Part shown: one piece after another, positions 1 through 64,000 of the stretch
Numbering within the stretch: position 1 is the first letter of the stretch
Layout of the letters: each line of letters opens with the position of its first letter
Assembly (NCBI RefSeq): GCF_009931435.1
Contig: NZ_CP043414.1
Length of the DNA: 64,000 bases
Strand: one strand, 5' to 3'
Origin: Escherichia coli
GTDB taxonomy: Bacteria > Pseudomonadota > Gammaproteobacteria > Enterobacterales > Enterobacteriaceae
Translations under genes and position numbers: made by a program
Notes under the pieces: generated by a model
Told to the model about the DNA's origin: nothing
The model's input: the letters and a program-made list of their open reading frames with translations, nothing else
Databases searched by the model: none

Positions 1-936
1 CCGGAACAGATTGATTTGATTGATTTACTGGTGCAGTTGTGGCGTGGCAAGATGACAATTATCATCTCTGTCATTGTTGCTATTGCCCTGGCTATAGGGT
101 ATCTGGCCGTTGCCAAAGAAAAGTGGACTTCCACAGCTATCGTTACTCAACCTGATGTGGGACAAATCGCTGGTTATAACAATGCCATAAATGTGATTTA
201 TGGTTCGGCAGCGCCGAAAGTGTCTGAGATCCAGTCGATGTTAATTGGTCGTTTCAGCACGACATTTTCTGCATTAGCAGAAACGCTGGATAATCAGGAA
301 GAACCTGAAAAACTGACCATTGAGCCTACCGTTAAAAATCAGTCATTACCTTTAGCGGTTTCTTATGTGGGTGAAACACCTGAAGGTGCGCAGAAACAGC
401 TGGCGCAGTATATCCAGCAAGTTGACGACCAGGTAAATGAAGAACTGGAACAAGACCTGAAAGACAACATCGCGCTGCGTATGAAAAACTTGCAGGATTC
501 TCTGAAGACGCAGGAAGTGGTCGCTCAAGAACAGAAAGATCTGCGTATCCGTCAGATTCAGGAAGCGTTGCAGTATGCGAATCAGGCGCAGGTGACAAAG
601 CCGCAGATTCAACAGACACAGGACGTAACCCAGGATACTATGTTCCTTTTGGGGAGCGAAGCGCTGGAGTCGATGATTAAGCACGAAGCGACCCGTCCGT
701 TGGTGTTCTCATCAAACTACTATCAGACTCGTCAAAACCTGCTGGATATCGACAATCTTGACGTTGATAAACTTGATATTCATGCTTACCGCTATGTAAT
801 GAAACCGACGTTACCTATTCGTCGCGATAGCCCGAAGAAAGCAATTACCTTGATTCTGGCTGTGCTGCTGGGCGGTATGGTGGGCGCGGGGATTGTGTTG
901 GGGCGTAACGCACTGCGTAATTACAACGCGAAGTAA
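1..936 (+). CDS. wzzB: O-antigen chain length determinant WzzB, 5'-truncated by window edge
   Basis: ORF reaching the window start; protein has the Wzz/Cld N-terminal TM segment and coiled-coil Q/E-rich periplasmic region; conserved position next to hisI. Confidence 0.85.
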   Translation, partial: PEQIDLIDLLVQLWRGKMTIIISVIVAIALAIGYLAVAKEKWTSTAIVTQPDVGQIAGYNNAINVIYGSAAPKVSEIQSMLIGRFSTTFSALAETLDNQEEPEKLTIEPTVKNQSLPLAVSYVGETPEGAQKQLAQYIQQVDDQVNEELEQDLKDNIALRMKNLQDSLKTQEVVAQEQKDLRIRQIQEALQYANQAQVTKPQIQQTQDVTQDTMFLLGSEALESMIKHEATRPLVFSSNYYQTRQNLLDIDNLDVDKLDIHAYRYVMKPTLPIRRDSPKKAITLILAVLLGGMVGAGIVLGRNALRNYNAK

Positions 937-952
937 TCTTTTTGGTTTTAAA

Positions 953-990
953 GAAAACGGGCAGGGTGGTGACACCTTGCCCGTTTTTTT
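953..990. terminator. Bidirectional rho-independent terminator between convergent wzzB and hisI
   Basis: GC-rich inverted repeat AACGGGCAGGGTGGTGACACCTTGCCCGTT flanked by T-run on plus strand and A-run upstream. Confidence 0.5.
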
Positions 991-1031
991 GCCGGATGCG
1001 ACAACAACATCGCATCCGCTTACCCCGCCAC

Positions 1032-1636
1032 TCACTGATGCCGTTTACGCAGGTTCTCAATTACCGTCGTTAAATCCAGATCCTGATCCTGCAACAACAC
1101 CAGCAGGTGATACATCAAGTCAGATGCCTCGTTGGTCAGCTCAAAGCGGTCATGTACCGTTGCTGCCAGTGCGGTTTCCACGCCTTCTTCGCCCACTTTC
1201 TGCGCAATGCGTTTGGTGCCGCTGGCATACAGTTTGGCGGTGTAGGAGGTTTCCGGGTCGGCAGATTTACGTTCGGCGAGCAGTTGTTCCAGTTGATGCA
1301 GGAACAGCCACTGGTGAGCGGTGTCGCCGAAGCAGCTGCTGGTGCCTTTGTGGCAGGTTGGCCCGATGGGATTCGCCAGCACCAGTAATGTGTCGTTGTC
1401 GCAGTCCGGCGCAATGCTCACCACATTGAGAAAATTGCCCGAGGTTTCGCCTTTGGTCCACAGTCGCTGTTTAGTGCGCGAGAAGAAGGTGACTTTACCG
1501 CTTTCGATGGTTTTGTCCAGAGCTTCCGGGTTCATGTAGCCCAGCATTAACACTTCGCCAGATACCGCGTGTTGCACAATCACCGGCATCAGTCCGTCGG
1601 TTTTTTCCCAGTCCAGTTCGCGACGTTGTTGTTCTG

Positions 1637-1643
<7 letters not shown>
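1032..1643 (-). CDS. hisI: Bifunctional phosphoribosyl-AMP cyclohydrolase / phosphoribosyl-ATP pyrophosphatase
   Basis: 203 aa ORF, last gene of his operon, overlaps hisF stop; recognised HisIE sequence. Confidence 0.95.
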
Positions 1644-3721
<2,078 letters not shown>

Positions 3722-3722
<1 letters not shown>

Positions 3723-4788
3723 TACAGCACTCCTTTCGATGAGGGCAGGGTGTCGCCTTCCACGCGGATGGCCTGGCGCAGGGTGCGACCAAAGGCTTTA
3801 AAGAGACTCTCAACACGGTGGTGATCGTTTTTACCTTTGGTTTTCAGGTGTAGCGTCACGCCCATGGTGTATGAGAGCGAACGGAAGAAGTGCTCGATCA
3901 TTTCGGTGCTGAGATCGCCCACGCGCTGGTAGGTAAACTCGGCTTTATATTCCAGGTGCGGGCGACCAGAGATATCCAGCGCGCAGCGGGCAAGGCATTC
4001 GTCCATCGGCAGTACAAAACCAAAGCGGCAAATACCGCGTTTGTCGCCAAGAGCAATTTTTAATGCTTCGCCCAGCGCCAGGCCGGTATCTTCGACGGTG
4101 TGGTGATCGTCGATATAGAGGTCGCCTTTGACATTGATTTCCATGCGGAAACCGCCGTGGGTGGCGATCTGATCCAGCATGTGATCAAAGAAGCCAACGC
4201 CGGTGTTAATCTTGCTGCCACCTTCGCGATCCAGCCACACCTGGGCGTCAATCTGCGTCTCTTTGGTGTTGCGCACTACATGGGCGTAACGGTCTCGTTT
4301 AGTGAGTTGCTCGCCAATCATTGGCCAGTTCAGGGTTTCGCGGTCGTAGCGTAAACCATTAATGCCCATGTTTTCCGCCAGTTGAATGTCGGTCGCGCGA
4401 TCGCCAATTACATAACTGTTGGCACGATCCATCGCTTGCTCAGCCAGATAACCCTCCACCAGTTTTACTTTCGGCTTACGGCAGTCGCACTCATCGGCGG
4501 GCAGGTGCGGACAAATCAGCACTTCATCAAACTGCACGCCTTGCGAGGTGAAGATCTGCATCATCAGGTTGTGCGGGCCATCAAAATCCGCTTGCGGGAA
4601 ACTTTGTGTTCCCAGACCATCCTGATTAGTGATCATCACCAGCTTGTAGCCCGCTTTTTGCAGCTTCAGCAATTCCGGGATCACGCCCGGTTCAAAGGCG
4701 AGTTTGTCAAAGCGGTCCACCTGAAAATCACTCGGCGGTTCGCTAATCAGGGTTCCATCGCGATCGATAAAAAGATACTTCTGACTCA

Positions 4789-4789
<1 letters not shown>
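3722..4789 (-). CDS. hisB: Bifunctional histidinol-phosphatase / imidazoleglycerol-phosphate dehydratase
   Basis: 355 aa from [14 protein letters not shown] start; operon order. Confidence 0.95.
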
Positions 4790-7160
<2,371 letters not shown>

Positions 7161-7165
7161 AGCGA

Positions 7166-8065
7166 TCACTCCATCATCTTCTCAATCGGCAGGACCAGGA
7201 TTGAACTGGCACCCAGCGCTTTCAGTTTTTCCATCGTTTCCCAGAACAGGGTTTCGCTACTCACCATGTGCATCGCTACGCGCTGTTGATCACCCGCCAG
7301 CGGTAGAATAGTTGGGCGTTCGGCACCTGGCAGCAGGGCGATGACTTCATCCAGGCGTTCGGTCGGTGCGTGCATCATGATGTATTTTGATTCGCGCGCC
7401 TGGATAACACCCTGAATACGGGTCAGCAGTTTGTCGATCAGTTGCTGTTTGGATTCTTCCATTTCGCCATCGCGCTGGATCAGGCAGGCTTTCGAGCGGT
7501 AGATAACTTCGACTTCGCGCAGGCCGTTAGCTTCCAGCGTGGCACCGGTGGAAACCAGATCGCAAATCGCATCCGCCAGTCCGGCACGCGGCGCAACTTC
7601 GACAGAGCCGTTCAGTAAGCAGGATTTAAAAGAGATACCTTTCTGGTCGAGATAACGCTTGAGCAGGTGAGGATAAGAGGTGGCGATACGTTTACCATTT
7701 AAGGAGAGCGGACCGTCCCAGGCTTCATCAACCGGCGTTGCCAGCGAAAGGCGGCAGCCGCCGAAATCCAGACGACGCAAGGTAAAGTAGCGCGGATCTT
7801 CACCCTGGGCGCGGCGGTTAAGCAGCTCTTCTTCCAGCACGTTTTCGCCGATAATCCCAAGGTCTACCACGCCGTCCATTACCAGACCGGGAATGTCATC
7901 GTCACGCACGCGCAGAATATCAATCGGCATGTTTTCTGCCATCGCGATCAGGCGCTGGGTGTGAAGATTGATTTTAATGCCACAGCGCGCCAGTAATTCG
8001 CGTGAGTCATCACTTAAACGGCCGGATTTCTGCATAGCTATGCGTAAACGAGTGTTGTCTGTCAT
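7166..8065 (-). CDS. hisG: ATP phosphoribosyltransferase
   Basis: 299 aa from [17 protein letters not shown] start; first structural gene of his operon. Confidence 0.95.
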
Positions 8066-8110
8066 TTTCTTATTCCTCTTTAAACCTGTCTGAACCGTTA
8101 TCAACCGCGC

Positions 8111-8148
8111 AATAAAAAAGCCCCCGGAAGGTGATCTTCCGGGGGCTT
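8111..8148 (-). terminator. his operon attenuator (leader terminator hairpin)
   Basis: Minus-strand AAAGCCCCCGGAAGATCACCTTCCGGGGGCTTTTTTATT hairpin plus U-tract located between hisL and hisG. Confidence 0.8.
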
Positions 8149-8210
8149 TCTCATGCGTTCATGCACCACTGGAAGATCTGAATGTCTTCCAGCACACATC
8201 GCCTGAAAGA

Positions 8211-8261
8211 CTAGTCAGGATGATGGTGATGATGGTGGTGTTTAAATTGAACGCGTGTCAT
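8211..8261 (-). CDS. hisL: his operon leader peptide (MTRVQFKHHHHHHHPD)
   Basis: Reverse complement of 8211-8261 translates to MTRVQFKHHHHHHHPD* with seven consecutive His codons. Confidence 0.9.
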   Translation of the reverse strand: MTRVQFKHHHHHHHPD

Positions 8262-8543
8262 AAAAGTCTCTGTGAATGTTTATTCAACTGATGTCTTTTA
8301 ACCTAAACCACTTTCACGTTAGAAAGCAAGGGCTTTTTTATATATTTTATGGCGATGGATTTGTTTAATGAATGAGCGGGAAAAGGAGGGGGCTAAGAGG
8401 ACTGTCCTCTAACTTGACAGCACCAAAAAGAGCAAAGTCTGATTTTTCGTCTCGCTGGCAATGTCTTGATCTACAAACTAATTAATAAATAGTGAATTAA
8501 CACCCATCATTGTACAATGAACTGTACAAAAGAGGAGATTTAC

Positions 8544-8795
8544 ATGCGTACAATTAGCTACAGCGAAGCGCGTCAGAATTTGTCGGCAACAATGATGAAA
8601 GCCGTTGAAGATCATGCCCCGATCCTCATTACTCGTCAGAATGGAGAGGCTTGTGTTCTGATGTCACTCGAAGAATACAACTCGCTGGAAGAGACGGCTT
8701 ATCTACTGCGTTCCCCCGCTAACGCCCGGAGATTGATGGACTCAATCGATAGCCTGAAATCAGGCAAAGGAACGGAAAAGGACATTATTGAGTGA
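8544..8795 (+). CDS. yefM: Antitoxin YefM (type II TA)
   Basis: 83 aa from [13 protein letters not shown] start; overlaps yoeB by 4 bp. Confidence 0.9.
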
Positions 8796-9046
8796 AACTA
8801 ATCTGGTCTGAGGAATCATGGGATGATTATCTGTACTGGCAGGAAACAGATAAGCGAATTGTTAAAAAGATCAATGAACTTATCAAAGATACCCGCAGAA
8901 CACCATTTGAAGGTAAGGGGAAACCAGAACCCCTGAAACATAATTTGTCAGGTTTCTGGTCCCGACGCATTACAGAGGAGCACCGTCTGGTATACGCGGT
9001 TACTGATGATTCACTGCTCATTGCAGCATGTCGTTATCATTATTGA
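8792..9046 (+). CDS. yoeB: Toxin YoeB (ribosome-dependent mRNA interferase)
   Basis: 84 aa [20 protein letters not shown], translationally coupled to yefM. Confidence 0.9.
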
Positions 9047-9128
9047 ACAGATTCATTCATAGAATGAATTGTCAGTTTTGATACGCTAGCGTAGCCTTAT
9101 AGATCTAAGGTGTATCAGGAGATAACGG

Positions 9129-9953
9129 ATGAAAAAGGTCGCAATTGTCGGGTTAGGGTGGTTAGGCATGCCGCTGGCGATGTCACTTTCAGCGCGAGGC
9201 TGGCAAGTCACCGGGAGTAAAACCACACAAGATGGTGTCGAAGCGGCCCGAATGAGTGGCATTGATAGCTATCTGCTTCGCATGGAGCCTGAGTTAGTTT
9301 GCGATTCTGACGATCTGGATGCCCTGATGGATGCCGATGCGCTGGTCATTACGCTTCCGGCACGTCGTAGCGGCCCCGGCGATGAGTTCTATTTACAAGC
9401 GGTACAAGAGTTAGTGGATAGCGCGCTGGCCCATCGTATTCCCCGCATTATTTTTACCAGCTCGACATCTGTCTATGGCGACGCGCAAGGCACGGTGAAA
9501 GAAACCACCCCGCGTAATCCGGTGACCAACAGTGGACGAGTATTAGAAGAACTCGAAGACTGGCTGCACAATTTACCCGGTACTTCGGTCGATATTCTGC
9601 GTCTTGCGGGCCTGGTCGGACCGGGACGTCATCCCGGACGCTTCTTTGCCGGAAAAACCGCCCCTGATGGTGAACATGGTGTTAATTTAGTCCATTTAGA
9701 AGATGTTATTGGCGCTATCACTCTGTTGTTACAGGCACCTAAAGGCGGACACATCTATAATATATGTGCGCCAGCTCACCCTGCGCGTAATGTTTTCTAT
9801 CCGCAGATGGCCCGTTTATTGGGGCTGGAACCTCCGCAGTTCAGAAATAGTCTGGACAGCGGCAAAGGTAAGATTATTGATGGCAGTCGGATTTGTAATG
9901 AACTGGGATTTGAATACCAGTATCCCGATCCGCTGGTAATGCCGCTGGAGTAA
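9129..9953 (+). CDS. yeeZ: NAD(P)-binding Rossmann-fold protein YeeZ (epimerase/dehydratase-like)
   Basis: 274 aa with N-terminal GxxGxxG motif (VAIVGLGWLG); conserved synteny. Confidence 0.85.
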   Translation: MKKVAIVGLGWLGMPLAMSLSARGWQVTGSKTTQDGVEAARMSGIDSYLLRMEPELVCDSDDLDALMDADALVITLPARRSGPGDEFYLQAVQELVDSALAHRIPRIIFTSSTSVYGDAQGTVKETTPRNPVTNSGRVLEELEDWLHNLPGTSVDILRLAGLVGPGRHPGRFFAGKTAPDGEHGVNLVHLEDVIGAITLLLQAPKGGHIYNICAPAHPARNVFYPQMARLLGLEPPQFRNSLDSGKGKIIDGSRICNELGFEYQYPDPLVMPLE

Positions 9954-9998
9954 ACGATCACGCCAGCAGGACGCCGCATACACTGCAAGGGGGCGTGT

Positions 9999-10928
9999 AT
10001 GAAACCACTGCTGGATGTGTTGATGATCCTCGATGCCTTAGAAAAAGAAGGCAGTTTTGCGGCGGCGTCGGCTAAACTCTACAAGACGCCGTCCGCTCTG
10101 AGTTATACCGTTCACAAGCTGGAAAGCGACCTTAATATTCAATTGCTTGATCGTAGCGGTCACCGCGCTAAATTCACCCGCACCGGAAAAATGTTATTAG
10201 AGAAAGGGCGGGAAGTTCTGCATACCGTGCGAGAACTGGAAAAGCAGGCGATCAAACTGCATGAAGGCTGGGAAAACGAGCTGGTGATTGGCGTGGACGA
10301 CACCTTCCCTTTTTCTCTGCTTGCGCCACTCATTGAGGCTTTTTATCAACATCATAGCGTGACGCGCCTGAAGTTTATCAATGGTGTACTCGGTGGTTCA
10401 TGGGATGCCCTGACTCAGGGGCGAGCGGATATTATTGTTGGCGCGATGCATGAGCCACCATCTTCCAGTGAGTTTGGTTTCTCTCGGTTGGGCGATCTGG
10501 AACAAGTCTTTGCGGTCGCGCCTCATCATCCGTTAGCCCTGGAAGAAGAACCGTTAAACCGTCGTATCATTAAACGATATCGGGCGATTGTGGTGGGGGA
10601 CACTGCACAGGCCGGCGCTTCTACGGCCTCACAACTTCTCGACGAACAAGAAGCTATTACCGTTTTCGATTTTAAAACCAAGCTGGAGCTGCAAATTAGC
10701 GGCCTCGGCTGCGGCTATTTACCCCGTTATCTGGCGCAACGTTTTCTCGATAGTGGTGCGTTAATCGAGAAGAAAGTGGTCGCCCAAACCCTCTTTGAAC
10801 CCGTCTGGATTGGCTGGAATGAACAGACCGCGGGGCTTGCCAGTGGTTGGTGGCGGGACGAAATTTTAGCAAATAGTGCGATCGCCGGTGTTTATGCAAA
10901 ATCTGATGACGGAAAATCAGCCATTTAA
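9999..10928 (+). CDS. yeeY: LysR-family transcriptional regulator YeeY
   Basis: 309 aa; N-terminal LysR-type HTH, substrate-binding C-terminal domain. Confidence 0.85.
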   Translation: MKPLLDVLMILDALEKEGSFAAASAKLYKTPSALSYTVHKLESDLNIQLLDRSGHRAKFTRTGKMLLEKGREVLHTVRELEKQAIKLHEGWENELVIGVDDTFPFSLLAPLIEAFYQHHSVTRLKFINGVLGGSWDALTQGRADIIVGAMHEPPSSSEFGFSRLGDLEQVFAVAPHHPLALEEEPLNRRIIKRYRAIVVGDTAQAGASTASQLLDEQEAITVFDFKTKLELQISGLGCGYLPRYLAQRFLDSGALIEKKVVAQTLFEPVWIGWNEQTAGLASGWWRDEILANSAIAGVYAKSDDGKSAI

Positions 10929-11194
10929 AGAAAAATTATTATGACAAGCCTCTCATTCTCTTGTCATTTCCCCCCCATTTAGGCACAATGCGCCGCTGTC
11001 AAAAAATGACTAAAAACCGACGTTTAATTAGCGTCGGTTATTTTTTGCTTCAAACCAATCATTCATACCAAGAGGCCGGGCTTCGTACCGGATAGATATT
11101 TACTAAAAATCGACAGTTGTTGTCGCTGAGGAATCCAAAAAAATGGGGCAATTTTTTGCTTACGCGACGGTTATCACCGTAAAGGAGAATGACC

Positions 11195-12553
11195 ATGTCG
11201 CATAACGTTACTCCAAACACCTCTCGCGTGGAATTGCGTAAAACGCTTACGTTAGTTCCGGTTGTAATGATGGGTCTTGCCTATATGCAGCCGATGACGC
11301 TGTTTGATACATTTGGTATCGTTTCAGGCCTCACGGATGGTCATGTGCCGACAGCCTATGCGTTCGCATTGATTGCGATCCTGTTTACGGCTCTGAGCTA
11401 CGGGAAGCTGGTTCGCCGCTATCCTTCTGCTGGCTCTGCATACACTTACGCCCAGAAATCCATTAGCCCGACTGTCGGCTTTATGGTGGGTTGGTCTTCT
11501 CTGCTCGACTATCTGTTCGCGCCGATGATCAACATTCTGCTGGCGAAAATCTATTTTGAAGCTCTGGTGCCTTCCATCCCATCGTGGATGTTTGTGGTGG
11601 CGCTGGTGGCCTTTATGACCGCCTTTAACCTGCGTAGTCTGAAATCCGTAGCGAACTTCAACACTGTAATCGTCGTGTTGCAGGTAGTGCTGATCGCGGT
11701 GATTCTGGGCATGGTTGTTTATGGCGTATTTGAAGGTGAAGGCGCGGGTACGCTGGCGAGCACTCGTCCGTTCTGGTCTGGCGATGCGCATGTTATCCCG
11801 ATGATTACCGGGGCGACAATCCTGTGCTTCTCCTTTACCGGCTTTGACGGCATCAGCAACCTGTCGGAAGAAACCAAAGATGCAGAGCGCGTGATCCCGC
11901 GTGCGATTTTCCTGACCGCACTGATTGGCGGCATGATCTTCATCTTTGCAACTTACTTCCTGCAGCTGTACTTCCCGGATATCTCTCGCTTTAAAGATCC
12001 GGATGCGTCACAGCCTGAAATCATGCTGTACGTTGCGGGTAAAGCGTTCCAGGTTGGCGCGCTGATCTTCTCCACCATTACCGTACTGGCGTCCGGTATG
12101 GCGGCGCATGCAGGCGTAGCGCGTCTGATGTACGTAATGGGGCGTGACGGTGTGTTCCCGAAAAGCTTCTTCGGTTATGTACACCCGAAATGGCGTACTC
12201 CGGCAATGAACATCATCCTGGTTGGCGCGATTGCCCTGCTGGCAATCAACTTCGACCTGGTAATGGCTACGGCGCTGATTAACTTTGGTGCGCTGGTGGC
12301 GTTCACCTTCGTTAACCTGTCGGTTATTTCGCAGTTCTGGATCCGTGAGAAGCGTAACAAGACGCTGAAAGATCACTTCCAGTATCTGTTCCTACCGATG
12401 TGTGGTGCGCTGACCGTTGGTGCGCTGTGGGTTAACCTGGAAGAAAGCTCAATGGTTCTGGGTCTGATCTGGGCTGCTATCGGTCTGATTTACCTGGCTT
12501 GCGTAACCAAGAGTTTCCGTAATCCGGTTCCGCAGTACGAAGACGTAGCATAA
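11195..12553 (+). CDS. plaP: Putrescine importer PlaP (APC family amino acid/polyamine permease)
   Basis: 452 aa multi-TM permease from [11 protein letters not shown] start; conserved synteny upstream of yeeE. Confidence 0.85.
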
Positions 12554-12731
12554 TCATCTTTTCTAATAATAAACCGGAGTCGAATGAACATTTGGCTCCG
12601 GTTTTTTTATTCTTTTTTATCGAAATCCTCATTAATAACCATTTGTTCTAATTTAGAGAATTTGGTTATTGGTCTGCATTCCACCAGTCATGAATAATTT
12701 CCCCATTAACATTCATCTGGTTAATTAATTT

Positions 12732-13790
12732 ATGTTTTCAATGATATTAAGCGGGCTAATTTGTGGTGCTCTGCTGGGATTTGTCATGCAGCGTGGGCGT
12801 TTTTGCCTGACAGGTGGTTTTCGCGATATGTATATCGCGAAAAATAATCGCATGTTTTACGCCTTGCTGATTGCAATTTCGGTACAAAGCGTGGGGGTTT
12901 TTGCGTTAATTCAGGCGGGCCTACTGACTTACGAAGCCGGGGCGTTCCCGTGGCTTGGTACTGTTATAGGTGGGTATCTTTTCGGGCTGGGAATTGTTCT
13001 GGCGGGTGGATGTGCCACCGGGACCTGGTATCGCGCGGGTGAGGGATTGATCGGCAGTTGGATCGCGCTTTTCACTTATATGGTGATGAGTGCGGTGATG
13101 CGTTCTCCACACGCCAGTGGTTTAAATCAAACCTTGCAGCACTACACTACTGAACATAACTCTATTGCTGATACTTTTAATTTGTCTGTGTGGCCGTTGG
13201 TTGCCGTTTTGCTGGTGATAACGCTCTGGGTGGTGATGAAAGAGTTGAAGAAGCCAAAACTCAAAGTCGCGACCTTACCGCCGCGCCGAACCGGGATCGC
13301 TCATATTCTGTTTGAAAAACGCTGGCATCCCTTTGTCACTGCTGTACTCATCGGTTTGATTGCGCTTTTAGCTTGGCCCCTGAGTGAAGCAACCGGACGC
13401 ATGTTTGGGTTAGGAATCACTTCCCCAACGGCCAATATTCTGCAATTTCTGGTCGCGGGTGACGTGAAATACATTAACTGGGGCGTTTTCCTGGTGTTAG
13501 GGATCTTCGTGGGGTCATTTATTGCAGCCAAAGCGAGCCGTGAGTTCCGCGTTCGCGCTGCTGATGCACAAACAACATTACGTAGCGGGTTAGGTGGTGT
13601 ACTGATGGGCTTCGGTGCCAGCATTGCAGGTGGTTGCTCTATCGGTAATGGACTGGTCATGACTGCAATGATGACCTGGCAGGGCTGGATTGGCCTTGTA
13701 TTTATGATTCTCGGAGTCTGGACTGCGTCCTGGCTTGTGTATGTTCGACCGCAGCGTAAGGTACGACTGGCAACTGCTGCGGCAAATTAA
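12732..13790 (+). CDS. yeeE: Thiosulfate transporter YeeE/TsuA
   Basis: 352 aa membrane protein with conserved Cys-containing motifs; followed by TusA-like yeeD. Confidence 0.85.
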   Translation: MFSMILSGLICGALLGFVMQRGRFCLTGGFRDMYIAKNNRMFYALLIAISVQSVGVFALIQAGLLTYEAGAFPWLGTVIGGYLFGLGIVLAGGCATGTWYRAGEGLIGSWIALFTYMVMSAVMRSPHASGLNQTLQHYTTEHNSIADTFNLSVWPLVAVLLVITLWVVMKELKKPKLKVATLPPRRTGIAHILFEKRWHPFVTAVLIGLIALLAWPLSEATGRMFGLGITSPTANILQFLVAGDVKYINWGVFLVLGIFVGSFIAAKASREFRVRAADAQTTLRSGLGGVLMGFGASIAGGCSIGNGLVMTAMMTWQGWIGLVFMILGVWTASWLVYVRPQRKVRLATAAAN

Positions 13791-13803
13791 GTAAGGTGTA
13801 AAG

Positions 13804-14031
13804 ATGGCGATTAAAAAGCTGGATGTGGTGACGCAGGTCTGTCCGTTTCCACTCATAGAAGCAAAAGCAGCACTGGCAGAAATGGCCAGCGGCGATGAGT
13901 TGGTAATTGAGTTTGATTGCACCCAGGCAACTGAAGCAATCCCACAGTGGGCGGCAGAAGAAGGACATGCCATCACCGATTATCAGCAGATTGGCGATGC
14001 AGCGTGGAGCATCACCGTTCAAAAAGCCTGA
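13804..14031 (+). CDS. yeeD: TusA-like sulfurtransferase YeeD
   Basis: 75 aa with CPxP motif (VCPFPLIEAK). Confidence 0.85.
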   Translation: MAIKKLDVVTQVCPFPLIEAKAALAEMASGDELVIEFDCTQATEAIPQWAAEEGHAITDYQQIGDAAWSITVQKA

Positions 14032-14073
14032 CTCAAAATTGTCCTCCGCCGTACCAGCGGCGGAGGCTTCACA

Positions 14074-15501
14074 TTAGACAATCTCTTCCGCGTACTGCCA
14101 AAGCGCTTTTAACAGCGCCACTTTTTCTTTATCGTCGGCATACTGCTGCGCCAGCATCTGAATCTCTTCTGCATAGCCTTGTAAAAACTCTGGCGTGAAG
14201 ACCTGGCGGCGGTGCTCCAGCCAGCGTTGCTGCTCGGCATAATCCAGCGTCCCCGGGAAGTTGCGCGCCCGATAATTGAACAACAGCTTTTCAATTCGTT
14301 TATCAACAAAAGTGATATCCAGTGCCGGTAAATTACGCGGCTCGGTTTCCAGCACAATTTTCATTGCTGCACGATCGGCGTCACTGAAAAAGCCGTTATA
14401 AAGCTGTGCATCCACATTATCTGAAGGTGTAAACGGTTCGGCTTCCACGAATATCGCTACCACTTTTTCACGCACTTGCGGATTTTCACGCAGAATTTTT
14501 AGGTTATCGAGGCAATGCTGACGATTAATTCCCAGTCGGTCGGCATCTTCCGGGCGTAGCGTATTCGCCTGGGCCAGTACCGGACATTTATTGATATGTA
14601 CCAGCTTAACCGGAACGGCGGCGTTATCGCCAAGATCGGCTTTTGCGGTATATAAACGCTCGCGCAATGTGTCGCTATCCAGCTCCAGTAATGGCGAAAT
14701 GTCTCCTGCCAAATCCACCATAATTACGGCATTGCGATTTTCAGGATGCCACGCCAGCGGTGCCACCCAGCTTGTATTGCCGCGCCATGCACCAAACATT
14801 CCGGAAACGTGAACCAGGGGTTTCATCTGAGGAACATCAATCAACGCCATTAGTTTGTGTTTATTACGATGGGTAAAGAGATAATCAAACAGGCGTGGCT
14901 GACGCGTTTTTACCAGTTTTGCCATCGCAATAGTGGCGTACACATCAGCCATCGCATCGTGGGCGTTGCTATGTTCAATACCATTCGCTTTGGTTAAATG
15001 CTCAAGGCGAAAGCTCGGTAGACCGTCATCATTTTCAGGCCAATTTATTCCTTCCGGGCGCAGGGCATAACAGGCACGCATAACATCCAGTAAATCCCAG
15101 CGCGAGTTATCATGCTGCCAGCTCCAGGCGTAAGGATCGTAGAAATTACGATAAAAAACGTTGCGTGTGACTTCGTCGTCGAAACGCACATTGTTGTAGC
15201 CCAGAATACAGGTCTTCGGTACGGTAAAAAGCGAGTGAATACGGGCGGCAAACGCGGCTTCGTTTTCTCCTTTCGCTCGTGTCTCCTGCGGGGTAATACC
15301 GGTAATTAATACTGCTCCAGGCTGGGGTAAATAGTCATCCGCGGGCTTGCAGTAAAAGACTTCGGGTTCGCCGATGACATTGAATTCGTCATCGGTGCGA
15401 ATGGCTGCGAACTGTGCAGGGCGATCTAACGCGGGGTGCGTGCCAAAGGTTTCGTAATCGTGAAACAAAAAGGTAGATTGTTGCTTACCGTCATTCATCA
15501 T
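14074..15501 (-). CDS. sbcB: Exodeoxyribonuclease I
   Basis: 475 aa from MMNDGKQQSTFLFHDYETFGTHP (DEDDh exonuclease motif); the 491-aa ORF has extra upstream in-frame codons. Confidence 0.9.
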   Translation of the reverse strand: MMNDGKQQSTFLFHDYETFGTHPALDRPAQFAAIRTDDEFNVIGEPEVFYCKPADDYLPQPGAVLITGITPQETRAKGENEAAFAARIHSLFTVPKTCILGYNNVRFDDEVTRNVFYRNFYDPYAWSWQHDNSRWDLLDVMRACYALRPEGINWPENDDGLPSFRLEHLTKANGIEHSNAHDAMADVYATIAMAKLVKTRQPRLFDYLFTHRNKHKLMALIDVPQMKPLVHVSGMFGAWRGNTSWVAPLAWHPENRNAVIMVDLAGDISPLLELDSDTLRERLYTAKADLGDNAAVPVKLVHINKCPVLAQANTLRPEDADRLGINRQHCLDNLKILRENPQVREKVVAIFVEAEPFTPSDNVDAQLYNGFFSDADRAAMKIVLETEPRNLPALDITFVDKRIEKLLFNYRARNFPGTLDYAEQQRWLEHRRQVFTPEFLQGYAEEIQMLAQQYADDKEKVALLKALWQYAEEIV

Positions 15502-15709
15502 TAGGTTAAATCCGTTATTTCTGCTGTCTGCCAGAGTATCAAATATCACCGTGCTAATCAGCTTTAGCGCGACAATTTGACAGCGAGTGACAACAGATCA
15601 TGTCAGATAAAAATGAGAGGGTAGTCACATTTTCTTGCACTTTATTCCAGCCAGTTCATAAGTATTTCCGTAAAAAGAACAGCTATTTGAAACTCCTGAG
15701 GGTTTGCTG

Positions 15710-16876
15710 TTGAAACGCCGTCTTATTATTGCTGCTTCTTTGTTCATTTTTAACTTATCGTCTGGTTTTGCGGCGGAAAACATTCCTTTTTCACCTCAGC
15801 CTCCAGAGATTCATGCCGGCTCCTGGGTACTGATGGATTACACCACCGGTCAGATCCTCACCGCGGGTAATGAGCATCAACAGCGCAATCCCGCCAGCCT
15901 GACAAAGCTGATGACGGGCTATGTCGTGGATCGCACTATCGATAGTCATCGCATTACGCCAGACGATATTGTCACCGTGGGGCGCGATGCGTGGGCGAAA
16001 GATAATCCAGTGTTTGTCGGTTCTTCACTGATGTTTTTGAAAGAGGGCGATCGCGTATCGGTACGTGATTTAAGCCGTGGTTTAATTGTGGATTCCGGAA
16101 ATGACGCTTGTGTTGCACTGGCTGACTATATTGCCGGTGGGCAACGGCAGTTTGTTGAAATGATGAACAACTATGCCGAGAAGTTGCATCTCAAGGATAC
16201 GCATTTTGAAACAGTGCATGGTCTGGATGCACCAGGTCAGCATAGCTCGGCTTATGATTTAGCTGTGCTTTCTCGCGCTATCATCCACGGCGAGCCCGAG
16301 TTTTATCATATGTACAGTGAGAAAAGTCTCACCTGGAACGGTATCACCCAGCAAAACCGTAACGGGTTATTGTGGGATAAAACCATGAATGTTGACGGCC
16401 TGAAAACGGGTCATACTTCTGGTGCCGGGTTTAATCTCATTGCTTCGGCTGTCGATGGGCAGCGTCGTCTCATTGCAGTGGTAATGGGGGCTGACAGTGC
16501 AAAAGGTCGTGAGGAAGAGGCAAGAAAATTACTGCGTTGGGGGCAACAAAACTTTACTACGGTGCAAATTTTGCACCGTGGGAAAAAGGTCGGTACGGAA
16601 CGCATCTGGTATGGCGATAAAGAAAATATCGACCTGGGAACGGAACAAGAGTTCTGGATGGTGCTACCGAAAGCCGAAATTCCACATATCAAAGCCAAAT
16701 ATACCCTTGATGGTAAAGAACTCACCGCGCCAATTAGCGCCCATCAGCGGGTAGGGGAAATTGAACTTTACGACCGTGATAAACAGGTGGCGCACTGGCC
16801 GCTGGTTACCCTGGAATCTGTCGGGGAAGGCAGCATGTTTTCTCGCCTGAGTGATTATTTCCACCATAAGGCCTGA
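15710..16876 (+). CDS. dacD: D-alanyl-D-alanine carboxypeptidase DacD (PBP6b)
   Basis: Signal peptide, SxxK motif (ASLTKLM), SGN and KTG motifs; probable TTG start (MKRRLIIAAS). Confidence 0.85.
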   Translation: MKRRLIIAASLFIFNLSSGFAAENIPFSPQPPEIHAGSWVLMDYTTGQILTAGNEHQQRNPASLTKLMTGYVVDRTIDSHRITPDDIVTVGRDAWAKDNPVFVGSSLMFLKEGDRVSVRDLSRGLIVDSGNDACVALADYIAGGQRQFVEMMNNYAEKLHLKDTHFETVHGLDAPGQHSSAYDLAVLSRAIIHGEPEFYHMYSEKSLTWNGITQQNRNGLLWDKTMNVDGLKTGHTSGAGFNLIASAVDGQRRLIAVVMGADSAKGREEEARKLLRWGQQNFTTVQILHRGKKVGTERIWYGDKENIDLGTEQEFWMVLPKAEIPHIKAKYTLDGKELTAPISAHQRVGEIELYDRDKQVAHWPLVTLESVGEGSMFSRLSDYFHHKA

Positions 16877-16960
16877 CCTTTCTTTTGCAGCAGACTGGCA
16901 GGAGTGCGAGTCTGCTCGCATAATCAACACTCATTTCTTGTGGTTTTAATATCGCAATTA

Positions 16961-16980
16961 TACTGTATATAAAAACAGTG
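16961..16980 (+). promoter_or_regulatory. LexA (SOS) box upstream of sbmC
   Basis: TACTGTATATAAAAACAGTG matches CTGT-N8-ACAG LexA consensus, 14 bp upstream of sbmC start. Confidence 0.6.
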
Positions 16981-16993
16981 TTAATGGGACGTC

Positions 16994-17467
16994 ATGAACT
17001 ACGAGATTAAGCAGGAAGATAAACGTACCGTTGCAGGTTTCCATCTCGTTGGCCCGTGGGAACAGACGGTAAAGAAAGGCTTTGAGCAGTTGATGATGTG
17101 GGTAGATAGCAAAAATATTGTGCCGAAGGAGTGGGTTGCTGTCTTTTACGACAATCCAGATGAAACACCCGCCGAAAAATTACGCTGCGACATCGTCGTG
17201 ACGGTGCCGAATAACTTTACGCTCCCCGAAAACAGTGAGGGCGTCATTCTGACAGAAATTTCAGGTGGTCAGTATGCGGTTGCGGTGGCTCGTGTAGTCG
17301 GTGATGATTTTGCTAAACCCTGGTATCAGTTCTTTAATAGCCTCTTGCAGGACAGTGCTTATGAAATGTTACCAAAGCCCTGCTTCGAGGTTTATTTGAA
17401 CAATGGCGCGGAAGATGGGTACTGGGATATCGAAATGTATGTTGCGGTGCAGCCAAAACATCACTAA
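16994..17467 (+). CDS. sbmC: DNA gyrase inhibitor SbmC/GyrI
   Basis: 157 aa [25 protein letters not shown]. Confidence 0.9.
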
Positions 17468-17664
17468 TTCATCTCAGGGCGGTGTGTTAACGCGATGACC
17501 ACTCTTTTTTTGAAAGCGAAAAGAGTAAGATGCGCCTTTCAATTTTTTCGCTCCTGCCGGGAAATTACACTGTTCCCGGTTTGTCCGTCGGATAATTCAG
17601 AGGCGGGCCTTCTGGCCGACAGATGAGTTATGAGCGCTTTTAATCTTCATTACGGAGTTTCTGC

Positions 17665-18722
17665 GTGCGTGCCGATAAGTCATTAAGCCCGTTTGAAATC
17701 CGGGTATACCGCCATTACCGCATTGTGCATGGTACTCGGGTCGCGCTGGCATTCCTGCTCACTTTTCTCATTATCCGCCTGTTTACTATCCCGGAAAGCA
17801 CCTGGCCGCTGGTCACCATGGTGGTGATTATGGGGCCAATCTCGTTCTGGGGTAACGTTGTCCCTCGCGCCTTCGAACGTATTGGCGGTACGGTGTTGGG
17901 TTCGATTTTAGGTCTTATCGCTCTGCAACTGGAGTTAATTTCGTTACCGCTGATGTTAGTCTGGTGCGCGGCGGCTATGTTTCTTTGCGGTTGGCTGGCG
18001 CTGGGCAAGAAACCGTATCAAGGATTATTGATTGGGGTGACGCTGGCAATTGTTGTGGGTTCCCCGACAGGTGAAATTGATACGGCGTTATGGCGAAGCG
18101 GCGATGTGATCCTCGGCTCTTTACTGGCAATGTTGTTTACCGGTATCTGGCCACAACGGGCGTTCATCCACTGGCGCATTCAACTGGCGAAAAGTCTGAC
18201 CGAGTATAATCGGGTTTATCAATCTGCATTCTCACCGAACTTACTCGAACGCCCACGTCTGGAAAGCCATCTACAAAAACTCCTGACCGATGCCGTGAAA
18301 ATGCGTGGGCTGATTGCGCCCGCCAGCAAAGAAACTCGTATTCCAAAATCGATATATGAAGGTATCCAGACCATTAACCGCAATCTGGTTTGTATGCTGG
18401 AGTTGCAAATCAATGCATACTGGGCCACGCGCCCCAGCCATTTCGTGTTATTGAACGCGCAAAACTTCGTGATACCCAGCACATGATGCAGCAAATACTG
18501 CTGAGCCTTGTTCATGCGCTGTACGAAGGTAATCCGCAGCCGGTTTTTGCCAATACGGAAAAATTGAACGATGCTGTGGAAGAGCTGCGTCAGTTGCTGA
18601 ATAACCACCATGACCTGAAGGTTGTGGAAACACCAATCTATGGTTATGTGTGGCTGAACATGGAAACGGCACATCAGCTTGAGTTGCTATCGAGTCTGAT
18701 TTGCCGGGCCTTGCGCAAATAA
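17665..18722 (+). pseudogene. yeeA: Inner membrane protein YeeA, reading frame interrupted (apparent -1 frameshift in an A-run near 18461-18464)
   Basis: Two ORFs (17665-18486 and 18390-18722) in different frames together cover a ~352 aa protein; junction at CAAAACTT. Confidence 0.7.
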
Positions 18723-18893
18723 TTCCTGAACTTCAGAATCATCTTGCTGCTGCTTCGATTCAGCAAGGATAAAGGGTATGATAGTGAAAAGGGATAAAAG
18801 CATTGTCATCTGCGGCAGCTATGAGTAATGTTGGCCCTAACGAATAGCGGTTGCTTAAACGAATCCGACTCTCACATTATCAGGGGTATAAAA

Positions 18894-19223
18894 ATGGAAA
18901 CTACCAAGCCTTCATTCCAGGACGTACTGGAATTTGTTCGTCTGTTCCGTCGTAAGAACAAACTGCAACGTGAAATTCAGGACGTTGAGAAAAAGATCCG
19001 TGACAACCAGAAGCGCGTCCTGTTGCTGGACAACCTGAGCGATTACATCAAGCCCGGGATGAGCGTTGAAGCAATCCAGGGCATCATCGCCAGCATGAAA
19101 GGTGACTATGAAGATCGCGTTGACGATTACATCATCAAAAATGCCGAGCTCTCCAAAGAACGCCGCGATATCTCCAAAAAGCTGAAAGCTATGGGCGAAA
19201 TGAAAAACGGCGAAGCGAAGTAA
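18894..19223 (+). CDS. yeeX: UPF0265 protein YeeX
   Basis: 109 aa from [14 protein letters not shown] start; good spacing from upstream RBS. Confidence 0.85.
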
Positions 19224-19323
19224 TTCCTGTTTTATTCAATGAGGGTTGCCCGGCAACCCTCATTGCTCATTGATTCTTATCTGTGTATCACCGTCATCAT
19301 TCTCATCTGAGAACCTATCGAAA

Positions 19324-19749
19324 TTAGCAACAGCCTTCTTCTGTATGCAGCAAGGCAAAAAGTTCTGTAACTCCATTGTTATTAACCGCACTGGTTACTA
19401 ACACGTTGTGCGCTCCAGCTTCCCGTAACCAACATTTCACCAAAGATATGTGTTCCATGCTGGCTAAATCTGCTTTGGTTACTACTCCAATGACCGGGTG
19501 ATTCATGGCCCGGTAGGGCGTTTTTACCTCTAATTCCTGCCTCAGCGCTGAGATTCCTGCTTGTTGCCGGAAAAGCATATAGATTTGCATAAGTATGCTC
19601 TTTCGTATAGCCAGAATGTGTCGGATTCTGGTTGAACAGATAACGTGCCCGTTGACTTCTTTCGGAAGTGAGATTGTCATATCTGACATACATGGTCGCC
19701 CCTGTTTGCCAAGTCCCCGTGTCAAAAAGTCATCTGTGTAAGATTCCAA
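19324..19749 (-). pseudogene. EutP/PduV-family GTPase C-terminal remnant (possibly yoeF-like); N-terminal P-loop half missing
   Basis: C-terminal half (VIGVVTKADLA...NVLVTSAVNNNGVTELFALL) resembles EutP/PduV; upstream part of ORF lacks P-loop. Confidence 0.4.
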
Positions 19750-19900
19750 TCATACATATGGACTCAGATTGGCCTGTGTCCGTGCTTCCTAAAGGAATTC
19801 ACAGATTTAGTCCTAATCATGATGACACATTAGCGAAGCTATGCCATGAACCGCCCCGGAAATCCTGGAGACTAAACTTCCTGAGAAAGAGGTAAACAGG

Positions 19901-20227
19901 ATGACTAAAAATACTCGTTTTTCCCCCGAAGTCCGTCAACGGGCAGTCCGTATGGTTCTGGAAAGTCAGAGCGAATATGACTCACAATGGGCGACAATTT
20001 GTTCCATTGCTCCAAAGATTGGCTGTACGCCGGAGACTCTGCGTGTCTGGGTTCGCCAGCATGAGCGGGATACCGGGGGCGGTGATGGAGGGCTCACCAC
20101 CGCTGAACGTCAGCGTCTGAAAGAGCTGGAACGTGAAAATCGTGAACTGCGCCGCAGTAACGATATCCTTCGCCAGGCTTCCGCTTATTTTGCGAAGGCG
20201 GAGTTCGACCGCCTCTGGAAAAAATGA
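19901..20227 (+). CDS. IS3-family transposase OrfA (HTH)
   Basis: 108 aa [21 protein letters not shown]...; A-rich slippery stretch (GGAAAAAATGA) at the orfA/orfB overlap. Confidence 0.85.
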
Positions 20228-20641
20228 TGCCACTGCTGGATAAGCTGCGTGAGCAGTACGGGGTCAGACCGGTATGCAGCGAACTGCATATTGCCCCGTC
20301 AACGTATTACCATTGTCAGCAACAGCGACATCATCCGGATAAACGCAGTGCCCGTGCGCAGCACGATGACTGGCTGAAGAAAGAGATACAGCGCGTATAC
20401 GATGAAAATCACCAGGTATACGGTGTGCGTAAAGTCTGGCGTCAGTTGTTACGGGAAGGTATCAGAGTGGCCAGATGCACTGTGGCACGTCTCATGGCGG
20501 TTATGGGACTTGCCGGTGTTCTCCGGGGTAAAAAGGTCCGTACGACCATCAGCCGGAAAGCCGTTGCCGCAGGCGACCGCGTAAACCGTCAGTTCGTGGC
20601 AGAACGACCTGACCAGCTGTGGGTGGCTGATTTTACTTACG
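20224..20641 (+). CDS. IS3-family transposase OrfB, 5' exon (upstream of intron)
   Basis: Reading frame matches IS3-family OrfB up to ...[10 protein letters not shown], then diverges at intron 5' end. Confidence 0.8.
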
Positions 20642-21297
20642 GTGTGCCCGGAGTTCAGGGCGGGCATGGATGCTTAAATGAACCGCGAGTCTGTCTGGAA
20701 TATTGAACCGGTAACTCACGATGAGAAACCCAACAATCCCACCGGGTGTGACGGTGGAGAACCTGAGCGGCAGTGACCTGCGGCATGCCCGCAGGGTGAT
20801 GTAACCCGCTGACAACGGGGATTGAGGCGAGATCACTAAGCCGAGATGATCCTCAAGGTTAAGTACTGAAAGGCTGAAGAACATGAACCCGTTAATCCGC
20901 CTCTGTGGGTTGAAAACGTCACCACGGCCTACGTGATCTGACAGGCCGTGCAGGAGGAACTGGCAGTGATACGTAAGCACTGCCGGTCGAAGGTGTTTTG
21001 ACATGTATGCGAAACACCGGGGCAGCAGCGTCTATCACGCTTGCGTTGCTGACTTCTGCCAACTTGCGGCAAGCAAGGATAAAGAGTGCGACGGGCAGCC
21101 TCCTCAGTATGCCTGAGTCCAGGCAGGTAAACCGGGGAAGGTCAGCGACGGATGTTAAGGGGGCATGGCTCCGATGACGCGCTGGCTGGCGGAGCTTCCG
21201 TAGTAGTCCGCGATGGGGAAAGCCCATTACATGGCGAAGGGAAGCAGTTTGAATGTGTTTGCGACGTGAATTAACTGACCTAACGAGGTGAAGACCT

Positions 21298-22821
21298 TTG
21301 ATAATCAGCGAAATGCAACGCAAGCTTGCCACATGGGCAGTCACCGATCCGTCCCTACGGATTCAACGGCTGCTGCGTCTGATAACACAACCAGAATGGC
21401 TGGCTGAAGCGGCGCGGATCACGCTTTCATCAAAGGGGGCCCATACCCCCGGCGTTGATGGCGTGAACAAAACAATGCTACAGGCCAGACTGGCTGTTGA
21501 GCTGCAAATCCTCAGGGATGAATTACTCTCAGGCCACTACCAGCCCTTGCCCGCCAGACGGGTTTACATCCCTAAAAGCAACGACAAACTGCGACCACTG
21601 GGTATCCCCGCGTTGCGGGATCGTATTGTTCAGCGGGCCATGCTGATGGCGATGGAGCCGATATGGGAGAGTGATTTTCATACGCTCTCATATGGCTTCC
21701 GGCCTGAGCGCAGTGTCCACCACGCTATCCGCACGGTGAAATTACAGCTCACAGACTGTGGTGAAACCCGGGGACGCTGGGTGATTGAAGGCGACCTGTC
21801 CAGTTACTTCGACACCGTACATCATCGACTGCTGATGAAGGCTGTACGCCGCAGGATCAGTGACGCACGTTTCATGACTCTGCTGTGGAAAACCATCAAG
21901 GCGGGACATATCGATGTCGGTCTCTTTCGGGCGGCCAGTGAAGGTGTGCCACAGGGCGGTGTTATATCGCCGCTATTATCGAACATCATGCTGAATGAGT
22001 TCGATCAATACCTGCATGAGCGCTACCTGAGCGGGAAAGCCAGAAAAGATCGGTGGTACTGGAATAACAGTATCCAACGGGGCCGAAGTACGGCGGTCAG
22101 AGAAAACTGGCAGTGGAAACCCGCGGTGGCGTACTGCCGCTATGCCGATGATTTTGTCCTCATCGTCAAAGGCACCAAAGCACAGGCGGAAGCCATCAGG
22201 GAGGAGTGTCGGGGTGTGCTCGAAGGCAGTCTGAAACTCAGGCTGAACATGGATAAGACTAAAATCACCCATGTTAATGACGGCTTTATCTTTCTGGGGC
22301 ACAGGATCATTCGCAAACGCAGTCGTTATGGCGAGATGCGAGTGGTCTCAACGATCCCGCAGGAGAAAGCCAGAAACTTCGCCGCATCGCTGACAGCACT
22401 GTTATCAGGCAACTACAGTGAAAGCAAAGTCGATATGGCTGAACAACTCAACCGAAAACTGAAAGGCTGGGCCATGTTCTATCAGTTCGTTGATTTTAAG
22501 GCCAAAGTCTTCAGTTATATCGACCGTGTCGTGTTCTGGAAGCTGGCTCACTGGCTGGCCCGCAAATACCGTACAGGTATCGCTTCCCTGATGAGGTGGT
22601 GGTGTAAATCACCGAAACCGGGTCAGAGCAAAACGTGGGTTTTATTTGGTAAAACCAATCACGGCAAGCTCAGCGGCGAAATACTGTACCGGTTGGTGGG
22701 GCAAGGCAAGAAGCTGTTCCGCTGGCGGCTACCCGAAGGTAATCCCTATCTGAGGACGGAGACCAGAAACACGTATACATCGCGCTTTACAGAAGTGGCA
22801 ATGGCGTTCGCCAGCATTTAA
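21298..22821 (+). CDS. Group II intron-encoded reverse transcriptase/maturase
   Basis: 507 aa; RT motifs (…RRVYIPK…LRPLGIP…, YADDFVL) followed by maturase X-like domain; located inside the intron. Confidence 0.85.
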   Translation: MIISEMQRKLATWAVTDPSLRIQRLLRLITQPEWLAEAARITLSSKGAHTPGVDGVNKTMLQARLAVELQILRDELLSGHYQPLPARRVYIPKSNDKLRPLGIPALRDRIVQRAMLMAMEPIWESDFHTLSYGFRPERSVHHAIRTVKLQLTDCGETRGRWVIEGDLSSYFDTVHHRLLMKAVRRRISDARFMTLLWKTIKAGHIDVGLFRAASEGVPQGGVISPLLSNIMLNEFDQYLHERYLSGKARKDRWYWNNSIQRGRSTAVRENWQWKPAVAYCRYADDFVLIVKGTKAQAEAIREECRGVLEGSLKLRLNMDKTKITHVNDGFIFLGHRIIRKRSRYGEMRVVSTIPQEKARNFAASLTALLSGNYSESKVDMAEQLNRKLKGWAMFYQFVDFKAKVFSYIDRVVFWKLAHWLARKYRTGIASLMRWWCKSPKPGQSKTWVLFGKTNHGKLSGEILYRLVGQGKKLFRWRLPEGNPYLRTETRNTYTSRFTEVAMAFASI

Positions 22822-22826
22822 ATGGA

Positions 22827-22860
22827 GAGCCGGATGCGCTGAAAGGTGCACGTCCGGTTC
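22827..22860 (+). ncRNA. Group II intron domain V (catalytic hairpin)
   Basis: GAGCCGGATGCGCTGAAAGGTGCACGTCCGGTTC: 34-nt hairpin with AGC triad and GAAA tetraloop, followed by domain VI with bulged A about 7 nt from the 3' splice site. Confidence 0.7.
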
Positions 22861-22883
22861 GGGGAGGAGAGGCAGGGAAATAG

Positions 22884-23384
<501 letters not shown>

Positions 23385-23542
23385 GTTCACAGATAAAACA
23401 CTCTCCAGGAAACCCGGGGCGGTTCACCATGTCAGATACAGGTTCACTTAGTCGCGGTCTTATCAGTCTGGCCTTTAATACTTGTTTATCCTTAGCAATC
23501 AGTAGGTTGGTTTTATTTTTCAACAGACAGAAGTAGTTTCAT

Positions 23543-24330
23543 TTACATATATGCAGCTACCATCACTTCTTCTGGTGAAATCTCTTTATCGTTGGTTAGC
23601 AATACCCAGAGCACTCTGGCATTTTTGTTGTTCAGCGCTACGGTGGCAACATTTTTATTCCGCCGCGAGACTGGTCTGCCCAGCCAACTTTCCTGGACCT
23701 GTCTGCCCTTTCTGGCGTTTGACACTGTCTTCGCACCATGGAACAGTAGCGTTCTGATATAGACATCGTCCCGTTTACTGATAGACCCCAGCGTGTTTTT
23801 ACCTACGCTGAAGCACTGTCGGGGAACCAGTCCAAGCCATGCAGCAAGCTGACGCCGGTTTTTGAAGCCGATACTACCCGGTGCTGACAATTGCAGTGGT
23901 GGTAAGAATAGCAATCCCCGAAATGGTGGCAATTTTCCTACACAGTTCGTCGTTCCCGACGTGTTCGTTGCTCACGGCTTCTATGGTTTCAATGTGTACG
24001 CTCAGTTGTTTCACATTTTCATTAGAGATAGGACGACAGCTGTCTGAACGGTATTGTTAAACAGTTTTCCGCGTCTTCAGGCAGGGCAGGGACATGACGA
24101 CTGAATGCTACAATGTCGGGCGGGAAAACGATGCCAAATTCAGCCAGTAATTCTCTGATCTGGTTTATCTGCGCAGCCCTTGATTTAACAAATCCCGTTT
24201 GGGCACGATGAAAAGACAGTAATGACTACTGCTCAGGCGTCTTGATGCTGACAAACTGCATATTAGGTCGGGTAACGGCTTCACAGATGGCCTCGGCAGC
24301 AGCCATATCATTCTTGTTTGTTTTCACATA
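23543..24330 (-). pseudogene. IS110-family transposase remnant (5'-truncated, internal stop)
   Basis: C-terminal domain FKNRRQLAAWLGLVPRQ…LGSISKRDDVYIRTLL typical of IS110/IS902 family; upstream frame contains stop and lacks N-terminal DEDD start. Confidence 0.6.
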
Positions 24331-24855
24331 TGGCTTTACAAATCGCGGGCATTAGTCTGACATTATGCCCCTAAGTAGACAGCATTCTCACTAATGACGC
24401 GCTCCGGCGCAGACCTCCATCCCAATCCGACAGGAAGACATATTCGCGAAGAATACGGGCATCAGGGAACGTTTAATCCGTTTTCTGAGCTTAGATTTTT
24501 CTGTTCCTACCCAGACCGTGGATTTGGAATTCATTTTTTGTCAGGTCAATGCTAATCGTTAAAACGGCCATAACGCACCTCCACTGGAAGGTTTATCAGT
24601 AATATCCTACCGTTGCTTCATGGTAGGGGCGTCCATTCCATTATTATCGGTTTTCCTTTCTGTTTATAAATGAAAACGCCAGCTGTATTCAGGCTGGCGT
24701 CAGGGGAAATGAAGCCTGTTGAGTGAGATTCACCGGTTCTGGTGCAGAAGCTGCAGATGGCGCAGGGTAAGGACATCTTCTCTTGCCTGCTTAATACAGG
24801 ACAACAGTGCTGTTTCTGTGGTTAATGGCACTATACCCTGTATCACTGCATTGTC

Positions 24856-25059
24856 TTACAGCAACTGGTGAGGGCTGGCATAAGTTGCCGGTGTTTCGGT
24901 AGAGTCACGTTCATCCACCACGCGGAGTGAATCACCGTTTTCAGCGACCTTGTTAATCAGTTCAGCGAGATTAACACCATCGACGTCAACGACAATGCGC
25001 CCCATGTTCAGCGCCTGCACGTTAACGCTGTCGGCTTCCAGCGTCAGGGCCAGTTTCAT
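24856..25059 (-). CDS. yeeW: YeeW-like small protein downstream of cbtA
   Basis: 67 aa ORF overlapping cbtA stop by 4 bp; conserved position in CP4-type islands. Confidence 0.6.
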   Translation of the reverse strand: MKLALTLEADSVNVQALNMGRIVVDVDGVNLAELINKVAENGDSLRVVDERDSTETPATYASPHQLL

Positions 25060-25433
25060 CGTTTCGCCTCCGGATGCTTCCCCAGGGTAATGTTATTTAC
25101 CGTTCTGTAATTGTCGCGGGTCATCAGGCCTGTTGCCCGGCGAGCCCGGAGGATATCAATACTGTTTATTAACTGAGAGCGGGGACAAGTGCTGAATCCC
25201 GGCTGGTCGGTACGCACCAGCGCGTATTTTTCCACGAGAAAATTCACCGCATCACACAGTGAAATGCCAGCTTCAATATGCTGCTCAATCACACGTTCAT
25301 CGGCGAACGGTGTGTCATTCAGTGTAAGGCCGTAATGCTGGCCCAGTAGTCGGGAGAGCAGAGTCTGCCAGATGGTGACGGGGGACGGGCAGCTCGATGC
25401 CTCCCGTACGTGTGTATCGGGTAATGTTTTCAT
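25056..25433 (-). CDS. cbtA: Cytoskeleton-binding toxin CbtA (YeeV)
   Basis: 125 aa; CbtA/YkfI/YpjF family sequence; immediately downstream of cbeA. Confidence 0.85.
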   Translation of the reverse strand: MKTLPDTHVREASSCPSPVTIWQTLLSRLLGQHYGLTLNDTPFADERVIEQHIEAGISLCDAVNFLVEKYALVRTDQPGFSTCPRSQLINSIDILRARRATGLMTRDNYRTVNNITLGKHPEAKR

Positions 25434-25522
25434 ACTGAAGGTTTTCCTGATATGCAGAGATGAAAAATGGAAAAGTGGCGTGGTGAAAGCACCAGGCCGG
25501 AGCAGAAGGTTATTCCGGTGGT

Positions 25523-25891
25523 TTACTTTTTCGTTTCGGGCGTCGGATAAACAGCCAGATAAACGTAACCACCGCTACCGAGGGTGTCAGCTTTGCAGGT
25601 CAGACCTTTCGCATACAGCGTGACGGTATGCTGATGGCGGGGATTCAGTTCACCGCTGGTGAGCATGAGTTCCAGTTGTTTCATCAGCAGCGGAAAGGCC
25701 TGGTCCAGGTGGTACGCATCTGCATCGCTGAACAGGCCTCTGATACCGGCGCGGTCGGCAAGGTAATGCAGGCGGTTACCCTCCTGCACCAGACGTGCCC
25801 CGAAACAGGGCGTCACGGTGCAGGGCAGCCCCCACCAGGGGCGGTCGTGATTGTCGTCGGGAAGCATTGTCCCGGAGAGTGCGTCTGACAC
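25523..25891 (-). CDS. cbeA: Antitoxin CbeA (YeeU)
   Basis: 122 aa; YeeU/YafW/YfjZ family. Confidence 0.85.
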   Translation of the reverse strand: MSDALSGTMLPDDNHDRPWWGLPCTVTPCFGARLVQEGNRLHYLADRAGIRGLFSDADAYHLDQAFPLLMKQLELMLTSGELNPRHQHTVTLYAKGLTCKADTLGSGGYVYLAVYPTPETKK

Positions 25892-26053
25892 GATAAAATC
25901 CTCACAGAAAATCGGTTAAGAATGGTTTAACGATGACAGGTCAGCCGGCGCGCAGACCGCCTTCGGTAAAGGTGTATTCGTTTATGAGCAGGGCCTCATC
26001 CACAGCGGCGTCTGAGCTCAGCCAGTCGTACTCGTTTTCCGGGTGACGGAACA

Positions 26054-26275
26054 TCAGTTCAGGGTGACGCTCATCAGCCGGACATACGGGCCAAAACTGT
26101 CCTTACGGCGTTCTGCAAACACGGCCAGCACACCGGGAATATCCTGCACTTCACGACCGGTATACGCTTCAGTGCCACCGTGCCAGCGGTATTTGCCGGT
26201 ACAGAACGGAAAAAGACGGGATGTCGGATGTTGTTGGTGAATTCGCATGGCTTCACCACGGGTGATGATTTTCAT
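26054..26275 (-). CDS. yeeT: DUF987 protein YeeT
   Basis: 73 aa ORF in conserved position between yeeS and cbeA. Confidence 0.8.
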   Translation of the reverse strand: MKIITRGEAMRIHQQHPTSRLFPFCTGKYRWHGGTEAYTGREVQDIPGVLAVFAERRKDSFGPYVRLMSVTLN

Positions 26276-26337
26276 AGTGTGATGCCTCTGAAGACGGAAG
26301 ATAAAAGTGAAAACAGGTGTGATGTGGTTGTGACGGG

Positions 26338-26829
26338 TTAAAGCAGACCATGTTCGGCAAAGGAGAAAACCTGGCTGCCACCGACTATCAGATGGTCCGG
26401 CACCCGGATATCCACCAGGCCCAGTGCCTGTACCAGACGTTCCGTGATAAGGCGGTCTGCCTTGCTGGGTGTGACTTCACCGGACGGGTGATTGTGTGCC
26501 AGCACCACAGCAGCGGCATTGTGATACAGGGCGCGTTTAATCACTTCCCGGGGATGGACTTCCGTGCGGTTGATGGTGCCGGTGAAGAGGGTTTCACCGG
26601 CAATCAGCTGATTCTGGTTATTCAGATACAGCACCCGGAATTCTTCACGCTCCAGTCCCGCCATGTTCAGAATCAGCCATTCCCGTGCCGCACGGGTGGA
26701 GGTGAAGGCCACGCCGGGTTCATGAAGATGGCGGTCCAGGGTTTTCAGGGCCCGTTGAATGAGGCTGCGCTCACCGGGTGTCATCTCTCCGGGCAGAAAG
26801 GAAAGCTGCTGCATTGTCCCTGCCTCCAT
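26338..26829 (-). CDS. yeeS: RadC-like JAB-domain protein YeeS
   Basis: JAMM-type motif region (…VVLAHNHPSGEVTPSKADRLIT…); alternative start MQQLSF at 26814. Confidence 0.8.
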   Translation of the reverse strand: MEAGTMQQLSFLPGEMTPGERSLIQRALKTLDRHLHEPGVAFTSTRAAREWLILNMAGLEREEFRVLYLNNQNQLIAGETLFTGTINRTEVHPREVIKRALYHNAAAVVLAHNHPSGEVTPSKADRLITERLVQALGLVDIRVPDHLIVGGSQVFSFAEHGLL

Positions 26830-27315
26830 TCAGTCGATGATGCGCATAATGGCGCTGCATTCCGGATGCTGCAGGGCGTAATCCCGCAGCCGGTAATAAT
26901 GGACCGTCATGGCATAACACTCCGTACGACAGGCATGATGACTGTACGTCATCAGACAGGCAGCAATGCCAGCGGCTTCCGGGCTCATTTCAGCGCGGTT
27001 GCCGTTCATGGCATTGAACAGTACCCATGTTTCGTCATCATCGTCATCCGGTTCGGGTGCCATAAATGCCCCGCCGTTGTTCAGAGTGTACAGATTCCAG
27101 ATACCACCGCAGTAGTCTTCGCACAGACGGTCCATCCAGCCGAAAACACGGGGCTCCAGGGTCACCCACTGTGGAATGAGGCCAAAATGCTGCGGCCAGA
27201 AGCTGATGCGCTGTTCATCAGGGACTATGGTGGCAACCAGCTGAGGCTGGTCATTCCCTGATGCAGCGGTTACGGAAACAGAAGATGTGGTGGAATTATG
27301 TGAAATGGTTTTCAT
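26830..27315 (-). CDS. Antirestriction protein (ArdB/KlcA-like; YfjX/YafX family)
   Basis: 161 aa with acidic DDDDDETW stretch and family-typical C-terminal region; position upstream of radC-like gene. Confidence 0.75.
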   Translation of the reverse strand: MKTISHNSTTSSVSVTAASGNDQPQLVATIVPDEQRISFWPQHFGLIPQWVTLEPRVFGWMDRLCEDYCGGIWNLYTLNNGGAFMAPEPDDDDDETWVLFNAMNGNRAEMSPEAAGIAACLMTYSHHACRTECYAMTVHYYRLRDYALQHPECSAIMRIID

Positions 27316-27369
27316 GAAATGACTCCTTAAAGGACAAATAAATGCGTGGTTTTCAGGGTAATGGCTGAA

Positions 27370-28188
27370 TCAGCGCAGGCTCTCCAGCAGGGTTTCCGCC
27401 ATCACCCACAATGCGCGGTTGAGCTTAATGTCAGTGTCAATGCTGTGAATGGCACGGGTATGGATACGTTTTCCTTTAGCGCTGCGACCTGAAATTCCGC
27501 CTTTCAGCATATTCTCCTGAATGGTCTGATAAGCACTCCACAGGTCCTTACCGTAATCCTCCCGGCGTCGTGGCGTCAGAATGTCGGCGGTGGTGACGGG
27601 CTGATGTTCGTCACCATAACGGTAAGTCAGTGCCGCCTGTGCCAGCGCCTGGCGTGCCGGTGGCGGCAGAATCAGCGACTGCATGGCATCACGCTTTTCC
27701 TCAATCCGGTCAAAAACCCCCACCACCTCGTAAGCCCCTTCAATGACTCTGTCCACCACATTTCCCCGGTGCGGAACACGCACTTCCCCCAGAGACTGAC
27801 CACAGACGCATCCGTTCTGGCAGACGAACCTGAAGTAACCCGGCAGCATCTGGTAGCTGGAGGTACCGTCATGAGAGTTGAGCAGAATAATTTCAGGGAC
27901 ATGTTCTCCGTTTATCTCTCCGGCCCGCCGCAGACGCAGCATGTGTTTTGTGTATCCCCGGCGGCCCGGGTCGCGCACACGGGTCTGGCAGGCGAAGAAT
28001 GGCTGAAAGCCTTCCCGCTGCAGGCTTTCCAGTACGGTGATGGTGGGGATGTACGTATAGTTCTGGCTTCGGGACGTGTGTTTATCTTCCCCGAAAATCC
28101 CCGGCACATAGTGCATCAGTTCTTCGTGTGTCAGCGGACGGTCACGGCGTATCTGGTTCGCATAACCAAAACGACTGGCTAGTCGCAT
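27370..28188 (-). CDS. DUF932 domain protein (YafZ/YfjQ-like)
   Basis: 272 aa ORF in conserved island position; family assignment from recalled sequence features. Confidence 0.7.
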   Translation of the reverse strand: MRLASRFGYANQIRRDRPLTHEELMHYVPGIFGEDKHTSRSQNYTYIPTITVLESLQREGFQPFFACQTRVRDPGRRGYTKHMLRLRRAGEINGEHVPEIILLNSHDGTSSYQMLPGYFRFVCQNGCVCGQSLGEVRVPHRGNVVDRVIEGAYEVVGVFDRIEEKRDAMQSLILPPPARQALAQAALTYRYGDEHQPVTTADILTPRRREDYGKDLWSAYQTIQENMLKGGISGRSAKGKRIHTRAIHSIDTDIKLNRALWVMAETLLESLR

Positions 28189-28287
28189 AATTTGCTCCTT
28201 ATCGGTGGTTAAGATTTACTGGTGTAATAAATGAAAAAGCCACGTCTCCCGGAGAAGACGCGGCCTGATGGGTGAAATGAATGACGT

Positions 28288-28521
28288 TTATTGTCTGAGA
28301 AGACCGTCACTGGCGAGCCGCGTATTAAGCACCTTTCCGGCATCGGGTTCAGAATTCCGGCAGCGCCAGCGTCGCTGACCTTCCGCGTTGCGGATAACCC
28401 GACGGAAATGCATTCCCGGATCATCCTGGATAAACACATTGCGGTAAGCGGTTATGACAGCAACCGCCTGCCCGTATGAGAAAGATCCTTCAGCCAGGAC
28501 ATACTCTGTGTAACCCGGCAT
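28288..28521 (-). CDS. Small hypothetical protein (77 aa), possibly DUF905-like
   Basis: ORF only; fits a gap between DUF932 gene and downstream exported protein; weak support. Confidence 0.3.
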
Positions 28522-28599
28522 ATCTGTTTTCTCCTGATAAATAAAAAGCCTCTGCCACGCGTTGTGACAGAGGCTGAAGCATGAAACTGACTTCAGGGA

Positions 28600-29055
28600 T
28601 CAGTTAACGTTTTTTCCGGAAACGGTAATCAGCAGTGGATGGTAGTCCTGGGGATTGAAAACCGATAACGGCAGACTGACACGATGGCCGTTACTTTCTT
28701 CAGTTGCTTTAATGATTTCGGTTGTGGCGACATTTTCCACGCACTCCGTTTCCAGAAATGCGTCTGTGGTTCGCGTGGCATTACTGTCACCAAAAGCTTC
28801 CGTTTCCATTTTTCTGGTCACCAGCGTCTGACCATATTTGTCTTTGAGTTGCAGAGTGATGGTGAGGGGGCCAAATCCTTCATCGTTTCCGCCATTATCC
28901 AGCCGGAACTGGTAAGCACAAATATTTCCCGGGAGCCATATCGTATCTGTATTGCGTATACTGATGTAACGTTGATCCTGTGCCCGGAGTGGGGCAGACC
29001 ACGTTAACCCCAGAATGAAGGCGGTAATCATGCAGGTTTTGAACAGGTGAATCAT
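28600..29055 (-). CDS. Hypothetical exported protein (signal peptide, 151 aa)
   Basis: N-terminal hydrophobic signal sequence ending LRA|QD; RBS-like GAGAGG upstream. Confidence 0.5.
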   Translation of the reverse strand: MIHLFKTCMITAFILGLTWSAPLRAQDQRYISIRNTDTIWLPGNICAYQFRLDNGGNDEGFGPLTITLQLKDKYGQTLVTRKMETEAFGDSNATRTTDAFLETECVENVATTEIIKATEESNGHRVSLPLSVFNPQDYHPLLITVSGKNVN

Positions 29056-29130
29056 GGTATTTACCTCTCTGAGTCATGACGATGACACTGACAAATCAGG
29101 TGATAAAGCGTAAAAGGCGCAGAATAGCCG

Positions 29131-31653
29131 TTATGCCGGTAACTCCGGGGGTAATGCTTCTTCCAGTCGGTTAACCATATTGCCGAGATGGGATGCATCA
29201 TATTCCATGACGGGGCGTTGCCTGATGATACTGACCACCAGTGGTTTGATTAACATATTGGTCGCGGCCCGTTGTTGTATACCGGCGGCGAAAATGATCT
29301 CCAGAGCATTCTGATCGATAACACGGGCCAGATTCTCGTTCAGATTTTCAATCTCATGTCCGGTCAGCAGGAAACTGCCGGCAAGCCATGTCACCTGCTC
29401 CTGAATCATTGCCAGAATTTTGACGCGATCTTCTTCAACCAGCGCTCCGGCAATTTTTCCTGATACAGCGGAGGCAATCATTCCCCCCAGAACACCGCCA
29501 ACCACACGCCCTGTCAGTGCACCAAATGGTCCCAGTGGACTGAACAGTATCCCGCCCGCCACTGACCCGACAGCTCCACCTGCCACACCGGAAGATGCCA
29601 CGGCAAGATTCCTGATGAACTGCGCACCGGAGATCCGTCCCCGCAACATTTTGATCATGTCAGGGCCGGTTGTGACAGCTACCAGTGCCAGAGATGTCAC
29701 CAGCGTACCCTTCATTACTTTGTTCAGGGCACTGATATTTCCTGCACCGGTCCCCTTCTGAAGAGCCAGTCGGACAGTCGGGCTGGCAGTCGAAAAATCA
29801 ATGTGCTTCAGCATACCCTGAACAACACTGAGCCGGTGGAGTTGCTGGGTTGTGACGTAGACAGCCAGTGTGCGGGTGAAGGTTTTTCCTGCCTGGACAG
29901 CAGCTGTCTGCAGGGCAGCATCGCGATCGCCGGTGCTGAGCCAGAAGACCGATGCCGTCAGGGCAAAACTGATCCCTCCGGCCGCCAGACTGACAACCGA
30001 ACCCTCGGCAATATCATAAGTGACCGATTCGATGGTCCCGAACCGGGTGATATTACGGGCCTGAGTATAAGTCAGATGTCCCCGACGAATCAGCCGGGAC
30101 GCTTCTGCGGGATCGGTTACACCGGGTACTTTACCTTCGCGGATCTTATTCCTCATGGTTTCAACAGCGCCGGCATACTGATCACGGGGGACTTCCAGTT
30201 GCATGGGGCCATTATTTCCCATGTAACGATACTGTCCGTTTTGTCCGTCGAATGCCGCACCGACGCTACGGGCTGCAGTTGAACAATATTTCGTCTGGAT
30301 TTCTGTTCCGCTGACCAGCCTGTCTGCTCCATTTCTGGCATTATTATCACCGAGGATCCGTGCGTTTTTCAGACGGACTCTGTCGACAATATGGTTTCCC
30401 CGTTCAGCGGCAAACCCATGTCCCTGCCCTCCGGAAGCAAACATTTTCTCATTTGTACTCCAGGTTTCCGGCAGTTTCATGAGAATCAGACCATTCGCCG
30501 TTGCATCGGAAATAAAGCTGTTGTAAGGGCGTTCATAAATTTCCTGACACAGTGTTTCTGTTTCGCGACAAAGAGAGGAGCAGTACCATTCCGGATCCGG
30601 CTTATGATTTTCCGGGGCATGATGTACTTCTGTCAGCCCGCAGGAGGCACAGATACGAAGCTCATCCACGTGATGGAATGATACAAAACGGCGACCTTCT
30701 GAAAAGGGATACCAGTCACCGCCGTCCAGGCAACGATCGAGAAAATCGTCATTTGCTTCCGGTGATAAATTCAGGCGGTTCCGGAAGAGCGTTTTCAGTT
30801 CATCAGGTGTGAATGACAGGTTCTCTTTCAACTGTTCGTTAAACCCTGCCATGTTTCTTTCATACCAGGCATTGTTCAGTAACCAGTTTCCGTCTGCCAG
30901 TTCAAATTCCCTCAGCTCTCCCCGGGAAATCCGTTGAGAAATGAGCGTCAGCCAGATGCGCTCCGTCAGTGAGTCAGGAAGGCTGTAATCGTTTTGCAAA
31001 CTGGTCAGCCACGATTTACTGTTGAGCACCGGTTGTTCTTCCAGTGTCTGGCTGATGGCACAGGTCAGTTTTTTCAGCGCCTGGATCTGGCTGGCCGCCC
31101 ATAGCAGCGTCACTAATGCAGCCAGCCAGTACAACAACCCGCCCCACCACATCAGTGACGGTGAAATATCGTACTGTAACGCGATCAATGGTGCGCATGC
31201 AGAACACGCCATAAGGAAAAAGGCAGTATAAAAACAGCAGTAATACCCGTTAATTTCCTTGCTGATATCTTCTGGTGTGATCCCGTTCTGCTGAATGTTT
31301 TTGATCTGCAGGGGAACAGCCAGCAGACCACCGGCGAGAGCGGTGGTCAGAATAAATTTCACAGAGTCAAAGGTGCGAGCCTCCAGCGCGATATGTTTAC
31401 CATCAAGTCCCCACATGAAGCTGATGATCATTCCGGCAATCGTCAGAAATACGCCTGCCAGCCAGCGAATATGGAACAACCGGGTTATGCGTTCGGTGAT
31501 ATAGCCAGCCAGTAAGGCCGGGCCGAACAGACACAGCAATATGAGCCCTGCCAGCGCAGAAGCCGTGCTGATTAATGCTCTGAACAAAAGGCGAAGAATG
31601 GCAAATCCTGCGATCAGCAGGATCAGCGCGCCGACTATCTGTAACATAGTCAC
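29131..31653 (-). CDS. yeeR: YeeR-like inner membrane protein (840 aa) with C-terminal glycine-zipper region
   Basis: Multiple N-terminal TM segments; C-terminal G/A-rich zipper-like segments; located between flu and the antirestriction/DUF932 cluster. Confidence 0.65.
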   Translation of the reverse strand: MTMLQIVGALILLIAGFAILRLLFRALISTASALAGLILLCLFGPALLAGYITERITRLFHIRWLAGVFLTIAGMIISFMWGLDGKHIALEARTFDSVKFILTTALAGGLLAVPLQIKNIQQNGITPEDISKEINGYYCCFYTAFFLMACSACAPLIALQYDISPSLMWWGGLLYWLAALVTLLWAASQIQALKKLTCAISQTLEEQPVLNSKSWLTSLQNDYSLPDSLTERIWLTLISQRISRGELREFELADGNWLLNNAWYERNMAGFNEQLKENLSFTPDELKTLFRNRLNLSPEANDDFLDRCLDGGDWYPFSEGRRFVSFHHVDELRICASCGLTEVHHAPENHKPDPEWYCSSLCRETETLCQEIYERPYNSFISDATANGLILMKLPETWSTNEKMFASGGQGHGFAAERGNHIVDRVRLKNARILGDNNARNGADRLVSGTEIQTKYCSTAARSVGAAFDGQNGQYRYMGNNGPMQLEVPRDQYAGAVETMRNKIREGKVPGVTDPAEASRLIRRGHLTYTQARNITRFGTIESVTYDIAEGSVVSLAAGGISFALTASVFWLSTGDRDAALQTAAVQAGKTFTRTLAVYVTTQQLHRLSVVQGMLKHIDFSTASPTVRLALQKGTGAGNISALNKVMKGTLVTSLALVAVTTGPDMIKMLRGRISGAQFIRNLAVASSGVAGGAVGSVAGGILFSPLGPFGALTGRVVGGVLGGMIASAVSGKIAGALVEEDRVKILAMIQEQVTWLAGSFLLTGHEIENLNENLARVIDQNALEIIFAAGIQQRAATNMLIKPLVVSIIRQRPVMEYDASHLGNMVNRLEEALPPELPA

Positions 31654-31767
31654 TCCGTGATGAATATCATGTTATTGTTAATGCCAGCGAATGTGGCGTT
31701 GAAGATCCGTTGCGCCGGTCCGGGTCCCGGTCATGATGACCGGGACCACAGAGAGGCGATGGTTCTG

Positions 31768-34700
31768 TCAGAAGGTCACATTCAGTGTGGCCTGACCGTT
31801 ATACCCTTCAGCGCTGCTGCCGCTGACGCTGTGGGCATAACCGGCCTGAACGCCCAGGGTGATATTTTCCCGGACACGGGCTTCCAGTCCGGCCTGCAGG
31901 TCCAGTGATGTGCCATTCTGTGAGGGAGAGAACGTCATCCCGCTGCCTGCAGTGGAAGTCCCCACACGCATATCTCCCCGGGAGCTGAAGGTGCGGATAA
32001 CAGAAGGCTGTACCCACCAGTTCACCGGTAATTCACTCACACTGTGTTTTGCACTGTCACGCAGGGGGGCACGGGATGAGGTGCCTTCGCCAAAGGTCAT
32101 ATCGTTGTGGCTGCCCAGACGGAAACCGGCACGCACATGTTGTGCACTGCCATGCCCGAACTTCACATAACCGGCGTTGTCCTTACCGTCATCCAGGGAA
32201 AGTCCCTGCCAGGTATACTGCAGTTGTGGCTCCAGCATCAGGTTGTCAGTGATACTGAAGGGCAGACCGGTTTCCAGTGAGCCCAGCCAGCCCCAGCCCC
32301 GGGCGCGGAAGTCGTTATTGTCCGATGACGCTTTCATGCTGTGGCGGGTTCCCTGTGCCACAATGTCAGCCCACAGGCCGGAGGACGTGTGTGTCAGATT
32401 CAGGTATCCGCCCAGGCTGCCGGCATCATCCCGGACCGTGCCGGCACGGGAGCCGTCATCATCCTTAACATCAACGGAAGAATGGCCAGCAGCACCATAT
32501 ACCCCCGCGGTCACAGACATACCGGCAACCTCTGTTCTCATCAGGTCACCCTCCAGACGGACGAATCCATAGCTGCCGCTGCTTTCCGGCGTGGCCCCAC
32601 GGGCAATACCGCCATTGTTATCGTGACCGAGATGACCGCCCTGAATGCTGAGACGGACGCTGTTGTTTTCACCATTTACACCGGTCTGATGGCTGCGGGA
32701 GCCTGCCACAATCCGGTCATAGTCCATTGCCTGTGTCAGCATGGAGGCATACAGGGGGACTTCTGCACGATAAGCATTTTCACTGCGCAGATACCAGCTC
32801 TCACCACTGTCCCGGTTGAGGGAGTAGTTAAAGGCACCGGCCTGCAGCCTGTTCCCCTGGACAAAGGCCCCTTCCTCCGTGGTGGCACCGTTAATGGCTT
32901 CCACCACCTGAATACCCTTACCGCTGGTCGCCAGCCCCGACGCACTGTTGCCGGCGTTCACCAGGTTCAGGATGGTTTTTCCGGTTGCCCTGCCGCCGTC
33001 AATGACCAGTCTGTCAGCATTGTTCTGTGCCATATCCGGGCGTACACGCAGGCTGATGGTGCCATTCTGTCCGTTCAGGTTTTTCACTTTCAGGGTTGCC
33101 GGTACGAACTTCCCTGTGCGGGTGGAGGTGAAATGAATCTGTCCGGCATGGCTGAGGTCATCCACCACCGACTGCACCGTGGCGTTATCGGGGATATTCC
33201 AGGTGGCACCGGAGGCGAGAGTGACATTCGTGGGGTCAATGGCACCGTTCAGCACAGTGCTGCCGGTCAGCTTCAGGGCTGTACCGCGCTGAGCAATGAC
33301 ATCCGTGGTGACGGTACTGTCGTTCAGCGTCAGCGTGCCTTCATTCAGGTTGACGGCTTTCTGGGTGAGTGTGGTGTTGCTGACAGTGAGTGTGCCACTT
33401 CCTGATTTTTCCACGCTGCCGTTACCGGTGAGAGAGCCTCCCTGCAGGAGTGCATCGCCTTCACGGATGGTCAGGGTATCGTTGTTCACCGTCTTCCCGG
33501 AAAGGGTAAGTATGGCGCCGTTATTCAGCGTGGTGGTGCCCGCCAGTGTGCCGCCCCTGGCGGTGAACAGTCCGCCATTTACCGTGGTATCCGTGGCCGT
33601 ATCACCGGCGTTCAGCGTGAATGAACTGCCTTTTTCCAGCATCAGGGCATCCGCCTGACCGCCTCCGATACTGAATGCCTTTCCGTCGCTCCGGGTACCA
33701 CTGACAGCGGCACCGGAATCGGCCAGCAGTACACCGCCATTTCCCATGGATACGGTGGTGGCGGTACCACCGTTGCGGACATCCAGCGTTCCGCCATCAT
33801 CCACGCGGGTATTAGTGGCTGTGTGTCCGGTCAGCACATCCAGGCGTCCGCCATTTTCCAGTACGACATTATCAGCTTTACCCTCCACAACCGAGAATGC
33901 TCCAAGGCGGTTTATGCCGGTAACGGTTGCAGCCGTACTGGTAACCAGTGCGCCGCCCTGCTTCAGGGTGACATTCGTGGCTGTACCACCGGCGTCCACC
34001 TGCAGTCTGCCCTTCTGATTAACGGTGGTATTCCCGGCCACACCCCCGTTTTTGACAATCTGCCAGCCGTCACTGTTCACAACAGTGTCAGACGCTGTAC
34101 CGCCGTTGTGCACATACTGGTATCCCCCATTCAGCGTGGTATCCAGTGCGTGACCATGTACAGTCTGGTCGCCGCCGGCATAAACCACAGTGGTATTTGC
34201 CGTTCCTTCAGTTCTCACAATCTGGCGACCGTTTTTATTGATGGTTGTGCGTACGGCATCCCCGCGAACAAACTGCCCGGTATCACCGTTTTCTGCATCC
34301 GGTCCCCCTTCCGCCCCGGTATTAACAACGGTATCCGTTGCCACTGTACCGGGCTTGACGACCTGCCAGCCCTTATCATTAATGACGGTTCCTGTGGCTA
34401 TCGCCCCCTCATGCATCCACTGTTCGCCACCATTCAGCGTGGTGTTCACTGCCCGTCCCTGAAGGCTCTGTCCGCCTCCGGCACTGATAACCGTGTCTGA
34501 GACACTTCCACCGGGGTTCACTCTCTGAAGACCACCACTGGTGACAGTCGTTTTGTTGGCTGTTCCGCCATCCTGTACCCATTGCCCGCCGGTATTGGCC
34601 TCGTTATCCGGCCCATACTCCAGCCCGGTACTGATGGTCATTCCGTTGGTCGTACCGAAGACAATCTGGTTGTCATGATTTTCCAGTGTTCCGCCGTTCA

Positions 34701-34887
34701 CGGTTTCACCTGCCTGTACAATACTGTCAGCAGCCAGGGCCGGGACTGACGTGACAGCAGCAAGAGACAGAGCAACCGCCACACCGGCGCCTTTTCCCCG
34801 TGAGCGGGCCAGTTCGGAGGCCACCACCAGGGTGCCCGTAATGTGATTCCATACCAGCCTGTAGCTGGTGTTCAGATGTCGTTTCAT
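31768..34887 (-). CDS. flu: Antigen 43 autotransporter adhesin (self-associating autotransporter)
   Basis: 1039 aa from MKRHLNTSYRLVWNHITGTLVVASELA extended signal peptide; repetitive beta-helix passenger; C-terminal beta-barrel ending …ATLNVTF. Confidence 0.9.
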   Translation of the reverse strand: MKRHLNTSYRLVWNHITGTLVVASELARSRGKGAGVAVALSLAAVTSVPALAADSIVQAGETVNGGTLENHDNQIVFGTTNGMTISTGLEYGPDNEANTGGQWVQDGGTANKTTVTSGGLQRVNPGGSVSDTVISAGGGQSLQGRAVNTTLNGGEQWMHEGAIATGTVINDKGWQVVKPGTVATDTVVNTGAEGGPDAENGDTGQFVRGDAVRTTINKNGRQIVRTEGTANTTVVYAGGDQTVHGHALDTTLNGGYQYVHNGGTASDTVVNSDGWQIVKNGGVAGNTTVNQKGRLQVDAGGTATNVTLKQGGALVTSTAATVTGINRLGAFSVVEGKADNVVLENGGRLDVLTGHTATNTRVDDGGTLDVRNGGTATTVSMGNGGVLLADSGAAVSGTRSDGKAFSIGGGQADALMLEKGSSFTLNAGDTATDTTVNGGLFTARGGTLAGTTTLNNGAILTLSGKTVNNDTLTIREGDALLQGGSLTGNGSVEKSGSGTLTVSNTTLTQKAVNLNEGTLTLNDSTVTTDVIAQRGTALKLTGSTVLNGAIDPTNVTLASGATWNIPDNATVQSVVDDLSHAGQIHFTSTRTGKFVPATLKVKNLNGQNGTISLRVRPDMAQNNADRLVIDGGRATGKTILNLVNAGNSASGLATSGKGIQVVEAINGATTEEGAFVQGNRLQAGAFNYSLNRDSGESWYLRSENAYRAEVPLYASMLTQAMDYDRIVAGSRSHQTGVNGENNSVRLSIQGGHLGHDNNGGIARGATPESSGSYGFVRLEGDLMRTEVAGMSVTAGVYGAAGHSSVDVKDDDGSRAGTVRDDAGSLGGYLNLTHTSSGLWADIVAQGTRHSMKASSDNNDFRARGWGWLGSLETGLPFSITDNLMLEPQLQYTWQGLSLDDGKDNAGYVKFGHGSAQHVRAGFRLGSHNDMTFGEGTSSRAPLRDSAKHSVSELPVNWWVQPSVIRTFSSRGDMRVGTSTAGSGMTFSPSQNGTSLDLQAGLEARVRENITLGVQAGYAHSVSGSSAEGYNGQATLNVTF

Positions 34888-35069
34888 CAGCTTTTCCTTA
34901 GATTGAGGGTGAATAAAAAAGCCGGTACCCACAAACGTGGATACCGGCAGGTAAAGGGTTACAGTGCCGGAGGTCCGGCTGTGGGAGTTTCTGAATTGTG
35001 GTTCTGTTGTTCCCTGAATGTCTTTCTGTACGTATCTGTGCATGTTACTGACAAAGGTTATTATTAGCT

Positions 35070-35112
35070 TATCGATCGATATAAACGATCGATAAAATAG
35101 ATATCGATCGTT
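35070..35112 (-). promoter_or_regulatory. agn43 (flu) phase-variation switch: OxyR-binding region with three Dam GATC sites
   Basis: GATC at 35074-35077, 35087-35090 and 35106-35109 within 36 bp in the flu 5' region. Confidence 0.7.
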
Positions 35113-35214
35113 TTATTCTATTATTGAGCTATTGCACGGACAAGAGAGACAGTAACGAAAACAGTGCTTTTGTGAGCAGACTCAGAGTCAGGGAGGGCAT
35201 CAGTCACGACAGGT

Positions 35215-36126
35215 TCAGAAGAAAATCCAGTTCCATACCGCACGGGCAACAGAGACCACCGTGTCACGAACAGCGCGCAGGGCCGTACGGACAACAGAGG
35301 CAACACAGACGCTCTCCGCTGTGTCAAATATCCGGTCCACCGCACCGGTAAACTGTTCACGGGCCTGAGAGCGGACAGATTCCGTGCGCAGCTCGTCCTG
35401 CAGTCGGGTCATCAGGGGACTGGCGGCATGGTCGGGAAGCGCTGTCATGAGCGCACTGACCAGCGTATCCAGTTCCCAGCCGGTGCGGGCCGATACGGCC
35501 ACAACCGGATGTACGGGCCGGAACAGACGGAATACCGCCTCCGTTTTTTCGCGAATATTCTGTGCCTGTGCAGGAGAAGGCTGAATACCGGCCATATCCC
35601 ATTCATGGCAGGGCTCCGTTTTGTCGGCCTGCGTCACCACAAACAGTACCCGCTGATGTCCCCGGTGCAGGATGTGTCGCCAGAAATACTCATCCACAGA
35701 CAGGGCACGGTCATCGGCTTTAATCAGCCACAGTACCAGGTCAAGTTCAGGCAGAATGTCACGGTACAGGGCCTCATACTCTGCATCCCTGTCCCGGCTC
35801 TCGCCCACCCCGGGCAGGTCAGTGATAACCATGCTGTGACCGTGGCCACTCAGACGGAAGCGCCGTACTTCCCGGGTGCCGGCGTGAACATCACTGACCG
35901 GGGTGACCTCCCCCTGAAACAGTGCATTACAGAGTGAGGATTTACCGGCCCCGCTTTTACCCATAATGCCAATCACGGGTTCGTGACGGGTGAGTTTGCG
36001 CAGATGTTCCAGGATGTGACGGGAAAGCGAGTAAGGCAGGGAGGAGAGCGGTTTTTCAATTGCCTCAATGGCATCAGACGGATTCATACATGTATTCCCG
36101 GTGAAAAAAGACAAAACCCCGCGCAC
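35215..36126 (-). CDS. yeeP: YeeP-family GTPase (P-loop; YkfA/YfjP-like)
   Basis: P-loop GIMGKSGAGKSS and DxxG (DLPGVGE); probable start at MNPSDAIEAIEK (36087). Confidence 0.75.
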   Translation of the reverse strand: MRGVLSFFTGNTCMNPSDAIEAIEKPLSSLPYSLSRHILEHLRKLTRHEPVIGIMGKSGAGKSSLCNALFQGEVTPVSDVHAGTREVRRFRLSGHGHSMVITDLPGVGESRDRDAEYEALYRDILPELDLVLWLIKADDRALSVDEYFWRHILHRGHQRVLFVVTQADKTEPCHEWDMAGIQPSPAQAQNIREKTEAVFRLFRPVHPVVAVSARTGWELDTLVSALMTALPDHAASPLMTRLQDELRTESVRSQAREQFTGAVDRIFDTAESVCVASVVRTALRAVRDTVVSVARAVWNWIFF

Positions 36127-37315
36127 CGGAAAGGTGGCGGGGGATTCACGGAGATAATATCTGTCTGAAATTGTTTTTAATCGATGGGATTGTTGCGTAT
36201 TAACATGAAGGAGATCAGGACTTATCCGTTACTGGGTGATCTCCTTCCATGAAAATACGCCGTTATTGTTAAACAGCAGGCTGATTTCTCCGTAAAGGGG
36301 AAAATATTTATCGGCTGCATGATTATCAGGTGTGTCTGTGTTTACTGCTGTGAGTATTTTTCAGTGTATTGTGGGGGAGATGTCAGTGGGAGATATTAAA
36401 TTTACATTTATAATTATCTTACTTCTTCTGTGTGTTTTTTATAAGAGTGCACACGTAATGATATCTGTTGATACCATGTGGTTAAGTGTTTCCCTTCCTG
36501 GTCATGCGTAATGATTAAATGCTTTTGTGACACCATTCTTCCGGTCTGAATATTTATCCCGTTCTTTTTTATTTGTGCAGTGATACTGTCGGAAGAGAAT
36601 TCAGTAATGTGAGGTGTCCTGGTCAGGATAATATCTGCTGAGATATTATTAGTTGAGTGTGTTTTTACTGAGCAAAAGCTGGCTTTTAATTCCTGTACTG
36701 AAACGCTGTTGCTCGTCCGGGGTTAACTGAAACTGGATGATGATGTAAAATGAAGGCTGTTTTTGTGTTTGTCGAAGAAGTGTTATTTTAATCCATTCTC
36801 ATCATTGGCTGGCGATTATACAGAAGTATTTGAAGAAAAAATGGTGCATTTTATCTGCGTCAGCAGGGAGGAAGTATTTTATTGATGTATCAGTATTAAA
36901 TGGTTTTTGTTATTTAGAAATATGTCATCCTGTCCATAGAATATTGTACTCAGCATTCAGTGCAGGAACTGTAGTCTTCTTTATTTTATTCTTCTTCAGG
37001 AGGGGGGATTCCTGAAGGCGTTATTCCCGGTGTTCTGTTTATGATTCATCCCGGCAGGAAACCGGTATCTGCAATACCCGGGATGATGCTTTTTGTTCGT
37101 ACGTGGTTGTGTAAAATTTGAATAGTGGATGTGCTCTGAAGGGAAGGAGGGGACACACAGATTCATTTTGTCTTTCTTCAGCAGCAAAACACACTGTGGT
37201 TATTATTTAACCATTAAATCAACAAAAATTTTTACCTCATATTGATTTGACTGCTATTTTTGCTATTAATAGCCAGAATTGCAGTACTTTTATATCTGTG
37301 TGTAGTGAGGTTACT

Positions 37316-38800
37316 ATGTCATTCGGTCAGCCTTGTGATGAGTTTCCCCTGAGTTCGCTGCCTCCACTCATTCGTGATGCCGTTATTGAAGCTCAGCAAA
37401 TTACGCAGGCTCCCCTTGGGCTTGTGGCAGCGTCTGCCCTGGGCGCTGTTTCACTTGTCTGCCAGAATCTGATTGATGTCTGCAGACTGAATACACTGCG
37501 GGGGCCGGTCTCTCTTTTTTTCCTGACGCTTGCCGAGTCCGGAGAACGAAAAATCGCAGTGGACAAATTATTAATGAAGCCCCTGTATCAGCAGGAGATG
37601 CAGTTATATTCCAGATACAAAAGTGAACTGGCTGTCTGGAAAAACAAGGAAGAGCTTTTAAAGGCTCAGAAAAAAGCATTGTTGTCAAAACTGAATAAAG
37701 AACTCCGCAAAGGAGCGGATGAGTCAGAAACCCTCAGACAACTGGAAGTACTTCAGAAAAACAGTGCGGAAGAACCTGTGAGGTATAAATTCATTTTTAA
37801 TGATGCCACGACTGCGGCAATTAAGAATCAGCTTTGTGGTAAATGGCGTTCAGTGGGTATTATGTCAGATGAAGCCGGTATTATATTTGATGGATATACC
37901 CTGTCTGAGTTGCCATTTATTAACAAAATGTGGGATGGCTCTGTATTGTCTGTGGACAGAAAGAATGAACCCGAACAGATGATTGAAAATGCCAGAATGA
38001 CGTTATCCCTCATGGTGCAACCCGGTCTTTTTGACCGATATATGGAGCGAAAAGGTTCTGTTGCCAGGGACAGTGGTTTTCTTGCCCGTTGTCTTATCAG
38101 TAAACCTGCAACCACGCAGGGGAAACGCTTTATTAACGGAGCTGTGATTCCGGGAGGATCATTAACGGCATTTCATGAACGATTAATGGAACTGGCCAGA
38201 GGCAGTATTGAAAAATCCAGTGAGGATGAACGGTATTGTCTGCATTTTTCGCCTGAAGCGCAAAAAATATTTATTGAGCACTATAATGTTCTGGAGCAGG
38301 ATTTATCTCCCTCCGGTCCGTTAAGTGCGTTTCGGGGACATGTTTCAAAAAAAACAGAAAACATTGCAAGAATTGCAGCGTTATTTCAGTATTTCAGCTA
38401 TGGTGAAGGGAAAATCTCTGCCGATATCATGACGTCTGCTGTCGTAATAAGTTCGTGGTACACAGATGAATATAAAAAATTATTTGCGTTACCTGATGAA
38501 TCTGAACTGCAGCAGAAGGACGCCGAGGAGCTGTTCGACTGGCTCATTGAGGAGTGCCGCGGAGAATGCCCACCCCGTGTCAGGAAAAATTATATTCTCC
38601 AGTGTGGCCCGGGTCGGTTCAGAAACAGGAAAAAACTGAACGCATTGCTGAACATTCTTGAATCTCAGTTCAGGCTTTCTGTCGTGCCGGAAGGAAAAAC
38701 CATGTATGTTCTGCTTCCCCAGATAGCCAGTTTAAAGTTGTCTGATGTCTCTGGTATTTTTACCTCGGGTTATCACTACAATAAGCTGAGAGCGAAGTAA
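37316..38800 (+). CDS. DUF3987 domain protein (YfjI-like)
   Basis: 494 aa from MSFGQPCDEF with AGTGAGG RBS upstream; family assignment by recalled similarity to CP4-57 YfjI. Confidence 0.65.
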   Translation: MSFGQPCDEFPLSSLPPLIRDAVIEAQQITQAPLGLVAASALGAVSLVCQNLIDVCRLNTLRGPVSLFFLTLAESGERKIAVDKLLMKPLYQQEMQLYSRYKSELAVWKNKEELLKAQKKALLSKLNKELRKGADESETLRQLEVLQKNSAEEPVRYKFIFNDATTAAIKNQLCGKWRSVGIMSDEAGIIFDGYTLSELPFINKMWDGSVLSVDRKNEPEQMIENARMTLSLMVQPGLFDRYMERKGSVARDSGFLARCLISKPATTQGKRFINGAVIPGGSLTAFHERLMELARGSIEKSSEDERYCLHFSPEAQKIFIEHYNVLEQDLSPSGPLSAFRGHVSKKTENIARIAALFQYFSYGEGKISADIMTSAVVISSWYTDEYKKLFALPDESELQQKDAEELFDWLIEECRGECPPRVRKNYILQCGPGRFRNRKKLNALLNILESQFRLSVVPEGKTMYVLLPQIASLKLSDVSGIFTSGYHYNKLRAK

Positions 38801-39121
38801 CCGGTGAGCAGTTTTTCTCCATTATGCTTCAGACTTAGATGATTGATTATTATGGGGATTTCATCACCGATATTCAGATGTATGAATATCGGTGATGAAC
38901 TAAAGCTCAGGAGTTGCGTGGTGGTGATGAATCAACAGGCATATAACTGATACCCGCCGGTCAGAAGTTCCAGCCTGCGACTTTCCTGTCTGCGTGCCCG
39001 CAGTCCGGCGTTCAGGTGCAGCGTGTGACAGAACGCACGGAGAGCGAAACGGCAGGCAGACAGGCTGTTCAGTCAGCCCTGGCACCCTGCCCGGATACCA
39101 GCTTCCCTGAAACAACTGGCA

Positions 39122-39730
39122 TCAGGTGCGCTTATCGTCAACCGTTGTGCGGTATGCCAGGAGCACGTACTGATCCATCAGATCCGTCAGTGCTGCGCTC
39201 TGCTTCTGACGGTTGATGATCCATTCCTCCAGCTCTTTTTCTGATTTCCGTTTCAGATTCTCCGTCCAGTCGTCAAGGCAGTTTCCGGTCATTAAATCAA
39301 GCCAGCAAAGCCAGACCAGTTTGAGGCGCAACTCCGTGCCACCAAACTGACGGAAGAGGCTGATCAGTTTATTTGCCAGCGAACGCTGCCTCAGACGTTC
39401 ACATTCAGACAGGAGAATGCCTTCCAGCATCGGATGATGAACCAGCAGATGTTCACTGGTGCATAAATTCACTATCAGATCATCATCCAGGGGCGGCGTG
39501 GTCCGTTTGTCCGGACCATAAATCAGCCGGTGCAGACTCTGGGGTACGATGGCAATCTCCGGTTTTTCACCATTGAATGACACCCACCCGGGCGTCAGAT
39601 TATGGAAGTAGTAGATATTCGGATGACACACGCCCCAGGATACGGCGTGCCGGGTGAAGCCGGTCAGCCATTTCTGGTAGCTTTCGTGGAGCAGCTCGTA
39701 ACGGGTCTGATACTGTGGTTTCATTTTCAT
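39122..39730 (-). CDS. Hypothetical protein (about 202 aa) downstream of alpA-like gene
   Basis: ORF with GAGGA RBS before MKMKPQYQTRYELLHE start; no confident family assignment. Confidence 0.5.
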   Translation of the reverse strand: MKMKPQYQTRYELLHESYQKWLTGFTRHAVSWGVCHPNIYYFHNLTPGWVSFNGEKPEIAIVPQSLHRLIYGPDKRTTPPLDDDLIVNLCTSEHLLVHHPMLEGILLSECERLRQRSLANKLISLFRQFGGTELRLKLVWLCWLDLMTGNCLDDWTENLKRKSEKELEEWIINRQKQSAALTDLMDQYVLLAYRTTVDDKRT

Positions 39731-39810
39731 ATTCCTCACGGGAGATAACAGGCAGCAGAACGCCGCCGGCAGGCCGGAGACTGCGTCTGCTGCAGATGAA
39801 CGGTTAAGAA

Positions 39811-40017
39811 TTACGGACGGGACTGTGCAATACGCGCCTGCAGCCAGGCTTCCACTTCGCTTTTCAGCCATCGGGAGCTGCGGCCCATTTTGATGGGCGC
39901 AGGAAAGTCACCATCCTTGATGAGTTTGTAAAACCACTTATCGGTCAGGCCGGTCAGTTGAGTGATAAATGCCATGTCGACCATCTGGTCATCCATCAGT
40001 GAAACTGGGGTGATCAT
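39811..40017 (-). CDS. AlpA-family phage transcriptional regulator (HTH)
   Basis: 68 aa from MITPVSLMDDQ with GGAGG RBS; AlpA-like motif …IKMGRSSRWLKSEVEAWL…. Confidence 0.65.
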   Translation of the reverse strand: MITPVSLMDDQMVDMAFITQLTGLTDKWFYKLIKDGDFPAPIKMGRSSRWLKSEVEAWLQARIAQSRP

Positions 40018-41727
40018 GAGAATGTTCCTCCGGATGTTGTTAAACCAGCCGGTGTGGTCATGAAAACAACGCACCACCTTCACCGGCATAACAACCGGGG
40101 AGAAACGTAAAAAATAATCGGGAATGTGACCGCCAGGAGATAAACGGGGAGGTTACGGTGGCTGAGCCGTACCGGTATGCCGGGTGGTTGTTACGAAACG
40201 ATGCTTCCGCACGCGCGCGCGATAAAGAAGGGATGATTTTCGTGAGGAAGAGGGGAAAACTGGCGTTCTGATAATTGCAGAGTTATTTACGGGGCGGTTA
40301 CGATGGGGCAGACCGTGTCCGGTGGGCAGGCGACAGGTATCACCGATGGGATAAGACTGTCTGATTGGTATTATAAATATATAAGAGAGATCAAACACAT
40401 GAGATCAAATACATGAGTTCATATATGTGAAATAAACACGGTGAGTGTGATCAGTGGGCATGATGAGAACGCAGTAGCAACAGACTGCGCTATCCCTGAT
40501 AGCTGGCGTATAACCTGCGTATATAAAACGTACCAGCAACGCACGTGAACAGAGTGCATTAAGCATCCGTCGTTGACACCGACCTGGTGAGTGACAGTCT
40601 GAGAGACCGGTTAAGTGGTGGTACGGGAGTAATGAGTTTGGGGTGGGTACCAGAATGCCAGTCTGGCGGTATGCTGACAGTATCACGTTAATTGCAGCAT
40701 AAAGTGATGAGAGGCTAATGGAAGTTAAAACCAGAGCAGTTCCGTCGTTGTTCATCCCGGGAGACGCTGGAAAAAGTGATTTCCCACACGCGTTATAAGC
40801 TTACTCCAGCGGAGATGGAAGCCTTCAACTCTGCGGTCGATCACCGACTGGCAGAACTGACAATGAACAAGCTTTACGATCGTGTTCCCGCTTCAGTCTG
40901 GAAATATGTCATCTGAGCGTTCGGTAATCACAACTGCATCGCGCCAGGTGTTATCCGCTTTGTGATTCTTATTGGCTCTTCTCAGGTTATTAAAAGCTGA
41001 ATATGTTCCTGTTGTCGGGAACCAGGATAATACCGGGAGCGTTAAGCGGTATAGCGACAACAAAGAATTCGAAATCAAAAGGGAATGGTGCCGGAGGCGT
41101 GGGCGGTAATAGGCTGATTTTCAGGTATTACCGGCTTACAACGTGTGGTTGATATTGAGGGGCTGTGAGTTTCGCGTATTTGTCAGAAACCCAGATGAGT
41201 TTTCCTGTATGGGACGAAATAAGGCAGCGGCAATACCTGGAAAATTTAATATGGTATGAAGGAGAACCTGTCGGTTACGCTTAATATACACGGTACACTG
41301 TCAGCTCAGGGGATACATGAACCGTTATCTCACCAGCTACACAGTATACACACACTGACGCTGACAGTAGTCAGCAGGACCACAATAATCAGCGCCAGCA
41401 GTATGGTAACGATACGGTCTGTATTCCGGTAGTAGCCGAAGGGGTCGACAGAACCACAATACGGGCAACACACTGTATTATTAGTAATCGCGTTTCCACA
41501 GTCCCTGCACTTCTTTTGCGTATCACCATAACTCCCTCCTCACAGCCTTACCCGTAACCGGTTTTTTACATTAAAAAACAACGCTGAAAATTCAACCGTC
41601 AGTCCGGAGACGACCGTTCGGGTTATCACAGAGTGCCTGAGACAGTGTCCTGCCGGAGGTCACTTCAGGGACTCTGCGCATTTTTTACGACGTGGCTATT
41701 CCGTATGAACCATACGGAGATTTAACC

Positions 41728-42297
41728 ATGACCTACAAATACAACCCCTTCTGGCAGCAACGTATTCGTGAGACGGTGCGGCACGCACTGAATGTTCATC
41801 CCCGCCTGACGGCATTGCGGGTTGACCTGCGTCTCCCGGATGTACCGGCAGCAACGGACGCAGCTGTGATATCCCGCTTCATCAATGCCCTGAAAGCCCG
41901 AATCGACGCTTACCAGAAACGTAAGCATCGGGAAGGTAAACGCGTGCATCCCACCACCCTGCATTACGTCTGGGCCCGGGAGTTTGGGGAGTTCAAAGGT
42001 AAAAAACACTATCACCTGATGCTGCTGGTCAACCGGGATACCTGGTGTCGTGCCGGTGATTACCGCGCTCCGGAGTCTCTGGCCGGGATGATTAAACAGG
42101 CGTGGTGCAGTGCCCTGGGAGTGGATGTCGGGTGCCATGCCACGCTGGTGCATTTTCCGGCCTGGCCGGCGGTGTGGCTGGCGCGTAATGATGACACCGG
42201 CTTTCAGCAGGTGCTGGAACGTGCTAACTATCTGGCGAAGGAGCATACCAAAGCTCACTGCACCGGTGAGCGCAACTTTGGCTGCAGTCGTGGCTGA
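41728..42297 (+). CDS. YagK/YfjJ-family protein (inovirus Gp2-like domain)
   Basis: 189 aa from MTYKYNPFWQQRIRE with GGAG RBS; family assignment from recalled features. Confidence 0.55.
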   Translation: MTYKYNPFWQQRIRETVRHALNVHPRLTALRVDLRLPDVPAATDAAVISRFINALKARIDAYQKRKHREGKRVHPTTLHYVWAREFGEFKGKKHYHLMLLVNRDTWCRAGDYRAPESLAGMIKQAWCSALGVDVGCHATLVHFPAWPAVWLARNDDTGFQQVLERANYLAKEHTKAHCTGERNFGCSRG

Positions 42298-42462
42298 GCC
42301 AGACAGACGAGTTATCTGACTTCAGTGTGATGACGTGTTCACGGCCACCACACTGATTTTCCCTTATGAGACTGAACTGAAACCGCCATTCACACCTGAC
42401 CACGCTGCCCGTACCGGGACGGCTGTTGCCTGCGTGTCGTCTGACGGTAAGGAACATATACT

Positions 42463-42855
42463 ATGTACGCAAAATCCTTTCTCGCTCTTGATGGCAACGG
42501 ACGTCTGACGGGCGCCCGTACAGCACAGGCCGCACCTTATGCTCACTACACCTGCCACTTGTGTGGCAGTGCACTCAGATACCATCCGCAATACGACACT
42601 GAACTTCCCTGGTTTGAACACACTGACGACAGGCTGACAGAGCACGGTCAACAGTGCCCTTATGTCAGGCCGGAGCGCAGAGAAATACAGTTGATTAAAC
42701 GTCTGCAGCAATTCGTACCGGATGCCTTACCCGTGGTGCGTAAAGCCAGCTGGCACTGCAGACAATGTCACCACGATTATTATGGGGAGCGGTACTGCAC
42801 ACACTGCCAGACCGGAGGTTTCAGTCTTCCCCGGACAGCTCAGCAACTGTCTTGA
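42463..42855 (+). CDS. Zinc-ribbon protein with CxxC…PWFEH motif (paralog 1)
   Basis: 130 aa; CHLCGSAL…LPWFEH…WHCRQCHHDYYGERYCTHC; paralogous to ORF at 44019-44423. Confidence 0.55.
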   Translation: MYAKSFLALDGNGRLTGARTAQAAPYAHYTCHLCGSALRYHPQYDTELPWFEHTDDRLTEHGQQCPYVRPERREIQLIKRLQQFVPDALPVVRKASWHCRQCHHDYYGERYCTHCQTGGFSLPRTAQQLS

Positions 42856-42864
42856 ACGTAAAAA

Positions 42865-43851
<987 letters not shown>

Positions 43852-44018
43852 ATGCGTTATGGCGTACTGACAACTGTTCGGGTTTCAGATGAGTGGCTCA
43901 GTGTATGCGCCATTCGCTGAGCTACGGGCTATGAACCCCTTGAGGGATCGGGCTGCATACACCTTGCCAAATCTAATCACAGTTATTTTAACCAATTGTC
44001 AAGATACAAGGAGGAGAT

Positions 44019-44423
44019 ATGCGAATTCTGAACTGCTATATGGCGAATGACAGCAAAGGCCATTTTGTTACGGCGAAAGAAGCCGCGAAGAACAACCGAC
44101 AGGACGTTTTGTGCTGTGTGTCCTGTGGTTGTCCGTTAACACTTAAGCGGGGCAATGACGGACAACCGCCGTGGTTTGAACATGACCAGATGACTGTTGC
44201 TGCGAAAATCCTGCTGCGATGCACCTGGCTTGACCCGGCAGAGAAAGAGGCCCGTCGTTTGCATCTGCAGGGCATGACGGTTCCGGATTATACGGTGAAG
44301 GTGAGAAAGTGGTTTTGTGTGATGTGTGACGAAGATTATGAGGGGGAAAAGTGCTGCCCGCGTTGTGGTACCGGGGTATACAGCAGGGATAGGGGGGCTG
44401 CAGGAGGGCAACTGGAAGGATAG
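44019..44423 (+). CDS. Zinc-ribbon protein with CxxC…PWFEH motif (paralog 2)
   Basis: 134 aa; CVSCGCPL…PPWFEH…WFCVMCDEDYEGEKCCPRC; strong AGGAGG RBS. Confidence 0.55.
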   Translation: MRILNCYMANDSKGHFVTAKEAAKNNRQDVLCCVSCGCPLTLKRGNDGQPPWFEHDQMTVAAKILLRCTWLDPAEKEARRLHLQGMTVPDYTVKVRKWFCVMCDEDYEGEKCCPRCGTGVYSRDRGAAGGQLEG

Positions 44424-44713
44424 GAACTGAGCGGTTCAGTCGCGGAAATCAGTTGCAGAGCTGTAATGATATCTCCGGGAGTGCTGCGTTGGTAGGGGCA
44501 TCCCGGGATAGAGAAATTTTAGCACTTTGCCCTGAATGATTGTAGACGTCCCGAGTACTCGTACCGGCCTGAGTTATTACAGTTAGATATTCGCTTTTTC
44601 TCCCGCATACTTCACAGCTGTCAACGACGGATGAAAAGTGGTTCTTCCGCAACTTGGGTGGAAGAAAATGGATGAAACTTTCTGGTGAACAAAGATCTAA
44701 GCTGATTTAAGTT

Positions 44714-45390
44714 ATGGGCAACGCAATGCACTCTCTTAAGACACTTTTAAAGTTACCTTGCGGATGGCGATGCAGTCGACAAATTATTAGCTCTGACGGT
44801 ATAACCCTCCATCTCCACGGAAAACGCAAAACAGCACAATGTCCTGAATGCTTTAAGCGTAGCGACTCTGTTCATAGTTGTCGTCGGCGCCGGATACAGC
44901 ATCTACCCTGCTCAGGGCAGACGCTATGGCTTGTATTTTCCGTCCGCCACTGGTACTGCCGTAACCCGGCTTGTTCACGTAAAATTTTTGCCGAGTCGCT
45001 TGCTCCCTTCGCCAGTTCACACCAGCAGTCTTCACAGGCGTTACAAAATTAACAACGTCAACTGGGATTAATAGCTGGAGGTGAGGCTGGAAAACGGGCT
45101 GCAACGGCAGCGGGTCTCCGTTGCAGTGCTGATACTCTTCTTCGCAGGCTTATCAATACCCCGGAGACGAAACAGTCAGGCGCGCCTCATGTCGGTATTG
45201 ATGAGTGGGCGTGGCATTGGGGCCACCGTTACGGTACGTTAATATTCAATCTTGATACTCACCGCCCCCTGGTCCTGCTTCCCGGCCGTGATCAGCGTAC
45301 GCTGGCGACCTGGTTCAGAAAAGGTCCGGAAATACAGGTTGTATCGCGTGATCGCAGTGGAGTCTATGCGACAGCTGAGGTAGCCTGAGT
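44714..45390 (+). pseudogene. ISL3-family transposase remnant (N-terminal zinc-finger region, frameshifted and 3'-truncated)
   Basis: N-terminal Cys/His zinc-finger ORF followed in another frame by …HVGIDEWAWHWGHRYGTLIFNLDTHRPLVLLPGRDQRTLATWF…VVSRDRSGVYA. Confidence 0.6.
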
Positions 45391-45439
45391 TTAACGGACA
45401 CTCCTTCCTGAAATAGAATGGCATCAGAAGGAGCTAATA

Positions 45440-45648
45440 ATGAGCAGAAAAACCCAACGTTACTCTAAAGAGTTCAAAGCCGAAGCTGTCAGAACGGTTC
45501 TTGAAAATCAACTTTCGATCAGTGAAGGCGCTTCCCGATTATCTCTTCCTGAAGGCACTTTAGGACAATGGGTTACCGCCGCCAGAAAAGGGCTCGGTAC
45601 TCCTGGTTCCCGCACGGTGGCTGAACTGGAATCTGAAATTCTGCAACT
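45440..45648 (+). pseudogene. IS3-family orfA fragment truncated by IS30
   Basis: MSRKTQRYSKEFKAEAVRTVLE… HTH orfA-type sequence ending exactly at the IS30 inverted repeat. Confidence 0.6.
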
Positions 45649-46869
45649 TGTAGATTCAATCTGTCAATGCAACACCCCTTTCAATTATCTCTTTCGGTGT
45701 TTTGAACTTCAGTGTCTTTCTCGGTCTGTTGTTTAGCTGAGCAGCAACCAGATCTAGTTCATGTTGAGTATATTGGGCAAGACATGTCTTTTTAGGAAAG
45801 TACTGCCGAATTAGCCCATTTGTGTTCTCATTTGTTCCCCGCTGCCAAGGACTCTGAGGATCGCAGAAGTAAACTTTAACGCCGGTGCTGACAGTAAATT
45901 CTAGATGTCTGGCCAGTTCCATTCCTCTGTCCCATGTCAGTGATTTTCTGAGTTCTGACGGTAAACTCAGGAATTTGTCGGTAAGAGCCTGATTTACTGA
46001 GACAGAATCTTTGCCCCTGAGTCTGAGGATGATCGTATAACGTGATTTTCGGTCTACAAGTGTGGCTATATGAGAGTTTTTTGTACCTGAGACTAAATCG
46101 CCCTCCCAATGCCCCAGAGAGCGTCTGTTATCGATATTTCGGGAACGTTCGTGAATTGGTGTTCCGTTCACTATGTTAATCGTACCTCTTTCGCCTTTGC
46201 GGGTATGACGCCTGCCATGGCGAAGGCTATGCGACCGTCGCAGATGCTGTATATTCAGGTGGTGTAGCGCTTCACGGCTACGAAAGTACAGCGTTTTATA
46301 AATTGTCTCAGGTGATATTCGCAGCGTTTTTTGACGTGGTTTTGTTCGCCTTAACCATCCTGATATTTGCTCTGGAGACCATTTCATCTCCAGCTTTTCC
46401 AGAACAAGCTTTCGCAATGGCAAATTTTGATCCAGTAAGCACGGTTTTGGCCTTTTCGCCATTCTGTTGGCTCGGTTATTAGCATCAACAGCTTTGTAAT
46501 AGCGTCTGCCCCGATTACGCTGAACTTCACGTGAGATCGTCGAAGGACTGCGATTCAGCGCAGTAGCTATCGCACGAATGCTCATTTTGGCTGACAAACC
46601 AGCTCGTATCTCCTCGCGCTCAGACAGTGTCAGGTGAGCTACAGCCCGCTTACGCTCATGGGGTTTTATGCCGCCAGTATCCCTTAACATAGTGAAGATC
46701 GTTCCGGGTTTTGAACCCAGGATATTCGCTATTTCACTGAAGCCTGTTCCGTTCTTCCATAGTTCAAAAACAGAGGCTTTTTCCTCTGCTGTAAATGTTC
46801 GTCTCATTCAAAAAACCTCCGCAACCCCATGTTTTCACATAACTGTTGCGTTGACCAATTGAATCTACA
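45649..46869 (-). mobile_element. IS30 (1221 bp, complete)
   Basis: Terminal inverted repeats TGTAGATTCAAT… at both ends; encodes 383-aa IS30 transposase. Confidence 0.9.
45656..46807 (-). CDS. IS30 transposase
   Basis: 383 aa MRRTFTAEEKASVFELWKNGTGFSEIA… with DDE motif region. Confidence 0.9.
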   Translation of the reverse strand: MRRTFTAEEKASVFELWKNGTGFSEIANILGSKPGTIFTMLRDTGGIKPHERKRAVAHLTLSEREEIRAGLSAKMSIRAIATALNRSPSTISREVQRNRGRRYYKAVDANNRANRMAKRPKPCLLDQNLPLRKLVLEKLEMKWSPEQISGWLRRTKPRQKTLRISPETIYKTLYFRSREALHHLNIQHLRRSHSLRHGRRHTRKGERGTINIVNGTPIHERSRNIDNRRSLGHWEGDLVSGTKNSHIATLVDRKSRYTIILRLRGKDSVSVNQALTDKFLSLPSELRKSLTWDRGMELARHLEFTVSTGVKVYFCDPQSPWQRGTNENTNGLIRQYFPKKTCLAQYTQHELDLVAAQLNNRPRKTLKFKTPKEIIERGVALTD

Positions 46870-47120
46870 GCGGCTTTTTTTAATATGTCCCGTTCGTCGG
46901 TAACCCGTTTCAGCTCTTTCTGGAGACGGCGGATCTCGGCCGGAGCATCTGACTGTTCTTTATTAGTGGAAGAATCCGGACCGTACTTCTTTATCCAGGC
47001 ATAAAGGCTGTGGGTGGTGATATCGAGACGTGTTGCAACGCTGGCAACAGAATAACCGCGATCAACAACCTGTTTGACTGCTTCAGTTTTAAACTCTTCG
47101 GGATAACGCTTACCGCTCAT
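46870..47120 (-). pseudogene. Second, different IS3-family orfA fragment truncated by IS30
   Basis: MSGKRYPEEFKTEAVKQVVDRGYSVASVATRLDIT… ; frame runs into the IS30 end. Confidence 0.6.
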
Positions 47121-48172
47121 GGGCACTTCTCTTTAAGCCATCTTAAATGACTCTGAGGTGTCTGTTAAACCCGTGGCGATTCAGTACAAAACACAACAAT
47201 AGCTTCATGATATATAAATACGTGATGACGAGTGGTACTCCGCATGGTTATTTAACTTCTCAGCACCACTAATGATCCTGAGCAACTTCGTATTTGGGCC
47301 ATTGCCATGGAGTAGAAAGCTGTGTCTGAGAATGCAGAATTTGAGAAAAGAATTAGCTTTCTTGGAGAGCTTCTGAAAATGGCACGCTAACAACGTTTTG
47401 TTAAAAAATGTGAATCACTTGCCGGGGCTGCATTTTCTATTCGAGGAGAATGTTGACGTAGATATTACAGAAATCTCAGCGCATCAGGATAAACTGCTAC
47501 CTTAGGTCAACCACCAAAAGAAAATACAATACGTCCAGTTTGTATGCCTTTAATAACACATCTTCTAAATGTTGAAGAATTATCCCGCCTGCTGAAGAAC
47601 GTTGCTCTGAGTGTGATAAACCTTTTTATTCTTGATGATGTCAGCGAGAAGATGGAATATATCCCCGACTGGGTCGTGGTTACCCGGTTAAACATCTGGT
47701 GGCGCTAATAAATCTGGCAGGTCACATTCTGTTGAATGCTGTGACAGTGCCTTACCGAGAGAGCGAAATTGTGGTGTTCTAGTGCATAGTCGCCACCATT
47801 CCGGATAATTCTATTGCGTTGTTTTACAAGTTCTTTTACAGCGCAGATCTGTCGCTGACGTTGAATCAATAGCCTGGATTTCAGAACACAATGCCTGTTT
47901 GCTGGTTGGTCCGGCAGTAGCATTAATTCATTATCTGAATGAAATGTGTCAATCCACAGAAACCGCTGTCAATGACGCATTTTGTCGGACGTTAACACGA
48001 GAAAGTTTGGCTATTCCGTAATGCCATCTTATTTCGTAATGGATTGAGAATGCTGGATTTTTAATTATATTACGCGCAGTATTAATCGCGTAAATGTTTT
48101 GCGGTCAGCAACGGTGGGGGATCCATTGTTCTGTTCAATGAATACCATCATACATTTGAATCAGGAGTCGGT

Positions 48173-48718
48173 ATGATGATTTTGGTGACGGGGGGCGCAC
48201 GGAGCGGGAAGAGTCGCCACGCAGAGGTGCTTATTGGGGACTCTTCACAGGTTCTGTATATCGCTACCTCGCAAATCCTTGATGATGAGATGGCTGCACG
48301 GATAGAACATCATCGGCAAGGCCGCCCGGAGCACTGGCGCACAGTGGAGCGCTGGCAACATCTTGATGAATTAATTCATGCAGACATTAACCCGAATGAG
48401 GTTGTGTTGCTGGAATGCGTTACCACAATGGTGACTAATCTGTTGTTTGATTATGGCGGCGATAAAGACCCTGATGAATGGGATTATCAGGCGATGGAAC
48501 AGGCGATTAATGCTGAGATTCAGTCGTTGATTGCTGCCTGCCAACGTTGCCCCGCAAAGGTTGTATTAGTGACTAACGAAGTGGGAATGGGGATTGTGCC
48601 GGAGAGTCGTCTGGCACGACATTTTCGTGATATTGCCGGGCGGGTAAATCAGCAGTTGGCCGCTGCGGCAAATGAAGTATGGCTGGTGGTTTCTGGTATT
48701 GGAGTAAAAATCAAATGA
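48173..48718 (+). CDS. cobU: Adenosylcobinamide kinase / adenosylcobinamide-phosphate guanylyltransferase
   Basis: 181 aa with P-loop GGARSGKS; overlaps cobS start. Confidence 0.9.
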
Positions 48719-49458
48719 GTAAATTATTTTGGGCGATGCTCTCATTTATTACGCGTCTGCCTGTACCGCGTCGCTGGTCCCAGGGACTGGATTTCGAGCA
48801 TTATTCTCGCGGTATTATTACTTTTCCTTTGATTGGATTATTGCTTGGCGCGATTAGCGGGCTGGTCTTCATGGTGCTGCAGGCATGGTGTGGCGCACCA
48901 CTGGCGGCACTGTTTAGCGTACTTGTGCTGGTGCTGATGACCGGGGGATTCCATCTGGACGGCCTCGCTGATACCTGTGATGGCGTATTTTCTGCACGTA
49001 GCCGCGATCGCATGTTGGAAATCATGCGTGATAGCCGTTTAGGCACCCACGGCGGTCTGGCATTGATTTTTGTGGTACTGGCAAAGATTCTGGTGTTAAG
49101 CGAGTTGGCTCTGCGTGGCGAATCGATCCTTGCATCGCTGGCGGCAGCATGTGCGGTCAGCCGCGGGACTGCCGCATTATTGATGTATCGTCATCGTTAT
49201 GCGCGGGAAGAAGGGCTTGGCAATGTGTTCATTGGCAAAATTGATGGGCGACAAACCTGCGTCACACTCGGCTTAGCCGCTATTTTTGCTGCCGTATTAT
49301 TGCCGGGTATGCATGGTGTGGCTGCTATGGTGGTGACGATGGTGGCGATTTTCATCCTCGGTCAGCTTCTCAAACGTACGCTGGGCGGGCAAACGGGCGA
49401 TACGCTGGGAGCAGCCATAGAGCTTGGTGAACTGGTCTTCCTGCTGGCACTGCTATAA
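48715..49458 (+). CDS. cobS: Cobalamin (5'-phosphate) synthase
   Basis: 247 aa membrane protein from [11 protein letters not shown]; ATGA overlap with cobU stop. Confidence 0.9.
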
Positions 49459-49469
49459 AGAGACGTGAC

Positions 49470-50549
49470 ATGCAAATACTTGCCGATTTACTGAATACGA
49501 TCCCAGCCATCGATTCTGCCGCTATGTCGCGTGCACAACGGCATATTGACGGGTTACTCAAACCTGTTGGTAGCCTGGGAAAGCTGGAGGCGCTTGCCAT
49601 ACAACTGGCAGGAATGCCGGGGTTGAATGGCATACCGCATGTGGGCAAAAAAGCGGTACTGGTTATGTGTGCCGATCACGGCGTCTGGGAGGAAGGGGTC
49701 GCTATTTCTCCAAAAGAAGTGACAGCCATACAGGCTGAAAATATGACCCGTGGAACAACCGGCGTGTGTGTGCTGGCAGAACAAGCGGGCGCTAACGTCC
49801 ACGTAATTGATGTTGGTATTGATACTGCTGAGCCTATCCCCGGGCTTATCAACATGCGTGTCGCACGAGGTAGCGGCAATATTGCTTCAGCTCCGGCAAT
49901 GAGTCGCCGTCAGGCTGAAAAGTTGCTTTTGGACGTCATATGTTATACGCAGGAGCTGGCAAAAAACGGTGTCACGCTGTTTGGTGTAGGTGAACTGGGG
50001 ATGGCAAACACGACACCGGCAGCAGCAATAGTCAGCACAATCACTGGCCGGGATCCTGAAGAAGTGGTTGGGATTGGCGCAAACCTGCCGACAGATAAAC
50101 TGGCTAATAAAATTGATGTTGTGCGTCGGGCGATTACGTTGAATCAACCAAATCCTCAGGATGGTATTGATGTCCTGGCAAAAGTGGGTGGATTTGATTT
50201 GGTCGGAATAGCTGGAGTGATGTTAGGTGCTGCTTCCTGCGGTTTACCCGTGTTGCTGGATGGATTTCTTTCTTATGCTGCTGCGCTCGCAGCCTGCCAG
50301 ATGTCTCCTGCAATCAAACCGTATCTCATTCCTTCTCACTTGTCGGCAGAAAAAGGCGCGCGTATAGCGCTCTCGCATTTGGGGCTGGAGCCTTATCTCA
50401 ATATGGATATGCGTTTAGGTGAGGGGAGTGGTGCAGCTCTGGCGATGCCCATCATCGAAGCTGCTTGTGCGATATACAACAACATGGGCGAACTTGCTGC
50501 CAGTAATATTGTTCTACCGGGGAATACGACTTCTGATTTGAACTGCTAA
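49470..50549 (+). CDS. cobT: Nicotinate-nucleotide--dimethylbenzimidazole phosphoribosyltransferase
   Basis: 359 aa ORF; cobUST operon order. Confidence 0.9.
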
Positions 50550-50613
50550 AAACGAAAAGTCTGATAAAAGCTATACTTATCGGATAGTATTCGCGACTTA
50601 GGAAAGGGACATG

Positions 50614-51546
50614 ATGCGTCGTGTAAATATTCTTTGCTCATTTGCTCTGCTTTTTGCCAGCCAAAATAGCCTGGCGGTAACTTATCCATTACCTCCAGAG
50701 GGTAGCCGTTTAGTGGGGCAGTCGCTTACTGTAACTGTTCCTGATCACAATACTCAGCCGCTGGAGACTTTTGCCGCACAATACGGGCAAGGGTTAAGTA
50801 ATATGCTGGAAGCGAATCCGGGCGCTGATGTTTTTTTGCCGAAGCCTGGCTCACAACTCACCATTCCGCAGCAACTGATTTTGCCCGCCACTGTTCGTAA
50901 AGGGATTGTGGTTAACGTCGCTGAAATGCGTCTTTATTACTATCCGCCAGACAGTAACACAGTGGAAGTCTTTCCTATTGGTATCGGCCAGGCTGGGCGA
51001 GAAACCCCGCGTAACTGGGTGACTACCGTTGAACGTAAACAAGAAGCACCAACCTGGACGCCAACGCCGAACACCCGGCGCGAATATGCGAAACGAGGGG
51101 AGAGTTTGCCCGCATTTGTTCCTGCGGGGCCCGATAACCCCATGGGGCTGTACGCGATTTATATTGGCAGGTTGTATGCCATCCACGGTACCAATGCCAA
51201 TTTTGGTATTGGGCTCCGGGTAAGTCAGGGCTGTATTCGTCTGCGCAATGACGATATCAAATATCTGTTTGATAATGTTCCTGTAGGCACTCGTGTACAA
51301 ATTATTGATCAGCCAGTGAAATACACAACGGAACCGGATGGTTCAAAGTGGCTGGAAGTTCATGAGCCGCTGTCGCGCAATCGTGCAGAATATGAGTCTG
51401 ACCGAAAAGTGCCATTGCCGGTAACCCCATCTTTGCGGGCGTTTATCAACGGGCAAGAAGTTGATGTAAATCGCGCAAATGCTGCGTTGCAACGTCGATC
51501 GGGAATGCCTGTGCAAATTAGTTCTGGTTCAAGACAGATGTTTTAA
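50614..51546 (+). CDS. ldtA: L,D-transpeptidase LdtA (ErfK)
   Basis: 310 aa, signal peptide and YkuD catalytic domain (…[20 protein letters not shown]…). Confidence 0.85.
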
Positions 51547-51565
51547 GAGCGTTGGTAATTAGAAA

Positions 51566-51598
51566 GTAAAAAGCCTGCTCGAAAGCAGGCTTTTTTTG
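51566..51598. terminator. Bidirectional terminator between ldtA and tRNA-Asn
   Basis: AAGCCTGCTCGAAAGCAGGCTT hairpin flanked by A-run and T-run. Confidence 0.5.
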
Positions 51599-51602
51599 AA
51601 TT

Positions 51603-51678
51603 TGGCTCCTCTGACTGGACTCGAACCAGTGACATACGGATTAACAGTCCGCCGTTCTACCGACTGAACTACAGAGGA
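51603..51678 (-). tRNA. asnV: tRNA-Asn (GUU)
   Basis: 76-nt sequence TCCTCTGTAGTTCAGTCGGTAGAACGGCGGACTGTTAATCCG…GGAGCCA on minus strand; anticodon GTT. Confidence 0.9.
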
Positions 51679-51933
51679 ATCGTGTGAACGGGGCGCATAT
51701 TAATGGCAGTGCATGGTGATGTCAAAGGGTGAAATGTATTTTTTTGTTTGTTTGCTGCCAATTTCAACAAAGTGGTGAGCTTTCAATCTTATTGTGTAAT
51801 GAACCATCGTGGTGCATACCCTCCTTTTATAGGGCAGGTGAATGCGACTGCTGATAAAAAGGGCCAATGACGAATCTATCATAATCTTTTATTTGACAGT
51901 TGGTTAGCTTGCGCATCAACGCCAAAATAGAAC

Positions 51934-51949
51934 TGGCAAGCATCTTGCT
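51934..51949 (+). promoter_or_regulatory. Putative sigma-54 promoter of nac (GG-N10-GC)
   Basis: TGGCAAGCATCTTGCT about 55 bp upstream of nac start; nac is known to be sigma-54/NtrC dependent. Confidence 0.5.
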
Positions 51950-52004
51950 TTCTGGTTGTAAGTAATGGCGGCACTTGGGCCGATTCTTAAAAACCGGAGG
52001 CAAC

Positions 52005-52922
52005 ATGAACTTCAGACGCCTGAAATACTTCGTAAAAATTGTAGATATTGGTAGCCTGACCCAGGCTGCTGAAGTATTGCATATCGCACAACCAGCGCTC
52101 AGCCAGCAGGTTGCCACACTGGAAGGTGAGTTAAATCAACAGCTTTTGATTCGCACAAAACGGGGCGTTACGCCAACAGACGCCGGAAAAATTCTCTATA
52201 CCCATGCACGGGCCATTTTACGTCAGTGTGAGCAGGCCCAACTGGCGGTGCATAACGTTGGTCAGTCATTATCGGGGCAAGTCTCGATTGGCTTTGCGCC
52301 AGGAACCGCTGCGTCATCCATCACCATGCCCTTATTACAGGCGGTTCGCGCTGAATTCCCGGAGGTCGTTATCTATCTTCATGAAAATAGTGGTGCAGTG
52401 CTTAACGAAAAACTGATAAATCACCAACTCGATATGGCGGTGATTTATGAGCATTCCCCTGTGGCTGGTGTATCCAGTCAGGCTTTACTGAAAGAAGATC
52501 TTTTCCTGGTAGGGACTCAAGATTGTCCGGGGCAAAGCGTTGATGTTAATGCTATTGCACAAATGAACCTCTTTCTTCCCAGTGATTACAGTGCTGTTAG
52601 ACTTCGTGTTGATGAGGCTTTTTCCCTACGGCGACTCACGGCAAAAGTCATTGGTGAAATTGAGTCAATTGCCACGCTTACCGCAGCGATTGCCAGCGGC
52701 ATGGGCGTTGCAGTATTACCCGAATCGGCCGCGCGTTCGTTATGTGGCGCAGTAAACGGGTGGATGTCACGCATTACCACACCTTCCATGAGTCTCTCTT
52801 TGTCATTAAATTTACCCGCCAGAGCGAACTTATCACCACAGGCACAGGCAGTGAAAGAGTTGTTAATGTCAGTGATGAGTTCTCCAGTGATGGAAAAAAG
52901 GCAGTGGCAATTGGTGAGCTAA
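52005..52922 (+). CDS. nac: Nitrogen assimilation control protein Nac (LysR family)
   Basis: 305 aa from MNFRRLKYFVKIVDIGSLTQAAE. Confidence 0.9.
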   Translation: MNFRRLKYFVKIVDIGSLTQAAEVLHIAQPALSQQVATLEGELNQQLLIRTKRGVTPTDAGKILYTHARAILRQCEQAQLAVHNVGQSLSGQVSIGFAPGTAASSITMPLLQAVRAEFPEVVIYLHENSGAVLNEKLINHQLDMAVIYEHSPVAGVSSQALLKEDLFLVGTQDCPGQSVDVNAIAQMNLFLPSDYSAVRLRVDEAFSLRRLTAKVIGEIESIATLTAAIASGMGVAVLPESAARSLCGAVNGWMSRITTPSMSLSLSLNLPARANLSPQAQAVKELLMSVMSSPVMEKRQWQLVS

Positions 52923-53023
52923 GCGTTATATCGGGATGGAATAAGATGCGGGTTTTTATTATTTGTTATGCCGGGCATTAGACTTTAACAATGACGGAAA
53001 ATCTGAACTGCCCGGAGTTTACC

Positions 53024-53974
53024 GTGAATTTCCAACAACTAAAGATAATCCGCGAGGCTGCACGTCAGGATTACAACCTGACAGAGGTTGCGAATATGCT
53101 TTTTACCTCACAGTCCGGCGTCAGCCGTCATATTCGGGAACTGGAGGATGAACTTGGCATCGAAATATTTGTTCGACGAGGTAAGCGACTGCTGGGCATG
53201 ACTGAACCGGGCAAAGCATTACTGGTCATTGCAGAACGTATTCTGAATGAAGCCAGTAATGTTCGTCGGCTTGCAGACCTGTTTACCAACGATACGTCTG
53301 GCGTTCTCACTATTGCAACAACGCATACTCAGGCACGTTATAGCTTGCCTGAGGTCATTAAAGCTTTTCGCGAACTTTTCCCGGAGGTTCGGCTGGAGCT
53401 AATCCAGGGTACGCCACAGGAAATTGCGACGTTGTTGCAAAATGGCGAAGCTGATATTGGTATCGCCAGCGAGCGTTTGAGTAATGACCCGCAGCTCGTC
53501 GCCTTCCCGTGGTTTCGTTGGCACCATAGTTTGCTTGTTCCACTCGATCATCCCTTGACGCAAATTACACCGTTGACGCTGGAATCAATAGCGAAGTGGC
53601 CGTTAATCACTTACCGACAGGGGATTACGGGGCGCTCACGTATTGATGACGCATTTGCCCGCAAAGGTTTGCCGGCAGATATTGTATTAAGTGCACAGGA
53701 TTCTGATGTCATTAAAACCTATGTTGCTCTTGGGCTTGGGATCGGATTAGTTGCCGAACAATCCAGCGGTGCACAAGAGGAAGAGAATTTAATCCGCCTG
53801 GATACGCGGCATCTTTTCGATGCTAATACTGTCTGGTTGGGACTGAAGCGAGGACAACTTCAGCGTAACTATGTCTGGCGCTTTCTGGAACTTTGTAATG
53901 CAGGACTGTCAGTTGAGGATATCAAGCGCCAGGTGATGGAAAACAGTGAAGAGGAAATTGATTATCAGATATAG
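53024..53974 (+). CDS. cbl: LysR-family regulator Cbl (cys regulon accessory activator)
   Basis: 316 aa, probable GTG start (MNFQQLKIIREAARQDYNLTEVA). Confidence 0.85.
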   Translation: MNFQQLKIIREAARQDYNLTEVANMLFTSQSGVSRHIRELEDELGIEIFVRRGKRLLGMTEPGKALLVIAERILNEASNVRRLADLFTNDTSGVLTIATTHTQARYSLPEVIKAFRELFPEVRLELIQGTPQEIATLLQNGEADIGIASERLSNDPQLVAFPWFRWHHSLLVPLDHPLTQITPLTLESIAKWPLITYRQGITGRSRIDDAFARKGLPADIVLSAQDSDVIKTYVALGLGIGLVAEQSSGAQEEENLIRLDTRHLFDANTVWLGLKRGQLQRNYVWRFLELCNAGLSVEDIKRQVMENSEEEIDYQI

Positions 53975-54011
53975 CAAAAAGCCCGCTATAAAAGCGGGCT
54001 TTTCAGAAATT

Positions 54012-54087
54012 TGGCTCCTCTGACTGGACTCGAACCAGTGACATACGGATTAACAGTCCGCCGTTCTACCGACTGAACTACAGAGGA
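54012..54087 (-). tRNA. asnU: tRNA-Asn (GUU)
   Basis: Identical 76-nt tRNA-Asn sequence on minus strand. Confidence 0.9.
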
Positions 54088-54247
54088 ATCGCTGTTGAGG
54101 CACATCTTAACGGCGAAAAATCTTTTGTCAAACCCGATTTTTAAATTCCCCAACTGTTTGCCGTTTCTATCAACAGTTTGTTGCATTTGCAGACAATTTG
54201 TTGGCGAAAATCTTTGCAGCTTTGCTGATTCTCCCTCATTATTTGAA

Positions 54248-54876
54248 ATGTGGTTTCACTTTCTGCAATTAAGGTCGGCTTTGAATATCTCCTCTGCTTT
54301 ACGTCAGGTTGTTCACGGCACTCGCTGGCACGCTAAACGCAAGAGCTACAAAGTGTTGTTCTGGCGCGAGATAACCCCGCTTGCTGTTCCTATCTTCATG
54401 GAGAATACCTGTGTCCTGTTGATGGGGGTTCTGAGCACTTTTCTGGTCAGCTGGCTGGGAAAAGATGCGATGGCCGGCGTGGGATTGGCGGACAGCTTCA
54501 ATATGGTCATTATGGCTTTTTTTGCTGCTATCGATCTTGGTACTACTGTCGTTGTGGCATTTAGTCTCGGTAAGCGGGATCGACGACGAGCGAGGGTGGC
54601 GACGCGGCAGTCATTGGTGATCATGACGTTGTTTGCCGTACTGTTGGCAACGCTTATTCATCATTTTGGCGAGCAAATTATTGATTTCGTCGCGGGTGAT
54701 GCCACGACAGAAGTTAAAGCACTGGCGTTGACTTATCTGGAGCTGACGGTACTCAGTTATCCAGCAGCTGCCATCACTCTAATTGGTAGCGGGGCACTTC
54801 GTGGTGCAGGGAATACGAAAATACCGCTACTGATTAACGGTAGCCTGAATATTCTTAATATTATTATTAGCGGCAT
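54248..54876 (+). pseudogene. yeeO: MATE efflux transporter YeeO, 5' portion (disrupted by IS1 insertion)
   Basis: Frame from MWFHFLQLRSAL… to …NILNIIISG then IS1 inverted repeat. Confidence 0.85.
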
Positions 54877-55313
54877 GGTAATGACTCCAACTTACTGATA
54901 GTGTTTTATGTTCAGATAATGCCCGATGACTTTGTCATGCAGCTCCACCGATTTTGAGAACGACAGTAACTTCCGTCCCAGCCTTGCCAGATGTTGTCTC
55001 AGATTCAGATTATGTCGCTCAATGCGCTGAGTGTAACGCTTGCTGATAACGTGCAGCTTTCCCTTCAGGCGTGATTCATACAGCGGCCAGCCATCCGTCA
55101 TCCATACCACGACCTCAAAGGCCGACAGCAGGCTCAGAAGACGCTCCAGTGTGGCCAGAGTGCGTTCACCGAAAACGTGCGCCACAACTGTCCTCCGTAT
55201 CCTGTCATACGCGTAAAACAGCCAGCGCTGACGTGATTTAGCACCGACGTAGCCCCACTGTTCGTCCATTTCAGCGCAGACAATCACATCACTGCCCGGT
55301 TGTATGCGCGAGG

Positions 55314-57576
<2,263 letters not shown>

Positions 57577-57603
57577 CTAAATCAGTAAGTTGGCAGCATT
57601 ACC

Positions 57604-58471
57604 TAGCGGCATATTGATTTACGGCCTTTTCTCCTGGCCGGGACTGGGATTTGTCGGGGCTGGGTTGGGTTTAACCATTTCTCGTTATATTGGCGCAGTT
57701 GCAATTTTGTGGGTGCTGGCGATTGGTTTTAATCCTGCGCTAAGGATTTCGTTAAAGAGCTATTTTAAACCGCTGAATTTTAGCATTATCTGGGAAGTCA
57801 TGGGGATTGGTATTCCAGCGAGTGTCGAATCAGTGTTATTTACCAGTGGTCGGTTATTAACCCAAATGTTCGTTGCCGGGATGGGGACCAGTGTTATTGC
57901 CGGAAATTTTATCGCGTTTTCAATTGCGGCTCTTATCAACTTACCCGGAAGTGCGCTCGGCTCTGCTTCTACGATCATTACAGGCCGAAGGTTGGGGGTA
58001 GGGCAGATAGCGCAAGCAGAGATTCAGTTGCGGCATGTGTTCTGGCTGTCCACTCTTGGATTAACGGCCATCGCCTGGCTAACGGCTCCCTTTGCCGGGC
58101 TTATGGCATCGTTTTACACCCAGGATCCACAGGTTAAACATGTCGTTGTGATTCTGATTTGGCTAAATGCTTTATTTATGCCTATTTGGTCCGCCTCATG
58201 GGTGCTACCCGCTGGATTTAAAGGTGCTCGTGATGCCCGTTACGCCATGTGGGTTTCGATGTTGAGCATGTGGGGTTGTCGGGTTGTAGTCGGTTATGTG
58301 CTGGGAATCATGCTTGGCTGGGGTGTGGTTGGTGTCTGGATGGGAATGTTTGCCGACTGGGCTGTGCGGGCCGTGCTGTTTTACTGGCGAATGGTTACTG
58401 GACGTTGGCTATGGAAATACCCTCGACCCGAGCCGCAAAAGTGTGAAAAAAAGCCAGTTGTGTCGGAATAA
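57604..58471 (+). pseudogene. yeeO: MATE efflux transporter YeeO, 3' portion
   Basis: Frame resumes …SGILIYGLFSWPGLGF… right after the IS1 right end. Confidence 0.85.
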
Positions 58472-58571
58472 ACGACAAAATGCAGATTATTTCAGCAAAC
58501 GATTTCAAATTTAAAAAACAGGCTTTGACATTGTGGGTGGGCATCGCTAATATTCGCCTCGTTCTCACGAT

Positions 58572-58647
58572 TCCTCTGTAGTTCAGTCGGTAGAACGGCG
58601 GACTGTTAATCCGTATGTCACTGGTTCGAGTCCAGTCAGAGGAGCCA
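58572..58647 (+). tRNA. asnW: tRNA-Asn (GUU)
   Basis: Identical 76-nt tRNA-Asn on plus strand (inverted relative to the other two copies). Confidence 0.9.
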
Positions 58648-58707
58648 AATTTTAGTTTTGAGACATCTCTATGAGTCTCAAAACAGTTAAAAAATAAAAA
58701 TTATTTT

Positions 58708-58746
58708 TACCCGGTTACCTTGTAAAAAAGTGACCGGGTTTTTTGA
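58708..58746 (+). terminator. Putative rho-independent terminator downstream of tRNA-Asn
   Basis: CCCGGTTACC…GTGACCGGG hairpin followed by TTTTTT. Confidence 0.45.
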
Positions 58747-59099
58747 TTTCTGTGTTTCGTGCGCTTAATCGAGTCTCACGCTTCAGTGAGCAAGTTGCCC
58801 CCCAACAGACATCACGATTCGCAAGGTCAAAAACTCTGTTCCATGAAGTACCGTACAAAGATAAAGAGAAAAATGCCTTATGCGGGATGTCGCTATCGCG
58901 TCTTTATCGGGAAACTATGCGTTATTGCCACTTTGCCTTCTGTAATCAGAAAAAGAAGAACTGGAATTTTAATAAATATTATTTCTCTGGGGACGGGGAT
59001 TTTTTATAATCAATATGACGAGTTGAACATTATATTTTTTATAAGGGTTATATGAGATTAAAGAAATCTGCCGTAAAGACAGATTTCTTTAAAATATAA

Positions 59100-59816
59100 T
59101 TAGAGATTTGCGACGTTATGATAAACTTTTTGTACATCGTCGTCATCTTCAAGGGCATCAACAAGCCCTTCAAAGATTTCTAAATCTTCTGGGGAAAGCT
59201 CAACTTCAGATTGAGCAATCATTTCTAATTCTGTTGTTGAGAACTCAGTGATTCCAGCTGCTTTTAGAGCCGCGATTCCTTTATGAAGGTCAGTAGGTTC
59301 GGTATAAATAACAATGTTACCTTCTTCTTCAGTCACATCACGAACATCAACTTCAGCTTCAAGTAAAATTTCAAAAATATGGTCAGGGTCTGATCCTTTA
59401 AATACAATCACACCCGTATTGTCAAACATATAGCTGACAGAACCTGCCGCTCCGATATTGCCGCCTTTTTTATTGAAAATTGTGCGAACGTTAGCAATCG
59501 TACGGTTAACATTTGAAGTCAATGTCTCGGCGATAATCATTGAGCCATTAGGACCAAAGCCTTCATAACGTCCCTGCACGAACGTTTCATCTCCGCCGCC
59601 TTTGGCTTTATCAATTGCTTTATCAATAACGTGCTTTGGAACTTGTGCCTGCTTTGCACGTTCAATAACGAATTTTAAAGATGTGTTTAATTCTGGATCG
59701 GGTTCACCTTGTTTAGCAGCAGCATAGATTTCTACACCGAATTTTGCATAAATTTTAGACGTTGCACCGTCTTTAGCCGTTTTTTTAGCAACAATATTGG
59801 CCCATTTACGTCCCAC
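59100..59816 (-). CDS. yeeN: YebC/PmpR-family transcriptional regulator YeeN
   Basis: 238 aa [18 protein letters not shown]… typical YebC family. Confidence 0.85.
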
Positions 59817-60158
59817 TGGAATGATCTCCTCGAAAATTTATTTACATTACTGGTAAATCGTTAACATGTGTTAATTCGGCATATTATATCATAACAGGAA
59901 AAATCTCGTCTATTAGGAATAAAAATATTCTAAAGCCATAATCTTATATTTAATTTTATAAAAACTTATATTGTTGGCGGGATTTTTTATAATTGTGTTT
60001 TGAAAGCATACTTGCTTTTAATATGTGGAAATCATTAAGACGATAATAAAACACGTATCCGCCCAAGGAAGCAAACAGCCCACGATTATTGCAGGCTATT
60101 TGCCAGGTCTCTTACTTACTCCTTCACATCTATTTCTGATAAGAAGGTTCAGAACTTA

Positions 60159-61613
60159 TTATCGGAACGGCGGCTCATTAAAGGTTCGTAATTTACGCGA
60201 ATGCAGTCGGTCGCCTTCTGCGCGCAGCAAATCGATCGCCCGAATGCCAATTTGCAGATGTTCGGAAATAGCGCCTTCATAAAAACGGTTAGCCTGGCCG
60301 GGAAGTTTAATCTCGCCATGCAACGGTTTATCTGAAACACACAGTAGTGTCCCGTATGGCACGCGGAAACGATATCCTTGCGCGGCAATGGTTGCACTTT
60401 CCATATCAATTGCTACGGCCCGGCTTAAGTTAAAACGAAGTGCAGAAGCTGAGTAACGTAATTCCCAGTTCCTGTCATCTGTGGTTACCACAGTACCAGT
60501 ACGTAGCCGCTGTTTGACTTCCTCACCGGGCCTGCCGCTCACCAGCTTGGTGGCGTCATAAAGCGCACGTTGCACTTCAGCAATGCTCGGAATAGGAATA
60601 TCGGGCGGCAGAACCGCATCAAGAACGTGGTCATCGCGTAAATAAGCGTGTGCAAGTACATAATCGCCAATGGCCTGACTTTCACGTAATCCGCCACAGT
60701 GACCAATCATCAACCAGACATCCGGGCGTAGCACTGCCAGATGATCGCAGATGGTTTTAGCATTTGACGGTCCCACGCCAATATTCACCAGAGTAATACC
60801 CTGACCATTGGCGGTAATTAAATGCCATGCTGGCATCTGATGTTTTTTCCATGCAAGGTCGGAAATGGCTTCTTCTGGCGCTTCGGTTTCGGCGGTGATC
60901 CAGTTCCCGCCAGCACAAGAAAGGGCAATGTAGGGACTATCAGGATCGAGGATCTGGCTGCATCCCCAACGAACGAATTCATCCACATAACGTGTGTAGT
61001 TGGTAAACAAGACGAACGGCTGAAAATGTTCAACTGGCGTACCGGTATAATGGCGCAACCGCGCGAGGGAAAAATCGACGCGGCGCGCATCAAAATGCGA
61101 TAGCGGGGAGAATTCAGTTGGATGATAAATGCCGTCTGCAGTTTCATCGCCAATTTGCGCCAGTTCTGTTGTCGGGAAGTAGCGAGTTAACCCAGCGCTC
61201 ATTGAGCGATCAAGTGTCAATTCAGAGCCATCGATGACATAAGGATAGGGGATTTCATGCTGCGAGGGTTGCACCGAGATATGCGCACCATAATCCTGAT
61301 ACAGCAACGTAAGTTGTTCATTGAGATACGAACGAAAGAGAGTAGGGCGAGTAATCGTGGTGGTGTAGCTGCCTGCGTGAGTAAAACGACCAAATGCGCG
61401 CGTTTTGGGGGGATTGGTTGTGCTACCGTCCCAGGTTACGGTCAGTGATGGATAGACAAAAAGACCTTGTTTGCGGGCGTTTTCATCAGGTAATTCGCCA
61501 CTTGTAATATAGTTGCCAATGGCGTTGCGTAATGCGACTACAGATTGCTCATACAGCGCGTCGAGTTTATCCAGTGCCTGAGCTGGGGTCAGACCGGAGC
61601 CCTTATTATTCAT
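60159..61613 (-). CDS. amn: AMP nucleosidase
   Basis: 484 aa from MNNKGSGLTPAQALDKL; the longer ORF has 52 extra upstream codons. Confidence 0.9.
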   Translation of the reverse strand: MNNKGSGLTPAQALDKLDALYEQSVVALRNAIGNYITSGELPDENARKQGLFVYPSLTVTWDGSTTNPPKTRAFGRFTHAGSYTTTITRPTLFRSYLNEQLTLLYQDYGAHISVQPSQHEIPYPYVIDGSELTLDRSMSAGLTRYFPTTELAQIGDETADGIYHPTEFSPLSHFDARRVDFSLARLRHYTGTPVEHFQPFVLFTNYTRYVDEFVRWGCSQILDPDSPYIALSCAGGNWITAETEAPEEAISDLAWKKHQMPAWHLITANGQGITLVNIGVGPSNAKTICDHLAVLRPDVWLMIGHCGGLRESQAIGDYVLAHAYLRDDHVLDAVLPPDIPIPSIAEVQRALYDATKLVSGRPGEEVKQRLRTGTVVTTDDRNWELRYSASALRFNLSRAVAIDMESATIAAQGYRFRVPYGTLLCVSDKPLHGEIKLPGQANRFYEGAISEHLQIGIRAIDLLRAEGDRLHSRKLRTFNEPPFR

Positions 61614-61714
61614 GTGTGTCTCCTGTTCCATACAATTACCGCACATCCGATAGTATGTCACAGGAATGTGAAACAAAAGTGTAAGGCGAAGATCGGATGA
61701 TCTTCGCCAGGCTA

Positions 61715-63031
61715 TCAAGCGCGGTGATTGTCTTTCATCAACAAAGCGGTCATTGCGGAAATCAGACATCCAGCCAGCAAATAAATGGCGACGCTATGCC
61801 AGTTCCCGGCAAAGTAAGTGATGAGCGCAGCGGCAATAAAAGGTGTAAATCCACCGCCAACCACACTGGCGACCTGATAACCGACTCCAGCACCACTATA
61901 GCGATAACTGGCACCAAACATTTCGGTAAACATCGGTTGTTGCACACACACCACCATGTCATGCGCAATGTTTGCCAGCATTATGGAGAAGAAAACTATC
62001 CAGAAAATAGATTGTGCTTCAAGCGCCATAAAGAAAGGAAATGCGCTCAACGTTCCGATTAACGCACCTGTGATATAAACCCTGCGGCGACCAAAACGAT
62101 CGGCAAGCCAGGCAAAACAGGGAATTGTCAGGCAGCTTAATCCACCTACCAGCAAACCAATATTGAGGAAAAGTTCGCGCGGTAACCCCATATTCTGGGT
62201 TGAATAATTAAGTGCAAAGGCAGTAACGATGTACATCGTCAGCAATTCGCACAGTCGTAGCGCAATAATCTTCAGGAAAGCACCGGGATGTCGTAACAGC
62301 GCTTCGATAACCGGGATGCGTTTTTTCGCGGCAGCTTGATAATGTTGCTGTTGTTCAAATTCCGCGGACTCCTCCATGCCATTGCGCACCCACAATGCTC
62401 CCAGTACCAGTACGATGCTAAACAGGAAAGGAATGCGCCAGCCCCAGCTTAAAAACTGTTCGTCAGTCGTCATCATACTGATCAATGAAACCAGTCCGGT
62501 TGAAAGCAGTAAACCTACACCGTAGCCAACTTGTACACCGCTACTGTAAAAGGCTTTTTTATTTTTCGGTGCACTTTCAACGGAAAGCAACGCCGCGCCT
62601 CCCCATTCGCCGCCGACGGCAAATCCCTGAATGGCACGCAGTGTCACCAGCAAAATAGGTGCCCACCACCCAATGGTCGAGAATGAAGGAAGAATACCAA
62701 TCAAGGCTGTCGCGATGCCCATCATCCAGACGGTCAGCATTAACATGCGCTTACGTCCCAGTCGGTCGCCAAAGTGACCGAAAATGACACCGCCGAGCGG
62801 ACGGAAAAGAAATCCGACGCCAAAGGTAGCAAATGCGGCGAGCGTTCCCATCGCCGGGCTTACTTGCGGGAAAAACTCGCGATTAAACACCAGTGCGGCG
62901 GTGATGCCATAGAGTAAAAAATCATACCAGTCGACGACGGCACCAGCGAAGCTGCCTAACGCAGCTCGTCGGGCGCGACTTAACGAAAGCGTCCCTTCAT
63001 CGGGACGAGTGGAGATGAGCGTGGAGTCCAT
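61715..63031 (-). CDS. shiA: Shikimate transporter ShiA (MFS)
   Basis: 438 aa, 12-TM major facilitator with family signature motifs. Confidence 0.9.
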   Translation of the reverse strand: MDSTLISTRPDEGTLSLSRARRAALGSFAGAVVDWYDFLLYGITAALVFNREFFPQVSPAMGTLAAFATFGVGFLFRPLGGVIFGHFGDRLGRKRMLMLTVWMMGIATALIGILPSFSTIGWWAPILLVTLRAIQGFAVGGEWGGAALLSVESAPKNKKAFYSSGVQVGYGVGLLLSTGLVSLISMMTTDEQFLSWGWRIPFLFSIVLVLGALWVRNGMEESAEFEQQQHYQAAAKKRIPVIEALLRHPGAFLKIIALRLCELLTMYIVTAFALNYSTQNMGLPRELFLNIGLLVGGLSCLTIPCFAWLADRFGRRRVYITGALIGTLSAFPFFMALEAQSIFWIVFFSIMLANIAHDMVVCVQQPMFTEMFGASYRYSGAGVGYQVASVVGGGFTPFIAAALITYFAGNWHSVAIYLLAGCLISAMTALLMKDNHRA

Positions 63032-63346
63032 AATGATCCTGTTTGTACTGTCTTTTTATAATTAGTATGGAAAAGGTAACTCACATTGCCGTCGATCTAT
63101 AAACGAACCTTATGAGACTACCTCGACAGAGCGCATCTGCAAATGATTTTATGGCTGATTAGCGGCAACATGAAAAATTCGATGGAAGATGAAAGCGCAG
63201 GAGTTGCTGGTGTTGTTTAAGGATTAAGCAGAGGACCCACAGGTTAGAGATATGAAACATAAAAGTCCGCATATGCACAAAATGGCACCCTGATGAGTCT
63301 GATAGACTGCATTGCATTATAACCAGTAGGGAGGCGAGGTTAGGTA

Positions 63347-64000
63347 TGTTTTTAGCATCATTGTTGAGACGTATTGCATTTAGTTACTACGATTATAAAG
63401 CTTATAATTTCAATATTGAAAAAACAGACTTTGTTGTCATCCATATTCCCGATCAGATTGGCGATGCTATGGCCATCTTTCCTGTTATTCGGGCGCTTGA
63501 ATTGCATAAAATTAAGCATCTATTAATTGTTACGTCGACAATTAATTTAGAAGTCTTTAATGTGCTCAAACTTGAACAGACTAAATTAACATTAGTCACA
63601 ATGACTATGCAGGATCACGCAACATTAAAAGAAATAAAAGATTTAGCGAAGAACATAACACAGCAATACGGTACGCCGGATCTTTGTATAGAGGCGATGC
63701 GTAAAAAGAACCTGAAAACGATGTTATTTATCAGTCAGTTGAAAGCAAAAACGAATTTTCAGGTTGTTGGTTTAACCATGAAGTGCTATTCCCCTGTGTG
63801 TAAGAACGCGTCCCGGATGGATCAGAATCTCCGGGCTCCCGTACCCATGACATGGGCATTTATGATTCGTGAGGCGGGTTTTCCAGCAGTCAGGCCAATA
63901 TATGAATTGCCACTAAGTGAGGATGTACTCGATGAGGTGCGCGAGGAAATGCGATCGTTAGGATCTTACATTGCGCTTAATTTAGAAGGTAGCTCGCAGG
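63347..64000 (+). CDS. YeeL-like glycosyltransferase family 9 protein, 3'-truncated by window edge
   Basis: Open frame from ATG at 63347 to window end without stop; expected synteny after shiA. Confidence 0.45.

Follow-up and report, generated by a model that had tools for sequence, protein, structure and literature searches.

The his leader and attenuator and the yefM-yoeB toxin-antitoxin pair of an Escherichia coli chromosome: two divergent units in the arrangement of K-12

In the 64,000-nucleotide stretch of Escherichia coli DNA analyzed here (the window), the leader and attenuator of the histidine operon lie next to the yefM-yoeB toxin-antitoxin (TA) locus, which raises the question whether these loci form one regulatory arrangement or are neighbors by position only. 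The first-pass annotation, which covered positions 8111-9046, described the his leader as directly followed by the TA locus and called this the canonical arrangement. Our analysis leaves us almost certain that the region contains two independent, well-characterized E. coli units that stand back to back, as they do in K-12, and have no functional linkage.

The gene order in the window (wzzB, the his operon on the minus strand, hisL, yefM-yoeB, yeeZ, and yeeY onward) is that of the E. coli chromosome with the K-12 map reversed. On one side of the region lies the first structural gene of the his operon, hisG (7166-8065, minus strand), an ORF of 299 aa matching the Pfam domains HisG (PF01634, E = 8e-50) and HisG_C; on the other side lies yeeZ (9129-9953), which has an Epimerase-family match. 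The spacers between hisL and yefM (282 bp) and between yoeB and yeeZ (82 bp) both equal the K-12 values, as tabulated in PMC5120126. Alignment of the segment 8066-9128 with K-12 MG1655 covered 1063 of 1063 columns and yielded 29 substitutions and no indels (97.3% identity), while the HisL, YefM and YoeB proteins were each 100% identical to their K-12 counterparts. The interval 8070-8353, which spans the whole leader, the attenuator and the his promoter, contains no substitutions at all.

A megablast comparison with 5426 complete E. coli genomes identified a 100% identical copy of the region in strain CFSAN061769, for which RefSeq gives the same four features with the same strands and coordinates, including hisG annotated at the same position of the collinear record. 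The first 50 kb of the window are 99.87% identical to the chromosome of this strain. The first-pass annotation had proposed alignment with the K-12 hisL-yefM region as its own check and had offered the region as a control of the coordinate frame. Both hold: the alignment returned the same proteins and spacings without indels, and the frame is sound to the single base, position 8111 being the last U of the terminator tract (minus strand) and position 9046 the last base of the yoeB stop codon, that is, exactly the ends of the annotated span.

The hisL gene occupies positions 8211-8261 of the minus strand, where the window carries the reverse complement of ATGACACGCGTTCAATTTAAACACCACCATCATCACCATCATCCTGACTAG. 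It comprises 16 codons, is translated into MTRVQFKHHHHHHHPD followed by a stop, as in K-12, and is annotated in the collinear record; its seven consecutive His codons are found at 8220-8240. The His operon leader RNA (Rfam RF00514) was detected at 8112-8235 on the minus strand with 131.6 bits against a gathering score of 49 (E = 3e-23) and over the complete model (1-126 of 126), which bears out the seven-His leader peptide and the attenuator hairpin originally read from the letters. The terminator of the attenuator, helix E:F (8117-8150, minus strand), has a G+C-rich stem of 14 bp and a loop of 5 nt and is followed by the tract UUUUUUAUU, which extends to 8111. Folded alone, this hairpin has an energy of -27.3 kcal/mol, and it aligns with the terminator helix of the Rfam His_leader model.

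Several other Rfam matches in 8109-8209 (RcsR1, Thr_leader, Phe_leader, Spot_42 and several microRNA families) were rejected, as they score below the respective gathering thresholds and all fall on the terminator hairpin. A sub-threshold His_leader match on the plus strand (31.9 bits) was also set aside; it is an echo of the true match, since the terminator hairpin is nearly palindromic. As a separate observation, hisL of O157:H7 86-24 (2646-2696 of the segment retrieved from this strain) reads MTRVQFKQHHHHHHPD: its first His codon is CAG (Gln), which leaves a run of six His, whereas the six other strains sampled have the seven-His run.

The leader RNA as a whole, taken from 8300 to 8105 on the minus strand, is predicted to fold at -73.5 kcal/mol, compared with -43.3 ± 4.0 kcal/mol for shuffled sequences (z = -7.55), and the structure of minimum free energy contains the helices A:B, C:D and E:F, segment A of the first helix falling inside the His codons. 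We also folded the antiterminator state, for which the footprint of a ribosome on the His codons was masked and only the transcript preceding segment F was used. In this fold helix B:C (8183-8212, -12.1 kcal/mol) and helix D:E (8131-8180, -16.7 kcal/mol) appear, and the D:E pairing sequesters segment E. In these computed structures, the terminator and antiterminator pairings are mutually exclusive, which fits the classical model of his attenuation.

According to this model, transcription would begin at about 8292, and hisL would be translated while the leader is still being transcribed. With plentiful His-tRNA, the ribosome would clear the His codons, the helices A:B, C:D and E:F would form, and transcription would terminate at the U-tract before hisG. 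With scarce charged tRNA-His, the ribosome would stall on the His codons and mask segment A, allowing B:C and D:E to form; segment E would then be sequestered and RNA polymerase would read through into hisGDCBHAFI. Read-through upon limitation of charged tRNA-His is established for K-12 and Salmonella. That the strain of the window attenuates in the same manner is taken from the literature and may be expected of a leader that is base for base the K-12 one. On the his side, the window differs from K-12 by one substitution four bases before the hisG start codon (8069) and by two more well upstream of the promoter (8354 and 8381); a functional change is not expected from these substitutions.

The his promoter was placed at 8292-8329 on the minus strand, with the -35 hexamer TTGCTT (8324-8329), a spacer of 18 bp, the -10 hexamer TAGGTT (8300-8305), an A/T-rich discriminator and the transcription start site (TSS) at 8292. 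The two hexamers are those which we take to be the promoter elements, from the sequence and from general knowledge of the his promoter. This promoter is activated by ppGpp. The interval 8262-8399 is nearly invariant in eight strains.

The position of the start site was derived from a further, more recent proposal on his attenuation: with +1 at 8292, the three rDnaA-box coordinates published in PMC10989985 (+46-56, +126-134 and +187-195) land on matches to the DnaA box with two mismatches. According to this study from 2023, binding of DnaA to the leader RNA promotes attenuation, and one may ask whether DnaA bound at the "rDnaA boxes" in the manner of a protein-dependent riboswitch, rather than ribosome stalling alone, is the main driver. 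We consider this rather doubtful, though it deserves some weight. The same study reported that dnaA mutants were derepressed 4- to 37-fold, an effect that depended on the hisL stem-loop region (PMC10989985), and all four published box positions (8237-8247, 8159-8167 and 8098-8106) are unchanged in the window. However, each of the boxes has two mismatches to the consensus of 9 nt, and by the same criterion the leader has three more such DnaA sites within its first 40 nt, which makes the motif evidence weak. Moreover, binding of DnaA to the RNA comes from one study, and the ribosome-stalling model already explains the seven-His run as well as the alternative helices. We therefore keep to the stalling model; the DnaA layer, if correct, would supplement classical attenuation without replacing it.

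On the plus strand lies a type II TA operon, in which yefM (8544-8795, 83 aa) encodes the antitoxin and autorepressor, and yoeB (8792-9046, 84 aa) encodes the toxin, a ribosome-dependent mRNA interferase. The two small genes are translationally coupled, with the antitoxin gene first and the toxin gene second, yoeB starting with GTG and overlapping the yefM stop codon by 4 nt (GTGA). YefM matches the Pfam family PhdYeFM_antitox (PF02604) over residues 1-73 with 96.8 bits against a cutoff of 29.8 (E = 6e-28), and YoeB matches YoeB_toxin (PF06769, RelE superfamily) over residues 5-84 with 146.3 bits against a cutoff of 27 (E = 2.8e-43). Among solved structures, the best matches are 2a6q_A for YefM (E = 1.8e-49) and 2a6q_E together with the ribosome complexes 4v8x and 6oxa for YoeB (E = 1.2e-56). 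Identification of the genes as the chromosomal YefM-YoeB pair is thus supported by the protein families, by the top structure 2A6Q and by complete identity with the K-12 proteins.

The residues by which YoeB contacts and cleaves the mRNA in the ribosomal A site have been described, Glu46 being the general base, His83 the general acid, and Arg65 or Arg59 serving the transition state (PMC3814384). Glu46, Arg59, Arg65, His83 and Tyr84 are all present in the translated ORF. Upon degradation of YefM (by Lon), free YoeB would enter the A site and cleave mRNA with Glu46 as the base and His83 as the acid. Toxicity, neutralization by the antitoxin and Lon lability have been shown in the literature for the identical K-12 proteins (PMC1802561, PMC7167474), and the biochemistry of the pair in the window would follow from this identity.

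The promoter and operator of yefM-yoeB (8490-8537, plus strand) were located from the literature numbering and not from a consensus scan. The operator footprinted with DNase I by Kedzierska et al. (PMC1802561) consists of an L palindrome and an S repeat, separated by 12 bp centre to centre, and covers the -10 box. A palindrome search identified both in the window at the same distance: the L palindrome TCATTGTACAATGA at 8507-8520, identical to the footprinted operator, and the S repeat TGTACA at 8523-8528. In the same study the yefM ATG is numbered +21 and a second, rejected upstream ATG is numbered -7 (PMC1802561); since both numbers fit only there, +1 is position 8524. The -10 box is TACAAT (8513-8518) and the Shine-Dalgarno sequence GAGGAG (8532-8537) lies 6 nt from the yefM ATG, whereas the -35 hexamer TAGTGA (8490-8495) is a candidate that we infer ourselves. 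YefM, and more avidly the YefM2-YoeB complex, would bind the TGTACA palindromes of L and S over the -10 box and so repress the operon. The TGTACA cores, TACAAT and the Shine-Dalgarno sequence are invariant in eight E. coli alleles, unlike the variable stretches 8411-8465 and 8494-8506.

Two ORFs of this part of the region were considered and rejected. An ORF of 92 aa starting from the ATG at 8517 is not the beginning of yefM, because this ATG precedes the mapped start of transcription (8524) and the YefM protein begins at +21. An ORF of 37 aa (8372-8485) is not regarded as a gene: in K-12 it has a stop at codon 14, and it occupies the most variable stretch of the region. A consensus promoter and terminator scan of 8000-9200 was uninformative: the promoters of his and yefM and the terminator of the attenuator all escaped it, and its two calls, a promoter-like and a terminator-like site, fall within yoeB on the minus strand, a yield no higher than that from shuffled sequences. 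The missed calls can be explained by the thresholds of the scan, since TAGGTT agrees with the consensus at three of six positions and the extension of the terminator stem consumes the U-tract.

The yefM promoter of the window differs from that of K-12 at position 8494 (G vs T) in the candidate -35 hexamer, at two positions of the spacer (8502 and 8504), and at 8541 (-3 of the ATG) between the Shine-Dalgarno sequence and the start codon; the level of expression could differ slightly. These differences might also be thought to cause strain-specific expression of yefM-yoeB that is tied to the activity of the his promoter, strongly activated by ppGpp and about 230 bp away, through supercoiling between the divergent promoters; amino-acid starvation would thereby act in cis on the expression of the TA pair. 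We regard this as very improbable.

The strands of the two units decide how their adjacency is to be read. The minus strand carries the his leader and attenuator, the plus strand carries yefM-yoeB, and the two units diverge from a shared intergenic region of 282 bp with two separate promoters, their start sites (8292 and 8524) being 232 bp apart. Early in vitro studies had already detected a divergent transcript in the region upstream of his (cited in PMC1802561). Since the strands are opposite, the attenuator cannot act in cis on yefM-yoeB; its target is hisG, whose start (8065) follows the U-tract (ending at 8111) on the minus strand. Hence the statement that the leader is directly followed by the TA locus is correct for the positions but fails for the order of transcription: the TA pair is neither downstream of the attenuator nor controlled by it.

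It could still be argued that the units are functionally coupled, either by the attenuator controlling the TA pair or by interaction of the divergent promoters (through supercoiling or ppGpp), in such a way that yefM-yoeB responds to starvation for histidine or amino acids. Physical adjacency, with start sites this close to each other, speaks for such coupling, as does the response of the his promoter to ppGpp. Apart from the opposite strands, which deprive the attenuator of any effect in cis, the genomes (about 22% of those of E. coli) that have the invariant his control region but no cassette speak against it, and, as the title of a bioRxiv preprint (10.1101/021162) has it, regulation of yefM/yoeB is reportedly independent of ppGpp, which we count against coupling. 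Furthermore, yefM-yoeB has its own mapped promoter and is autorepressed (PMC1802561). Taken together, these observations make functional coupling highly unlikely, and we retain the reading of two independent units, which none of our observations contradicts.

The yefM-yoeB genes belong to a cassette (8400-9046, about 650 bp) that is lodged between the his promoter region and yeeZ; its position there makes the two units neighbors, and no functional linkage is involved. The cassette is present in 4217 of the 5426 complete E. coli genomes (78%), always on the chromosome and with a median of one copy, while about 1200 genomes, including O157:H7, match in the flanks only. Accordingly, the arrangement may be called canonical with respect to K-12 and to more than three quarters of the complete genomes, but it is not universal. 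The cassette-free genomes keep the same his control region, and the his side is therefore independent of the cassette.

In place of 8400-9046, the cassette-free strain O157:H7 86-24 carries about 190 bp of unrelated sequence that includes a REP-like motif; on either side it is identical to the window, in the his control region as far as 8399 and in the yeeZ-proximal spacer starting at about 9050. The alignment with this strain breaks after ...GCTAAGAG, which places the left junction at 8399/8400, and the right junction lies just past the yoeB stop codon. It has been described before that TA loci can occupy intergenic sites where other strains have REP sequences (PMC7167474). The left junction is straddled by an inverted repeat, AGAGGAC/GTCCTCT (8396-8410). 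The K-12 version of this repeat has perfect arms of 11 bp (GCTAAGAGGAC / GTCCTCTTAGC); part of the left arm falls in sequence common to the cassette-free strains.

At the 5' non-coding end of the cassette (8411-8506), 17 of 107 positions differ from K-12 (16%), compared with 0-3% in the flanks, and in this stretch Nissle 1917 and DS566-2 are closer to the window than K-12 is. This suggests two or more allele families for the 5' end of the cassette. Degradation is common among chromosomal TA loci, and the same divergence might be taken to indicate that the copy in the window is a decayed or inactive remnant. We find this barely credible, as both ORFs are intact, the proteins are those shown experimentally to be active in K-12, and the eight substitutions that distinguish yefM and yoeB from the K-12 genes are all synonymous; the operator, the -10 box, the Shine-Dalgarno sequence and the translational overlap of 4 nt are intact as well.

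The spacer between yoeB and yeeZ contains an A/T-rich hairpin on the plus strand (9051-9071), ATTCATTC-ATA-GAATGAAT, followed by TGTCAGTTTTG. The segment 9035-9128 folds at -22 kcal/mol, a weak signal (z = -2.37), and the consensus scan of 8000-9200 made no terminator call at this hairpin. We rejected it as the terminator of the cassette: it is A/T-rich and weak and is also present in O157:H7 86-24. Because it is common to cassette-free strains, the hairpin belongs to the upstream region of yeeZ and lies outside the cassette. Read-through from yoeB into yeeZ is plausible and has also been suggested by others (PMC5120126).

Several mobile elements were observed elsewhere in the window. The yeeO gene is broken by an insert of 2727 bp (54868-57612), which is absent from the otherwise collinear CFSAN061769 and is flanked by a direct repeat of 9 bp, TAGCGGCAT. 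The insert has IS1-like ends (inverted repeats 54877-54899 and 57581-57603) and an InsB-like ORF (54892-55395, minus strand); nested in it is an IS21-family element with IstA-like (55661-56683) and IstB-like (56680-57462) ORFs and inverted repeats at 55575-55602 and 57501-57528. The IS1 and IS21 family names are presumptive, given from recognition of the ORFs. By annotation transfer from the 99.87%-identical CFSAN061769, the segment 19900-23400 contains an IS629-like (IS3 family) transposase gene split by a group II intron with ltrA (approximately 21314-22822), and the segment 24700-48000, between tmaR and cobU, is a CP4-44-like island. The latter features CbtA/CbeA (25057-25892), YeeS/YeeT, an antirestriction protein, Ag43 (31769-34888), a YfjI-family protein and several IS remnants (IS110, IS30, ISL3 and IS4).

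In summary, the region is a textbook his attenuator beside a well-studied TA pair and is already known in every respect; chance cannot account for its features. Its value is that of a calibration point for the E. coli identity, the orientation and the coordinate frame of the window; what the present analysis adds is that the divergence of the two units is stated outright and that the TA cassette is shown to be variably present, being found in about 78% of complete genomes. Both units have a direct counterpart in K-12. The his side corresponds to the hisL-hisG leader of K-12 MG1655 (b2018; RF00514), with the same peptide, helices, U-tract and distance to hisG, and the TA side corresponds to K-12 yefM-yoeB (b2017/b4539; PDB 2A6Q and 4V8X), with the same proteins, GTGA overlap, L and S palindromes, -10 box and flanking spacings.

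Follow-up and report, generated by a model that had tools for sequence, protein, structure and literature searches.

YeeA is a FUSC-family inner-membrane protein of 352 aa in reference strains of Escherichia coli. We searched the literature and found no established YeeA function or phenotype; yeeA appears there as a map or locus marker. Here we describe a yeeA allele in the window, by which we mean the whole stretch of E. coli DNA that was analysed (64,000 nucleotides). The yeeA genes of other E. coli strains (FUSC family protein, e.g. WP_001200892.1) share locus, synteny and Pfam domains with the window gene; the reference reading frame reaches codon 352, whereas that of the window stops at codon 273. 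The yeeA alleles of strains 504239 and IBS28 are identical in nucleotide sequence to the window gene except for an A that is missing from the latter.

Slipped-strand frameshift pseudogenes at homopolymers are common in E. coli and Shigella lineages. Like window yeeA, such genes have lost a single base in a mononucleotide run, meet a stop a few codons later, keep an undecayed downstream sequence and are restricted to a clone; nothing notable differs in the window, where the run is short (5 bases) and the gene is one of no established function. Genes that use programmed -1 frameshifting or transcriptional slippage, such as dnaX and IS3-family transposases, resemble window yeeA in having an A-rich run at the junction of two frames, but window yeeA is without their slippery heptamer, stimulatory structure and conserved split. 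Known phase-variable tracts are far longer than 5 bases. Two further natural alleles, referred to here as P0003 and P0153, have a disrupted yeeA as in the window and occur on many contigs each; they differ from the window allele in mutational mechanism and in lineage, and they are more widespread (134-315 contigs vs about 25). Placed among these systems, the window gene is probably an unremarkable pseudogene, frameshifted by strand slippage in one E. coli clone; events of this kind are already known.

Anatomy and conservation of the split yeeA

The window carries the gene block sbcB / dacD-sbmC-yeeA-tmaR (yeeX), of which the following features bear on the break.

16994-17467, + strand: sbmC (gyrase inhibitor), intact upstream neighbour of 157 aa; an open reading frame annotated in strains 504239 (L001) and IBS28 (L012), used as a synteny marker
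17665-18486, + strand: truncated yeeA reading frame with GTG start, 266 native and 7 out-of-frame codons (NFVIPST) and TGA; 273 aa
18461-18464, + strand: A4 run, site of the 1-bp deletion; a gap relative to L001 and IBS28, and A5 in every intact yeeA examined
18463-18486, + strand: codons 267-273, read out of frame, and the premature TGA at 18484-18486, from sequence and translation
18465-18722, + strand: stranded C-terminal coding sequence in a different frame, native residues 268-352 and native stop; its translation equals the C-terminus of intact YeeA
18483-18722, + strand: 79-aa reading frame from native Met274, a possible re-initiation product, whose ATG overlaps the premature stop (ATGA)
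18894-19223, + strand: tmaR (yeeX, DUF496), intact downstream neighbour, beginning 171 nt past the native yeeA stop

The gene is split at 18461-18464, which reads cAAAAc here as opposed to cAAAAAc in intact genes (junction sequence gcgCAAAACttcg). When the 3.5 kb from dacD to tmaR were compared with the same interval of strain 504239, whose intact annotated yeeA (1059 nt, 352 aa) contains LLNAQKLRDTQHMMQQ, we observed 0 mismatches and 1 gap, located in the A-run; the missing A belongs to the A5 run at nt 797-801 of yeeA. In-silico insertion of one A produced a 1059-nt reading frame of 352 codons plus stop. The 273-aa product ends with HFVLLNAQ followed by the out-of-frame NFVIPST, and the second-frame reading frame to 18722 encodes KLRDTQHMMQQ through to a terminal ICRALRK. 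Because both frames jointly reproduce the known protein at 100% identity, the split pattern is not due to chance. As is typical of a frameshift pseudogene, the reading frame is continuous in intact orthologues and one indel accounts for the break.

These comparisons bear out an earlier note on this DNA, which had proposed that the loss of one base in a short poly-A run, somewhere within 18455-18470, splits a YeeA of about 352 aa. Its residue counts need some adjustment: the 273-aa reading frame stands, though as 266 native plus 7 out-of-frame residues, and the part in the other frame comprises 85 native residues (268-352) rather than about 80.

Assignment of the gene to yeeA and the FUSC family is supported by Pfam score, by dacD-sbmC-yeeA-tmaR synteny and by near-identity to annotated yeeA. 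The truncated product scores 53.2 bits against FUSC_2 (PF13515, residues 33-158) and 51.5 bits against FUSC (PF04632), above both gathering cut-offs (25.6 and 30.9 bits, respectively), and the intact allele scores 52.4 and 57.5 bits against the same two models. The 79-aa C-terminal reading frame had no Pfam match. Similarity to YccS/YhfK and AaeB was found in NCBIfam below threshold only, and a PDB sequence search returned no significant match, its best hits at E about 1 including a weak membrane-region match to plant ALMT9. We do not claim structural homology from these hits. An AlphaFold2 model built on a 25-sequence alignment reached a mean pLDDT of 46.7 and a pTM of 0.36, a quality too poor for a fold search, and its secondary structure alone was used.

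We found the segment beyond the break to be conserved. The orthologues sampled, which cover at least a dozen enterobacterial genera (including Salmonella, Klebsiella, Enterobacter, Citrobacter, Raoultella, Yokenella, Lelliottia, Pluralibacter and Pseudocitrobacter), are nearly all exactly 352 aa at 100% query coverage. In the 25-sequence YeeA alignment, which spans many enterobacterial genera, column identity is 89% over the C-terminal 86 residues, where 48% of columns are invariant, and the corresponding values for the first 266 residues are 91% and 56%; hardly any variation occurs in the last ~20 residues. Because the orthologues are 352 aa long and have a conserved C-terminus, there is no naturally shorter YeeA among them.

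Genuine deletion or homopolymer error

To place the A4 run among complete genomes we used a 66-base query centred on it, which matched in 5332 of 5426 complete RefSeq E. coli genomes. The A4 version itself, at 100% identity to the 66-mer, was found in 0 of the 5332, and among the matches listed (30 rows) every matched stretch exceeds the query by one base. Public assemblies do already contain the A4 allele: a look-up of the 273-aa product gave exact matches on about 25 contigs, from which ten carrier loci (L002-L011) were retrieved.

Three clean carriers among these have sbcB (475 aa), dacD (388 aa), sbmC (157 aa) and tmaR (109 aa) all intact. One of them (L008, SRR11949430) matches the window at 100% identity across 7580 bp and may come from the same isolate, in which case it would not be independent. 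Another (L003, ERR13361303, together with 3 similar places) aligns across 11625 bp without a gap, all ten of its mismatches to the window lying in a multicopy IS3/group II intron segment, and the third (L004, SRR5787673) differs from the window by ten SNPs and 0 gaps. Of the 52 homopolymers (5 bases or longer) in the span shared with L003, the yeeA A-run alone differs from the intact haplotype. The lesion is thus reproduced in independent sequence data on clean contigs (L003, L004, L008). Since independent random errors would not repeatedly strike one run and spare the others, coincident error is implausible.

We weighed the possibility that the strain truly carries A5 and an intact yeeA, and that the window consensus dropped one A during sequencing or assembly. 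The site is a homopolymer, -1 products at each other 5-base run of yeeA are also present in the public collection, and a polished long-read assembly is compatible with one homopolymer indel per 62 kb. About half of the carriers retrieved (L002, L006, L007, L010, L011) are moreover noisy, with a broken sbcB or dacD among their neighbours; they show the same miscall alongside many other broken genes, which indicates that the yeeA A-run has also been struck by sequencing error in other data sets. Against this, clean contigs of runs from different archives (prefixes ERR and SRR) have exactly this deletion on exactly this haplotype, these contigs show no other indel among 42-52 long homopolymers, and the window is without any other homopolymer indel relative to IBS28. 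An error in the window is on balance unlikely, and comparison of the sequences makes it very probable that the A5 to A4 change is a genuine mutation in one E. coli clone. The earlier note had left the choice between an inactivating mutation and a homopolymer error undecided; the former is favoured, since runs that were sequenced independently and show no other indels share both the deletion and its haplotype. It had also named a naturally shorter reference protein as grounds for dismissal, and comparison with reference yeeA yielded none, orthologues being 352 aa and A4 occurring in none of the complete E. coli genomes matched.

The comparison with IBS28, the closest single-piece complete genome (L012/L013), revealed about 120 SNPs and four indels in about 62 kb. 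Apart from the one in yeeA, two of these lie outside annotated IBS28 genes and one is at an alignment-block edge by an IS1 boundary. So low an indel count does not fit an error-prone assembly, and it too speaks for a genuine mutation.

The only other internal indels relative to IBS28 in the approximately 62 kb are at window positions 37006 and 39054. The pair consists of one base before a C-run (a non-homopolymer change) and one extra TGCC unit (TGCCTGCC vs TGCC). Both fall in a CP4-44-like island with Ag43, YfjI-family and GTPase genes, and coordinate mapping places them outside IBS28 genes.

The deletion would have arisen by slipped-strand mispairing at the A5 run during replication, with loss of 1 bp, as the type of lesion suggests. 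The clone that carries it is close to strains 504239, IBS28, 67-1 and TW11681.

The A-run compared with other sites of yeeA loss

Given that the A4 allele is found on no fewer than four clean, distinct haplotypes (that of the window, L003 and L008, and those of L004, L005 and L009, which differ from the window over 3.5 kb by 6, 52 and 47 SNPs, respectively), we considered whether the A-run acts as a hotspot or contingency switch, with yeeA convergently inactivated because its loss is advantageous in some niches. The occurrence in other lineages of an IS21-family insertion (P0003) or another frameshift (P0153) in yeeA is in keeping with such an account. As a control, we derived the protein that a +1 or -1 indel would give at each of the four 5-base runs in yeeA, and searched the public protein collection for exact matches. 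The -1 products were found on 14 contigs for the A5 at nt 611, 25 for the A5 at nt 797 (the window site), 29 for the T5 at nt 881 and 9 for the A5 at nt 896; the corresponding +1 products were found on 2, 5, 0 and 1 contigs, and the intact YeeA product on at least 1000.

These counts indicate that the yeeA A5 site is like any other 5-base run, with slippage deletions and miscalls at a low level that is not peculiar to it. The A-run is not enriched over the other three runs, its 5 bases are far below the length of known phase-variable tracts, intact YeeA predominates in the collection as A5 does in complete genomes, and the yeeA coding sequence is highly conserved across genera. An adaptive or switchable loss is highly unlikely on this evidence. 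Hotspot behaviour or phase variation as the main reading was ruled out by the frameshift-product control at the other homopolymers; of the marks of a phase-variable contingency locus, yeeA shows neither a long tract, nor both lengths at high frequency, nor an enriched site. The control also carries a caution, namely that each 5-base homopolymer shows a low frameshift background in large collections, partly from noisy assemblies.

Frameshifted YeeA products of this kind (among them the entries P0165, P0166, P0135 and P0167) correspond to both +1 and -1 indels at three of the four runs and to -1 alone at the T5 run, on 1-29 contigs each, and many of the contigs that carry them are noisy.

The two other natural alleles were inspected in turn. 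In the P0003 lineage (134 contigs listed, 298 blocks indexed), an IS21-family element encoding transposition proteins of 513 aa and 248 aa interrupts yeeA after codon 275 (L014-L016, positions 4001-7650), and the insertion site lies just 9 codons downstream of where the frame shifts in window yeeA. P0153 is a different frameshift allele that starts near codon 184 and is found on 315 contigs. Because these other natural null alleles exist, yeeA inactivation is not unusual in E. coli, despite conservation of the gene across genera.

Consequences of the frameshift and neighbouring observations

The deletion is predicted to shift the yeeA frame after Gln266 and to end translation at a stop 7 codons on. 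The product would retain the N-terminal FUSC membrane domain and lose the conserved C-terminal 86 residues, a segment for which the low-confidence model, read for secondary structure only, predicts three helices (265-287, 298-313 and 333-351). Because the lost C-terminal segment is conserved, we infer loss of YeeA function, and window yeeA is most likely a loss-of-function pseudogene.

One may ask whether the split gene could still work, either as 273-aa and 79-aa polypeptides made by termination-reinitiation or as a full-length protein restored by -1 slippage on CAAAAC. The stop and start overlap as ATGA at 18483-18486, the 79-aa reading frame is called by gene callers in seven of the carrier loci (L002-L006, L008, L009), and the stranded C-terminal sequence is undecayed, with 0 mismatches to the intact allele. 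The last of these is simply explained by a recent mutation, however, and we detected no Shine-Dalgarno motif upstream of the ATG of the 79-aa reading frame, whose product would in any case miss residues 267-273. With regard to slippage, the X XXY YYZ heptamer is absent, the site offering G CAA AAC with four A's only, and there is no significant downstream RNA structure: the 18466-18545 segment folds at -22.3 kcal/mol (z -1.04), a stability reached by 30 of 200 shuffled sequences. None of the 5332 genomes shares the arrangement, and because it is absent from them no selection for it is possible. It is extremely unlikely that the split gene is functional. We likewise consider it very unlikely that yeeA has been convergently inactivated in several lineages through a niche advantage of loss, or that the membrane domain and a re-initiated 79-aa chain form a working protein in two pieces.

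Programmed frameshifting and transcriptional slippage were rejected as candidates, there being no heptamer or long A/T run (about 7 or more), no structure and no conserved two-frame arrangement.

The frameshift may also reach beyond yeeA. Because 236 nt of yeeA would now be untranslated, Rho-dependent polarity on tmaR, 171 nt downstream, is possible; a simple scan of the yeeA-tmaR interval revealed no terminator-like or promoter-like site.

For the window, the locus should be annotated as one frameshifted yeeA pseudogene and not as two genes, and the finding has little import beyond annotation. At 18483-18486 the premature TGA overlaps a native-frame ATG, and the 79-aa reading frame gets called as a separate gene by automatic gene callers; this overlap carries the risk of a spurious 'hypothetical protein' annotation. 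The A4 allele is usable as a clone marker, and strains with the A4 or the IS21-disrupted yeeA are potential natural knock-outs should a phenotype be sought.

Several neighbouring features of the window were recorded. Beside tmaR, at 19324-19749 on the - strand, is a short EutP/PduV-family reading frame that lies away from any eut or pdu operon and is annotated in related genomes as a 121-aa microcompartment-system protein. In the 19901-23400 interval, a group II intron with ltrA (about 21313-22821) divides the remnant of an IS629-like transposase of the IS3 family, a reading taken from the annotation of the matching regions of 504239 and IBS28; this is the multicopy segment to which all mismatches between the window and L003 are confined. 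Further along, yeeO (a MATE transporter gene) is interrupted by IS1, with insA/insB reading frames at 54892-55604 and an affected region of 54892-57462. An IS21-family element adjoins this IS1, with an istA-like reading frame of 340 aa at 55661-56683 and an istB-like one of 260 aa at 56680-57462. In IBS28, yeeO carries IS1 only, and the window carries about 1.95 kb extra.

Follow-up and report, generated by a model that had tools for sequence, protein, structure and literature searches.

Gene content of the tmaR-cobU interval

In the window, the 64,000-nucleotide stretch of Escherichia coli DNA analysed here, the tmaR (yeeX) gene runs to 19223 and cobU begins at 48173. Comparison with the pdu-positive E. 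coli strain A7 places 28,370 bp of non-backbone DNA (19507..47876) between the two genes: nucleotide homology to A7 stops at 19506 and starts again only at 47877. This agrees with the sequence-only reading, which described an island of about 28 kb between yeeX and cobU; the right end it proposed (47150) falls ~700 bp short of the true edge. The interval contains the following features.

19324..19506, minus strand: pduV remnant (C-terminal 60 codons; yoeF of K-12), the left backbone scar
19507..19846, no strand: left island edge, 340 bp, of which the first 71 bp are the junction common across E. coli
19847..23426, plus strand: IS629 (IS3 family), 1,310 bp without its intron (RefSeq)
20642..22911, plus strand: group II intron, 2,270 bp, within IS629 orfB in sense orientation
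21313..22821: ltrA, intact reverse transcriptase/maturase gene of the intron (RVT_1 domain)
~23440..24650 (ends approximate), minus strand: degenerate IS110-family element with many stops and frameshifts
24730..24822 and 24883..25059, minus strand: DUF957 and DUF5983/YeeW fragments, the cut-off distal end of the yee module
25056..25433, minus strand: cbtA toxin (Pfam CbtA_toxin 1e-61; RefSeq)
25523..25891, minus strand: cbeA antitoxin (Pfam CbeA_antitoxin 6e-53; RefSeq)
26054..26275, minus strand: yeeT (DUF987; Pfam, RefSeq)
26338..26814, minus strand: yeeS (RadC/JAB; Pfam, RefSeq)
26830..29055, minus strand: antirestriction, DUF932, DUF905 and IrmA-family genes (Pfam)
29131..31647, minus strand: full-length YeeR, 838 aa
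31768..34887, minus strand: agn43/flu (Pfam AIDA, AC_1, Autotransporter)
34908..35111, minus strand: IsrC sRNA locus (Rfam RF00124, 253 bits)
35215..36087, minus strand: full-length YeeP/YfjP-type GTPase (MMR_HSR1 domain; GTPase families)
37316..38800, plus strand: YfjI-family protein (Pfam DUF3987 6e-94; PHROG 'DNA helicase')
39122..39724, minus strand: hypothetical protein, 200 aa
39811..40017, minus strand: AlpA-like helix-turn-helix gene (Phage_AlpA 1e-8; PHROG excisionase/regulator families)
40767..40916, plus strand: Hha/YmoA-like gene (Pfam HHA)
41728..42297, plus strand: YagK/YfjJ ('inovirus Gp2 family') gene (Pfam YagK_YfjJ_C)
42463..42855 and 44019..44423, plus strand: two zinc-ribbon genes (Zn_ribbon_11 and DUF7828, each in two proteins)
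42844..44008, minus strand: IS110-family element, 1,165 bp, transposase with an internal stop (RefSeq pseudogene)
44714..45375, plus strand: ISL3-family fragment, with a more complete copy at the same place in CFT073
45375..45648, plus strand: left-end fragment of IS600 (IS3 family)
45649..46869, minus strand: intact IS30, 1,221 bp, 26-nt inverted repeats (HTH_38 and rve domains)
46870..47183, minus strand: IS3-family orfA fragment (NF033516 transpos_IS3 2e-16; RefSeq partial transposase)
47184..47876, plus strand: locus-specific right-end remnant, common to K-12 (yoeG/yeeH) and CFT073
47681..47869: IS4-family fragment within this remnant (RefSeq annotation)
47877..48021, plus strand: cbi (cobalamin synthesis) gene stub directly upstream of cobU, the right backbone scar

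Pfam and NCBIfam recover every gene that the sequence-only reading had named, with matches to Ag43, YeeP, CbtA, CbeA, DUF987 (YeeT), RadC/JAB (YeeS), Antirestrict, DUF932, DUF3987 (YfjI), Phage_AlpA, YagK_YfjJ_C and two Zn_ribbon_11 proteins. The flu module comprises the YeeP GTPase, IsrC, phase-variable Ag43 and YeeR, the yee module CbtA/CbeA, RadC, DUF987, antirestriction and DUF932 genes, and a third module YfjI, AlpA, Hha, YfjJ and the zinc-ribbon genes. YeeR has no significant match in Pfam, NCBIfam or PHROG, the 200-aa hypothetical protein matches nothing in Pfam, NCBIfam, PHROGs or PADLOC, and an ORF piece in the left edge (19507..19846) matches no family.

The agn43/IsrC/switch feature spans 31768..35131 on the minus strand. 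Three GATC sites (~35065..35110) can be read directly in the region upstream of agn43, and the three-GATC Dam/OxyR switch is intact. From the K-12 genes it is established that Ag43 confers phase-variable autoaggregation and biofilm formation, and that CbtA and CbeA are a toxin-antitoxin pair. At the distal end of the yee module, tblastn with the full-length pheV-island proteins recovers aa 36-65 of DUF957 and aa 1-64 of the 162 of DUF5983, and no match to the pheV-island DUF4942 protein; this end lacks both DUF4942 and any attR.

Eight IS-derived segments (IS629, two IS110-family elements, and ISL3, IS600, IS30, IS3-family and IS4 pieces) and one group II intron are counted in the island; the sequence-only reading had rightly seen many IS-type elements, although its 'at least six' was an undercount. 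IS629 has 25-nt terminal inverted repeats and a 3-bp target duplication, CCA preceding TGAACC at the left end and following GGTTCA at the right, and contains an ALIL frameshift pseudoknot at 20182..20298. Its intron begins with GTGTG and ends with CTAC; with its removal the exons form the in-frame sequence DFTYVSTW, and Rfam Intron_gpII matches at 22825..22911. The intron fits the published account of E.c.I4 homing into IS629-type transposases (PMC3522654). In the degenerate IS110-family element, a C-terminal ORF (23543..23914) matches positions 247-342 of NF033542 and a stitched N-terminal piece positions 81-179. The other IS110-family element, whose transposase is 30% identical to that of IS621, is a clean insertion relative to comparison sequences L003 and L004 and to CFT073; it parts the two zinc-ribbon genes, which are contiguous in the pheV, leuX and CFT073 copies. 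The IS600 fragment is 99.6% identical to the start of the annotated IS600 in L004. IS30 lacks a target duplication, its flanks reading CT and GC.

The pdu slot and the island ends

Strain A7 holds pduA-V, pocR and a B12 riboswitch in exactly the slot of the island, which replaces ~17.5 kb made up of the pdu operon, pocR and a portion of a cbi remnant. The left scar matches aa 87-146 of the 147 aa of A7 PduV at 92% identity (tblastn) and also matches TIGR02528 EutP. The right scar, annotated in RefSeq as 'cobalamin biosynthesis protein, missing N-terminus', is the counterpart of the 3' end of a 145-aa CbiG-like ORF in A7. An early E. coli ancestor had pduA-V, pocR and the cbi remnant between tmaR and cobU, and in most of the species these 17.5 kb have given way to island DNA, leaving the pduV and cbi stubs.

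The left junction (19500..19577) is present in 4,180 of 5,426 complete genomes and the whole 19507..19846 stretch in 651, while the pdu allele is counted in 645 to 848 of them; a clean deletion allele joining pduV' to cobU is also found. The junction geometry and the counts (4,180 + 848 <= 5,426) suggest that the pdu and island alleles are mutually exclusive. The right-end remnant (47184..47876) is 99.5% identical to K-12 and 99.1% to CFT073. IS debris is present at both island ends; as to the founding event, the IS4 fragment at the right edge gives a hint at most.

The island has no integrase, att repeats or tRNA target. The absence of an integrase gene, already remarked in the sequence-only reading, is borne out by tblastn with K-12 IntA and a pheV-island integrase, which finds no P4-type integrase in the 64 kb at E<1, and by the RefSeq annotation of the identical sequence, which contains no recombinase. 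Att-like direct repeats, which that reading proposed to seek at the ends, do not exceed 12 nt, the chance level (shuffled sequence: mean 11.7, maximum 14), and no tRNA-Asn or tRNA-Phe fragments are found there. The site is neither an att nor a tRNA site. A single 12-nt tRNA match falls within the IrmA gene, in the interior of the island.

Relation to CP4-44, PAI-cobU and the tRNA islands

CP4-44 of K-12 MG1655 (2,066,020..2,078,748) occupies the same slot between cobU and tmaR. It shares the gene order yeeP-isrC-flu-yeeR-yeeS-yeeT-cbeA-cbtA-yeeW, with 99% identity over flu and yeeR (99.6-100% over 29900..34400), and is likewise integrase-less (PMC3105296); its excision was not detected (PMC3105296). 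The window island had been proposed to be a fuller CP4-44-like island; indeed K-12 is a shorter deletion derivative, not collinear with the window, and lacks 19578..24471, 26791..30126 and 35768..47183. An internal 3.3-kb deletion removes all four of the antirestriction, DUF932, DUF905 and IrmA genes together with the 3' third of yeeR, so that K-12 YeeR (510 aa) corresponds to the N-terminal part (507 aa) of the 838-aa protein. The K-12 yeeP is a truncated pseudogene fragment, homology stopping at 35767, and yoeA::IS2 and IS5 take the place of the YfjI-to-zinc-ribbon arm; the yoeA fragments correspond to the 5'-terminal 500 bp of a CFT073 TonB-dependent receptor gene. An IS66 fragment lies where the window has 19578..19846 (269 bp), the intron-bearing IS629 and the degenerate IS110-family element.

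Both K-12 CP4-44 and CFT073 match the window to 19577 at the left and from 47184 at the right. The 43-kb PAI-CFT073-cobU (ExPEC) and the O157:H7 island have the same pduV' left junction, followed in O157:H7 by the yee module; because this junction is common to them, K-12, CFT073 (PAI-cobU) and O157:H7 carry the same island as the window. The strains for which PAI-cobU is catalogued include CFT073, 536 and UTI89 (PMC7545054). CFT073 and O157:H7 also share the yee module, the cbi' stub and the IS4 fragment with the window, O157:H7 having an extra ISEc8 between the last two, and neither has an integrase. Where the window has flu, yeeR and yeeP, both have hma plus a dynamin/RdcB/patatin block, to which CFT073 adds an iron-uptake operon. 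The arm with ISL3, zinc-ribbon, YfjJ, Hha and AlpA is shared with CFT073, 44009..45375 being 96.9% identical; 15.7 kb that CFT073 has between the points matching window positions 45375 and 47184, and the hma arm, are missing from the window.

Over its core (24910..42843 and 44009..44407) the island shares 97-98% identity with the integrase-distal part of a 66-kb pheV island, whose tRNA-Phe gene and tyrosine integrase lie at the far end, 66 kb away; the core is also similar to a leuX island. GI-pheV and GI-leuX keep this 18-kb core with its gene order unchanged between the zinc-ribbon genes and the DUF5983 gene. The window lacks what such P4-integrase tRNA islands possess: a tRNA target, a P4-type integrase, complete DUF957 and DUF4942 genes at the end and, in many of them, an attR repeat of 19-23 bp (PMC11537424). 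The flu and yee modules of GI-pheV are reported to be related to CP4-44 and to diversify via recombination (PMC11537424); 500-bp segments of our island, swinging between ~100% and ~90% identity to different references, are consistent with recombination. The island is built of modules that elsewhere lie at the integrase-distal end of P4-integrase tRNA islands (pheV, leuX), and the present-day integrase positions suggest that a tRNA island supplied the modules and not vice versa.

CP4-57 of K-12 (ssrA-intA-alpA-yfjI-yfjJ...yfjZ-ypjF) has, like the window, AlpA, YfjI (53% identity), YfjJ (36%), a YfjP-type GTPase, DUF932, antirestriction, RadC, DUF987 and a CbtA-family toxin-antitoxin pair. However, its proteins resemble those of the island only distantly, a divergent arrangement of yfjI and alpA is seen only in the window, and CP4-57 keeps IntA and excises.

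Identity and origin of the island

The island is very probably the chromosomally fixed, non-excisable CP4-44 (K-12) or PAI-cobU (ExPEC) in a fuller allelic form. It is already known and ordinary, having been sequenced and annotated in hundreds of genomes; the exact sequence is public, and the window is all but identical to published complete genomes, differing from NZ_CP042969.1 by 15 SNPs and one indel across 38 kb.

A recent independent acquisition, in which a fresh tRNA-type island settled on or replaced an old CP4-44 remnant, is unlikely. It would account for the 99-100% identity of 26900..31900 and 35400..40400 to the pheV island of an unrelated strain, for the only 89-97% identity of the yee toxin-antitoxin part to K-12, and for the full form (at least 80% of the sequence) occurring in only 214 to 246 of the 5,426 genomes. 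Yet both outer ends are the ancient shared ones, the flu-yeeR segment is nearly identical to K-12 at the same locus, and the ISL3 fragment beside the zinc-ribbon gene is common to CFT073, again at this locus. Patchy identity suits gene conversion between paralogues better than arrival of a whole island, which moreover would have come unaccompanied by integrase or att sites.

The name 'CP4' implies a defective P4-like satellite prophage, but this reading is very improbable: the AlpA-like and DUF3987/YfjI genes and the resemblance to CP4-57, bearer of a P4-type integrase, point that way, but the integrase is absent, the PHROG scan of ten proteins finds no capsid, head-size, packaging or other structural function, and adhesin, toxin-antitoxin, antirestriction and IS genes make up most of the island. 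That the island as a whole can still move, whether as a composite transposon or through its IS110-family or IS30 transposases, is barely credible. IS30 has an intact transposase and inverted repeats, intron splicing would restore IS629, and other strains carry the same modules at several places in the chromosome; these copies, however, sit in tRNA islands with their own integrase. The end elements come from different families and are mostly fragments or pseudogenes, no matching terminal repeats or target duplication surround the island, and its junctions are identical in thousands of genomes at one locus (median one place per genome).

The sequence-only reading suggested that the region is a degenerate integrative element whose integration module had been lost or replaced by IS-mediated rearrangement. 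A degenerate relative is a reasonable description, given the match of the core to the integrase-distal part of the pheV island. IS-mediated loss is demonstrated for later strain-specific trimming alone, by IS30 without a target duplication and the 15.7 kb of CFT073 absent there, and not for the original event. With the left junction in 4,180 genomes and no integrase in any of the four lineages examined (window, K-12, CFT073 of phylogroup B2, and O157:H7), any integrase loss is ancient rather than strain-specific.

As a fixed CP4-44/PAI-cobU allele, the island would have been passed on vertically, changing only through IS insertions, deletions associated with IS elements, and homologous exchange with paralogous modules at other places in the genome. 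The alleles of the window, K-12, CFT073 and O157:H7 would then each descend from one ancestral island by deletions or replacements of their own: the window probably lost the cobU-proximal arm (hma and neighbours) beside IS30, whereas K-12 may instead have lost 3.3 kb in the yee/yeeR region and the whole YfjI-to-zinc-ribbon arm.

Edges of the island and the pdu operon

Homology with the pdu-positive E. coli strain A7 ends at 19506, within pduV (PduV residues 87–146 are kept in the window), and starts again at 47877, within a cbi ORF. The foreign, non-backbone DNA therefore occupies 19507..47876 (28,370 bp), having displaced roughly 17.5 kb of pdu, pocR, and cbi sequence. In strain A7 the same slot contains the complete pduA-V operon, pocR, a cobalamin (B12) riboswitch, and a 145-aa CbiG-like ORF, from which the cbi stub adjoining cobU derives; the A7 pdu operon is intact, and the locus is without cbi genes. 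In strain KMi029, nearer to the A7 lineage, a clean deletion joins pduV' to cobU, and the junction has 4 bp of microhomology. Both alleles were found by searching genomes with the right junction. The tmaR-cobU locus is thus polymorphic in E. coli, carrying the pdu operon, the island, or a clean deletion. Since a truncated stub cannot precede the full-length gene, the pdu operon came first and the island second.

The left junction is present in 4,180 of 5,426 complete genomes, and pduT-V in 645 of the 5,426 at a coverage of at least 80% (848 at any coverage). The 340 bp at the left edge of the island (19507..19846) have no family assignment; their first 71 bp are carried by 77% of the complete E. 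coli genomes, the remainder by only 651. No paper joining CP4-44 with pdu was found in a literature search, but pan-genome studies and earlier work on cob/pdu loss in E. coli probably imply the connection.

Gene content and insertion sequences

The gene order follows the RefSeq annotation of an identical sequence, checked with Pfam and NCBIfam.

Features from tmaR to cobU, in window coordinates
ending at 19223: tmaR (yeeX), RefSeq
19324..19689: pduV-family stub, RefSeq annotation
19847..23426: IS629, carrying a group II intron
20642..22911: group II intron, within IS629
about 23440..24650: degenerate IS110-family element
between this element and cbtA: DUF957 and DUF5983 fragments
after these fragments, in order: cbtA, cbeA, yeeT, yeeS
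after yeeS: antirestriction, DUF932, DUF905, and IrmA genes
after the IrmA gene: YeeR, 838 aa
after YeeR: agn43 (flu) with IsrC
after agn43/IsrC: YeeP GTPase, full-length
after YeeP, opposite strand: YfjI (DUF3987)
after YfjI: 200-aa hypothetical protein
after the hypothetical protein: AlpA-like, then Hha-like, then YagK/YfjJ genes
42844..44008: IS110-family insertion splitting two zinc-ribbon genes
between the zinc-ribbon genes and IS30: ISL3 fragment and IS600 fragment
45649..46869: IS30, intact
after IS30: IS3-family orfA fragment
before the cbi stub: locus-specific stretch with an IS4 fragment
between that stretch and cobU: cbi stub
starting at 48173: cobU

All genes named in the sequence-only reading are present according to RefSeq, Pfam, and NCBIfam. 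Its count of at least six IS-type elements is too low, as eight IS-derived segments and one intron are found. Neither Pfam nor NCBIfam has a family match for the long YeeR or for the 200-aa hypothetical protein. PHROGs and PADLOC searches of the poorly characterised island proteins gave no structural phage gene and no confident defence system, with weak matches at most for YeeP and YeeR. An Rfam scan of 17000..52000 detected only IsrC, an IS3 frameshift pseudoknot, group II intron domains V-VI, and one tRNA. The GC content of the island is patchy (0.39 to 0.59, versus 0.46 to 0.50 in the flanks), which is consistent with a mosaic and of no help in placing the edges. Between the divergent yeeP and yfjI lies a 1.2-kb intergenic stretch (36088..37315) with a GC content of about 0.39, kept at 97-99% identity in paralogous islands; it has no Rfam match, and two short ORFs are the only ones of at least 60 aa.

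The IS629 copy is a simple insertion: it has 25-nt inverted repeats, and CCA is duplicated at its flanks. Its intron is full-length, encodes an intact reverse transcriptase, and lies in the sense orientation in orfB; it starts with GTGTG and ends with CTAC, and the exons on either side of it join in frame. Strain CFS3246 has another copy, with 98.7% identity and the same IS context, in its pheV island (31407..34224 of that locus). The window intron is in keeping with the homing behaviour of E.c.I4, which targets IS629-type transposases (PMC3522654). At 42844..44008, the IS110-family element has inserted cleanly between the two zinc-ribbon genes. IS30 shows no target duplication, and at its position the window lacks 15.7 kb that CFT073 keeps, including hma.

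Relatives at the locus and the lack of a mobility apparatus

The island lies between cobU and tmaR, as do CP4-44 of K-12 and PAI-cobU, the latter recorded for many ExPEC strains (PMC7545054). Both of its ends, 19507..19577 and 47184..47876, are 98-99.5% identical to K-12 and CFT073. Alignment with K-12 shows an island orthologous to CP4-44 yet not collinear with it, and confirms that the window version is the more complete one, as the sequence-only reading had it; a collinear arrangement, which would contradict this, was not seen. K-12 aligns up to 19577, through the backbone and 71 bp into the island, and lacks 19578..24471, where it has 160 bp of an IS66 end. It aligns over 24472..26790 at 93-97% identity, lacks 26791..30126 through a clean 3.3-kb deletion joining yeeS to a truncated yeeR, and aligns again over 30127..35767 at 99% identity. 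Moreover, it lacks 35768..47183, where yoeA::IS2 is located, and from 47184 on it aligns except for the K-12 IS5. The CFT073 PAI-cobU and the O157:H7 island have the pduV' junction and the yee module in common with the window, in which this module (yeeS, yeeT, cbeA, cbtA, and yeeW) lies on the tmaR side; neither carries an integrase. The K-12 yoeA fragments correspond to the 5' end of the CFT073 hma-type gene. Together with the 15.7 kb kept by CFT073 and missing from the window, this indicates that the islands of the window, K-12, CFT073, and O157:H7 descend from one ancestral island through different deletions or replacements.

The reported lack of an integrase gene agrees with the RefSeq annotation and with tblastn searches using two P4-type integrases (IntA and a pheV-island integrase), which gave no match at E<1 in the 64-kb window. 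This is in line with CP4-44, which has no integrase and for which excision was not detected (PMC3105296). The distal end of the island is shortened, retaining residues 1-64 of the 162 of DUF5983 and 36-65 of DUF957, and DUF4942 is absent from it. Direct repeats were searched with a seed of 12 and a minimum length of 18, and by an exact-match scan of one end against the other with shuffled controls. The att-like repeats proposed as a check are not found between the island ends above chance, nor are 3' fragments of at least 12 nt of tRNA-Asn or tRNA-Phe, the two tRNAs covered; the sole 12-nt tRNA match lies inside the island, within the IrmA gene.

These data bear on the class of the element. 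The flu and yee cargo would suit a tRNA island of the GI-pheV type, but the integrase, the tRNA site, and attL/attR are absent; the flanks are the pduV and cbi stubs, and the closest tRNA gene (Asn, 51603..51678) lies at a distance of 3.7 kb, past cobUST and ldtA. The orientation of the island would fit an original integration at this tRNA-Asn (51603, minus strand) followed by rearrangement. We reject this origin as unparsimonious because ldtA and cobTSU lie in between, and no single inversion or deletion yields the observed order. A P4-like satellite prophage is likewise disfavoured by the missing integrase; ten island proteins compared with PHROGs gave named functions only in the AlpA-like, helicase-like, and antirestriction families, with no psu/sid/delta-type functions among the matches. 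A composite transposon is at odds with end elements that are unlike and fragmentary and have no terminal repeats. The sequence-only reading of a degenerate element that lost its integration module through IS activity holds as to the degenerate, integrase-less state and the IS-associated trimming. This state is, however, ancient and species-wide, and the site is not an att site.

Several observations concern the flanking backbone. Relative to the near-identical NZ_CP042969.1, yeeA (17665..18722) shows a 1-bp deletion in an A-run at 18465 that divides the gene in two ORFs and represents either a genuine frameshift or a sequencing error in the homopolymer. To the right of the island, at distances of 3.7 to 10.8 kb, are three tRNA-Asn genes (51603..58647). 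Such genes are HPI and pks island sites in ExPEC (PMC7545054); in the window none of the three carries an island. Between two of them, yeeO contains an IS1 (54877..57603) interrupted by IS100 (55575..57528). The K-12 coordinates of the IS1 flanks overlap by 9 bp, an IS1-type target duplication, and the insertion is absent from CFSAN061769.

Shared modules and significance

The YfjI-to-zinc-ribbon segment is found at various sites in 1,063 genomes at a coverage of at least 80%. A copy in CFS3246, 97-98% identical, covers window positions 24910..42843 and 44009..44407 and makes up the distal end of a 66-kb island, with yghD on one side and a tyrosine integrase beside tRNA-Phe on the other; another strain has a copy within a leuX island. 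These shared segments are the 'flu' and 'yee' modules of GI-pheV, which are related to CP4-44 and diversify by recombination (PMC11537424). In 500-bp windows, the identity of the island to K-12 is 99.6-100% over 29900..34400; with the pheV copy it reaches 99-100% over 26900..31900 and 35400..40400, and elsewhere it falls to 89-94%. This mosaic may reflect exchange between paralogues.

We give roughly even chances to a broader view, in which one E. coli locus has two alleles that exclude each other, the Ag43/toxin-antitoxin island and the pdu microcompartment operon, arising from a single ancient replacement beside IS debris. Since then, gene conversion from paralogous modules of integrase-bearing tRNA islands would have renewed the immobile island, which would thus be evolving within a genome-wide module network.

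The island is already known and in public databases: complete RefSeq genomes are 99.9-100% identical to the window over 17000..41000 and 36000..50000, the 38 kb compared with NZ_CP042969.1 differ by 15 SNPs and one 1-bp indel, and 214 to 246 of the 5,426 complete genomes hold at least 80% of the region. Its correct label is the CP4-44 / PAI-cobU island and no new element, which in itself has little import beyond annotation. K-12 CP4-44, which serves as the reference for this island, has been much reduced by deletions, and the window retains a fuller set: full-length YeeR and YeeP, the antirestriction, DUF932, DUF905, and IrmA genes, and the YfjI/AlpA/Hha/YfjJ/zinc-ribbon arm.

Functional roles are taken by analogy from K-12 gene knowledge. 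CbtA and CbeA form a type IV toxin-antitoxin pair. Ag43, an adhesin that self-associates and is phase-variable, is under Dam and OxyR control at three GATC sites, and in the window agn43 these three sites and the IsrC locus are intact. With a pduV stub and a cbi stub as the island's edges, the locus is occupied either by the island or by the pdu operon, a point relevant to how strains differ in propanediol use and in Ag43-mediated aggregation.

Follow-up and report, generated by a model that had tools for sequence, protein, structure and literature searches.

The closest intact counterpart of the feature analyzed here is PduV, a protein of 143-150 aa that carries a P-loop (GPSQCGKT) and a DTPG motif and is encoded behind pduT-pduU in the 21-gene pdu operon. 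PduV of Salmonella is directed to the compartment by its N-terminal region. Lawrence and Roth (Genetics 1996) reportedly proposed that cob and pdu were lost in the ancestor of E. coli and Salmonella, and were then reacquired in Salmonella. Papers on propanediol use by E. coli describe pdu as an accessory operon, and in some cases as a horizontally acquired one, and the literature ties propanediol use to adherent-invasive and Crohn's-associated strains. Among mobile DNA, the closest counterparts are the DUF4942-family genes, about 280 codons in full, which are the last genes of CP4-type islands (CP4-6, CP4-44 and CP4-57 relatives) and follow DUF5983 (yeeW) and DUF957. Finally, E. coli K-12 has a catalogued pseudogene, yoeF (b4538), which a recent y-ome survey of uncharacterized K-12 genes places within the CP4-44 prophage region; our literature search found yoeF in gene lists, and no paper treating it as a pdu relic.

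The locus described here lies in a window of 64,000 nucleotides, by which we mean the whole stretch of DNA that was analyzed (E. coli assembly GCF_009931435.1, contig NZ_CP043414.1). Its gene order is his - yeeZ/Y - plaP - tsuAB - sbcB - dacD - sbmC - yeeA - yeeX (tmaR), followed by an island and then by cobU-cobS-cobT-ldtA-nac. Strain 504239 (NZ_CP025859), whose RefSeq annotation was used, is 100% identical to the window over the queried 1.2-kb stretch. At the yeeX side of the island lies an ORF that a first-pass annotation, made from the letters alone, had placed at the boundary between island and backbone; indeed, the junction falls inside the ORF, at 19502-19507. We consider it very likely that the feature consists of the last 60 codons of pduV, now non-functional, left in their original place beside yeeX/tmaR after the pdu operon had been lost to an island and a deletion. 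The remnant is yoeF of K-12, the name that some RefSeq records also give it: the idea of a pdu relic was correct, and the feature itself had already been catalogued. K-12 yoeF occupies the same locus: it converges on the adjacent yeeX/tmaR and borders a CP4-44-type island. It has the same RefSeq product name, the same pduV breakpoint and the same adjoining 71 bp of DUF4942 sequence, and its 183-nt pduV segment is 97.8% identical. Beyond these 71 bp, K-12 continues into a transposase fragment and has a callable ORF of 60 aa, whereas the window keeps the DUF4942 5' end back to its ATG and has an ORF of 121 aa (141 aa from the TTG). The positions of all features are collected in Table 1.

Table 1. 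Features at the two edges of the island, in window coordinates.
Feature	Position	Strand	Description and basis
yeeX/tmaR (DUF496)	18894..19223	+	Backbone gene, convergent with pduV; RefSeq annotation of strain 504239
Perfect 13-bp stem hairpin	19237..19265		In the ~100 bp that separate the stop codons of yeeX and pduV; RNA fold z-score -3.2
ORF under study	19749..19324	minus	141 aa, TTG start
pduV 3' remnant, codons 88-147 and stop	19324..19506	-	Pfam/TIGR matches; DNA and protein alignments
Junction microhomology ATGAA, 5 nt	19502..19506	-	Three-way DNA alignment
First 61 codons of a DUF4942-family gene, in frame with the pduV remnant	19507..19689	-	BLASTP, blastn
ORF 5' extension, aa 1-20, end of a degenerate IS110-family element	19690..19749	-	IS110 element inserted directly upstream of the DUF4942 ATG
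CP4-44-type island in place of the pdu operon	19507..47876	-	28.4 kb, unmatched in LF4-1 blastn; RefSeq annotation
cbiG-like ORF relic, 3' 47 codons, upstream of cobU (48173-48718)	47877..48021	+	PGAP pseudogene 'cobalamin biosynthesis protein, missing N-terminus'

The resemblance of the C-terminal half of the ORF to the EutP/PduV family, on which the first-pass annotation was built, was borne out by profile searches, with matches confined to the C-terminal part. Pfam PF10662 (PduV-EutP) matched with E=4.7e-12 and 46.4 bits (gathering score 21), the alignment covering only ORF aa 80-135 and profile positions 86-142 of 143, and TIGR02528 matched the same stretch with E=3.2e-10 and 40.4 bits, a score below its full-length cut-off of 138.35. 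The family match of the ORF is far beyond chance. A protein search returned the full-length 147-aa E. coli PduV proteins P0037 (1,513 member sequences) and P0038, to whose C-terminus the last 60 aa of the ORF are near-identical; these 60 residues are colinear with those of the operon-borne PduV, and their gene has the same orientation and the same neighbor, yeeX. The remnant protein runs MNHPVIGVVTKADLA...EEGCC (coding part 19506-19327), and the 183 bases of the remnant share 95.6-96.7% identity with the 3' ends of intact pduV genes in pdu-positive E. coli. Together with the flanking yeeX region, the remnant is 98.5% identical over 593 bp to a further pdu-positive strain (L005). In comparison with intact pduV, codons 1-87 are missing, and the annotation of strain 504239 has no BMC-domain (microcompartment) genes in the window neighborhood of the remnant. 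The P-loop half had been called absent, and codons 1-87 are indeed without counterpart in the ORF; in intact PduV they encode GPSQCGKT at residues 8-15 (G1 P-loop) and DTPG at 42-45 (G3). Both family motifs, G1 (GxxxxGKT) and G3 (DTPG), are missing from the ORF, and the sole GTPase motif retained is the G4-like (T/N)KxD, present as TKAD at ORF aa 91-94. D94 is invariant in 9/9 aligned rows and TK(A/V)D is found in every PduV-derived row. We class the remnant as a pseudogene fragment of the family rather than as a functional EutP/PduV member.

While the loss of the P-loop half held up, the region that stands in its place is foreign DNA rather than degraded pduV. We read the 141-aa ORF as a three-part chimera, in which aa 1-20 come from the end of an IS110-family element, aa 21-81 from codons 1-61 of a DUF4942 gene and aa 82-141 from codons 88-147 of pduV. 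BLASTP matched ORF aa 21-84 to the extreme N-terminal end of a DUF4942 protein of 280 aa, with 60% identity over 67 aa (E=1e-18), and in blastn a DUF4942 record (L039, 3001-3201) aligned to window 19690-19499. When the DNA next to the pduV breakpoint, which is single-copy in E. coli, was compared with a plasmid collection, it matched the first 200 bp of DUF4942-family genes at 75-77%. Pfam and NCBIfam scans gave no match in the N-terminal 80 aa of the ORF; the DUF4942 domain goes undetected because only 61 codons remain. The DUF4942 start codon, ATG, lies at 19689-19687, and PGAP uses it in strain 504239 to call an inner version of the ORF with 121 aa (WP_001282181.1, 19324-19689 on the minus strand), labeled as an intact "EutP/PduV family microcompartment system protein". 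By our comparisons, this 'intact' protein would be a chimera of two unrelated gene pieces. PGAP is inconsistent here, in that the 121-aa DUF4942'-'PduV chimera is called intact and shorter versions in other strains are called pseudogenes.

Upstream of the DUF4942 start, the degenerate IS110-family element comprises about 1.37 kb in two pieces, 19691-19848 and 23427-24642, with a fragment of its C-terminal domain at 23543-23932. Between them, at 19849-23426, an IS3-family element with a group II intron has inserted; in strains without the IS3 insertion, 19691-19848 is contiguous with 23427 onward. The usual DUF957-DUF4942 intergenic sequence picks up again at window 24643, and once the IS insertions are taken out, the order DUF957-DUF4942 is restored in the window. 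By this reading, the ORF would keep the N-terminus of a terminal island gene in the same place after DUF957 as in other CP4-type islands. The intron encodes the reverse transcriptase/maturase ltrA (21298-22821), so that mobile elements are nested three deep.

The join itself was resolved by a three-way DNA alignment in which the window was set against two DUF4942 genes and against pduV of LF4-1. Homology to DUF4942 extends to 19499 and homology to pduV starts from 19506, and the DUF4942-pduV join is in frame. The sequence ATGAA is common to the DUF4942 gene (..GCCATGAAACAG..) and pduV (..TCAATGAATCGC..); the window tracks DUF4942 up to ..GGGCCATGAA and then pduV from ATGAATC.. onward. This microhomology was deduced from DUF4942 paralogues that are about 77% identical, and not from the true parent copy. 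We also considered the junction sequence as a 3' non-coding tail of the IS110/IS1111 type, possibly with a guide RNA, inserted in pduV; this candidate was rejected, as Rfam gave nothing and the DUF4942 match identifies coding island DNA.

For the synteny comparison, pdu-positive genomes provide the reference arrangement. The complete genome of E. coli LF4-1, a deer isolate, reads yeeA-tmaR, then pduV-U-T-S-Q-P-O-N-M-L-K-J-H-G-E-D-C-B-A, then pduF-pocR-cobalamin riboswitch-145-aa ORF-cobU-cobS-cobT. The gene for P0037 closes a complete pdu operon and converges on the DUF496 (yeeX) gene at a distance of about 100 bp. In E. albertii, pduV likewise lies about 100 bp from convergent yeeX, which is followed by yeeA-sbmC-dacD-sbcB...hisL-hisG, and a scan of species-representative genomes found the same layout in E. 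coli E69 and E. whittamii. The position of the remnant is exactly that of the intact 147-aa pduV in E. albertii, E. whittamii and pdu-positive E. coli. The Escherichia pdu operons examined all end at pduV, about 100 bp from yeeX, without pduW or pduX. In about 20 genomes of Citrobacter, Pseudocitrobacter and relatives, pduV is followed after about 2.2 kb by yeeX-yeeA-sbmC-dacD; in C. braakii, these 2.2 kb hold PduW, of the acetate kinase family, and PduX, a GHMP kinase (L019, 6438-8611). As yeeX/tmaR is the same neighbor of pduV in pdu-positive Escherichia and in Citrobacter, the shared layout argues that the adjacency of pdu and yeeX is old, and that Escherichia differs from Citrobacter only by the missing pduW and pduX. 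The species-representative scan used peptide patterns specific to Escherichia PduV, and the genomes that it returned did not include Salmonella, where pdu presumably lies at the same site as in Citrobacter.

To delimit the replaced segment, LF4-1 was aligned to the window with blastn, which gave two collinear blocks: LF4-1 1197-20707 corresponds to window 1-19506, and 38242-40707 to window 47877-50333. Between the breakpoints 19506/19507 and 47876/47877, 17,534 bp of LF4-1 are exchanged for 28,370 bp, and backbone homology to the pdu-positive strains LF4-1 (L007), L005 and L006 stops exactly at 19506. Relative to LF4-1, the window has lost pduV codons 1-87, pduU through pduA, pduF, pocR and the riboswitch, as well as the 5' portion of the 145-aa cbiG-like ORF. 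The full ORF of LF4-1 resembles the N-terminal domain of CbiG and matches NF004463 (cobalt-precorrin-5A hydrolase) with E=1.6e-19. Since the pduV remnant lies at one edge and the cbiG-like relic at the other, both edges of the island adjoin relics of the cob-pdu region; and the deletion of the riboswitch, along with the 5' portion of the cbiG-like ORF, has left cobUST without the B12 riboswitch upstream of it. The island carries GTPase-family and YfjI genes, the Ag43 adhesin gene, irmA, DUF932, an antirestriction gene, yeeS, yeeT, cbeA/cbtA and many IS fragments. Its cobU-side boundary adjoins a fragment of the IS4 family, and IS-mediated events may have shaped this boundary. Asn tRNA genes are common integration sites of islands. 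The window has a tRNA-Asn gene at about 51602-51677, between ldtA and nac, roughly 3.7 kb from the cobU-side edge and not adjoining the island.

We determined how widespread these alleles are in 5,426 complete E. coli genomes. The 3' piece of pduV was present in 5,411 of them (99.7%), as a rule once per genome, while pduT-U-V was intact in 645 (~12%) and the segment pocR-riboswitch-cbiG-like-cobU in 644. The junction-proximal 71 bp of DUF4942 sequence were found in 4,180 genomes (~77%) and the full 342-bp version, as in the window, in 651. A breakpoint equivalent to window 47877 on the cobU side is common to a large class that makes up the majority of E. coli and includes K-12 and B derivatives. 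A different, island-free allele, in which the cbiG-like ORF is fused directly to pduV codons 50-147, occurs in 187 of the 5,426 genomes (e.g. E. coli strain 1943, L041 2165-2799), and at least one further loss allele has cobU beside a pduV fragment. In addition, a paper on O-antigen switching lists, for some strains of Shiga-toxin-producing E. coli (STEC), cobU directly after yoeF. The existence of several distinct loss alleles indicates that pdu was lost several times in E. coli, by independent deletions. The window carries the commonest of these alleles, which is probably also the oldest. The 5' end of the ORF varies among strains, with products of 60, 102, 121 or 141 aa, or IS-truncated forms.

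While piece identities, breakpoints, synteny and population distribution could be read directly from the genomes, the order of events that we infer, and the mechanism of joining, are a reconstruction. The E. coli ancestor would have had the order cobTSU - cbiG-like - riboswitch - pocR - pduF - pduA...pduV - yeeX. In the simplest history, a CP4-44-type island would have arrived on the side of cobU in the lineage leading to this strain and K-12, oriented so that DUF4942 faced pocR-pdu. A single deletion of 17.5 kb, from DUF4942 codon 62 to pduV codon 87, would then have removed the right end of the island, and with it the remainder of the DUF4942 gene, together with the riboswitch, pocR, pduF, pduA-U and the 5' part of pduV. 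Joining of the ends at the ATGAA microhomology, with the frame kept by chance, would have given the chimeric DUF4942'-'pduV ORF. Later, an IS110-family element would have inserted upstream of the ATG, followed by insertion of an IS3 element with a group II intron inside the IS110 element. Among the matches listed, no intermediate genome with the island beside an intact pdu operon was seen; considering this, and the IS4-family fragment at the cobU-side edge, a multi-step, IS-assisted history is equally possible.

An origin of the pduV piece as cargo of the CP4-44 prophage-like island, brought in together with it, would agree with the y-ome assignment of yoeF to the CP4-44 prophage region, and the ORF is physically continuous with the island, from which its N-terminal part is derived. 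However, homology with pdu-positive chromosomes is unbroken from yeeX through the spacer into pduV, up to 19506, and the stub is found at the same place in genomes that are free of the island. Moreover, where CP4-type islands occupy other loci, their last gene is a complete DUF4942 gene and pduV sequence is lacking, and the stub occurs once per genome though E. coli has several CP4-type islands. These comparisons place the pduV-derived part of yoeF outside the island, on the backbone, rather than among the prophage cargo, and we regard import with the island as highly improbable. Together with the intact pduV at the same position in pdu-positive genomes, they agree with the original, openly speculative suggestion that the fragment is a relic of an ancestral pdu locus by the cob genes. 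More improbable still, to the point of being nearly negligible, is a derivation from a duplicated eutP of the ethanolamine operon, or from some microcompartment locus other than pdu. EutP and PduV are not distinguished by Pfam and NCBIfam models, and some database entries name relatives 'ethanolamine utilization protein', but the stub DNA has its 95.6-96.7% identity to the 3' end of the gene that follows pduT-pduU in E. coli pdu operons, and a distant blastn search returned no second eutP-like place at 65% identity or more.

Another possibility is that selection has kept the locus, either because the in-frame DUF4942'-'PduV fusion is expressed as a small protein with an acquired function, or because the stub DNA and its hairpin serve 3'-end formation or provide a terminator context for yeeX/tmaR. 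If true, selection would explain why independent pdu deletions all end inside pduV and why the stub is kept in nearly all genomes. The frame is still open both in this strain and in K-12, the fusion kept the frame and the native DUF4942 start codon, and a conserved hairpin lies between both stop codons. The product, on the other hand, has neither the G1 nor the G3 motif, which are needed for nucleotide binding; its 5' end is highly variable from strain to strain, and IS elements have truncated it in some; and the native ribosome-binding region has been replaced by IS110-family sequence. A simple promoter and terminator scan of 19150-19950 found no promoter-like site and called no terminator. 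Near-universal retention is also what is expected from inheritance of one old junction, present in 77% of genomes, and the 183-bp stub has too few substitutions to show constraint: a Nei-Gojobori comparison with intact copies, in a set that leaves out E69 and E. whittamii, whose alignments were out of register, counted only 4-10 differences in each pair, from which no dN/dS signal could be drawn. We consider a selected function very unlikely. Considering that the G1 P-loop, the G3 motif and the N-terminal targeting region are all missing, the remnant product very probably lacks function. Near the stub, only the hairpin, CAATGAGGGTTGC-CCG-GCAACCCTCATTG, has a plausible role; it is conserved among pdu-positive E. 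coli and for the most part also in E. albertii, and the terminator scan did not call it because it lacks a T-run.

Read as a pdu remnant left in place, the feature is a molecular fossil of a pdu operon that would have lain between cobU and yeeX in the E. coli ancestor. In most E. coli, one old loss event would have put a CP4-44-type island in its place, and in other lineages separate deletions removed it. The near-universal presence of an in-situ stub argues that at this locus the presence of pdu is ancestral and its absence derived, which bears on the debate about loss and reacquisition of cob/pdu, although the stub alone does not settle it. By the same argument, the ~12% of strains that are propanediol-capable would have the ancestral arrangement at this site rather than a foreign insertion. 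In pdu-positive E. coli (LF4-1, L007 37583-38413), pocR, pduF and the cobalamin riboswitch are kept and there is no cbiA-P between the riboswitch and cobU, so propanediol would be used only with imported corrinoids; in LF4-1, the 145-aa cbiG-like ORF stands alone in this interval.

Follow-up and report, generated by a model that had tools for sequence, protein, structure and literature searches.

The distal cassette of a CP4-44-site genomic island of Escherichia coli as the probable undeleted form of the K-12 yeeR-yeeW region

CbtA/CbeA of Escherichia coli K-12 has been named the first type IV toxin-antitoxin system, and the three K-12 pairs of this kind are toxic and neutralised, lack autoregulation and are preceded by genes that seemingly belong to the same operon (PMC5371832). 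The K-12 paralogues are weakly transcribed and their antitoxins dispensable (PMC5371832), both of which weaken a classical addiction role. In the island CP4-57, yfjX-yfjY-ypjJ-yfjZ-ypjF constitute the operon lfgABCDE (PMC10846083), and this operon and yafX-ykfG-ykfH-yafW-ykfI of CP4-6 display the same ordered five-gene core, namely ArdB, RadC/JAB, DUF987, antitoxin and toxin, with genes for a DUF932 protein and a GTPase located upstream in the same island. The same gene set is also harboured by pheU, pheV and selC islands (PMC6174562). In CP4-44 of K-12, which serves as the reference for work on CbtA/CbeA, the annotation reads flu-yeeR-yeeS-yeeT-cbeA-cbtA-yeeW.

The stretch analysed here, termed the window, comprises 64,000 nucleotides of an E. 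coli chromosome and contains the CP4-44 site, flanked by tmaR-yeeA-sbmC-dacD-sbcB on one side and cobU on the other. These are the same flanking core genes as in K-12, indicating positional orthology, and the yeeP-flu-yeeR region is 99% identical at the DNA level between the window and K-12 CP4-44. Seven co-directional genes, six intact and one a truncated yeeW, occupy the minus strand between 24856 and 28188. On an ORF check the coordinates of the minus-strand frames given in the original prediction, which had been made from the sequence alone, proved exact. Pfam profile searches with the seven gene products recovered full-length matches with E-values of 4.5e-29 to 9.9e-62, all above the gathering scores, so that chance similarity is excluded; every family name originally proposed was thereby borne out. 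Comparison with CP4-44, CP4-6, CP4-57 and the island of E. coli strain 138 showed the ardB-JAB-DUF987-antitoxin-toxin series to be collinear and on one strand, with DUF932 upstream, and the recurrence of this order in CP4-6 and CP4-57 agrees with the earlier description of a typical CP4-type cassette. The region 24856-28188 is very likely the usual cassette from the distal end of CP4-type genomic islands in E. coli, at the CP4-44 locus and in undeleted form. A cassette of this kind has already been described; it is nothing new in kind, will not surprise a specialist, and the value of the finding is mainly one of annotation.

The six K-12 genes yeeR-yeeS-yeeT-cbeA-cbtA-yeeW (b2001-b2006) share gene order, strand and the cobU/tmaR-yeeA site with the window, and their products are closely similar (YeeS 99%, YeeT 97%, CbeA 93%, toxin 89.5% and YeeW 84% identity). 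BLAST aligned window positions 35767-30127 with K-12 positions 2070659-2076299, and 26790-26054 with 2076302-2077038. These blocks, along with the junction sequence, define a segment of 3,336 bp (26791..30126) that is deleted in K-12 CP4-44 and holds the 3' 1 kb of yeeR, the genes for IrmA, DUF905 and DUF932, ardB, and codons 1-8 of yeeS. The original statement that antirestriction and DUF932 genes are absent from CP4-44 of K-12 is therefore upheld both by the annotated gene order there and by the 3,336-bp alignment gap. K-12 YeeR emerges as a truncated fusion product without the C-terminal 333 residues of the 840-residue full-length form in the window, and K-12 YeeS as a protein whose gene lacks the native start and ribosome-binding site. 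Of 5,426 complete E. coli genomes, 4,267 (about 79%) carry the cassette (at least 80% of the 3.9-kb query 24700-28600 present), the median number of places per genome being three, and 385 have the K-12 junction. On these counts the undeleted cassette is the normal form and the K-12 reference a deletion derivative. Among the matches listed, 13 genomes, including ETEC TW11681, carry the query 24700-28600 with 100% identity.

The view that this version is more complete than that of K-12 holds on the upstream side only; downstream, the yeeW and DUF957 genes are decayed as in K-12, in which the end of yeeW is truncated in the same way, and DUF4942 is missing. The yeeW remnant (24856..25059, minus strand) encodes 67 residues, against 163 in an intact copy, to which homology breaks at 24904. 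It matches DUF5983 only through the N-terminal domain model (PF25638, DUF5983_N; 100.3 bits, E 4.5e-29), and PGAP labels the identical sequence a pseudogene 'missing C-terminus'. Although yeeW had rightly been listed as a member of the cassette, it lies outside the interval first given for the cassette, which began at 25056, and retains just this N-terminal domain. It is followed by a C-terminal fragment of a DUF957 gene (24730..24822, minus strand), likewise a PGAP pseudogene in identical sequence; window positions 24643-24812 align with the 3' end of the intact DUF957 gene of strain 138. The latter strain possesses a complete nine-gene cassette in an island at a tRNA-Ser gene beside ghrA, in which DUF932-ardB-JAB-DUF987-YeeU-CbtA are collinear with the window (DNA 88.5% identical across 3.5 kb) and are succeeded by intact genes for DUF5983 (163 aa), DUF957 (65 aa) and DUF4942. 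Relative to strain 138, a loss of about 460 bp in the window extends from the C-terminal part of DUF5983 to the N-terminal part of DUF957, and all of DUF4942 is lost as well. IS debris, namely an IS110 fragment and an IS3/IS629 copy with a group II intron, abuts the cassette.

The CP4-6 and CP4-57 proteins are only 56-82% identical to those of the window, and their toxins (109-113 aa) and antitoxins (105 aa) are shorter. Moreover, several genes (the yafY/yfjS lipoproteins, ykfB/yfjT and DUF905) intervene between DUF932 and ardB in those islands, whereas in the window DUF932 directly precedes ardB. In CP4-57, MqsA is reported to bind a promoter region 245 bp upstream of lfgA; the corresponding position in the window would map inside the DUF932 coding sequence.

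The toxin gene (25056..25433, minus strand) encodes 125 residues and matches PF06755 over the full profile (1-112/112; E 9.9e-62; 206.3 bits against a cut-off of 25); PGAP names its product 'CbtA family protein' rather than cbtA. Its differences from K-12 CbtA cluster at residues 6-31. The toxin retains Phe65 (...DAVNF65LVEKY), a residue needed for the interaction of CbtA, YkfI and YpjF with FtsZ (PMC5624674). At position 15 it carries Cys in place of the Arg of the K-12 allele, and in this combination of Cys15 and Phe65 it resembles the toxins of CP4-6 and CP4-57. The R15C change abolishes MreB binding of K-12 CbtA, yet YpjF, with a native Cys15, still binds MreB (PMC5624674), and for this reason it is uncertain whether the Cys15 toxin targets MreB. 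By analogy with its close homologues, the toxin would bind FtsZ via the Phe65 surface, and probably also MreB, thereby blocking cell division and elongation; the hallmark of the family on expression is toxicity with lemon-shaped or filamentous cells. The Cys15 allele may uncouple MreB inhibition from FtsZ inhibition, and since this very change removes MreB binding in K-12 CbtA, phenotypes established in K-12 may not transfer one-to-one to this strain. The K-12-type 5' toxin allele was found in 2,463 genomes, against 75 with the Cys15 allele of the window (at least 99% identity).

The antitoxin gene cbeA (yeeU; 25523..25891, minus strand), with a GTG start and a product of 122 residues, lies 89 nt upstream of the toxin gene on the same strand. 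Its product matches PF06154 over the full length (E 4.7e-53; 178.4 bits against a cut-off of 27) and the solved structure of YeeU (PDB 2h28; E about 1.1e-77), and 33 of the 58 variable sites in the gene fall at the third codon position. K-12 CbeA reportedly shields the targets by bundling FtsZ and MreB filaments without binding the toxin. Given the 93% identity between the two proteins, we infer that the window antitoxin would act in the same type IV mode, neutralising the toxin by binding and bundling these filaments.

Upstream of the pair lies yeeT (26054..26275, minus strand; 73 aa), with a full-length DUF987 match (PF06174; E 5.2e-38; 129.2 bits, above the gathering score). Its variable sites are distributed 4/4/22 over the three codon positions (22 of 30 at the third), pointing to coding selection. 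It is preceded by yeeS (26338..26814, minus strand; 158 aa from the PGAP start), the open frame of which reaches 26829; a GGAGG Shine-Dalgarno sequence precedes the ATG at 26814 and no other start. YeeS matches the RadC-like JAB profile (PF04002; E 1.5e-44; 151.3 bits against a cut-off of 22.1) and has an intact JAMM motif, H-x-H-x7-S-x2-D (HNHPSGEVTPSKAD). Its score of 159.8 against the NCBIfam model for full-length RadC equivalogs is below the cut-off of 180, because the N-terminal half is lacking. Its 99% identity to K-12 YeeS extends over 148 residues, and it is 82% identical to YkfG and 72% to LfgB/YfjY, suggesting that it is a JAB zinc metalloprotease. Degradation of the antitoxin MqsA has been reported for LfgB, with a poorly soluble protease preparation in which, according to the authors, contaminating proteases could not be excluded (PMC10846083).

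The antirestriction gene ardB (26830..27315, minus strand; 161 aa) encodes an ArdB/KlcA-type protein (PF03230; E 2.4e-37; 127.4 bits against a cut-off of 25) that matches both solved structures of the family, ArdB (PDB 2wj9; E 1.4e-100) and KlcA (2kmg; E about 8.4e-21). The former structure is that of ORF14 from PAI II of uropathogenic E. coli CFT073, which shows a single D/N mismatch to the window protein from residue 26 to the C-terminus, whereas the first ~25 residues are divergent, with an indel of four residues. In vivo, CFT073 ArdB inhibits each of the four type I R-M families, and YafX and YfjX, to which the window protein is 67% and 70% identical, are likewise antirestriction proteins in vivo (PMC2836571). 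By homology, the window ArdB would act indirectly to block type I restriction in vivo.

The DUF932 gene (27370..28188, minus strand; 272 aa), a YafZ/YfjQ paralogue, is probably the first gene of the transcription unit. Its product gives a full-length match to PF06067 (176.8 bits, above the gathering score), with invariant residues including Cys123, Asn125 and His140, and its structure is predicted with confidence; no close neighbour was found among solved structures. The associated DUF905 gene upstream (28288..28521, minus strand; 77 aa; PF06006 E 9.5e-18) belongs to the same island module and is represented in CP4-6 by YkfF. DUF932, DUF987 and DUF5983 have no known activity, and the uncharacterised genes for DUF932, DUF987 and DUF905 are extremely common in E. 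coli islands and F-type plasmids.

From DUF932 to the toxin gene the gaps are 54, 15, 62, 162 and 89 nt, followed by a 4-nt overlap of the cbtA stop with the yeeW start. The genes are thus tightly packed, as had been noted, for the most part (15-89 nt), but not across the 162-nt interval between yeeT and cbeA. Each gene has its own Shine-Dalgarno sequence, and any terminator-like hairpin between the cassette genes has at most 9 stem pairs and at most 4 GC pairs. Between DUF905 and DUF932 there is an intrinsic-terminator-like hairpin (28237..28266, minus strand) with a 13-pair stem, 7 GC pairs and a U-run, and the fold of 28189-28287 has a z-score of -3.79. This hairpin probably marks the upstream edge of a DUF932-to-yeeW unit; no sigma-70 consensus promoter was found between it and the DUF932 start. 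As reported for lfgABCDE of CP4-57, the cassette genes are likely to be co-transcribed.

Most plausibly the module serves the island, with ArdB, and perhaps DUF932 and DUF905, providing anti-restriction and establishment functions when the island enters a new host, and the toxin-antitoxin pair acting as a post-segregational or stress-linked growth brake. Alternatively, DUF905-DUF932-ardB, alone or together with the JAB, DUF987 and toxin-antitoxin genes, might descend from, and function like, the region of a conjugative element that is expressed early and serves establishment and anti-defence, and have its main role at transfer into a new host rather than in island maintenance. DUF932 homologues with about 62% identity occur on at least 5,000 enterobacterial plasmids, 4,458 (89%) of which are predicted to be conjugative. 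In pO83_CORR, the one plasmid examined for context, the homologue (about 62% identity) adjoins the oriT-proximal SLT gene and traM in the leading region of an F-type plasmid that also carries DUF905, ssb, psiB and hok. Furthermore, ArdB/KlcA genes are classical plasmid antirestriction genes (PMC2836571), and leading regions are over-rich in toxin-antitoxin genes (PMC11541004). However, in the 18.8-kb stretch of pO83_CORR inspected, none of the CbtA/CbeA, JAB and DUF987 genes is annotated, and while that plasmid has a full tra operon, the annotation of the TW11681 stretch matching window positions 6037-48600 shows neither tra genes nor an oriT or relaxase. The cassette also occupies the distal end of the island beside IS debris, and we know of no self-transfer of CP4-type islands. 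A derivation of this type is possible but unlikely, and the more specific proposal that DUF905-DUF932-ardB is a chromosomal copy of a leading-region module, with DUF932 an establishment or anti-defence enzyme, appears slightly more doubtful still. In favour of the latter are the plasmid distribution and context of DUF932, its invariant residues, and its confidently predicted structure with no close neighbour among solved ones.

A role of the module for the island also has to be weighed against the prospect that the island is dead and the cassette is cargo without function, kept only by hitch-hiking, with frames that are intact through recency and not selection. The truncation of yeeW, the DUF957 fragment, the missing DUF4942 and the adjoining IS elements would fit such decay, as would the tolerated loss of 3.3 kb of the cassette region in K-12 and the low expression of the K-12 paralogues. 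Nevertheless, six frames are full-length, diverged copies (87-95% DNA identity) retain their frames and show, in yeeT and cbeA, a strong bias towards the third codon position, the cassette recurs several times in most complete genomes, and deletion or expression of the K-12 paralogues produces phenotypes (PMC5371832, PMC10846083, PMC5624674), making this reading improbable. Equally improbable is that CbtA/CbeA is an abortive-infection module triggered by phages that perturb FtsZ or MreB or shut off host expression. Many toxin-antitoxin systems of islands are defence systems, and the neighbouring 840-residue protein weakly matches a PADLOC defence candidate, but none of the seven cassette proteins matched a PADLOC model at E<=0.001 and the adjacent ArdB is an anti-defence rather than a defence gene. 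The two studies of the K-12 pairs cited here, too, deal with stress phenotypes and the targeting of the cytoskeleton rather than with defence against phages (PMC5371832, PMC5624674).

The spacer between yeeT and cbeA (25892..26053, minus strand) measures 162 nt in the window, against 73 nt in K-12 in the alignment of the two. Its predicted RNA fold is not significant (z +0.43), and variable-site analysis found no coding selection on a 37-codon ORF within it. This long form, which is unannotated, is present in 3,218 genomes.

ORF analysis across the 22-32 kb part of the window bears out seven minus-strand genes at the coordinates originally predicted: DUF932 (27370-28188; 272 aa), the antirestriction gene ardB (26830-27315; 161 aa), yeeS (open frame 26338-26829; 158 aa if translated from the ATG at 26814, which alone among its possible starts is preceded by GGAGG), yeeT (26054-26275; 73 aa), cbeA (25523-25891; 122 aa, with a GTG start), a CbtA-family toxin gene (25056-25433; 125 aa) and yeeW (24856-25059; 67 aa), which shows a 4-nt overlap with the toxin stop. 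The prediction had counted yeeW within a feature starting at 25056; the gene is indeed present, but lies just beyond that start. Successive gaps from DUF932 to yeeW measure 54, 15, 62, 162, 89 and -4 nt, and a Shine-Dalgarno-like sequence precedes every gene. A Pfam search recovered the same families as had been named for all these genes, with full-length matches at E-values of 4.5e-29 to 9.9e-62, the match of yeeW being limited to the N-terminal-domain model of DUF5983. The observation is thus confirmed and its reading as a CP4-type cassette supported; the cassette is an already known and extremely common feature.

A 3.9-kb query comprising the cassette was 100% identical to 13 complete E. 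coli chromosomes among the matches listed, including that of the ETEC strain TW11681, in whose annotation the cassette is flanked by tmaR-yeeA-sbmC-dacD-sbcB on one side and cobU on the other. The same site in K-12 is occupied by the cryptic prophage CP4-44. From the cobU side the minus-strand order is a GTPase gene (an intact yeeP), the IsrC RNA, Ag43, a gene for an 840-aa hypothetical protein, an IrmA-family gene, DUF905, DUF932, the antirestriction gene, yeeS, yeeT, cbeA and the toxin gene, past which lie a DUF5983 pseudogene, a DUF957 fragment, an IS110 fragment (at about 23543-23932) and an IS3/IS629 copy split by a group II intron. This last element spans 20182-22911 (+) and includes an ALIL pseudoknot (20182-20298), a reverse transcriptase/maturase ORF (21298-22821) and an Intron_gpII RNA domain (22825-22911). 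The window and TW11681 are 99.96% identical over 40 kb (99.96-100% over about 42.6 kb), apart from one IS2 (2790-4120 of the compared sequence), which in TW11681 lies between yefM and yoeB and truncates the latter; this IS2 is not a feature of the window, as the alignment shows the corresponding site (8821-8825) without it. The Rfam IS102/IsrC sRNA is full-length at 34908-35111 (-) with a score of 253 bits, directly upstream of the Ag43 gene (open frame 31768-35043; PGAP call of 3,120 nt), an arrangement likewise found in K-12 CP4-44. The gene for the 840-aa protein (29131-31653, -) encodes a multi-pass membrane protein (its shortened K-12 form is named inner membrane protein YeeR), which has no family in Pfam or NCBIfam and shows weak PADLOC matches to the defence candidate PDC-M09B (E 5.9e-6 and 4.9e-5). 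Between it and DUF905 lies the gene of the IrmA (interleukin receptor mimic protein A) family (28600-29055, -; PF18673, E 2e-37). No CP4 cassette of K-12 carries a member of this family in that position, and ykfB and yfjT gave no Pfam match. Three tRNA-Asn(GTT) genes, at 51603-51678 (-), 54012-54087 (-) and 58572-58647 (+), lie past the cobUST side of the island, as would fit the E. coli asnV/asnU/asnW region.

CP4-44 is annotated in K-12 as flu-yeeR-yeeS-yeeT-cbeA-cbtA-yeeW. BLAST comparison of the window with K-12 yielded three blocks, namely window 35767-30127 with K-12 2070659-2076299 (99.0% identity), 26790-26054 with 2076302-2077038 (96.6%) and 25926-24472 with 2077077-2078518 (93.1%), the boundaries of which indicate that K-12 lacks window positions 26791-30126 (3,336 bp). 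The missing segment comprises the 3'-terminal 333 codons of the gene for the 840-aa protein, together with IrmA, DUF905, DUF932, ardB and codons 1-8 of yeeS; accordingly, both the annotation and the BLAST gap show the earlier statement that CP4-44 is devoid of the antirestriction and DUF932 genes to be correct. As a consequence of this deletion the 510-aa YeeR of K-12 consists of residues 1-507 of the 840-aa protein followed by three junction codons, and K-12 YeeS starts at an internal methionine. The K-12 junction is rare: of 5,426 genomes, 385 match a 201-nt junction probe across 80% or more of that probe. The cassette query is covered to at least 80% in 4,267 of the 5,426, and is found in 14,794 places in total; the genomes having any contain a median of three. 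The window shows the common form, from which K-12 CP4-44 derives by deletion; this exact deletion and its consequence for K-12 YeeR and YeeS appear to us worth retaining. The pentamer CCCGG occurs in the window at both edges of the segment (26787-26791 and 30122-30126), and might suggest a deletion mediated by this repeat; the K-12 junction, GTA-GAG-GAGAGATGAC, differs from the simple product of such a recombination, which argues against this origin.

The other two K-12 cassettes, in CP4-6 and CP4-57, retain a five-gene core in the same order as the window (yafX-ykfG-ykfH-yafW-ykfI and lfgA/yfjX-lfgB/yfjY-ypjJ-yfjZ-ypjF, respectively), with proteins 56-82% identical to those of the window copy. 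In CP4-6 and CP4-57 the DUF932 genes (yafZ and yfjQ) lie several genes upstream, where they adjoin the GTPase gene; ardB itself is preceded by a gene of the DUF905 type; in the window, by contrast, the order is DUF905, DUF932, ardB, with DUF932 directly before ardB. A complete copy is present at tRNA-Ser in strain 138, where the toxin gene is followed by DUF5983 (163 aa), DUF957 (65 aa) and DUF4942. The window aligns with it at 24904-28409 (88.5%) and 24643-24812, and relative to it has lost about 460 bp, a stretch that takes in the C-terminal two-thirds of DUF5983 along with 5' sequence of DUF957; DUF4942 is wholly missing. This decay of yeeW and DUF957 is shared with K-12, the alignment continuing unbroken through the junction down to 24472. 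Given the K-12 deletion upstream and the common decay downstream, the claim that the window version is more complete than CP4-44 holds for the upstream side, where the 3,336 bp are kept, but not for the downstream side. The cassette's set of genes is also known from the pheU, pheV and selC islands of STEC (PMC6174562).

The toxin is 89.5% identical to K-12 CbtA, with the differences concentrated in residues 6-31. It would block FtsZ polymerization and probably act on MreB as well, and CbeA would be a type IV antitoxin countering it at these targets. The toxin retains Phe65, and F65S removes FtsZ binding of CbtA, YkfI and YpjF (PMC5624674). Residue 15 is cysteine (codon at 25389-25391, -) as against arginine in K-12 CbtA; in the latter the laboratory change R15C specifically abolishes MreB binding, with filaments replacing lemon-shaped cells, and Cys15 is native to YpjF and YkfI, of which YpjF still binds MreB (PMC5624674). 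The K-12-type toxin 5' end occurs at at least 99% identity in 2,463 genomes, as opposed to 75 for the window type, which is found at 95-99% identity in 876 further genomes. The window thus carries a minority 5' allele, and its Cys15 is the second detail worth keeping. CbeA is 93% identical to its K-12 counterpart and matches the solved YeeU structure (2h28) with an E-value of 1e-77.

The antirestriction protein, which would relieve type I restriction, matches PDB 2wj9 (E 1.4e-100), differing at a single position from residue 26 onward, and KlcA (2kmg) with E 8e-21; the subject of the structure paper is the 157-aa ArdB (ORF14) from PAI II of CFT073 (PMC2836571). YeeS carries the JAMM motif HNHPSGEVTPSKAD and is likely to be a JAB-type metalloprotease. 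Its CP4-57 paralog LfgB (72% identity) was reported to degrade MqsA, with the authors' own caveats on purity (PMC10846083). PADLOC returned no match for any cassette protein, arguing against their membership in a defence system.

The spacer between yeeT and cbeA (25892-26053, -) is 162 nt long, as against 73 in K-12, and is conserved, though unannotated, in 3,218 E. coli genomes. It contains a 37-codon ORF starting at about 26051, with a TGATG overlap with the yeeT stop; its frame is uninterrupted in six copies with identities of 87-100%. We reject it as a small gene because its variable sites lack third-position bias (6/10/5 by codon position, versus 4/4/22 for yeeT; 15/10/33 for cbeA). A structured RNA is likewise not favored in the spacers, the fold z-scores of yeeT-cbeA (+0.43) and cbeA-cbtA (-1.57) being not significant, and Rfam gave zero matches within 24856-28188. 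The plus-strand antisense ORFs at 26350-27261, 27604-28182, 25628-25888 and 25372-25623 have no Pfam match and are regarded as shadow ORFs.

Strong terminator-like hairpins follow IrmA (28575-28547, -) and DUF905 (28266-28237, -; fold z -3.79), and from DUF932 to yeeW there is no hairpin with more than nine stem pairs or more than four GC pairs. The roughly 50 nt from the hairpin at 28237-28266 to the DUF932 start contain no sigma-70 consensus promoter, for which reason co-transcription is what we infer; the arrangement fits transcription of all genes from DUF932 through yeeW as a single unit, in the manner of the CP4-57 operon lfgABCDE (PMC10846083). Wen et al. likewise handled five CP4-6 genes as apparently one operon (PMC5371832).

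The AF2 model of the DUF932 protein, derived from a 105-sequence alignment, is confident (pLDDT 93), and P29, C123, N125, H140 and G230 are invariant. At least 5,000 enterobacterial plasmids encode homologs at about 62% identity, and 89% of these plasmids are predicted to be conjugative. In pO83_CORR, the plasmid whose gene context was examined, DUF932 adjoins the SLT gene on the oriT side as well as traM, and DUF905, ssb, psiB and hok are close by. This plasmid distribution and neighborhood support a possible reading of the cassette's upstream half as an establishment module of the 'leading-region' type, which Samuel et al. described (PMC11541004).

What the first reader, a model, noticed from the sequence alone, without database searches (positions are those of the whole stretch)
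35060..35115. Intact agn43 phase-variation switch (three GATC sites in the OxyR-binding region)
Three Dam methylation sites lie within 36 bp immediately upstream of flu, matching the established Dam/OxyR epigenetic ON/OFF switch for antigen 43. The isrC small RNA described between yeeP and flu in K-12 may also lie in the yeeP-flu interval (34888-35214). The flu gene itself is full length (1039 aa).
Basis: partly seen in the sequence, partly recalled or inferred. Interest (0 to 1): 0.4.

Follow-up and report, generated by a model that had tools for sequence, protein, structure and literature searches.

The report
Known agn43 Dam–OxyR phase switch
This is the well-studied on/off switch of the E. 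coli surface adhesin antigen 43, in which DNA methylation and the repressor OxyR compete for three GATC sites; here it is intact and almost identical to the laboratory K-12 version, so it is ordinary.

Summary
GATC sites lie at 35074, 35087 and 35106. They are the only ones in 4.5 kb, upstream of a full-length 1039-aa flu/agn43 gene on the minus strand (34887-31768). The regulatory region differs from K-12 MG1655 at one base (35105), and GATC spacing is identical. A cluster of three GATCs is not rare by chance, so homology carries the argument. The sites sit at +1 to +36 of the transcript, just after a sigma-70 promoter. They overlap the window's best OxyR-consensus match.

IsrC (Rfam IS102, 253 bits) is not a separate neighbour. 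It starts at the first GATC and ends at an intrinsic terminator 28 nt before the flu ATG, so it is the terminated agn43 leader. Promoter, GATCs and terminator are conserved in 11 diverse alleles. Full-length yeeR and irmA follow, giving the published OxyR-repressed agn43-yeeR-irmA operon that K-12 has lost. dam and oxyR are present in a genome matching the window.

This is already known biology; methylation states were not testable. Two side observations: agn43 coding sequences are almost GATC-free in 13 alleles, and a leader reading frame crosses the terminator in all 11 alleles.

The parts
35138..35143 (-). agn43 promoter -35 hexamer TTGTCC
   Evidence: This is the only sigma-70-like site in 34700-35500, with a 17-nt spacer. 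It is conserved in 10 of 11 alleles.
35115..35120 (-). agn43 promoter -10 hexamer TAGAAT
   Evidence: Found. AGAAT is invariant in all 11 alleles and the first T is present in 10 of 11.
35106..35109 (.). Promoter-proximal GATC (GATC-I); its G (35109) is the inferred transcription start
   Evidence: Located. The K-12 isrC annotation starts at the equivalent G, 222 nt before the flu ATG. 5' RACE in strain EC958 placed the start 228 bp before the ATG (PMC4807369), and alleles of that type have 6 more leader nucleotides.
35105..35105 (.). The single difference from K-12 in the regulatory region (coding-strand G here, A in K-12), directly 3' of GATC-I
   Evidence: Seen. G occurs in 8 of 11 alleles. 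It falls at an N position of the OxyR half-site. It makes the GATC-I and GATC-II arms a perfect 12-bp inverted repeat (+ strand 35083-35113).
35087..35090 (.). Middle GATC (GATC-II), +20 to +23
   Evidence: Located; invariant in 11 alleles.
35074..35077 (.). Promoter-distal GATC (GATC-III), +33 to +36
   Evidence: Located; invariant in 11 alleles.
35075..35111 (.). Best match to the OxyR tetramer consensus (14 of 20 specified positions); it overlaps all three GATCs. A second 14/20 register lies one half-site (22 bp) further on, at 35053-35089.
   Evidence: 14/20 is the top score in the 64-kb window and is reached at only 3 positions, two of them here.
34915..35109 (-). IsrC / IS102 RNA, which is the agn43 5' leader from +1 to the leader terminator (195 nt by the K-12 annotation; the Rfam match spans 35111-34908)
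   Evidence: Rfam RF00124 full-length match, 253.5 bits against a gathering score of 46. The leader folds with z = -5.1.
34911..34948 (-). Intrinsic terminator inside the leader: a 12-bp stem (34948-34921) followed by a T run, ending 28 nt before the flu ATG
   Evidence: Found. Conserved in 11 alleles, with a U.G pair changed to U-A in some. [quoted passage not shown]
34885..34899 (-). flu ribosome-binding site (AAGGA, 34899-34895) and ATG (34887-34885)
   Evidence: Read from the sequence. The RefSeq start in an identical genome is given.
31768..34887 (-). flu/agn43, 1039 aa, intact
29131..31647 (-). Full-length yeeR (838 aa); K-12 YeeR (510 aa) is a truncated copy
   Evidence: 506/507 identity over the K-12 part. 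ORF listed; RefSeq annotation.
28600..29055 (-). irmA (151 aa), the last gene of the operon
   Evidence: Matches PDB 5EK5 (IrmA) at E 2.8e-83. agn43-yeeR-irmA are cotranscribed and OxyR-repressed (PMC4807369).
28537..28575 (-). Intrinsic terminator after irmA, the likely operon end
   Evidence: 12-bp stem plus T run. No terminator-like site lies on this strand between flu and irmA.
35215..36087 (-). Upstream GTPase-family gene (intact yeeP; a pseudogene in K-12), which bounds the regulatory interval

Best explanation
Window 35053-35143 (minus strand) is the cis element of the classical Dam/OxyR epigenetic phase-variation switch of agn43 (flu).

What the sequence shows: a sigma-70 promoter (TTGTCC, 17 nt, TAGAAT) starts transcription at or next to the first GATC. 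The three GATCs lie at +1, +20 and +33, inside a roughly 37-bp OxyR tetramer site.

What follows from the established K-12 model, by homology: when the GATCs are unmethylated, OxyR binds, blocks transcription and shields the sites from Dam (OFF). When Dam methylates them first, OxyR cannot bind and the promoter fires (ON). Each replication produces hemimethylated DNA and reopens the competition, so the two states are heritable but reversible.

A second checkpoint follows. Transcripts either stop at the leader terminator 28 nt before the ATG, which yields the 195-nt IsrC/IS102 RNA, or read through.

Readthrough in this strain should express three genes, not one: agn43, full-length yeeR and irmA, up to the terminator at about 28540.

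Shown here: sequence identity, element positions, conservation, and presence of dam and oxyR. Inferred: OxyR binding, methylation states, switching and cotranscription in this strain.
For: - One mismatch to K-12 across the whole regulatory interval, with identical GATC spacing.
- A single promoter-like site in the interval, placed so that the -10 ends 5 nt before GATC-I.
- The start site agrees with the K-12 isrC annotation and with EC958 5' RACE (PMC4807369), once the 6-nt leader length difference is allowed for.
- The best OxyR-consensus score in the window falls on the GATCs.
- The -10, the three GATCs, their spacing and the leader terminator are conserved in 11 alleles, including Nissle agn43 and O157 cah. 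The 19/13 spacing is kept in 12 of 13 alleles.
- IS102 matches over its full length.
- flu is intact. yeeR and irmA are intact with no terminator-like site between them.
- dam and oxyR are 100% identical to K-12 in strain 504239, whose chromosome matches the window at 100% over 24 kb. Both genes are present in 5425 of 5426 genomes.
- The mechanism is described in PMC4872104, PMC2909390, PMC3764049 and PMC13337833. The leader termination/antitermination step is stated in PMC5389530.
Against: - Nothing in the sequence contradicts this reading.
- No methylation, binding or expression data exist for this allele.
- The 14/20 consensus match is modest. The OxyR footprint is taken from literature I could not open (Haagmans 2000; Wallecha 2002).
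- The G/A difference next to GATC-I could alter Dam or OxyR kinetics.
- Three GATCs within 36 bp is not improbable by chance on its own.
Confidence: 0.92

Rival explanations
1. The switch is present but behaves differently from K-12 because of the G (K-12 A) directly 3' of GATC-I. The change could shift ON/OFF switching rates or bias the locus toward one phase, by altering Dam kinetics, OxyR affinity or the 5' leader fold.
For: The base flanks a Dam target and lies inside the OxyR site. It turns the GATC-I and GATC-II arms into a perfect 12-bp inverted repeat. Sequence flanking a GATC can affect Dam processivity; this has been implicated for pap but not for agn43 (PMC2909390).
Against: The position is unspecified in the OxyR consensus. 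G is the majority state, in 8 of 11 alleles, and both alleles are common: 432 versus 488 genomes. agn43 of UPEC EC958 is strongly OxyR-repressed (PMC4807369), though its base at this position was not checked here.
Confidence: 0.1
2. IsrC is an independent, trans-acting small RNA gene that merely neighbours flu, and not the agn43 leader.
For: It is annotated as an ncRNA in K-12 and is an Rfam sRNA family. Knockdown with dCas13a changed lycopene yield (PMC10783499).
Against: It begins at the agn43 start site and contains all three switch GATCs. It ends at the terminator 28 nt before the flu ATG. No other promoter-like site exists between it and flu. PMC5389530 describes an isrC-flu transcript and antitermination. 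A trans function for the terminated leader is not excluded.
Confidence: 0.05
3. The GATC cluster is a chance feature of an AT-rich intergenic region and has no regulatory role here.
For: Triples of GATC within 36 bp are expected about once per 64 kb, and a second one exists at 4166-4186.
Against: The region is near-identical to the experimentally characterised K-12 region. The three sites and their spacing are invariant across alleles whose flanks have diverged to 74-88%. They coincide with the promoter and with the top OxyR-consensus score.
Confidence: 0.01

Closest known systems
agn43 (flu) Dam/OxyR phase-variation switch of E. coli K-12 MG1655 (Henderson & Owen 1999; Haagmans & van der Woude 2000; Waldron 2002; Wallecha 2002)
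   Same: Same locus at the CP4-44 site. Same promoter, same three GATCs with identical spacing, same leader and terminator. Only 1 mismatch across the whole yeeP-flu regulatory interval. Ag43 is 98% identical.
   Different: One base next to GATC-I differs (G versus A). Upstream yeeP is intact here but a pseudogene in K-12. Downstream yeeR is full length and irmA is present here, whereas K-12 has a truncated yeeR and no irmA.
agn43-yeeR-irmA operon of uropathogenic E. coli (EC958, CFT073; PMC4807369)
   Same: Same gene order, and intact yeeR and irmA follow agn43. The inferred start site matches their 5' RACE position. OxyR repression is expected through the same site.
   Different: The window allele is the K-12-type leader (222 nt) in an ETEC-like background (identical to strains 504239 and TW11681), not the 228-nt leader type seen in Nissle and similar alleles. 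Cotranscription was not tested for this allele.
IS102 / IsrC RNA (Rfam RF00124; Chen et al. 2002) and the agn43 leader terminator (Wallecha et al. 2014)
   Same: Full-length covariance-model match between yeeP and flu. It ends at the leader terminator.
   Different: None of substance. The report stresses that this 'sRNA' and the switch are one transcription unit.
Other Dam/OxyR epigenetic switches: Salmonella/P22 gtr (PMC2909390), Salmonella opvAB (PMC4856963), phage Mu mom
   Same: GATCs lie inside OxyR half-sites. Methylation and OxyR binding exclude each other.
   Different: agn43 has a single repressor site overlapping the start of transcription. gtr and opvAB have alternative upstream OxyR site pairs, with 4 GATCs, that give activation or repression.
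pap-family Lrp/Dam switches
   Same: Heritable methylation patterns set by competition between Dam and a DNA-binding protein after replication.
   Different: A different protein (Lrp/PapI), two GATC boxes 102 bp apart, and no sequence relation.

Membership tests
agn43 Dam/OxyR phase-variation switch | Three GATC sites with the K-12 spacing (19 and 13 nt start to start) in the agn43 regulatory region | tested here: met
   The spacing is kept in 12 of 13 alleles.
agn43 Dam/OxyR phase-variation switch | An OxyR binding sequence overlapping the three GATCs | tested here: met
   Identical to K-12 except at one unspecified position. It holds the top consensus score in the window, 14/20, at 35075-35111. 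Actual binding was not tested.
agn43 Dam/OxyR phase-variation switch | The OxyR site overlaps the promoter and transcription start, so that binding represses | tested here: met
   The -10 lies at 35120-35115. The start is at GATC-I, by the K-12 isrC annotation and by 5' RACE in PMC4807369.
agn43 Dam/OxyR phase-variation switch | An intact Ag43-family autotransporter gene downstream | tested here: met
   1039 aa with no stops. NF033177 scores 1872 bits against a cut-off of 1200.
agn43 Dam/OxyR phase-variation switch | Dam and OxyR encoded by the host | tested here: met
   Neither gene is in the window. Both are 100% identical to K-12 in strain 504239, which matches the window at 100% over 24 kb. 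Both are present in 5425 of 5426 E. coli genomes.
agn43 Dam/OxyR phase-variation switch | The GATCs are unmethylated in OFF cells and methylated in ON cells, and methylation abolishes OxyR binding | not testable with these tools
   Needs methylation-aware sequencing or MboI/DpnI assays, plus gel shifts.
agn43 Dam/OxyR phase-variation switch | Reversible heritable ON/OFF switching at about 1e-3 per generation, lost in dam or oxyR mutants | not testable with these tools
   A phenotype. The literature values are for K-12 (PMC3764049, PMC4872104).
IS102 / IsrC RNA (Rfam RF00124) | Covariance-model score above the gathering threshold, over the full length | tested here: met
   253.5 bits against 46, model positions 1-206 of 206.
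IS102 / IsrC RNA (Rfam RF00124) | Located between yeeP and flu, on the same strand as flu, ending in an intrinsic terminator | tested here: met
agn43-yeeR-irmA operon (PMC4807369) | Gene order agn43, yeeR, irmA on one strand, with no intervening terminator | tested here: met
agn43-yeeR-irmA operon (PMC4807369) | Cotranscription and OxyR repression of irmA | not testable with these tools
   Shown by RT-PCR and western blots in EC958 and CFT073 only.

The most novel reading that the evidence does not exclude
The switch may be kept in a selected GATC-free zone. agn43/cah coding sequences of 13 alleles (82-100% nucleotide identity) hold 0, 0, 0, 0, 0, 0, 0, 0, 0, 0, 0, 1 and 2 GATCs, where synonymous-codon shuffles expect 6-10. 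GATC is the first or second most depleted of all 256 tetramers in six alleles. The next gene, yeeR, is GATC-rich. So the three regulatory GATCs are the only Dam/SeqA/MutH targets in about 4.5 kb.

This isolation could tune the Dam-versus-OxyR race, by removing processive Dam entry or SeqA tracts nearby. It could also lower mismatch-repair efficiency over the variable adhesin domain.

Separately, a leader reading frame that crosses the terminator in all 11 alleles might be the unexplained antitermination device.
Probability: 0.15. Interest if true: 0.45.

Novelty: already known. Interest (0 to 1): 0.12.

Why it matters
The value is for annotation, not discovery. The strain carries a complete, probably phase-variable agn43-yeeR-irmA unit, so Ag43-mediated aggregation/biofilm and the secreted cytokine-receptor mimic IrmA should be expressed in only a subpopulation. 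Anyone measuring these phenotypes, or using Ag43 or IrmA as antigens, has to allow for that. The analysis also makes clear that the annotated sRNA IsrC is the terminated leader of this transcript. If the side observations hold (GATC-free coding sequence, leader frame across the terminator), they give cheap, testable ideas about how the switch is insulated and how the leader terminator is overcome.

Tried and rejected
- Primary agn43 papers were not held in the library (Wallecha 2002 PMC135096; Wallecha 2003 PMC151510; Kaminska 2010 PMC2838033; Henderson & Owen 1999 PMC93626; Wallecha 2014 PMC4135670). Footprint limits and the minimal region (about -16 to +42, as I recall) therefore rest on memory. 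The mechanism is cited from secondary open papers.
- I tested whether GATC clustering alone is significant. It is not, so that argument was dropped.
- I scanned one genome per species (GTDB) for the switch core. The full 27-base pattern gave 0 hits. The 18-base core gave 12 hits in unrelated taxa, about the chance number. The Serratia ureilytica hit has two GATCs in an intergenic region with no autotransporter nearby. So there is no sign of the switch outside E. coli in that set, though the exact-pattern search would miss diverged copies.
- A scan of viral contigs for Ag43 relatives gave one partial locus that was of no use.
- NCBIfam gave no family for YeeR or IrmA. They were identified by comparison with K-12 and with PDB 5EK5 instead.
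- RNA hairpin 1 of the leader (GATC-II/III arms) pairs well here. In the alleles that differ in its outer positions, my reading of the alignment is that those outer pairs break and only the CGATCG cores stay paired. Its conservation is therefore better explained at the DNA level (OxyR/Dam) than as RNA structure. No pair-count tool was run.
- The 1091-aa ORF as the true flu start was rejected. The RBS and the annotated start are at 34887, and the upstream ATG lacks a Shine-Dalgarno sequence and is not conserved in position.

Full report
**Observation.** The window has GATC at 35074-35077, 35087-35090 and 35106-35109, a 36-bp span as reported. There is no other GATC from 31707 to 36213. flu lies on the minus strand, from ATG 34887 to stop 31768, and encodes 1039 aa. 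It is 1022/1039 identical to K-12 Flu and scores 1872 bits against the NCBIfam Ag43/Cah model, cut-off 1200. The mechanical ORF list shows 1091 aa because an in-frame ATG at 35043 precedes the real start. Identical RefSeq genomes annotate the start at 34887. A cluster of three GATCs is not improbable in itself. There are two such triples in the window and about 1.1 are expected, and the broader pattern test found 1 against 1.28 expected. The case therefore rests on homology and context.

**Identity of the region.** Aligned to K-12 MG1655 (locus L001), the whole interval from the end of yeeP to the flu start has one mismatch. At window 35105 the coding strand has G and K-12 has A, directly 3' of the promoter-proximal GATC.

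Both versions are common. The exact 70-nt window allele occurs in 432 complete E. coli genomes and the K-12 allele in 488. A more sensitive search finds a switch-like region in 2193 of 5426 genomes.

**Anatomy, minus strand.** The only sigma-70-like promoter in the interval is TTGTCC (35143-35138), 17 nt, TAGAAT (35120-35115). The K-12 isrC annotation starts at the G of the first GATC, 222 nt before the flu ATG. 5' RACE in UPEC EC958 put the start 228 bp before the ATG (PMC4807369), and alleles of that leader type carry six extra leader nucleotides. Both lines point to 35109 as +1. The three GATCs are therefore at +1, +20 and +33 and are transcribed.

I scored the whole window with the OxyR consensus ATAGnTnnnAnCTAT-N7-ATAGnTnnnAnCTAT. 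This is Toledano's consensus from my own knowledge; PMC2909390 quotes the half-site. The top score, 14 of 20, occurs at only three positions. Two of them are here, at 35075-35111 and 35053-35089, one half-site apart. The G/A difference falls on an unspecified consensus position.

**IsrC.** Rfam IS102, the family built on the E. coli yeeP-flu RNA, matches 35111-34908 on the minus strand over its full length. The score is 253.5 bits against a gathering score of 46. The RNA begins at the agn43 start, contains all three GATCs, and ends at an intrinsic terminator. The terminator has a 12-bp stem at 34948-34921 followed by a T run to 34915, 28 nt before the ATG. No other promoter-like site lies between it and flu. 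IsrC is therefore the prematurely terminated agn43 leader, not a separate neighbour. [quoted passage not shown] The leader folds well (z = -5.1).

**Conservation.** I aligned eleven regulatory regions: window, K-12, seven further agn43 alleles including Nissle 1917, a degraded copy, and O157 cah. In all of them the core of the -10 (AGAAT; the first T in 10 of 11), AAAAC, the three GATCs, their spacing and the terminator hairpin are conserved, while the flanks diverge. G follows the first GATC in 8 of 11.

In a set of 13 full-length alleles, the 19/13 spacing is kept in 12. The exception, strain E21, has an IS21 transposase gene annotated directly upstream of agn43, and the triplet is absent. 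'Intact' is therefore a meaningful statement.

From my own reading of the alignment (no pair-count tool was run), the outer pairs of the first leader hairpin break in the alleles that differ at those positions. That fits constraint at the DNA level rather than on RNA structure.

**What the switch controls here.** Downstream of flu lie a full-length yeeR (31647-29131, 838 aa) and irmA (29055-28600). K-12's 510-aa YeeR is a truncated copy, 506/507 identical. irmA matches PDB 5EK5 at E 2.8e-83. On this strand there is no terminator-like site until a strong one just after irmA, at 28575-28547. This is the agn43-yeeR-irmA operon shown to be cotranscribed and OxyR-repressed in UPEC (PMC4807369). K-12 has lost the distal part.

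The window is 100% identical over 24 kb to E. coli 504239, TW11681 and others, and the island sits at the K-12 CP4-44 site. dam and oxyR are not in the window. Both are 100% identical to K-12 in strain 504239 and are present in 5425 of 5426 genomes.

**Mechanism.** By homology with K-12 (PMC4872104, PMC2909390, PMC3764049, PMC13337833), the switch works as follows.
- Unmethylated GATCs let OxyR bind across +1. This represses transcription and shields the sites from Dam (OFF).
- Methylated GATCs exclude OxyR (ON).
- Replication produces hemimethylated DNA and reopens the competition.

What is shown here is the cis anatomy, its conservation and the presence of the trans factors. Binding, methylation states, switching and cotranscription in this strain are inferred.

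**Rivals.**
- A kinetic effect of the G/A base is possible but unsupported (about 0.1).
- IsrC as an independent gene is contradicted by its anatomy (0.05), though a trans role for the terminated leader is not excluded.
- A chance cluster is excluded by the homology.

**Side observations.**
- *GATC depletion in agn43.* flu has no GATC in 3120 nt, where synonymous-codon shuffles give a mean of 8.1 and never fewer than 3. Across 13 alleles the counts are zero in eleven, one in one and two in one, against 6-10 expected. GATC is the first or second most depleted of 256 tetramers in six alleles (z -3.2 to -4.0). In yeeR it ranks 233rd, slightly enriched. GATC is known to be under-represented in mobile elements generally (PMC4659465). 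That is the mundane explanation, but it does not account for the contrast with yeeR.
- *A leader reading frame across the terminator.* One reading frame crosses the leader terminator and is open for 51-82 codons, with an upstream ATG, in all 11 alleles. It ends at a TAA inside the flu Shine-Dalgarno, ends at a TGA overlapping the ATG, or (window, K-12, 47-1826) runs into flu. No Shine-Dalgarno precedes these ATGs and other frames are also fairly open, so this is only suggestive. Wallecha et al. 2014, which I could not read, may already cover it.

**Verdict.** The finding is correct and is textbook biology: an intact agn43 Dam/OxyR switch in its K-12-type allele, with IsrC as its leader, in front of a complete agn43-yeeR-irmA operon. 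Novelty: already known. Interest is low.

Noticed in passing
window 31768-34887 (flu) and 35215-36087 (yeeP); loci L012-L014, L031-L038: agn43/cah coding sequences are almost free of GATC. Of 13 alleles at 82-100% identity, 11 have none and the other two have 1 and 2, against 6-10 expected from synonymous-codon shuffles. GATC is the first or second most depleted tetramer. The upstream GTPase gene has 0-1, while yeeR just downstream has 20. The three switch GATCs are the only Dam sites in 4.5 kb.
   Followed up: partly
window 35043-34888 (minus strand); alignment A2: An ATG at +67 of the leader is in frame with flu, giving the 1091-aa ORF. In all 11 alleles one frame crossing the leader terminator is open for 51-82 codons with an upstream ATG. 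It ends at a TAA in the flu Shine-Dalgarno, ends at a TGA overlapping the ATG, or fuses to flu. This might be a translation-coupled antitermination device, or it might be chance.
   Followed up: partly
window 28600-31647: yeeR is full length (838 aa against 510 in K-12) and irmA (cytokine-receptor mimic, PDB 5EK5) is present. The phase switch therefore probably governs three genes in this strain.
   Followed up: yes
window 34681-34887 (first 69 codons of flu): 13 of the 17 amino-acid differences from K-12 Ag43 fall in the first 69 residues (the extended signal peptide and the start of the passenger domain), while the rest is near-identical. This looks like a recombination breakpoint.
   Followed up: no
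window 35083-35113: The G at 35105 makes the GATC-I and GATC-II arms a perfect 12-bp inverted repeat (AAACGATCGATA / TATCGATCGTTT). K-12 has a mismatch there. All three sites then read CGATCG.
   Followed up: partly
window 24157-28419 and 40878-43946: There are two further GATC deserts, of 4262 and 3068 bp, longer than any gap in 300 simulations (maximum 2669). The first covers the DUF932/antirestriction/yeeS/yeeT/cbeA/cbtA module of the island.
   Followed up: no
L032 (E. coli E21, NZ_CM143892.1): An otherwise intact agn43 allele (95% identical) lacks the three-GATC triplet. An IS21 transposase gene (istA) is annotated directly upstream, so this copy is probably not under Dam/OxyR control.
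   Followed up: no
window 4166-4186: This is the only other triple of GATC within 36 bp in the window (GATC at 4166, 4171 and 4183). It was not examined.
   Followed up: no
window 20182-20298, 22825-22911, 8112-8235, 10974-11048, 51606-51678, 54015-54087, 58572-58644: Other Rfam matches in the window: an ALIL pseudoknot (IS3 frameshift site), a group II intron domain next to an ltrA-type reverse transcriptase, the his operon leader, sRNA STnc240, and three tRNA genes (tRNA-Asn by the RefSeq annotation of the matching genome).
   Followed up: no
L027 1388-1406 (Serratia ureilytica): The agn43-like core CGATCGTTAATATCGATCG occurs in an intergenic region next to an ATAGAAAATGGCTAT OxyR-like half-site, with no autotransporter nearby. 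It is probably chance.
   Followed up: partly
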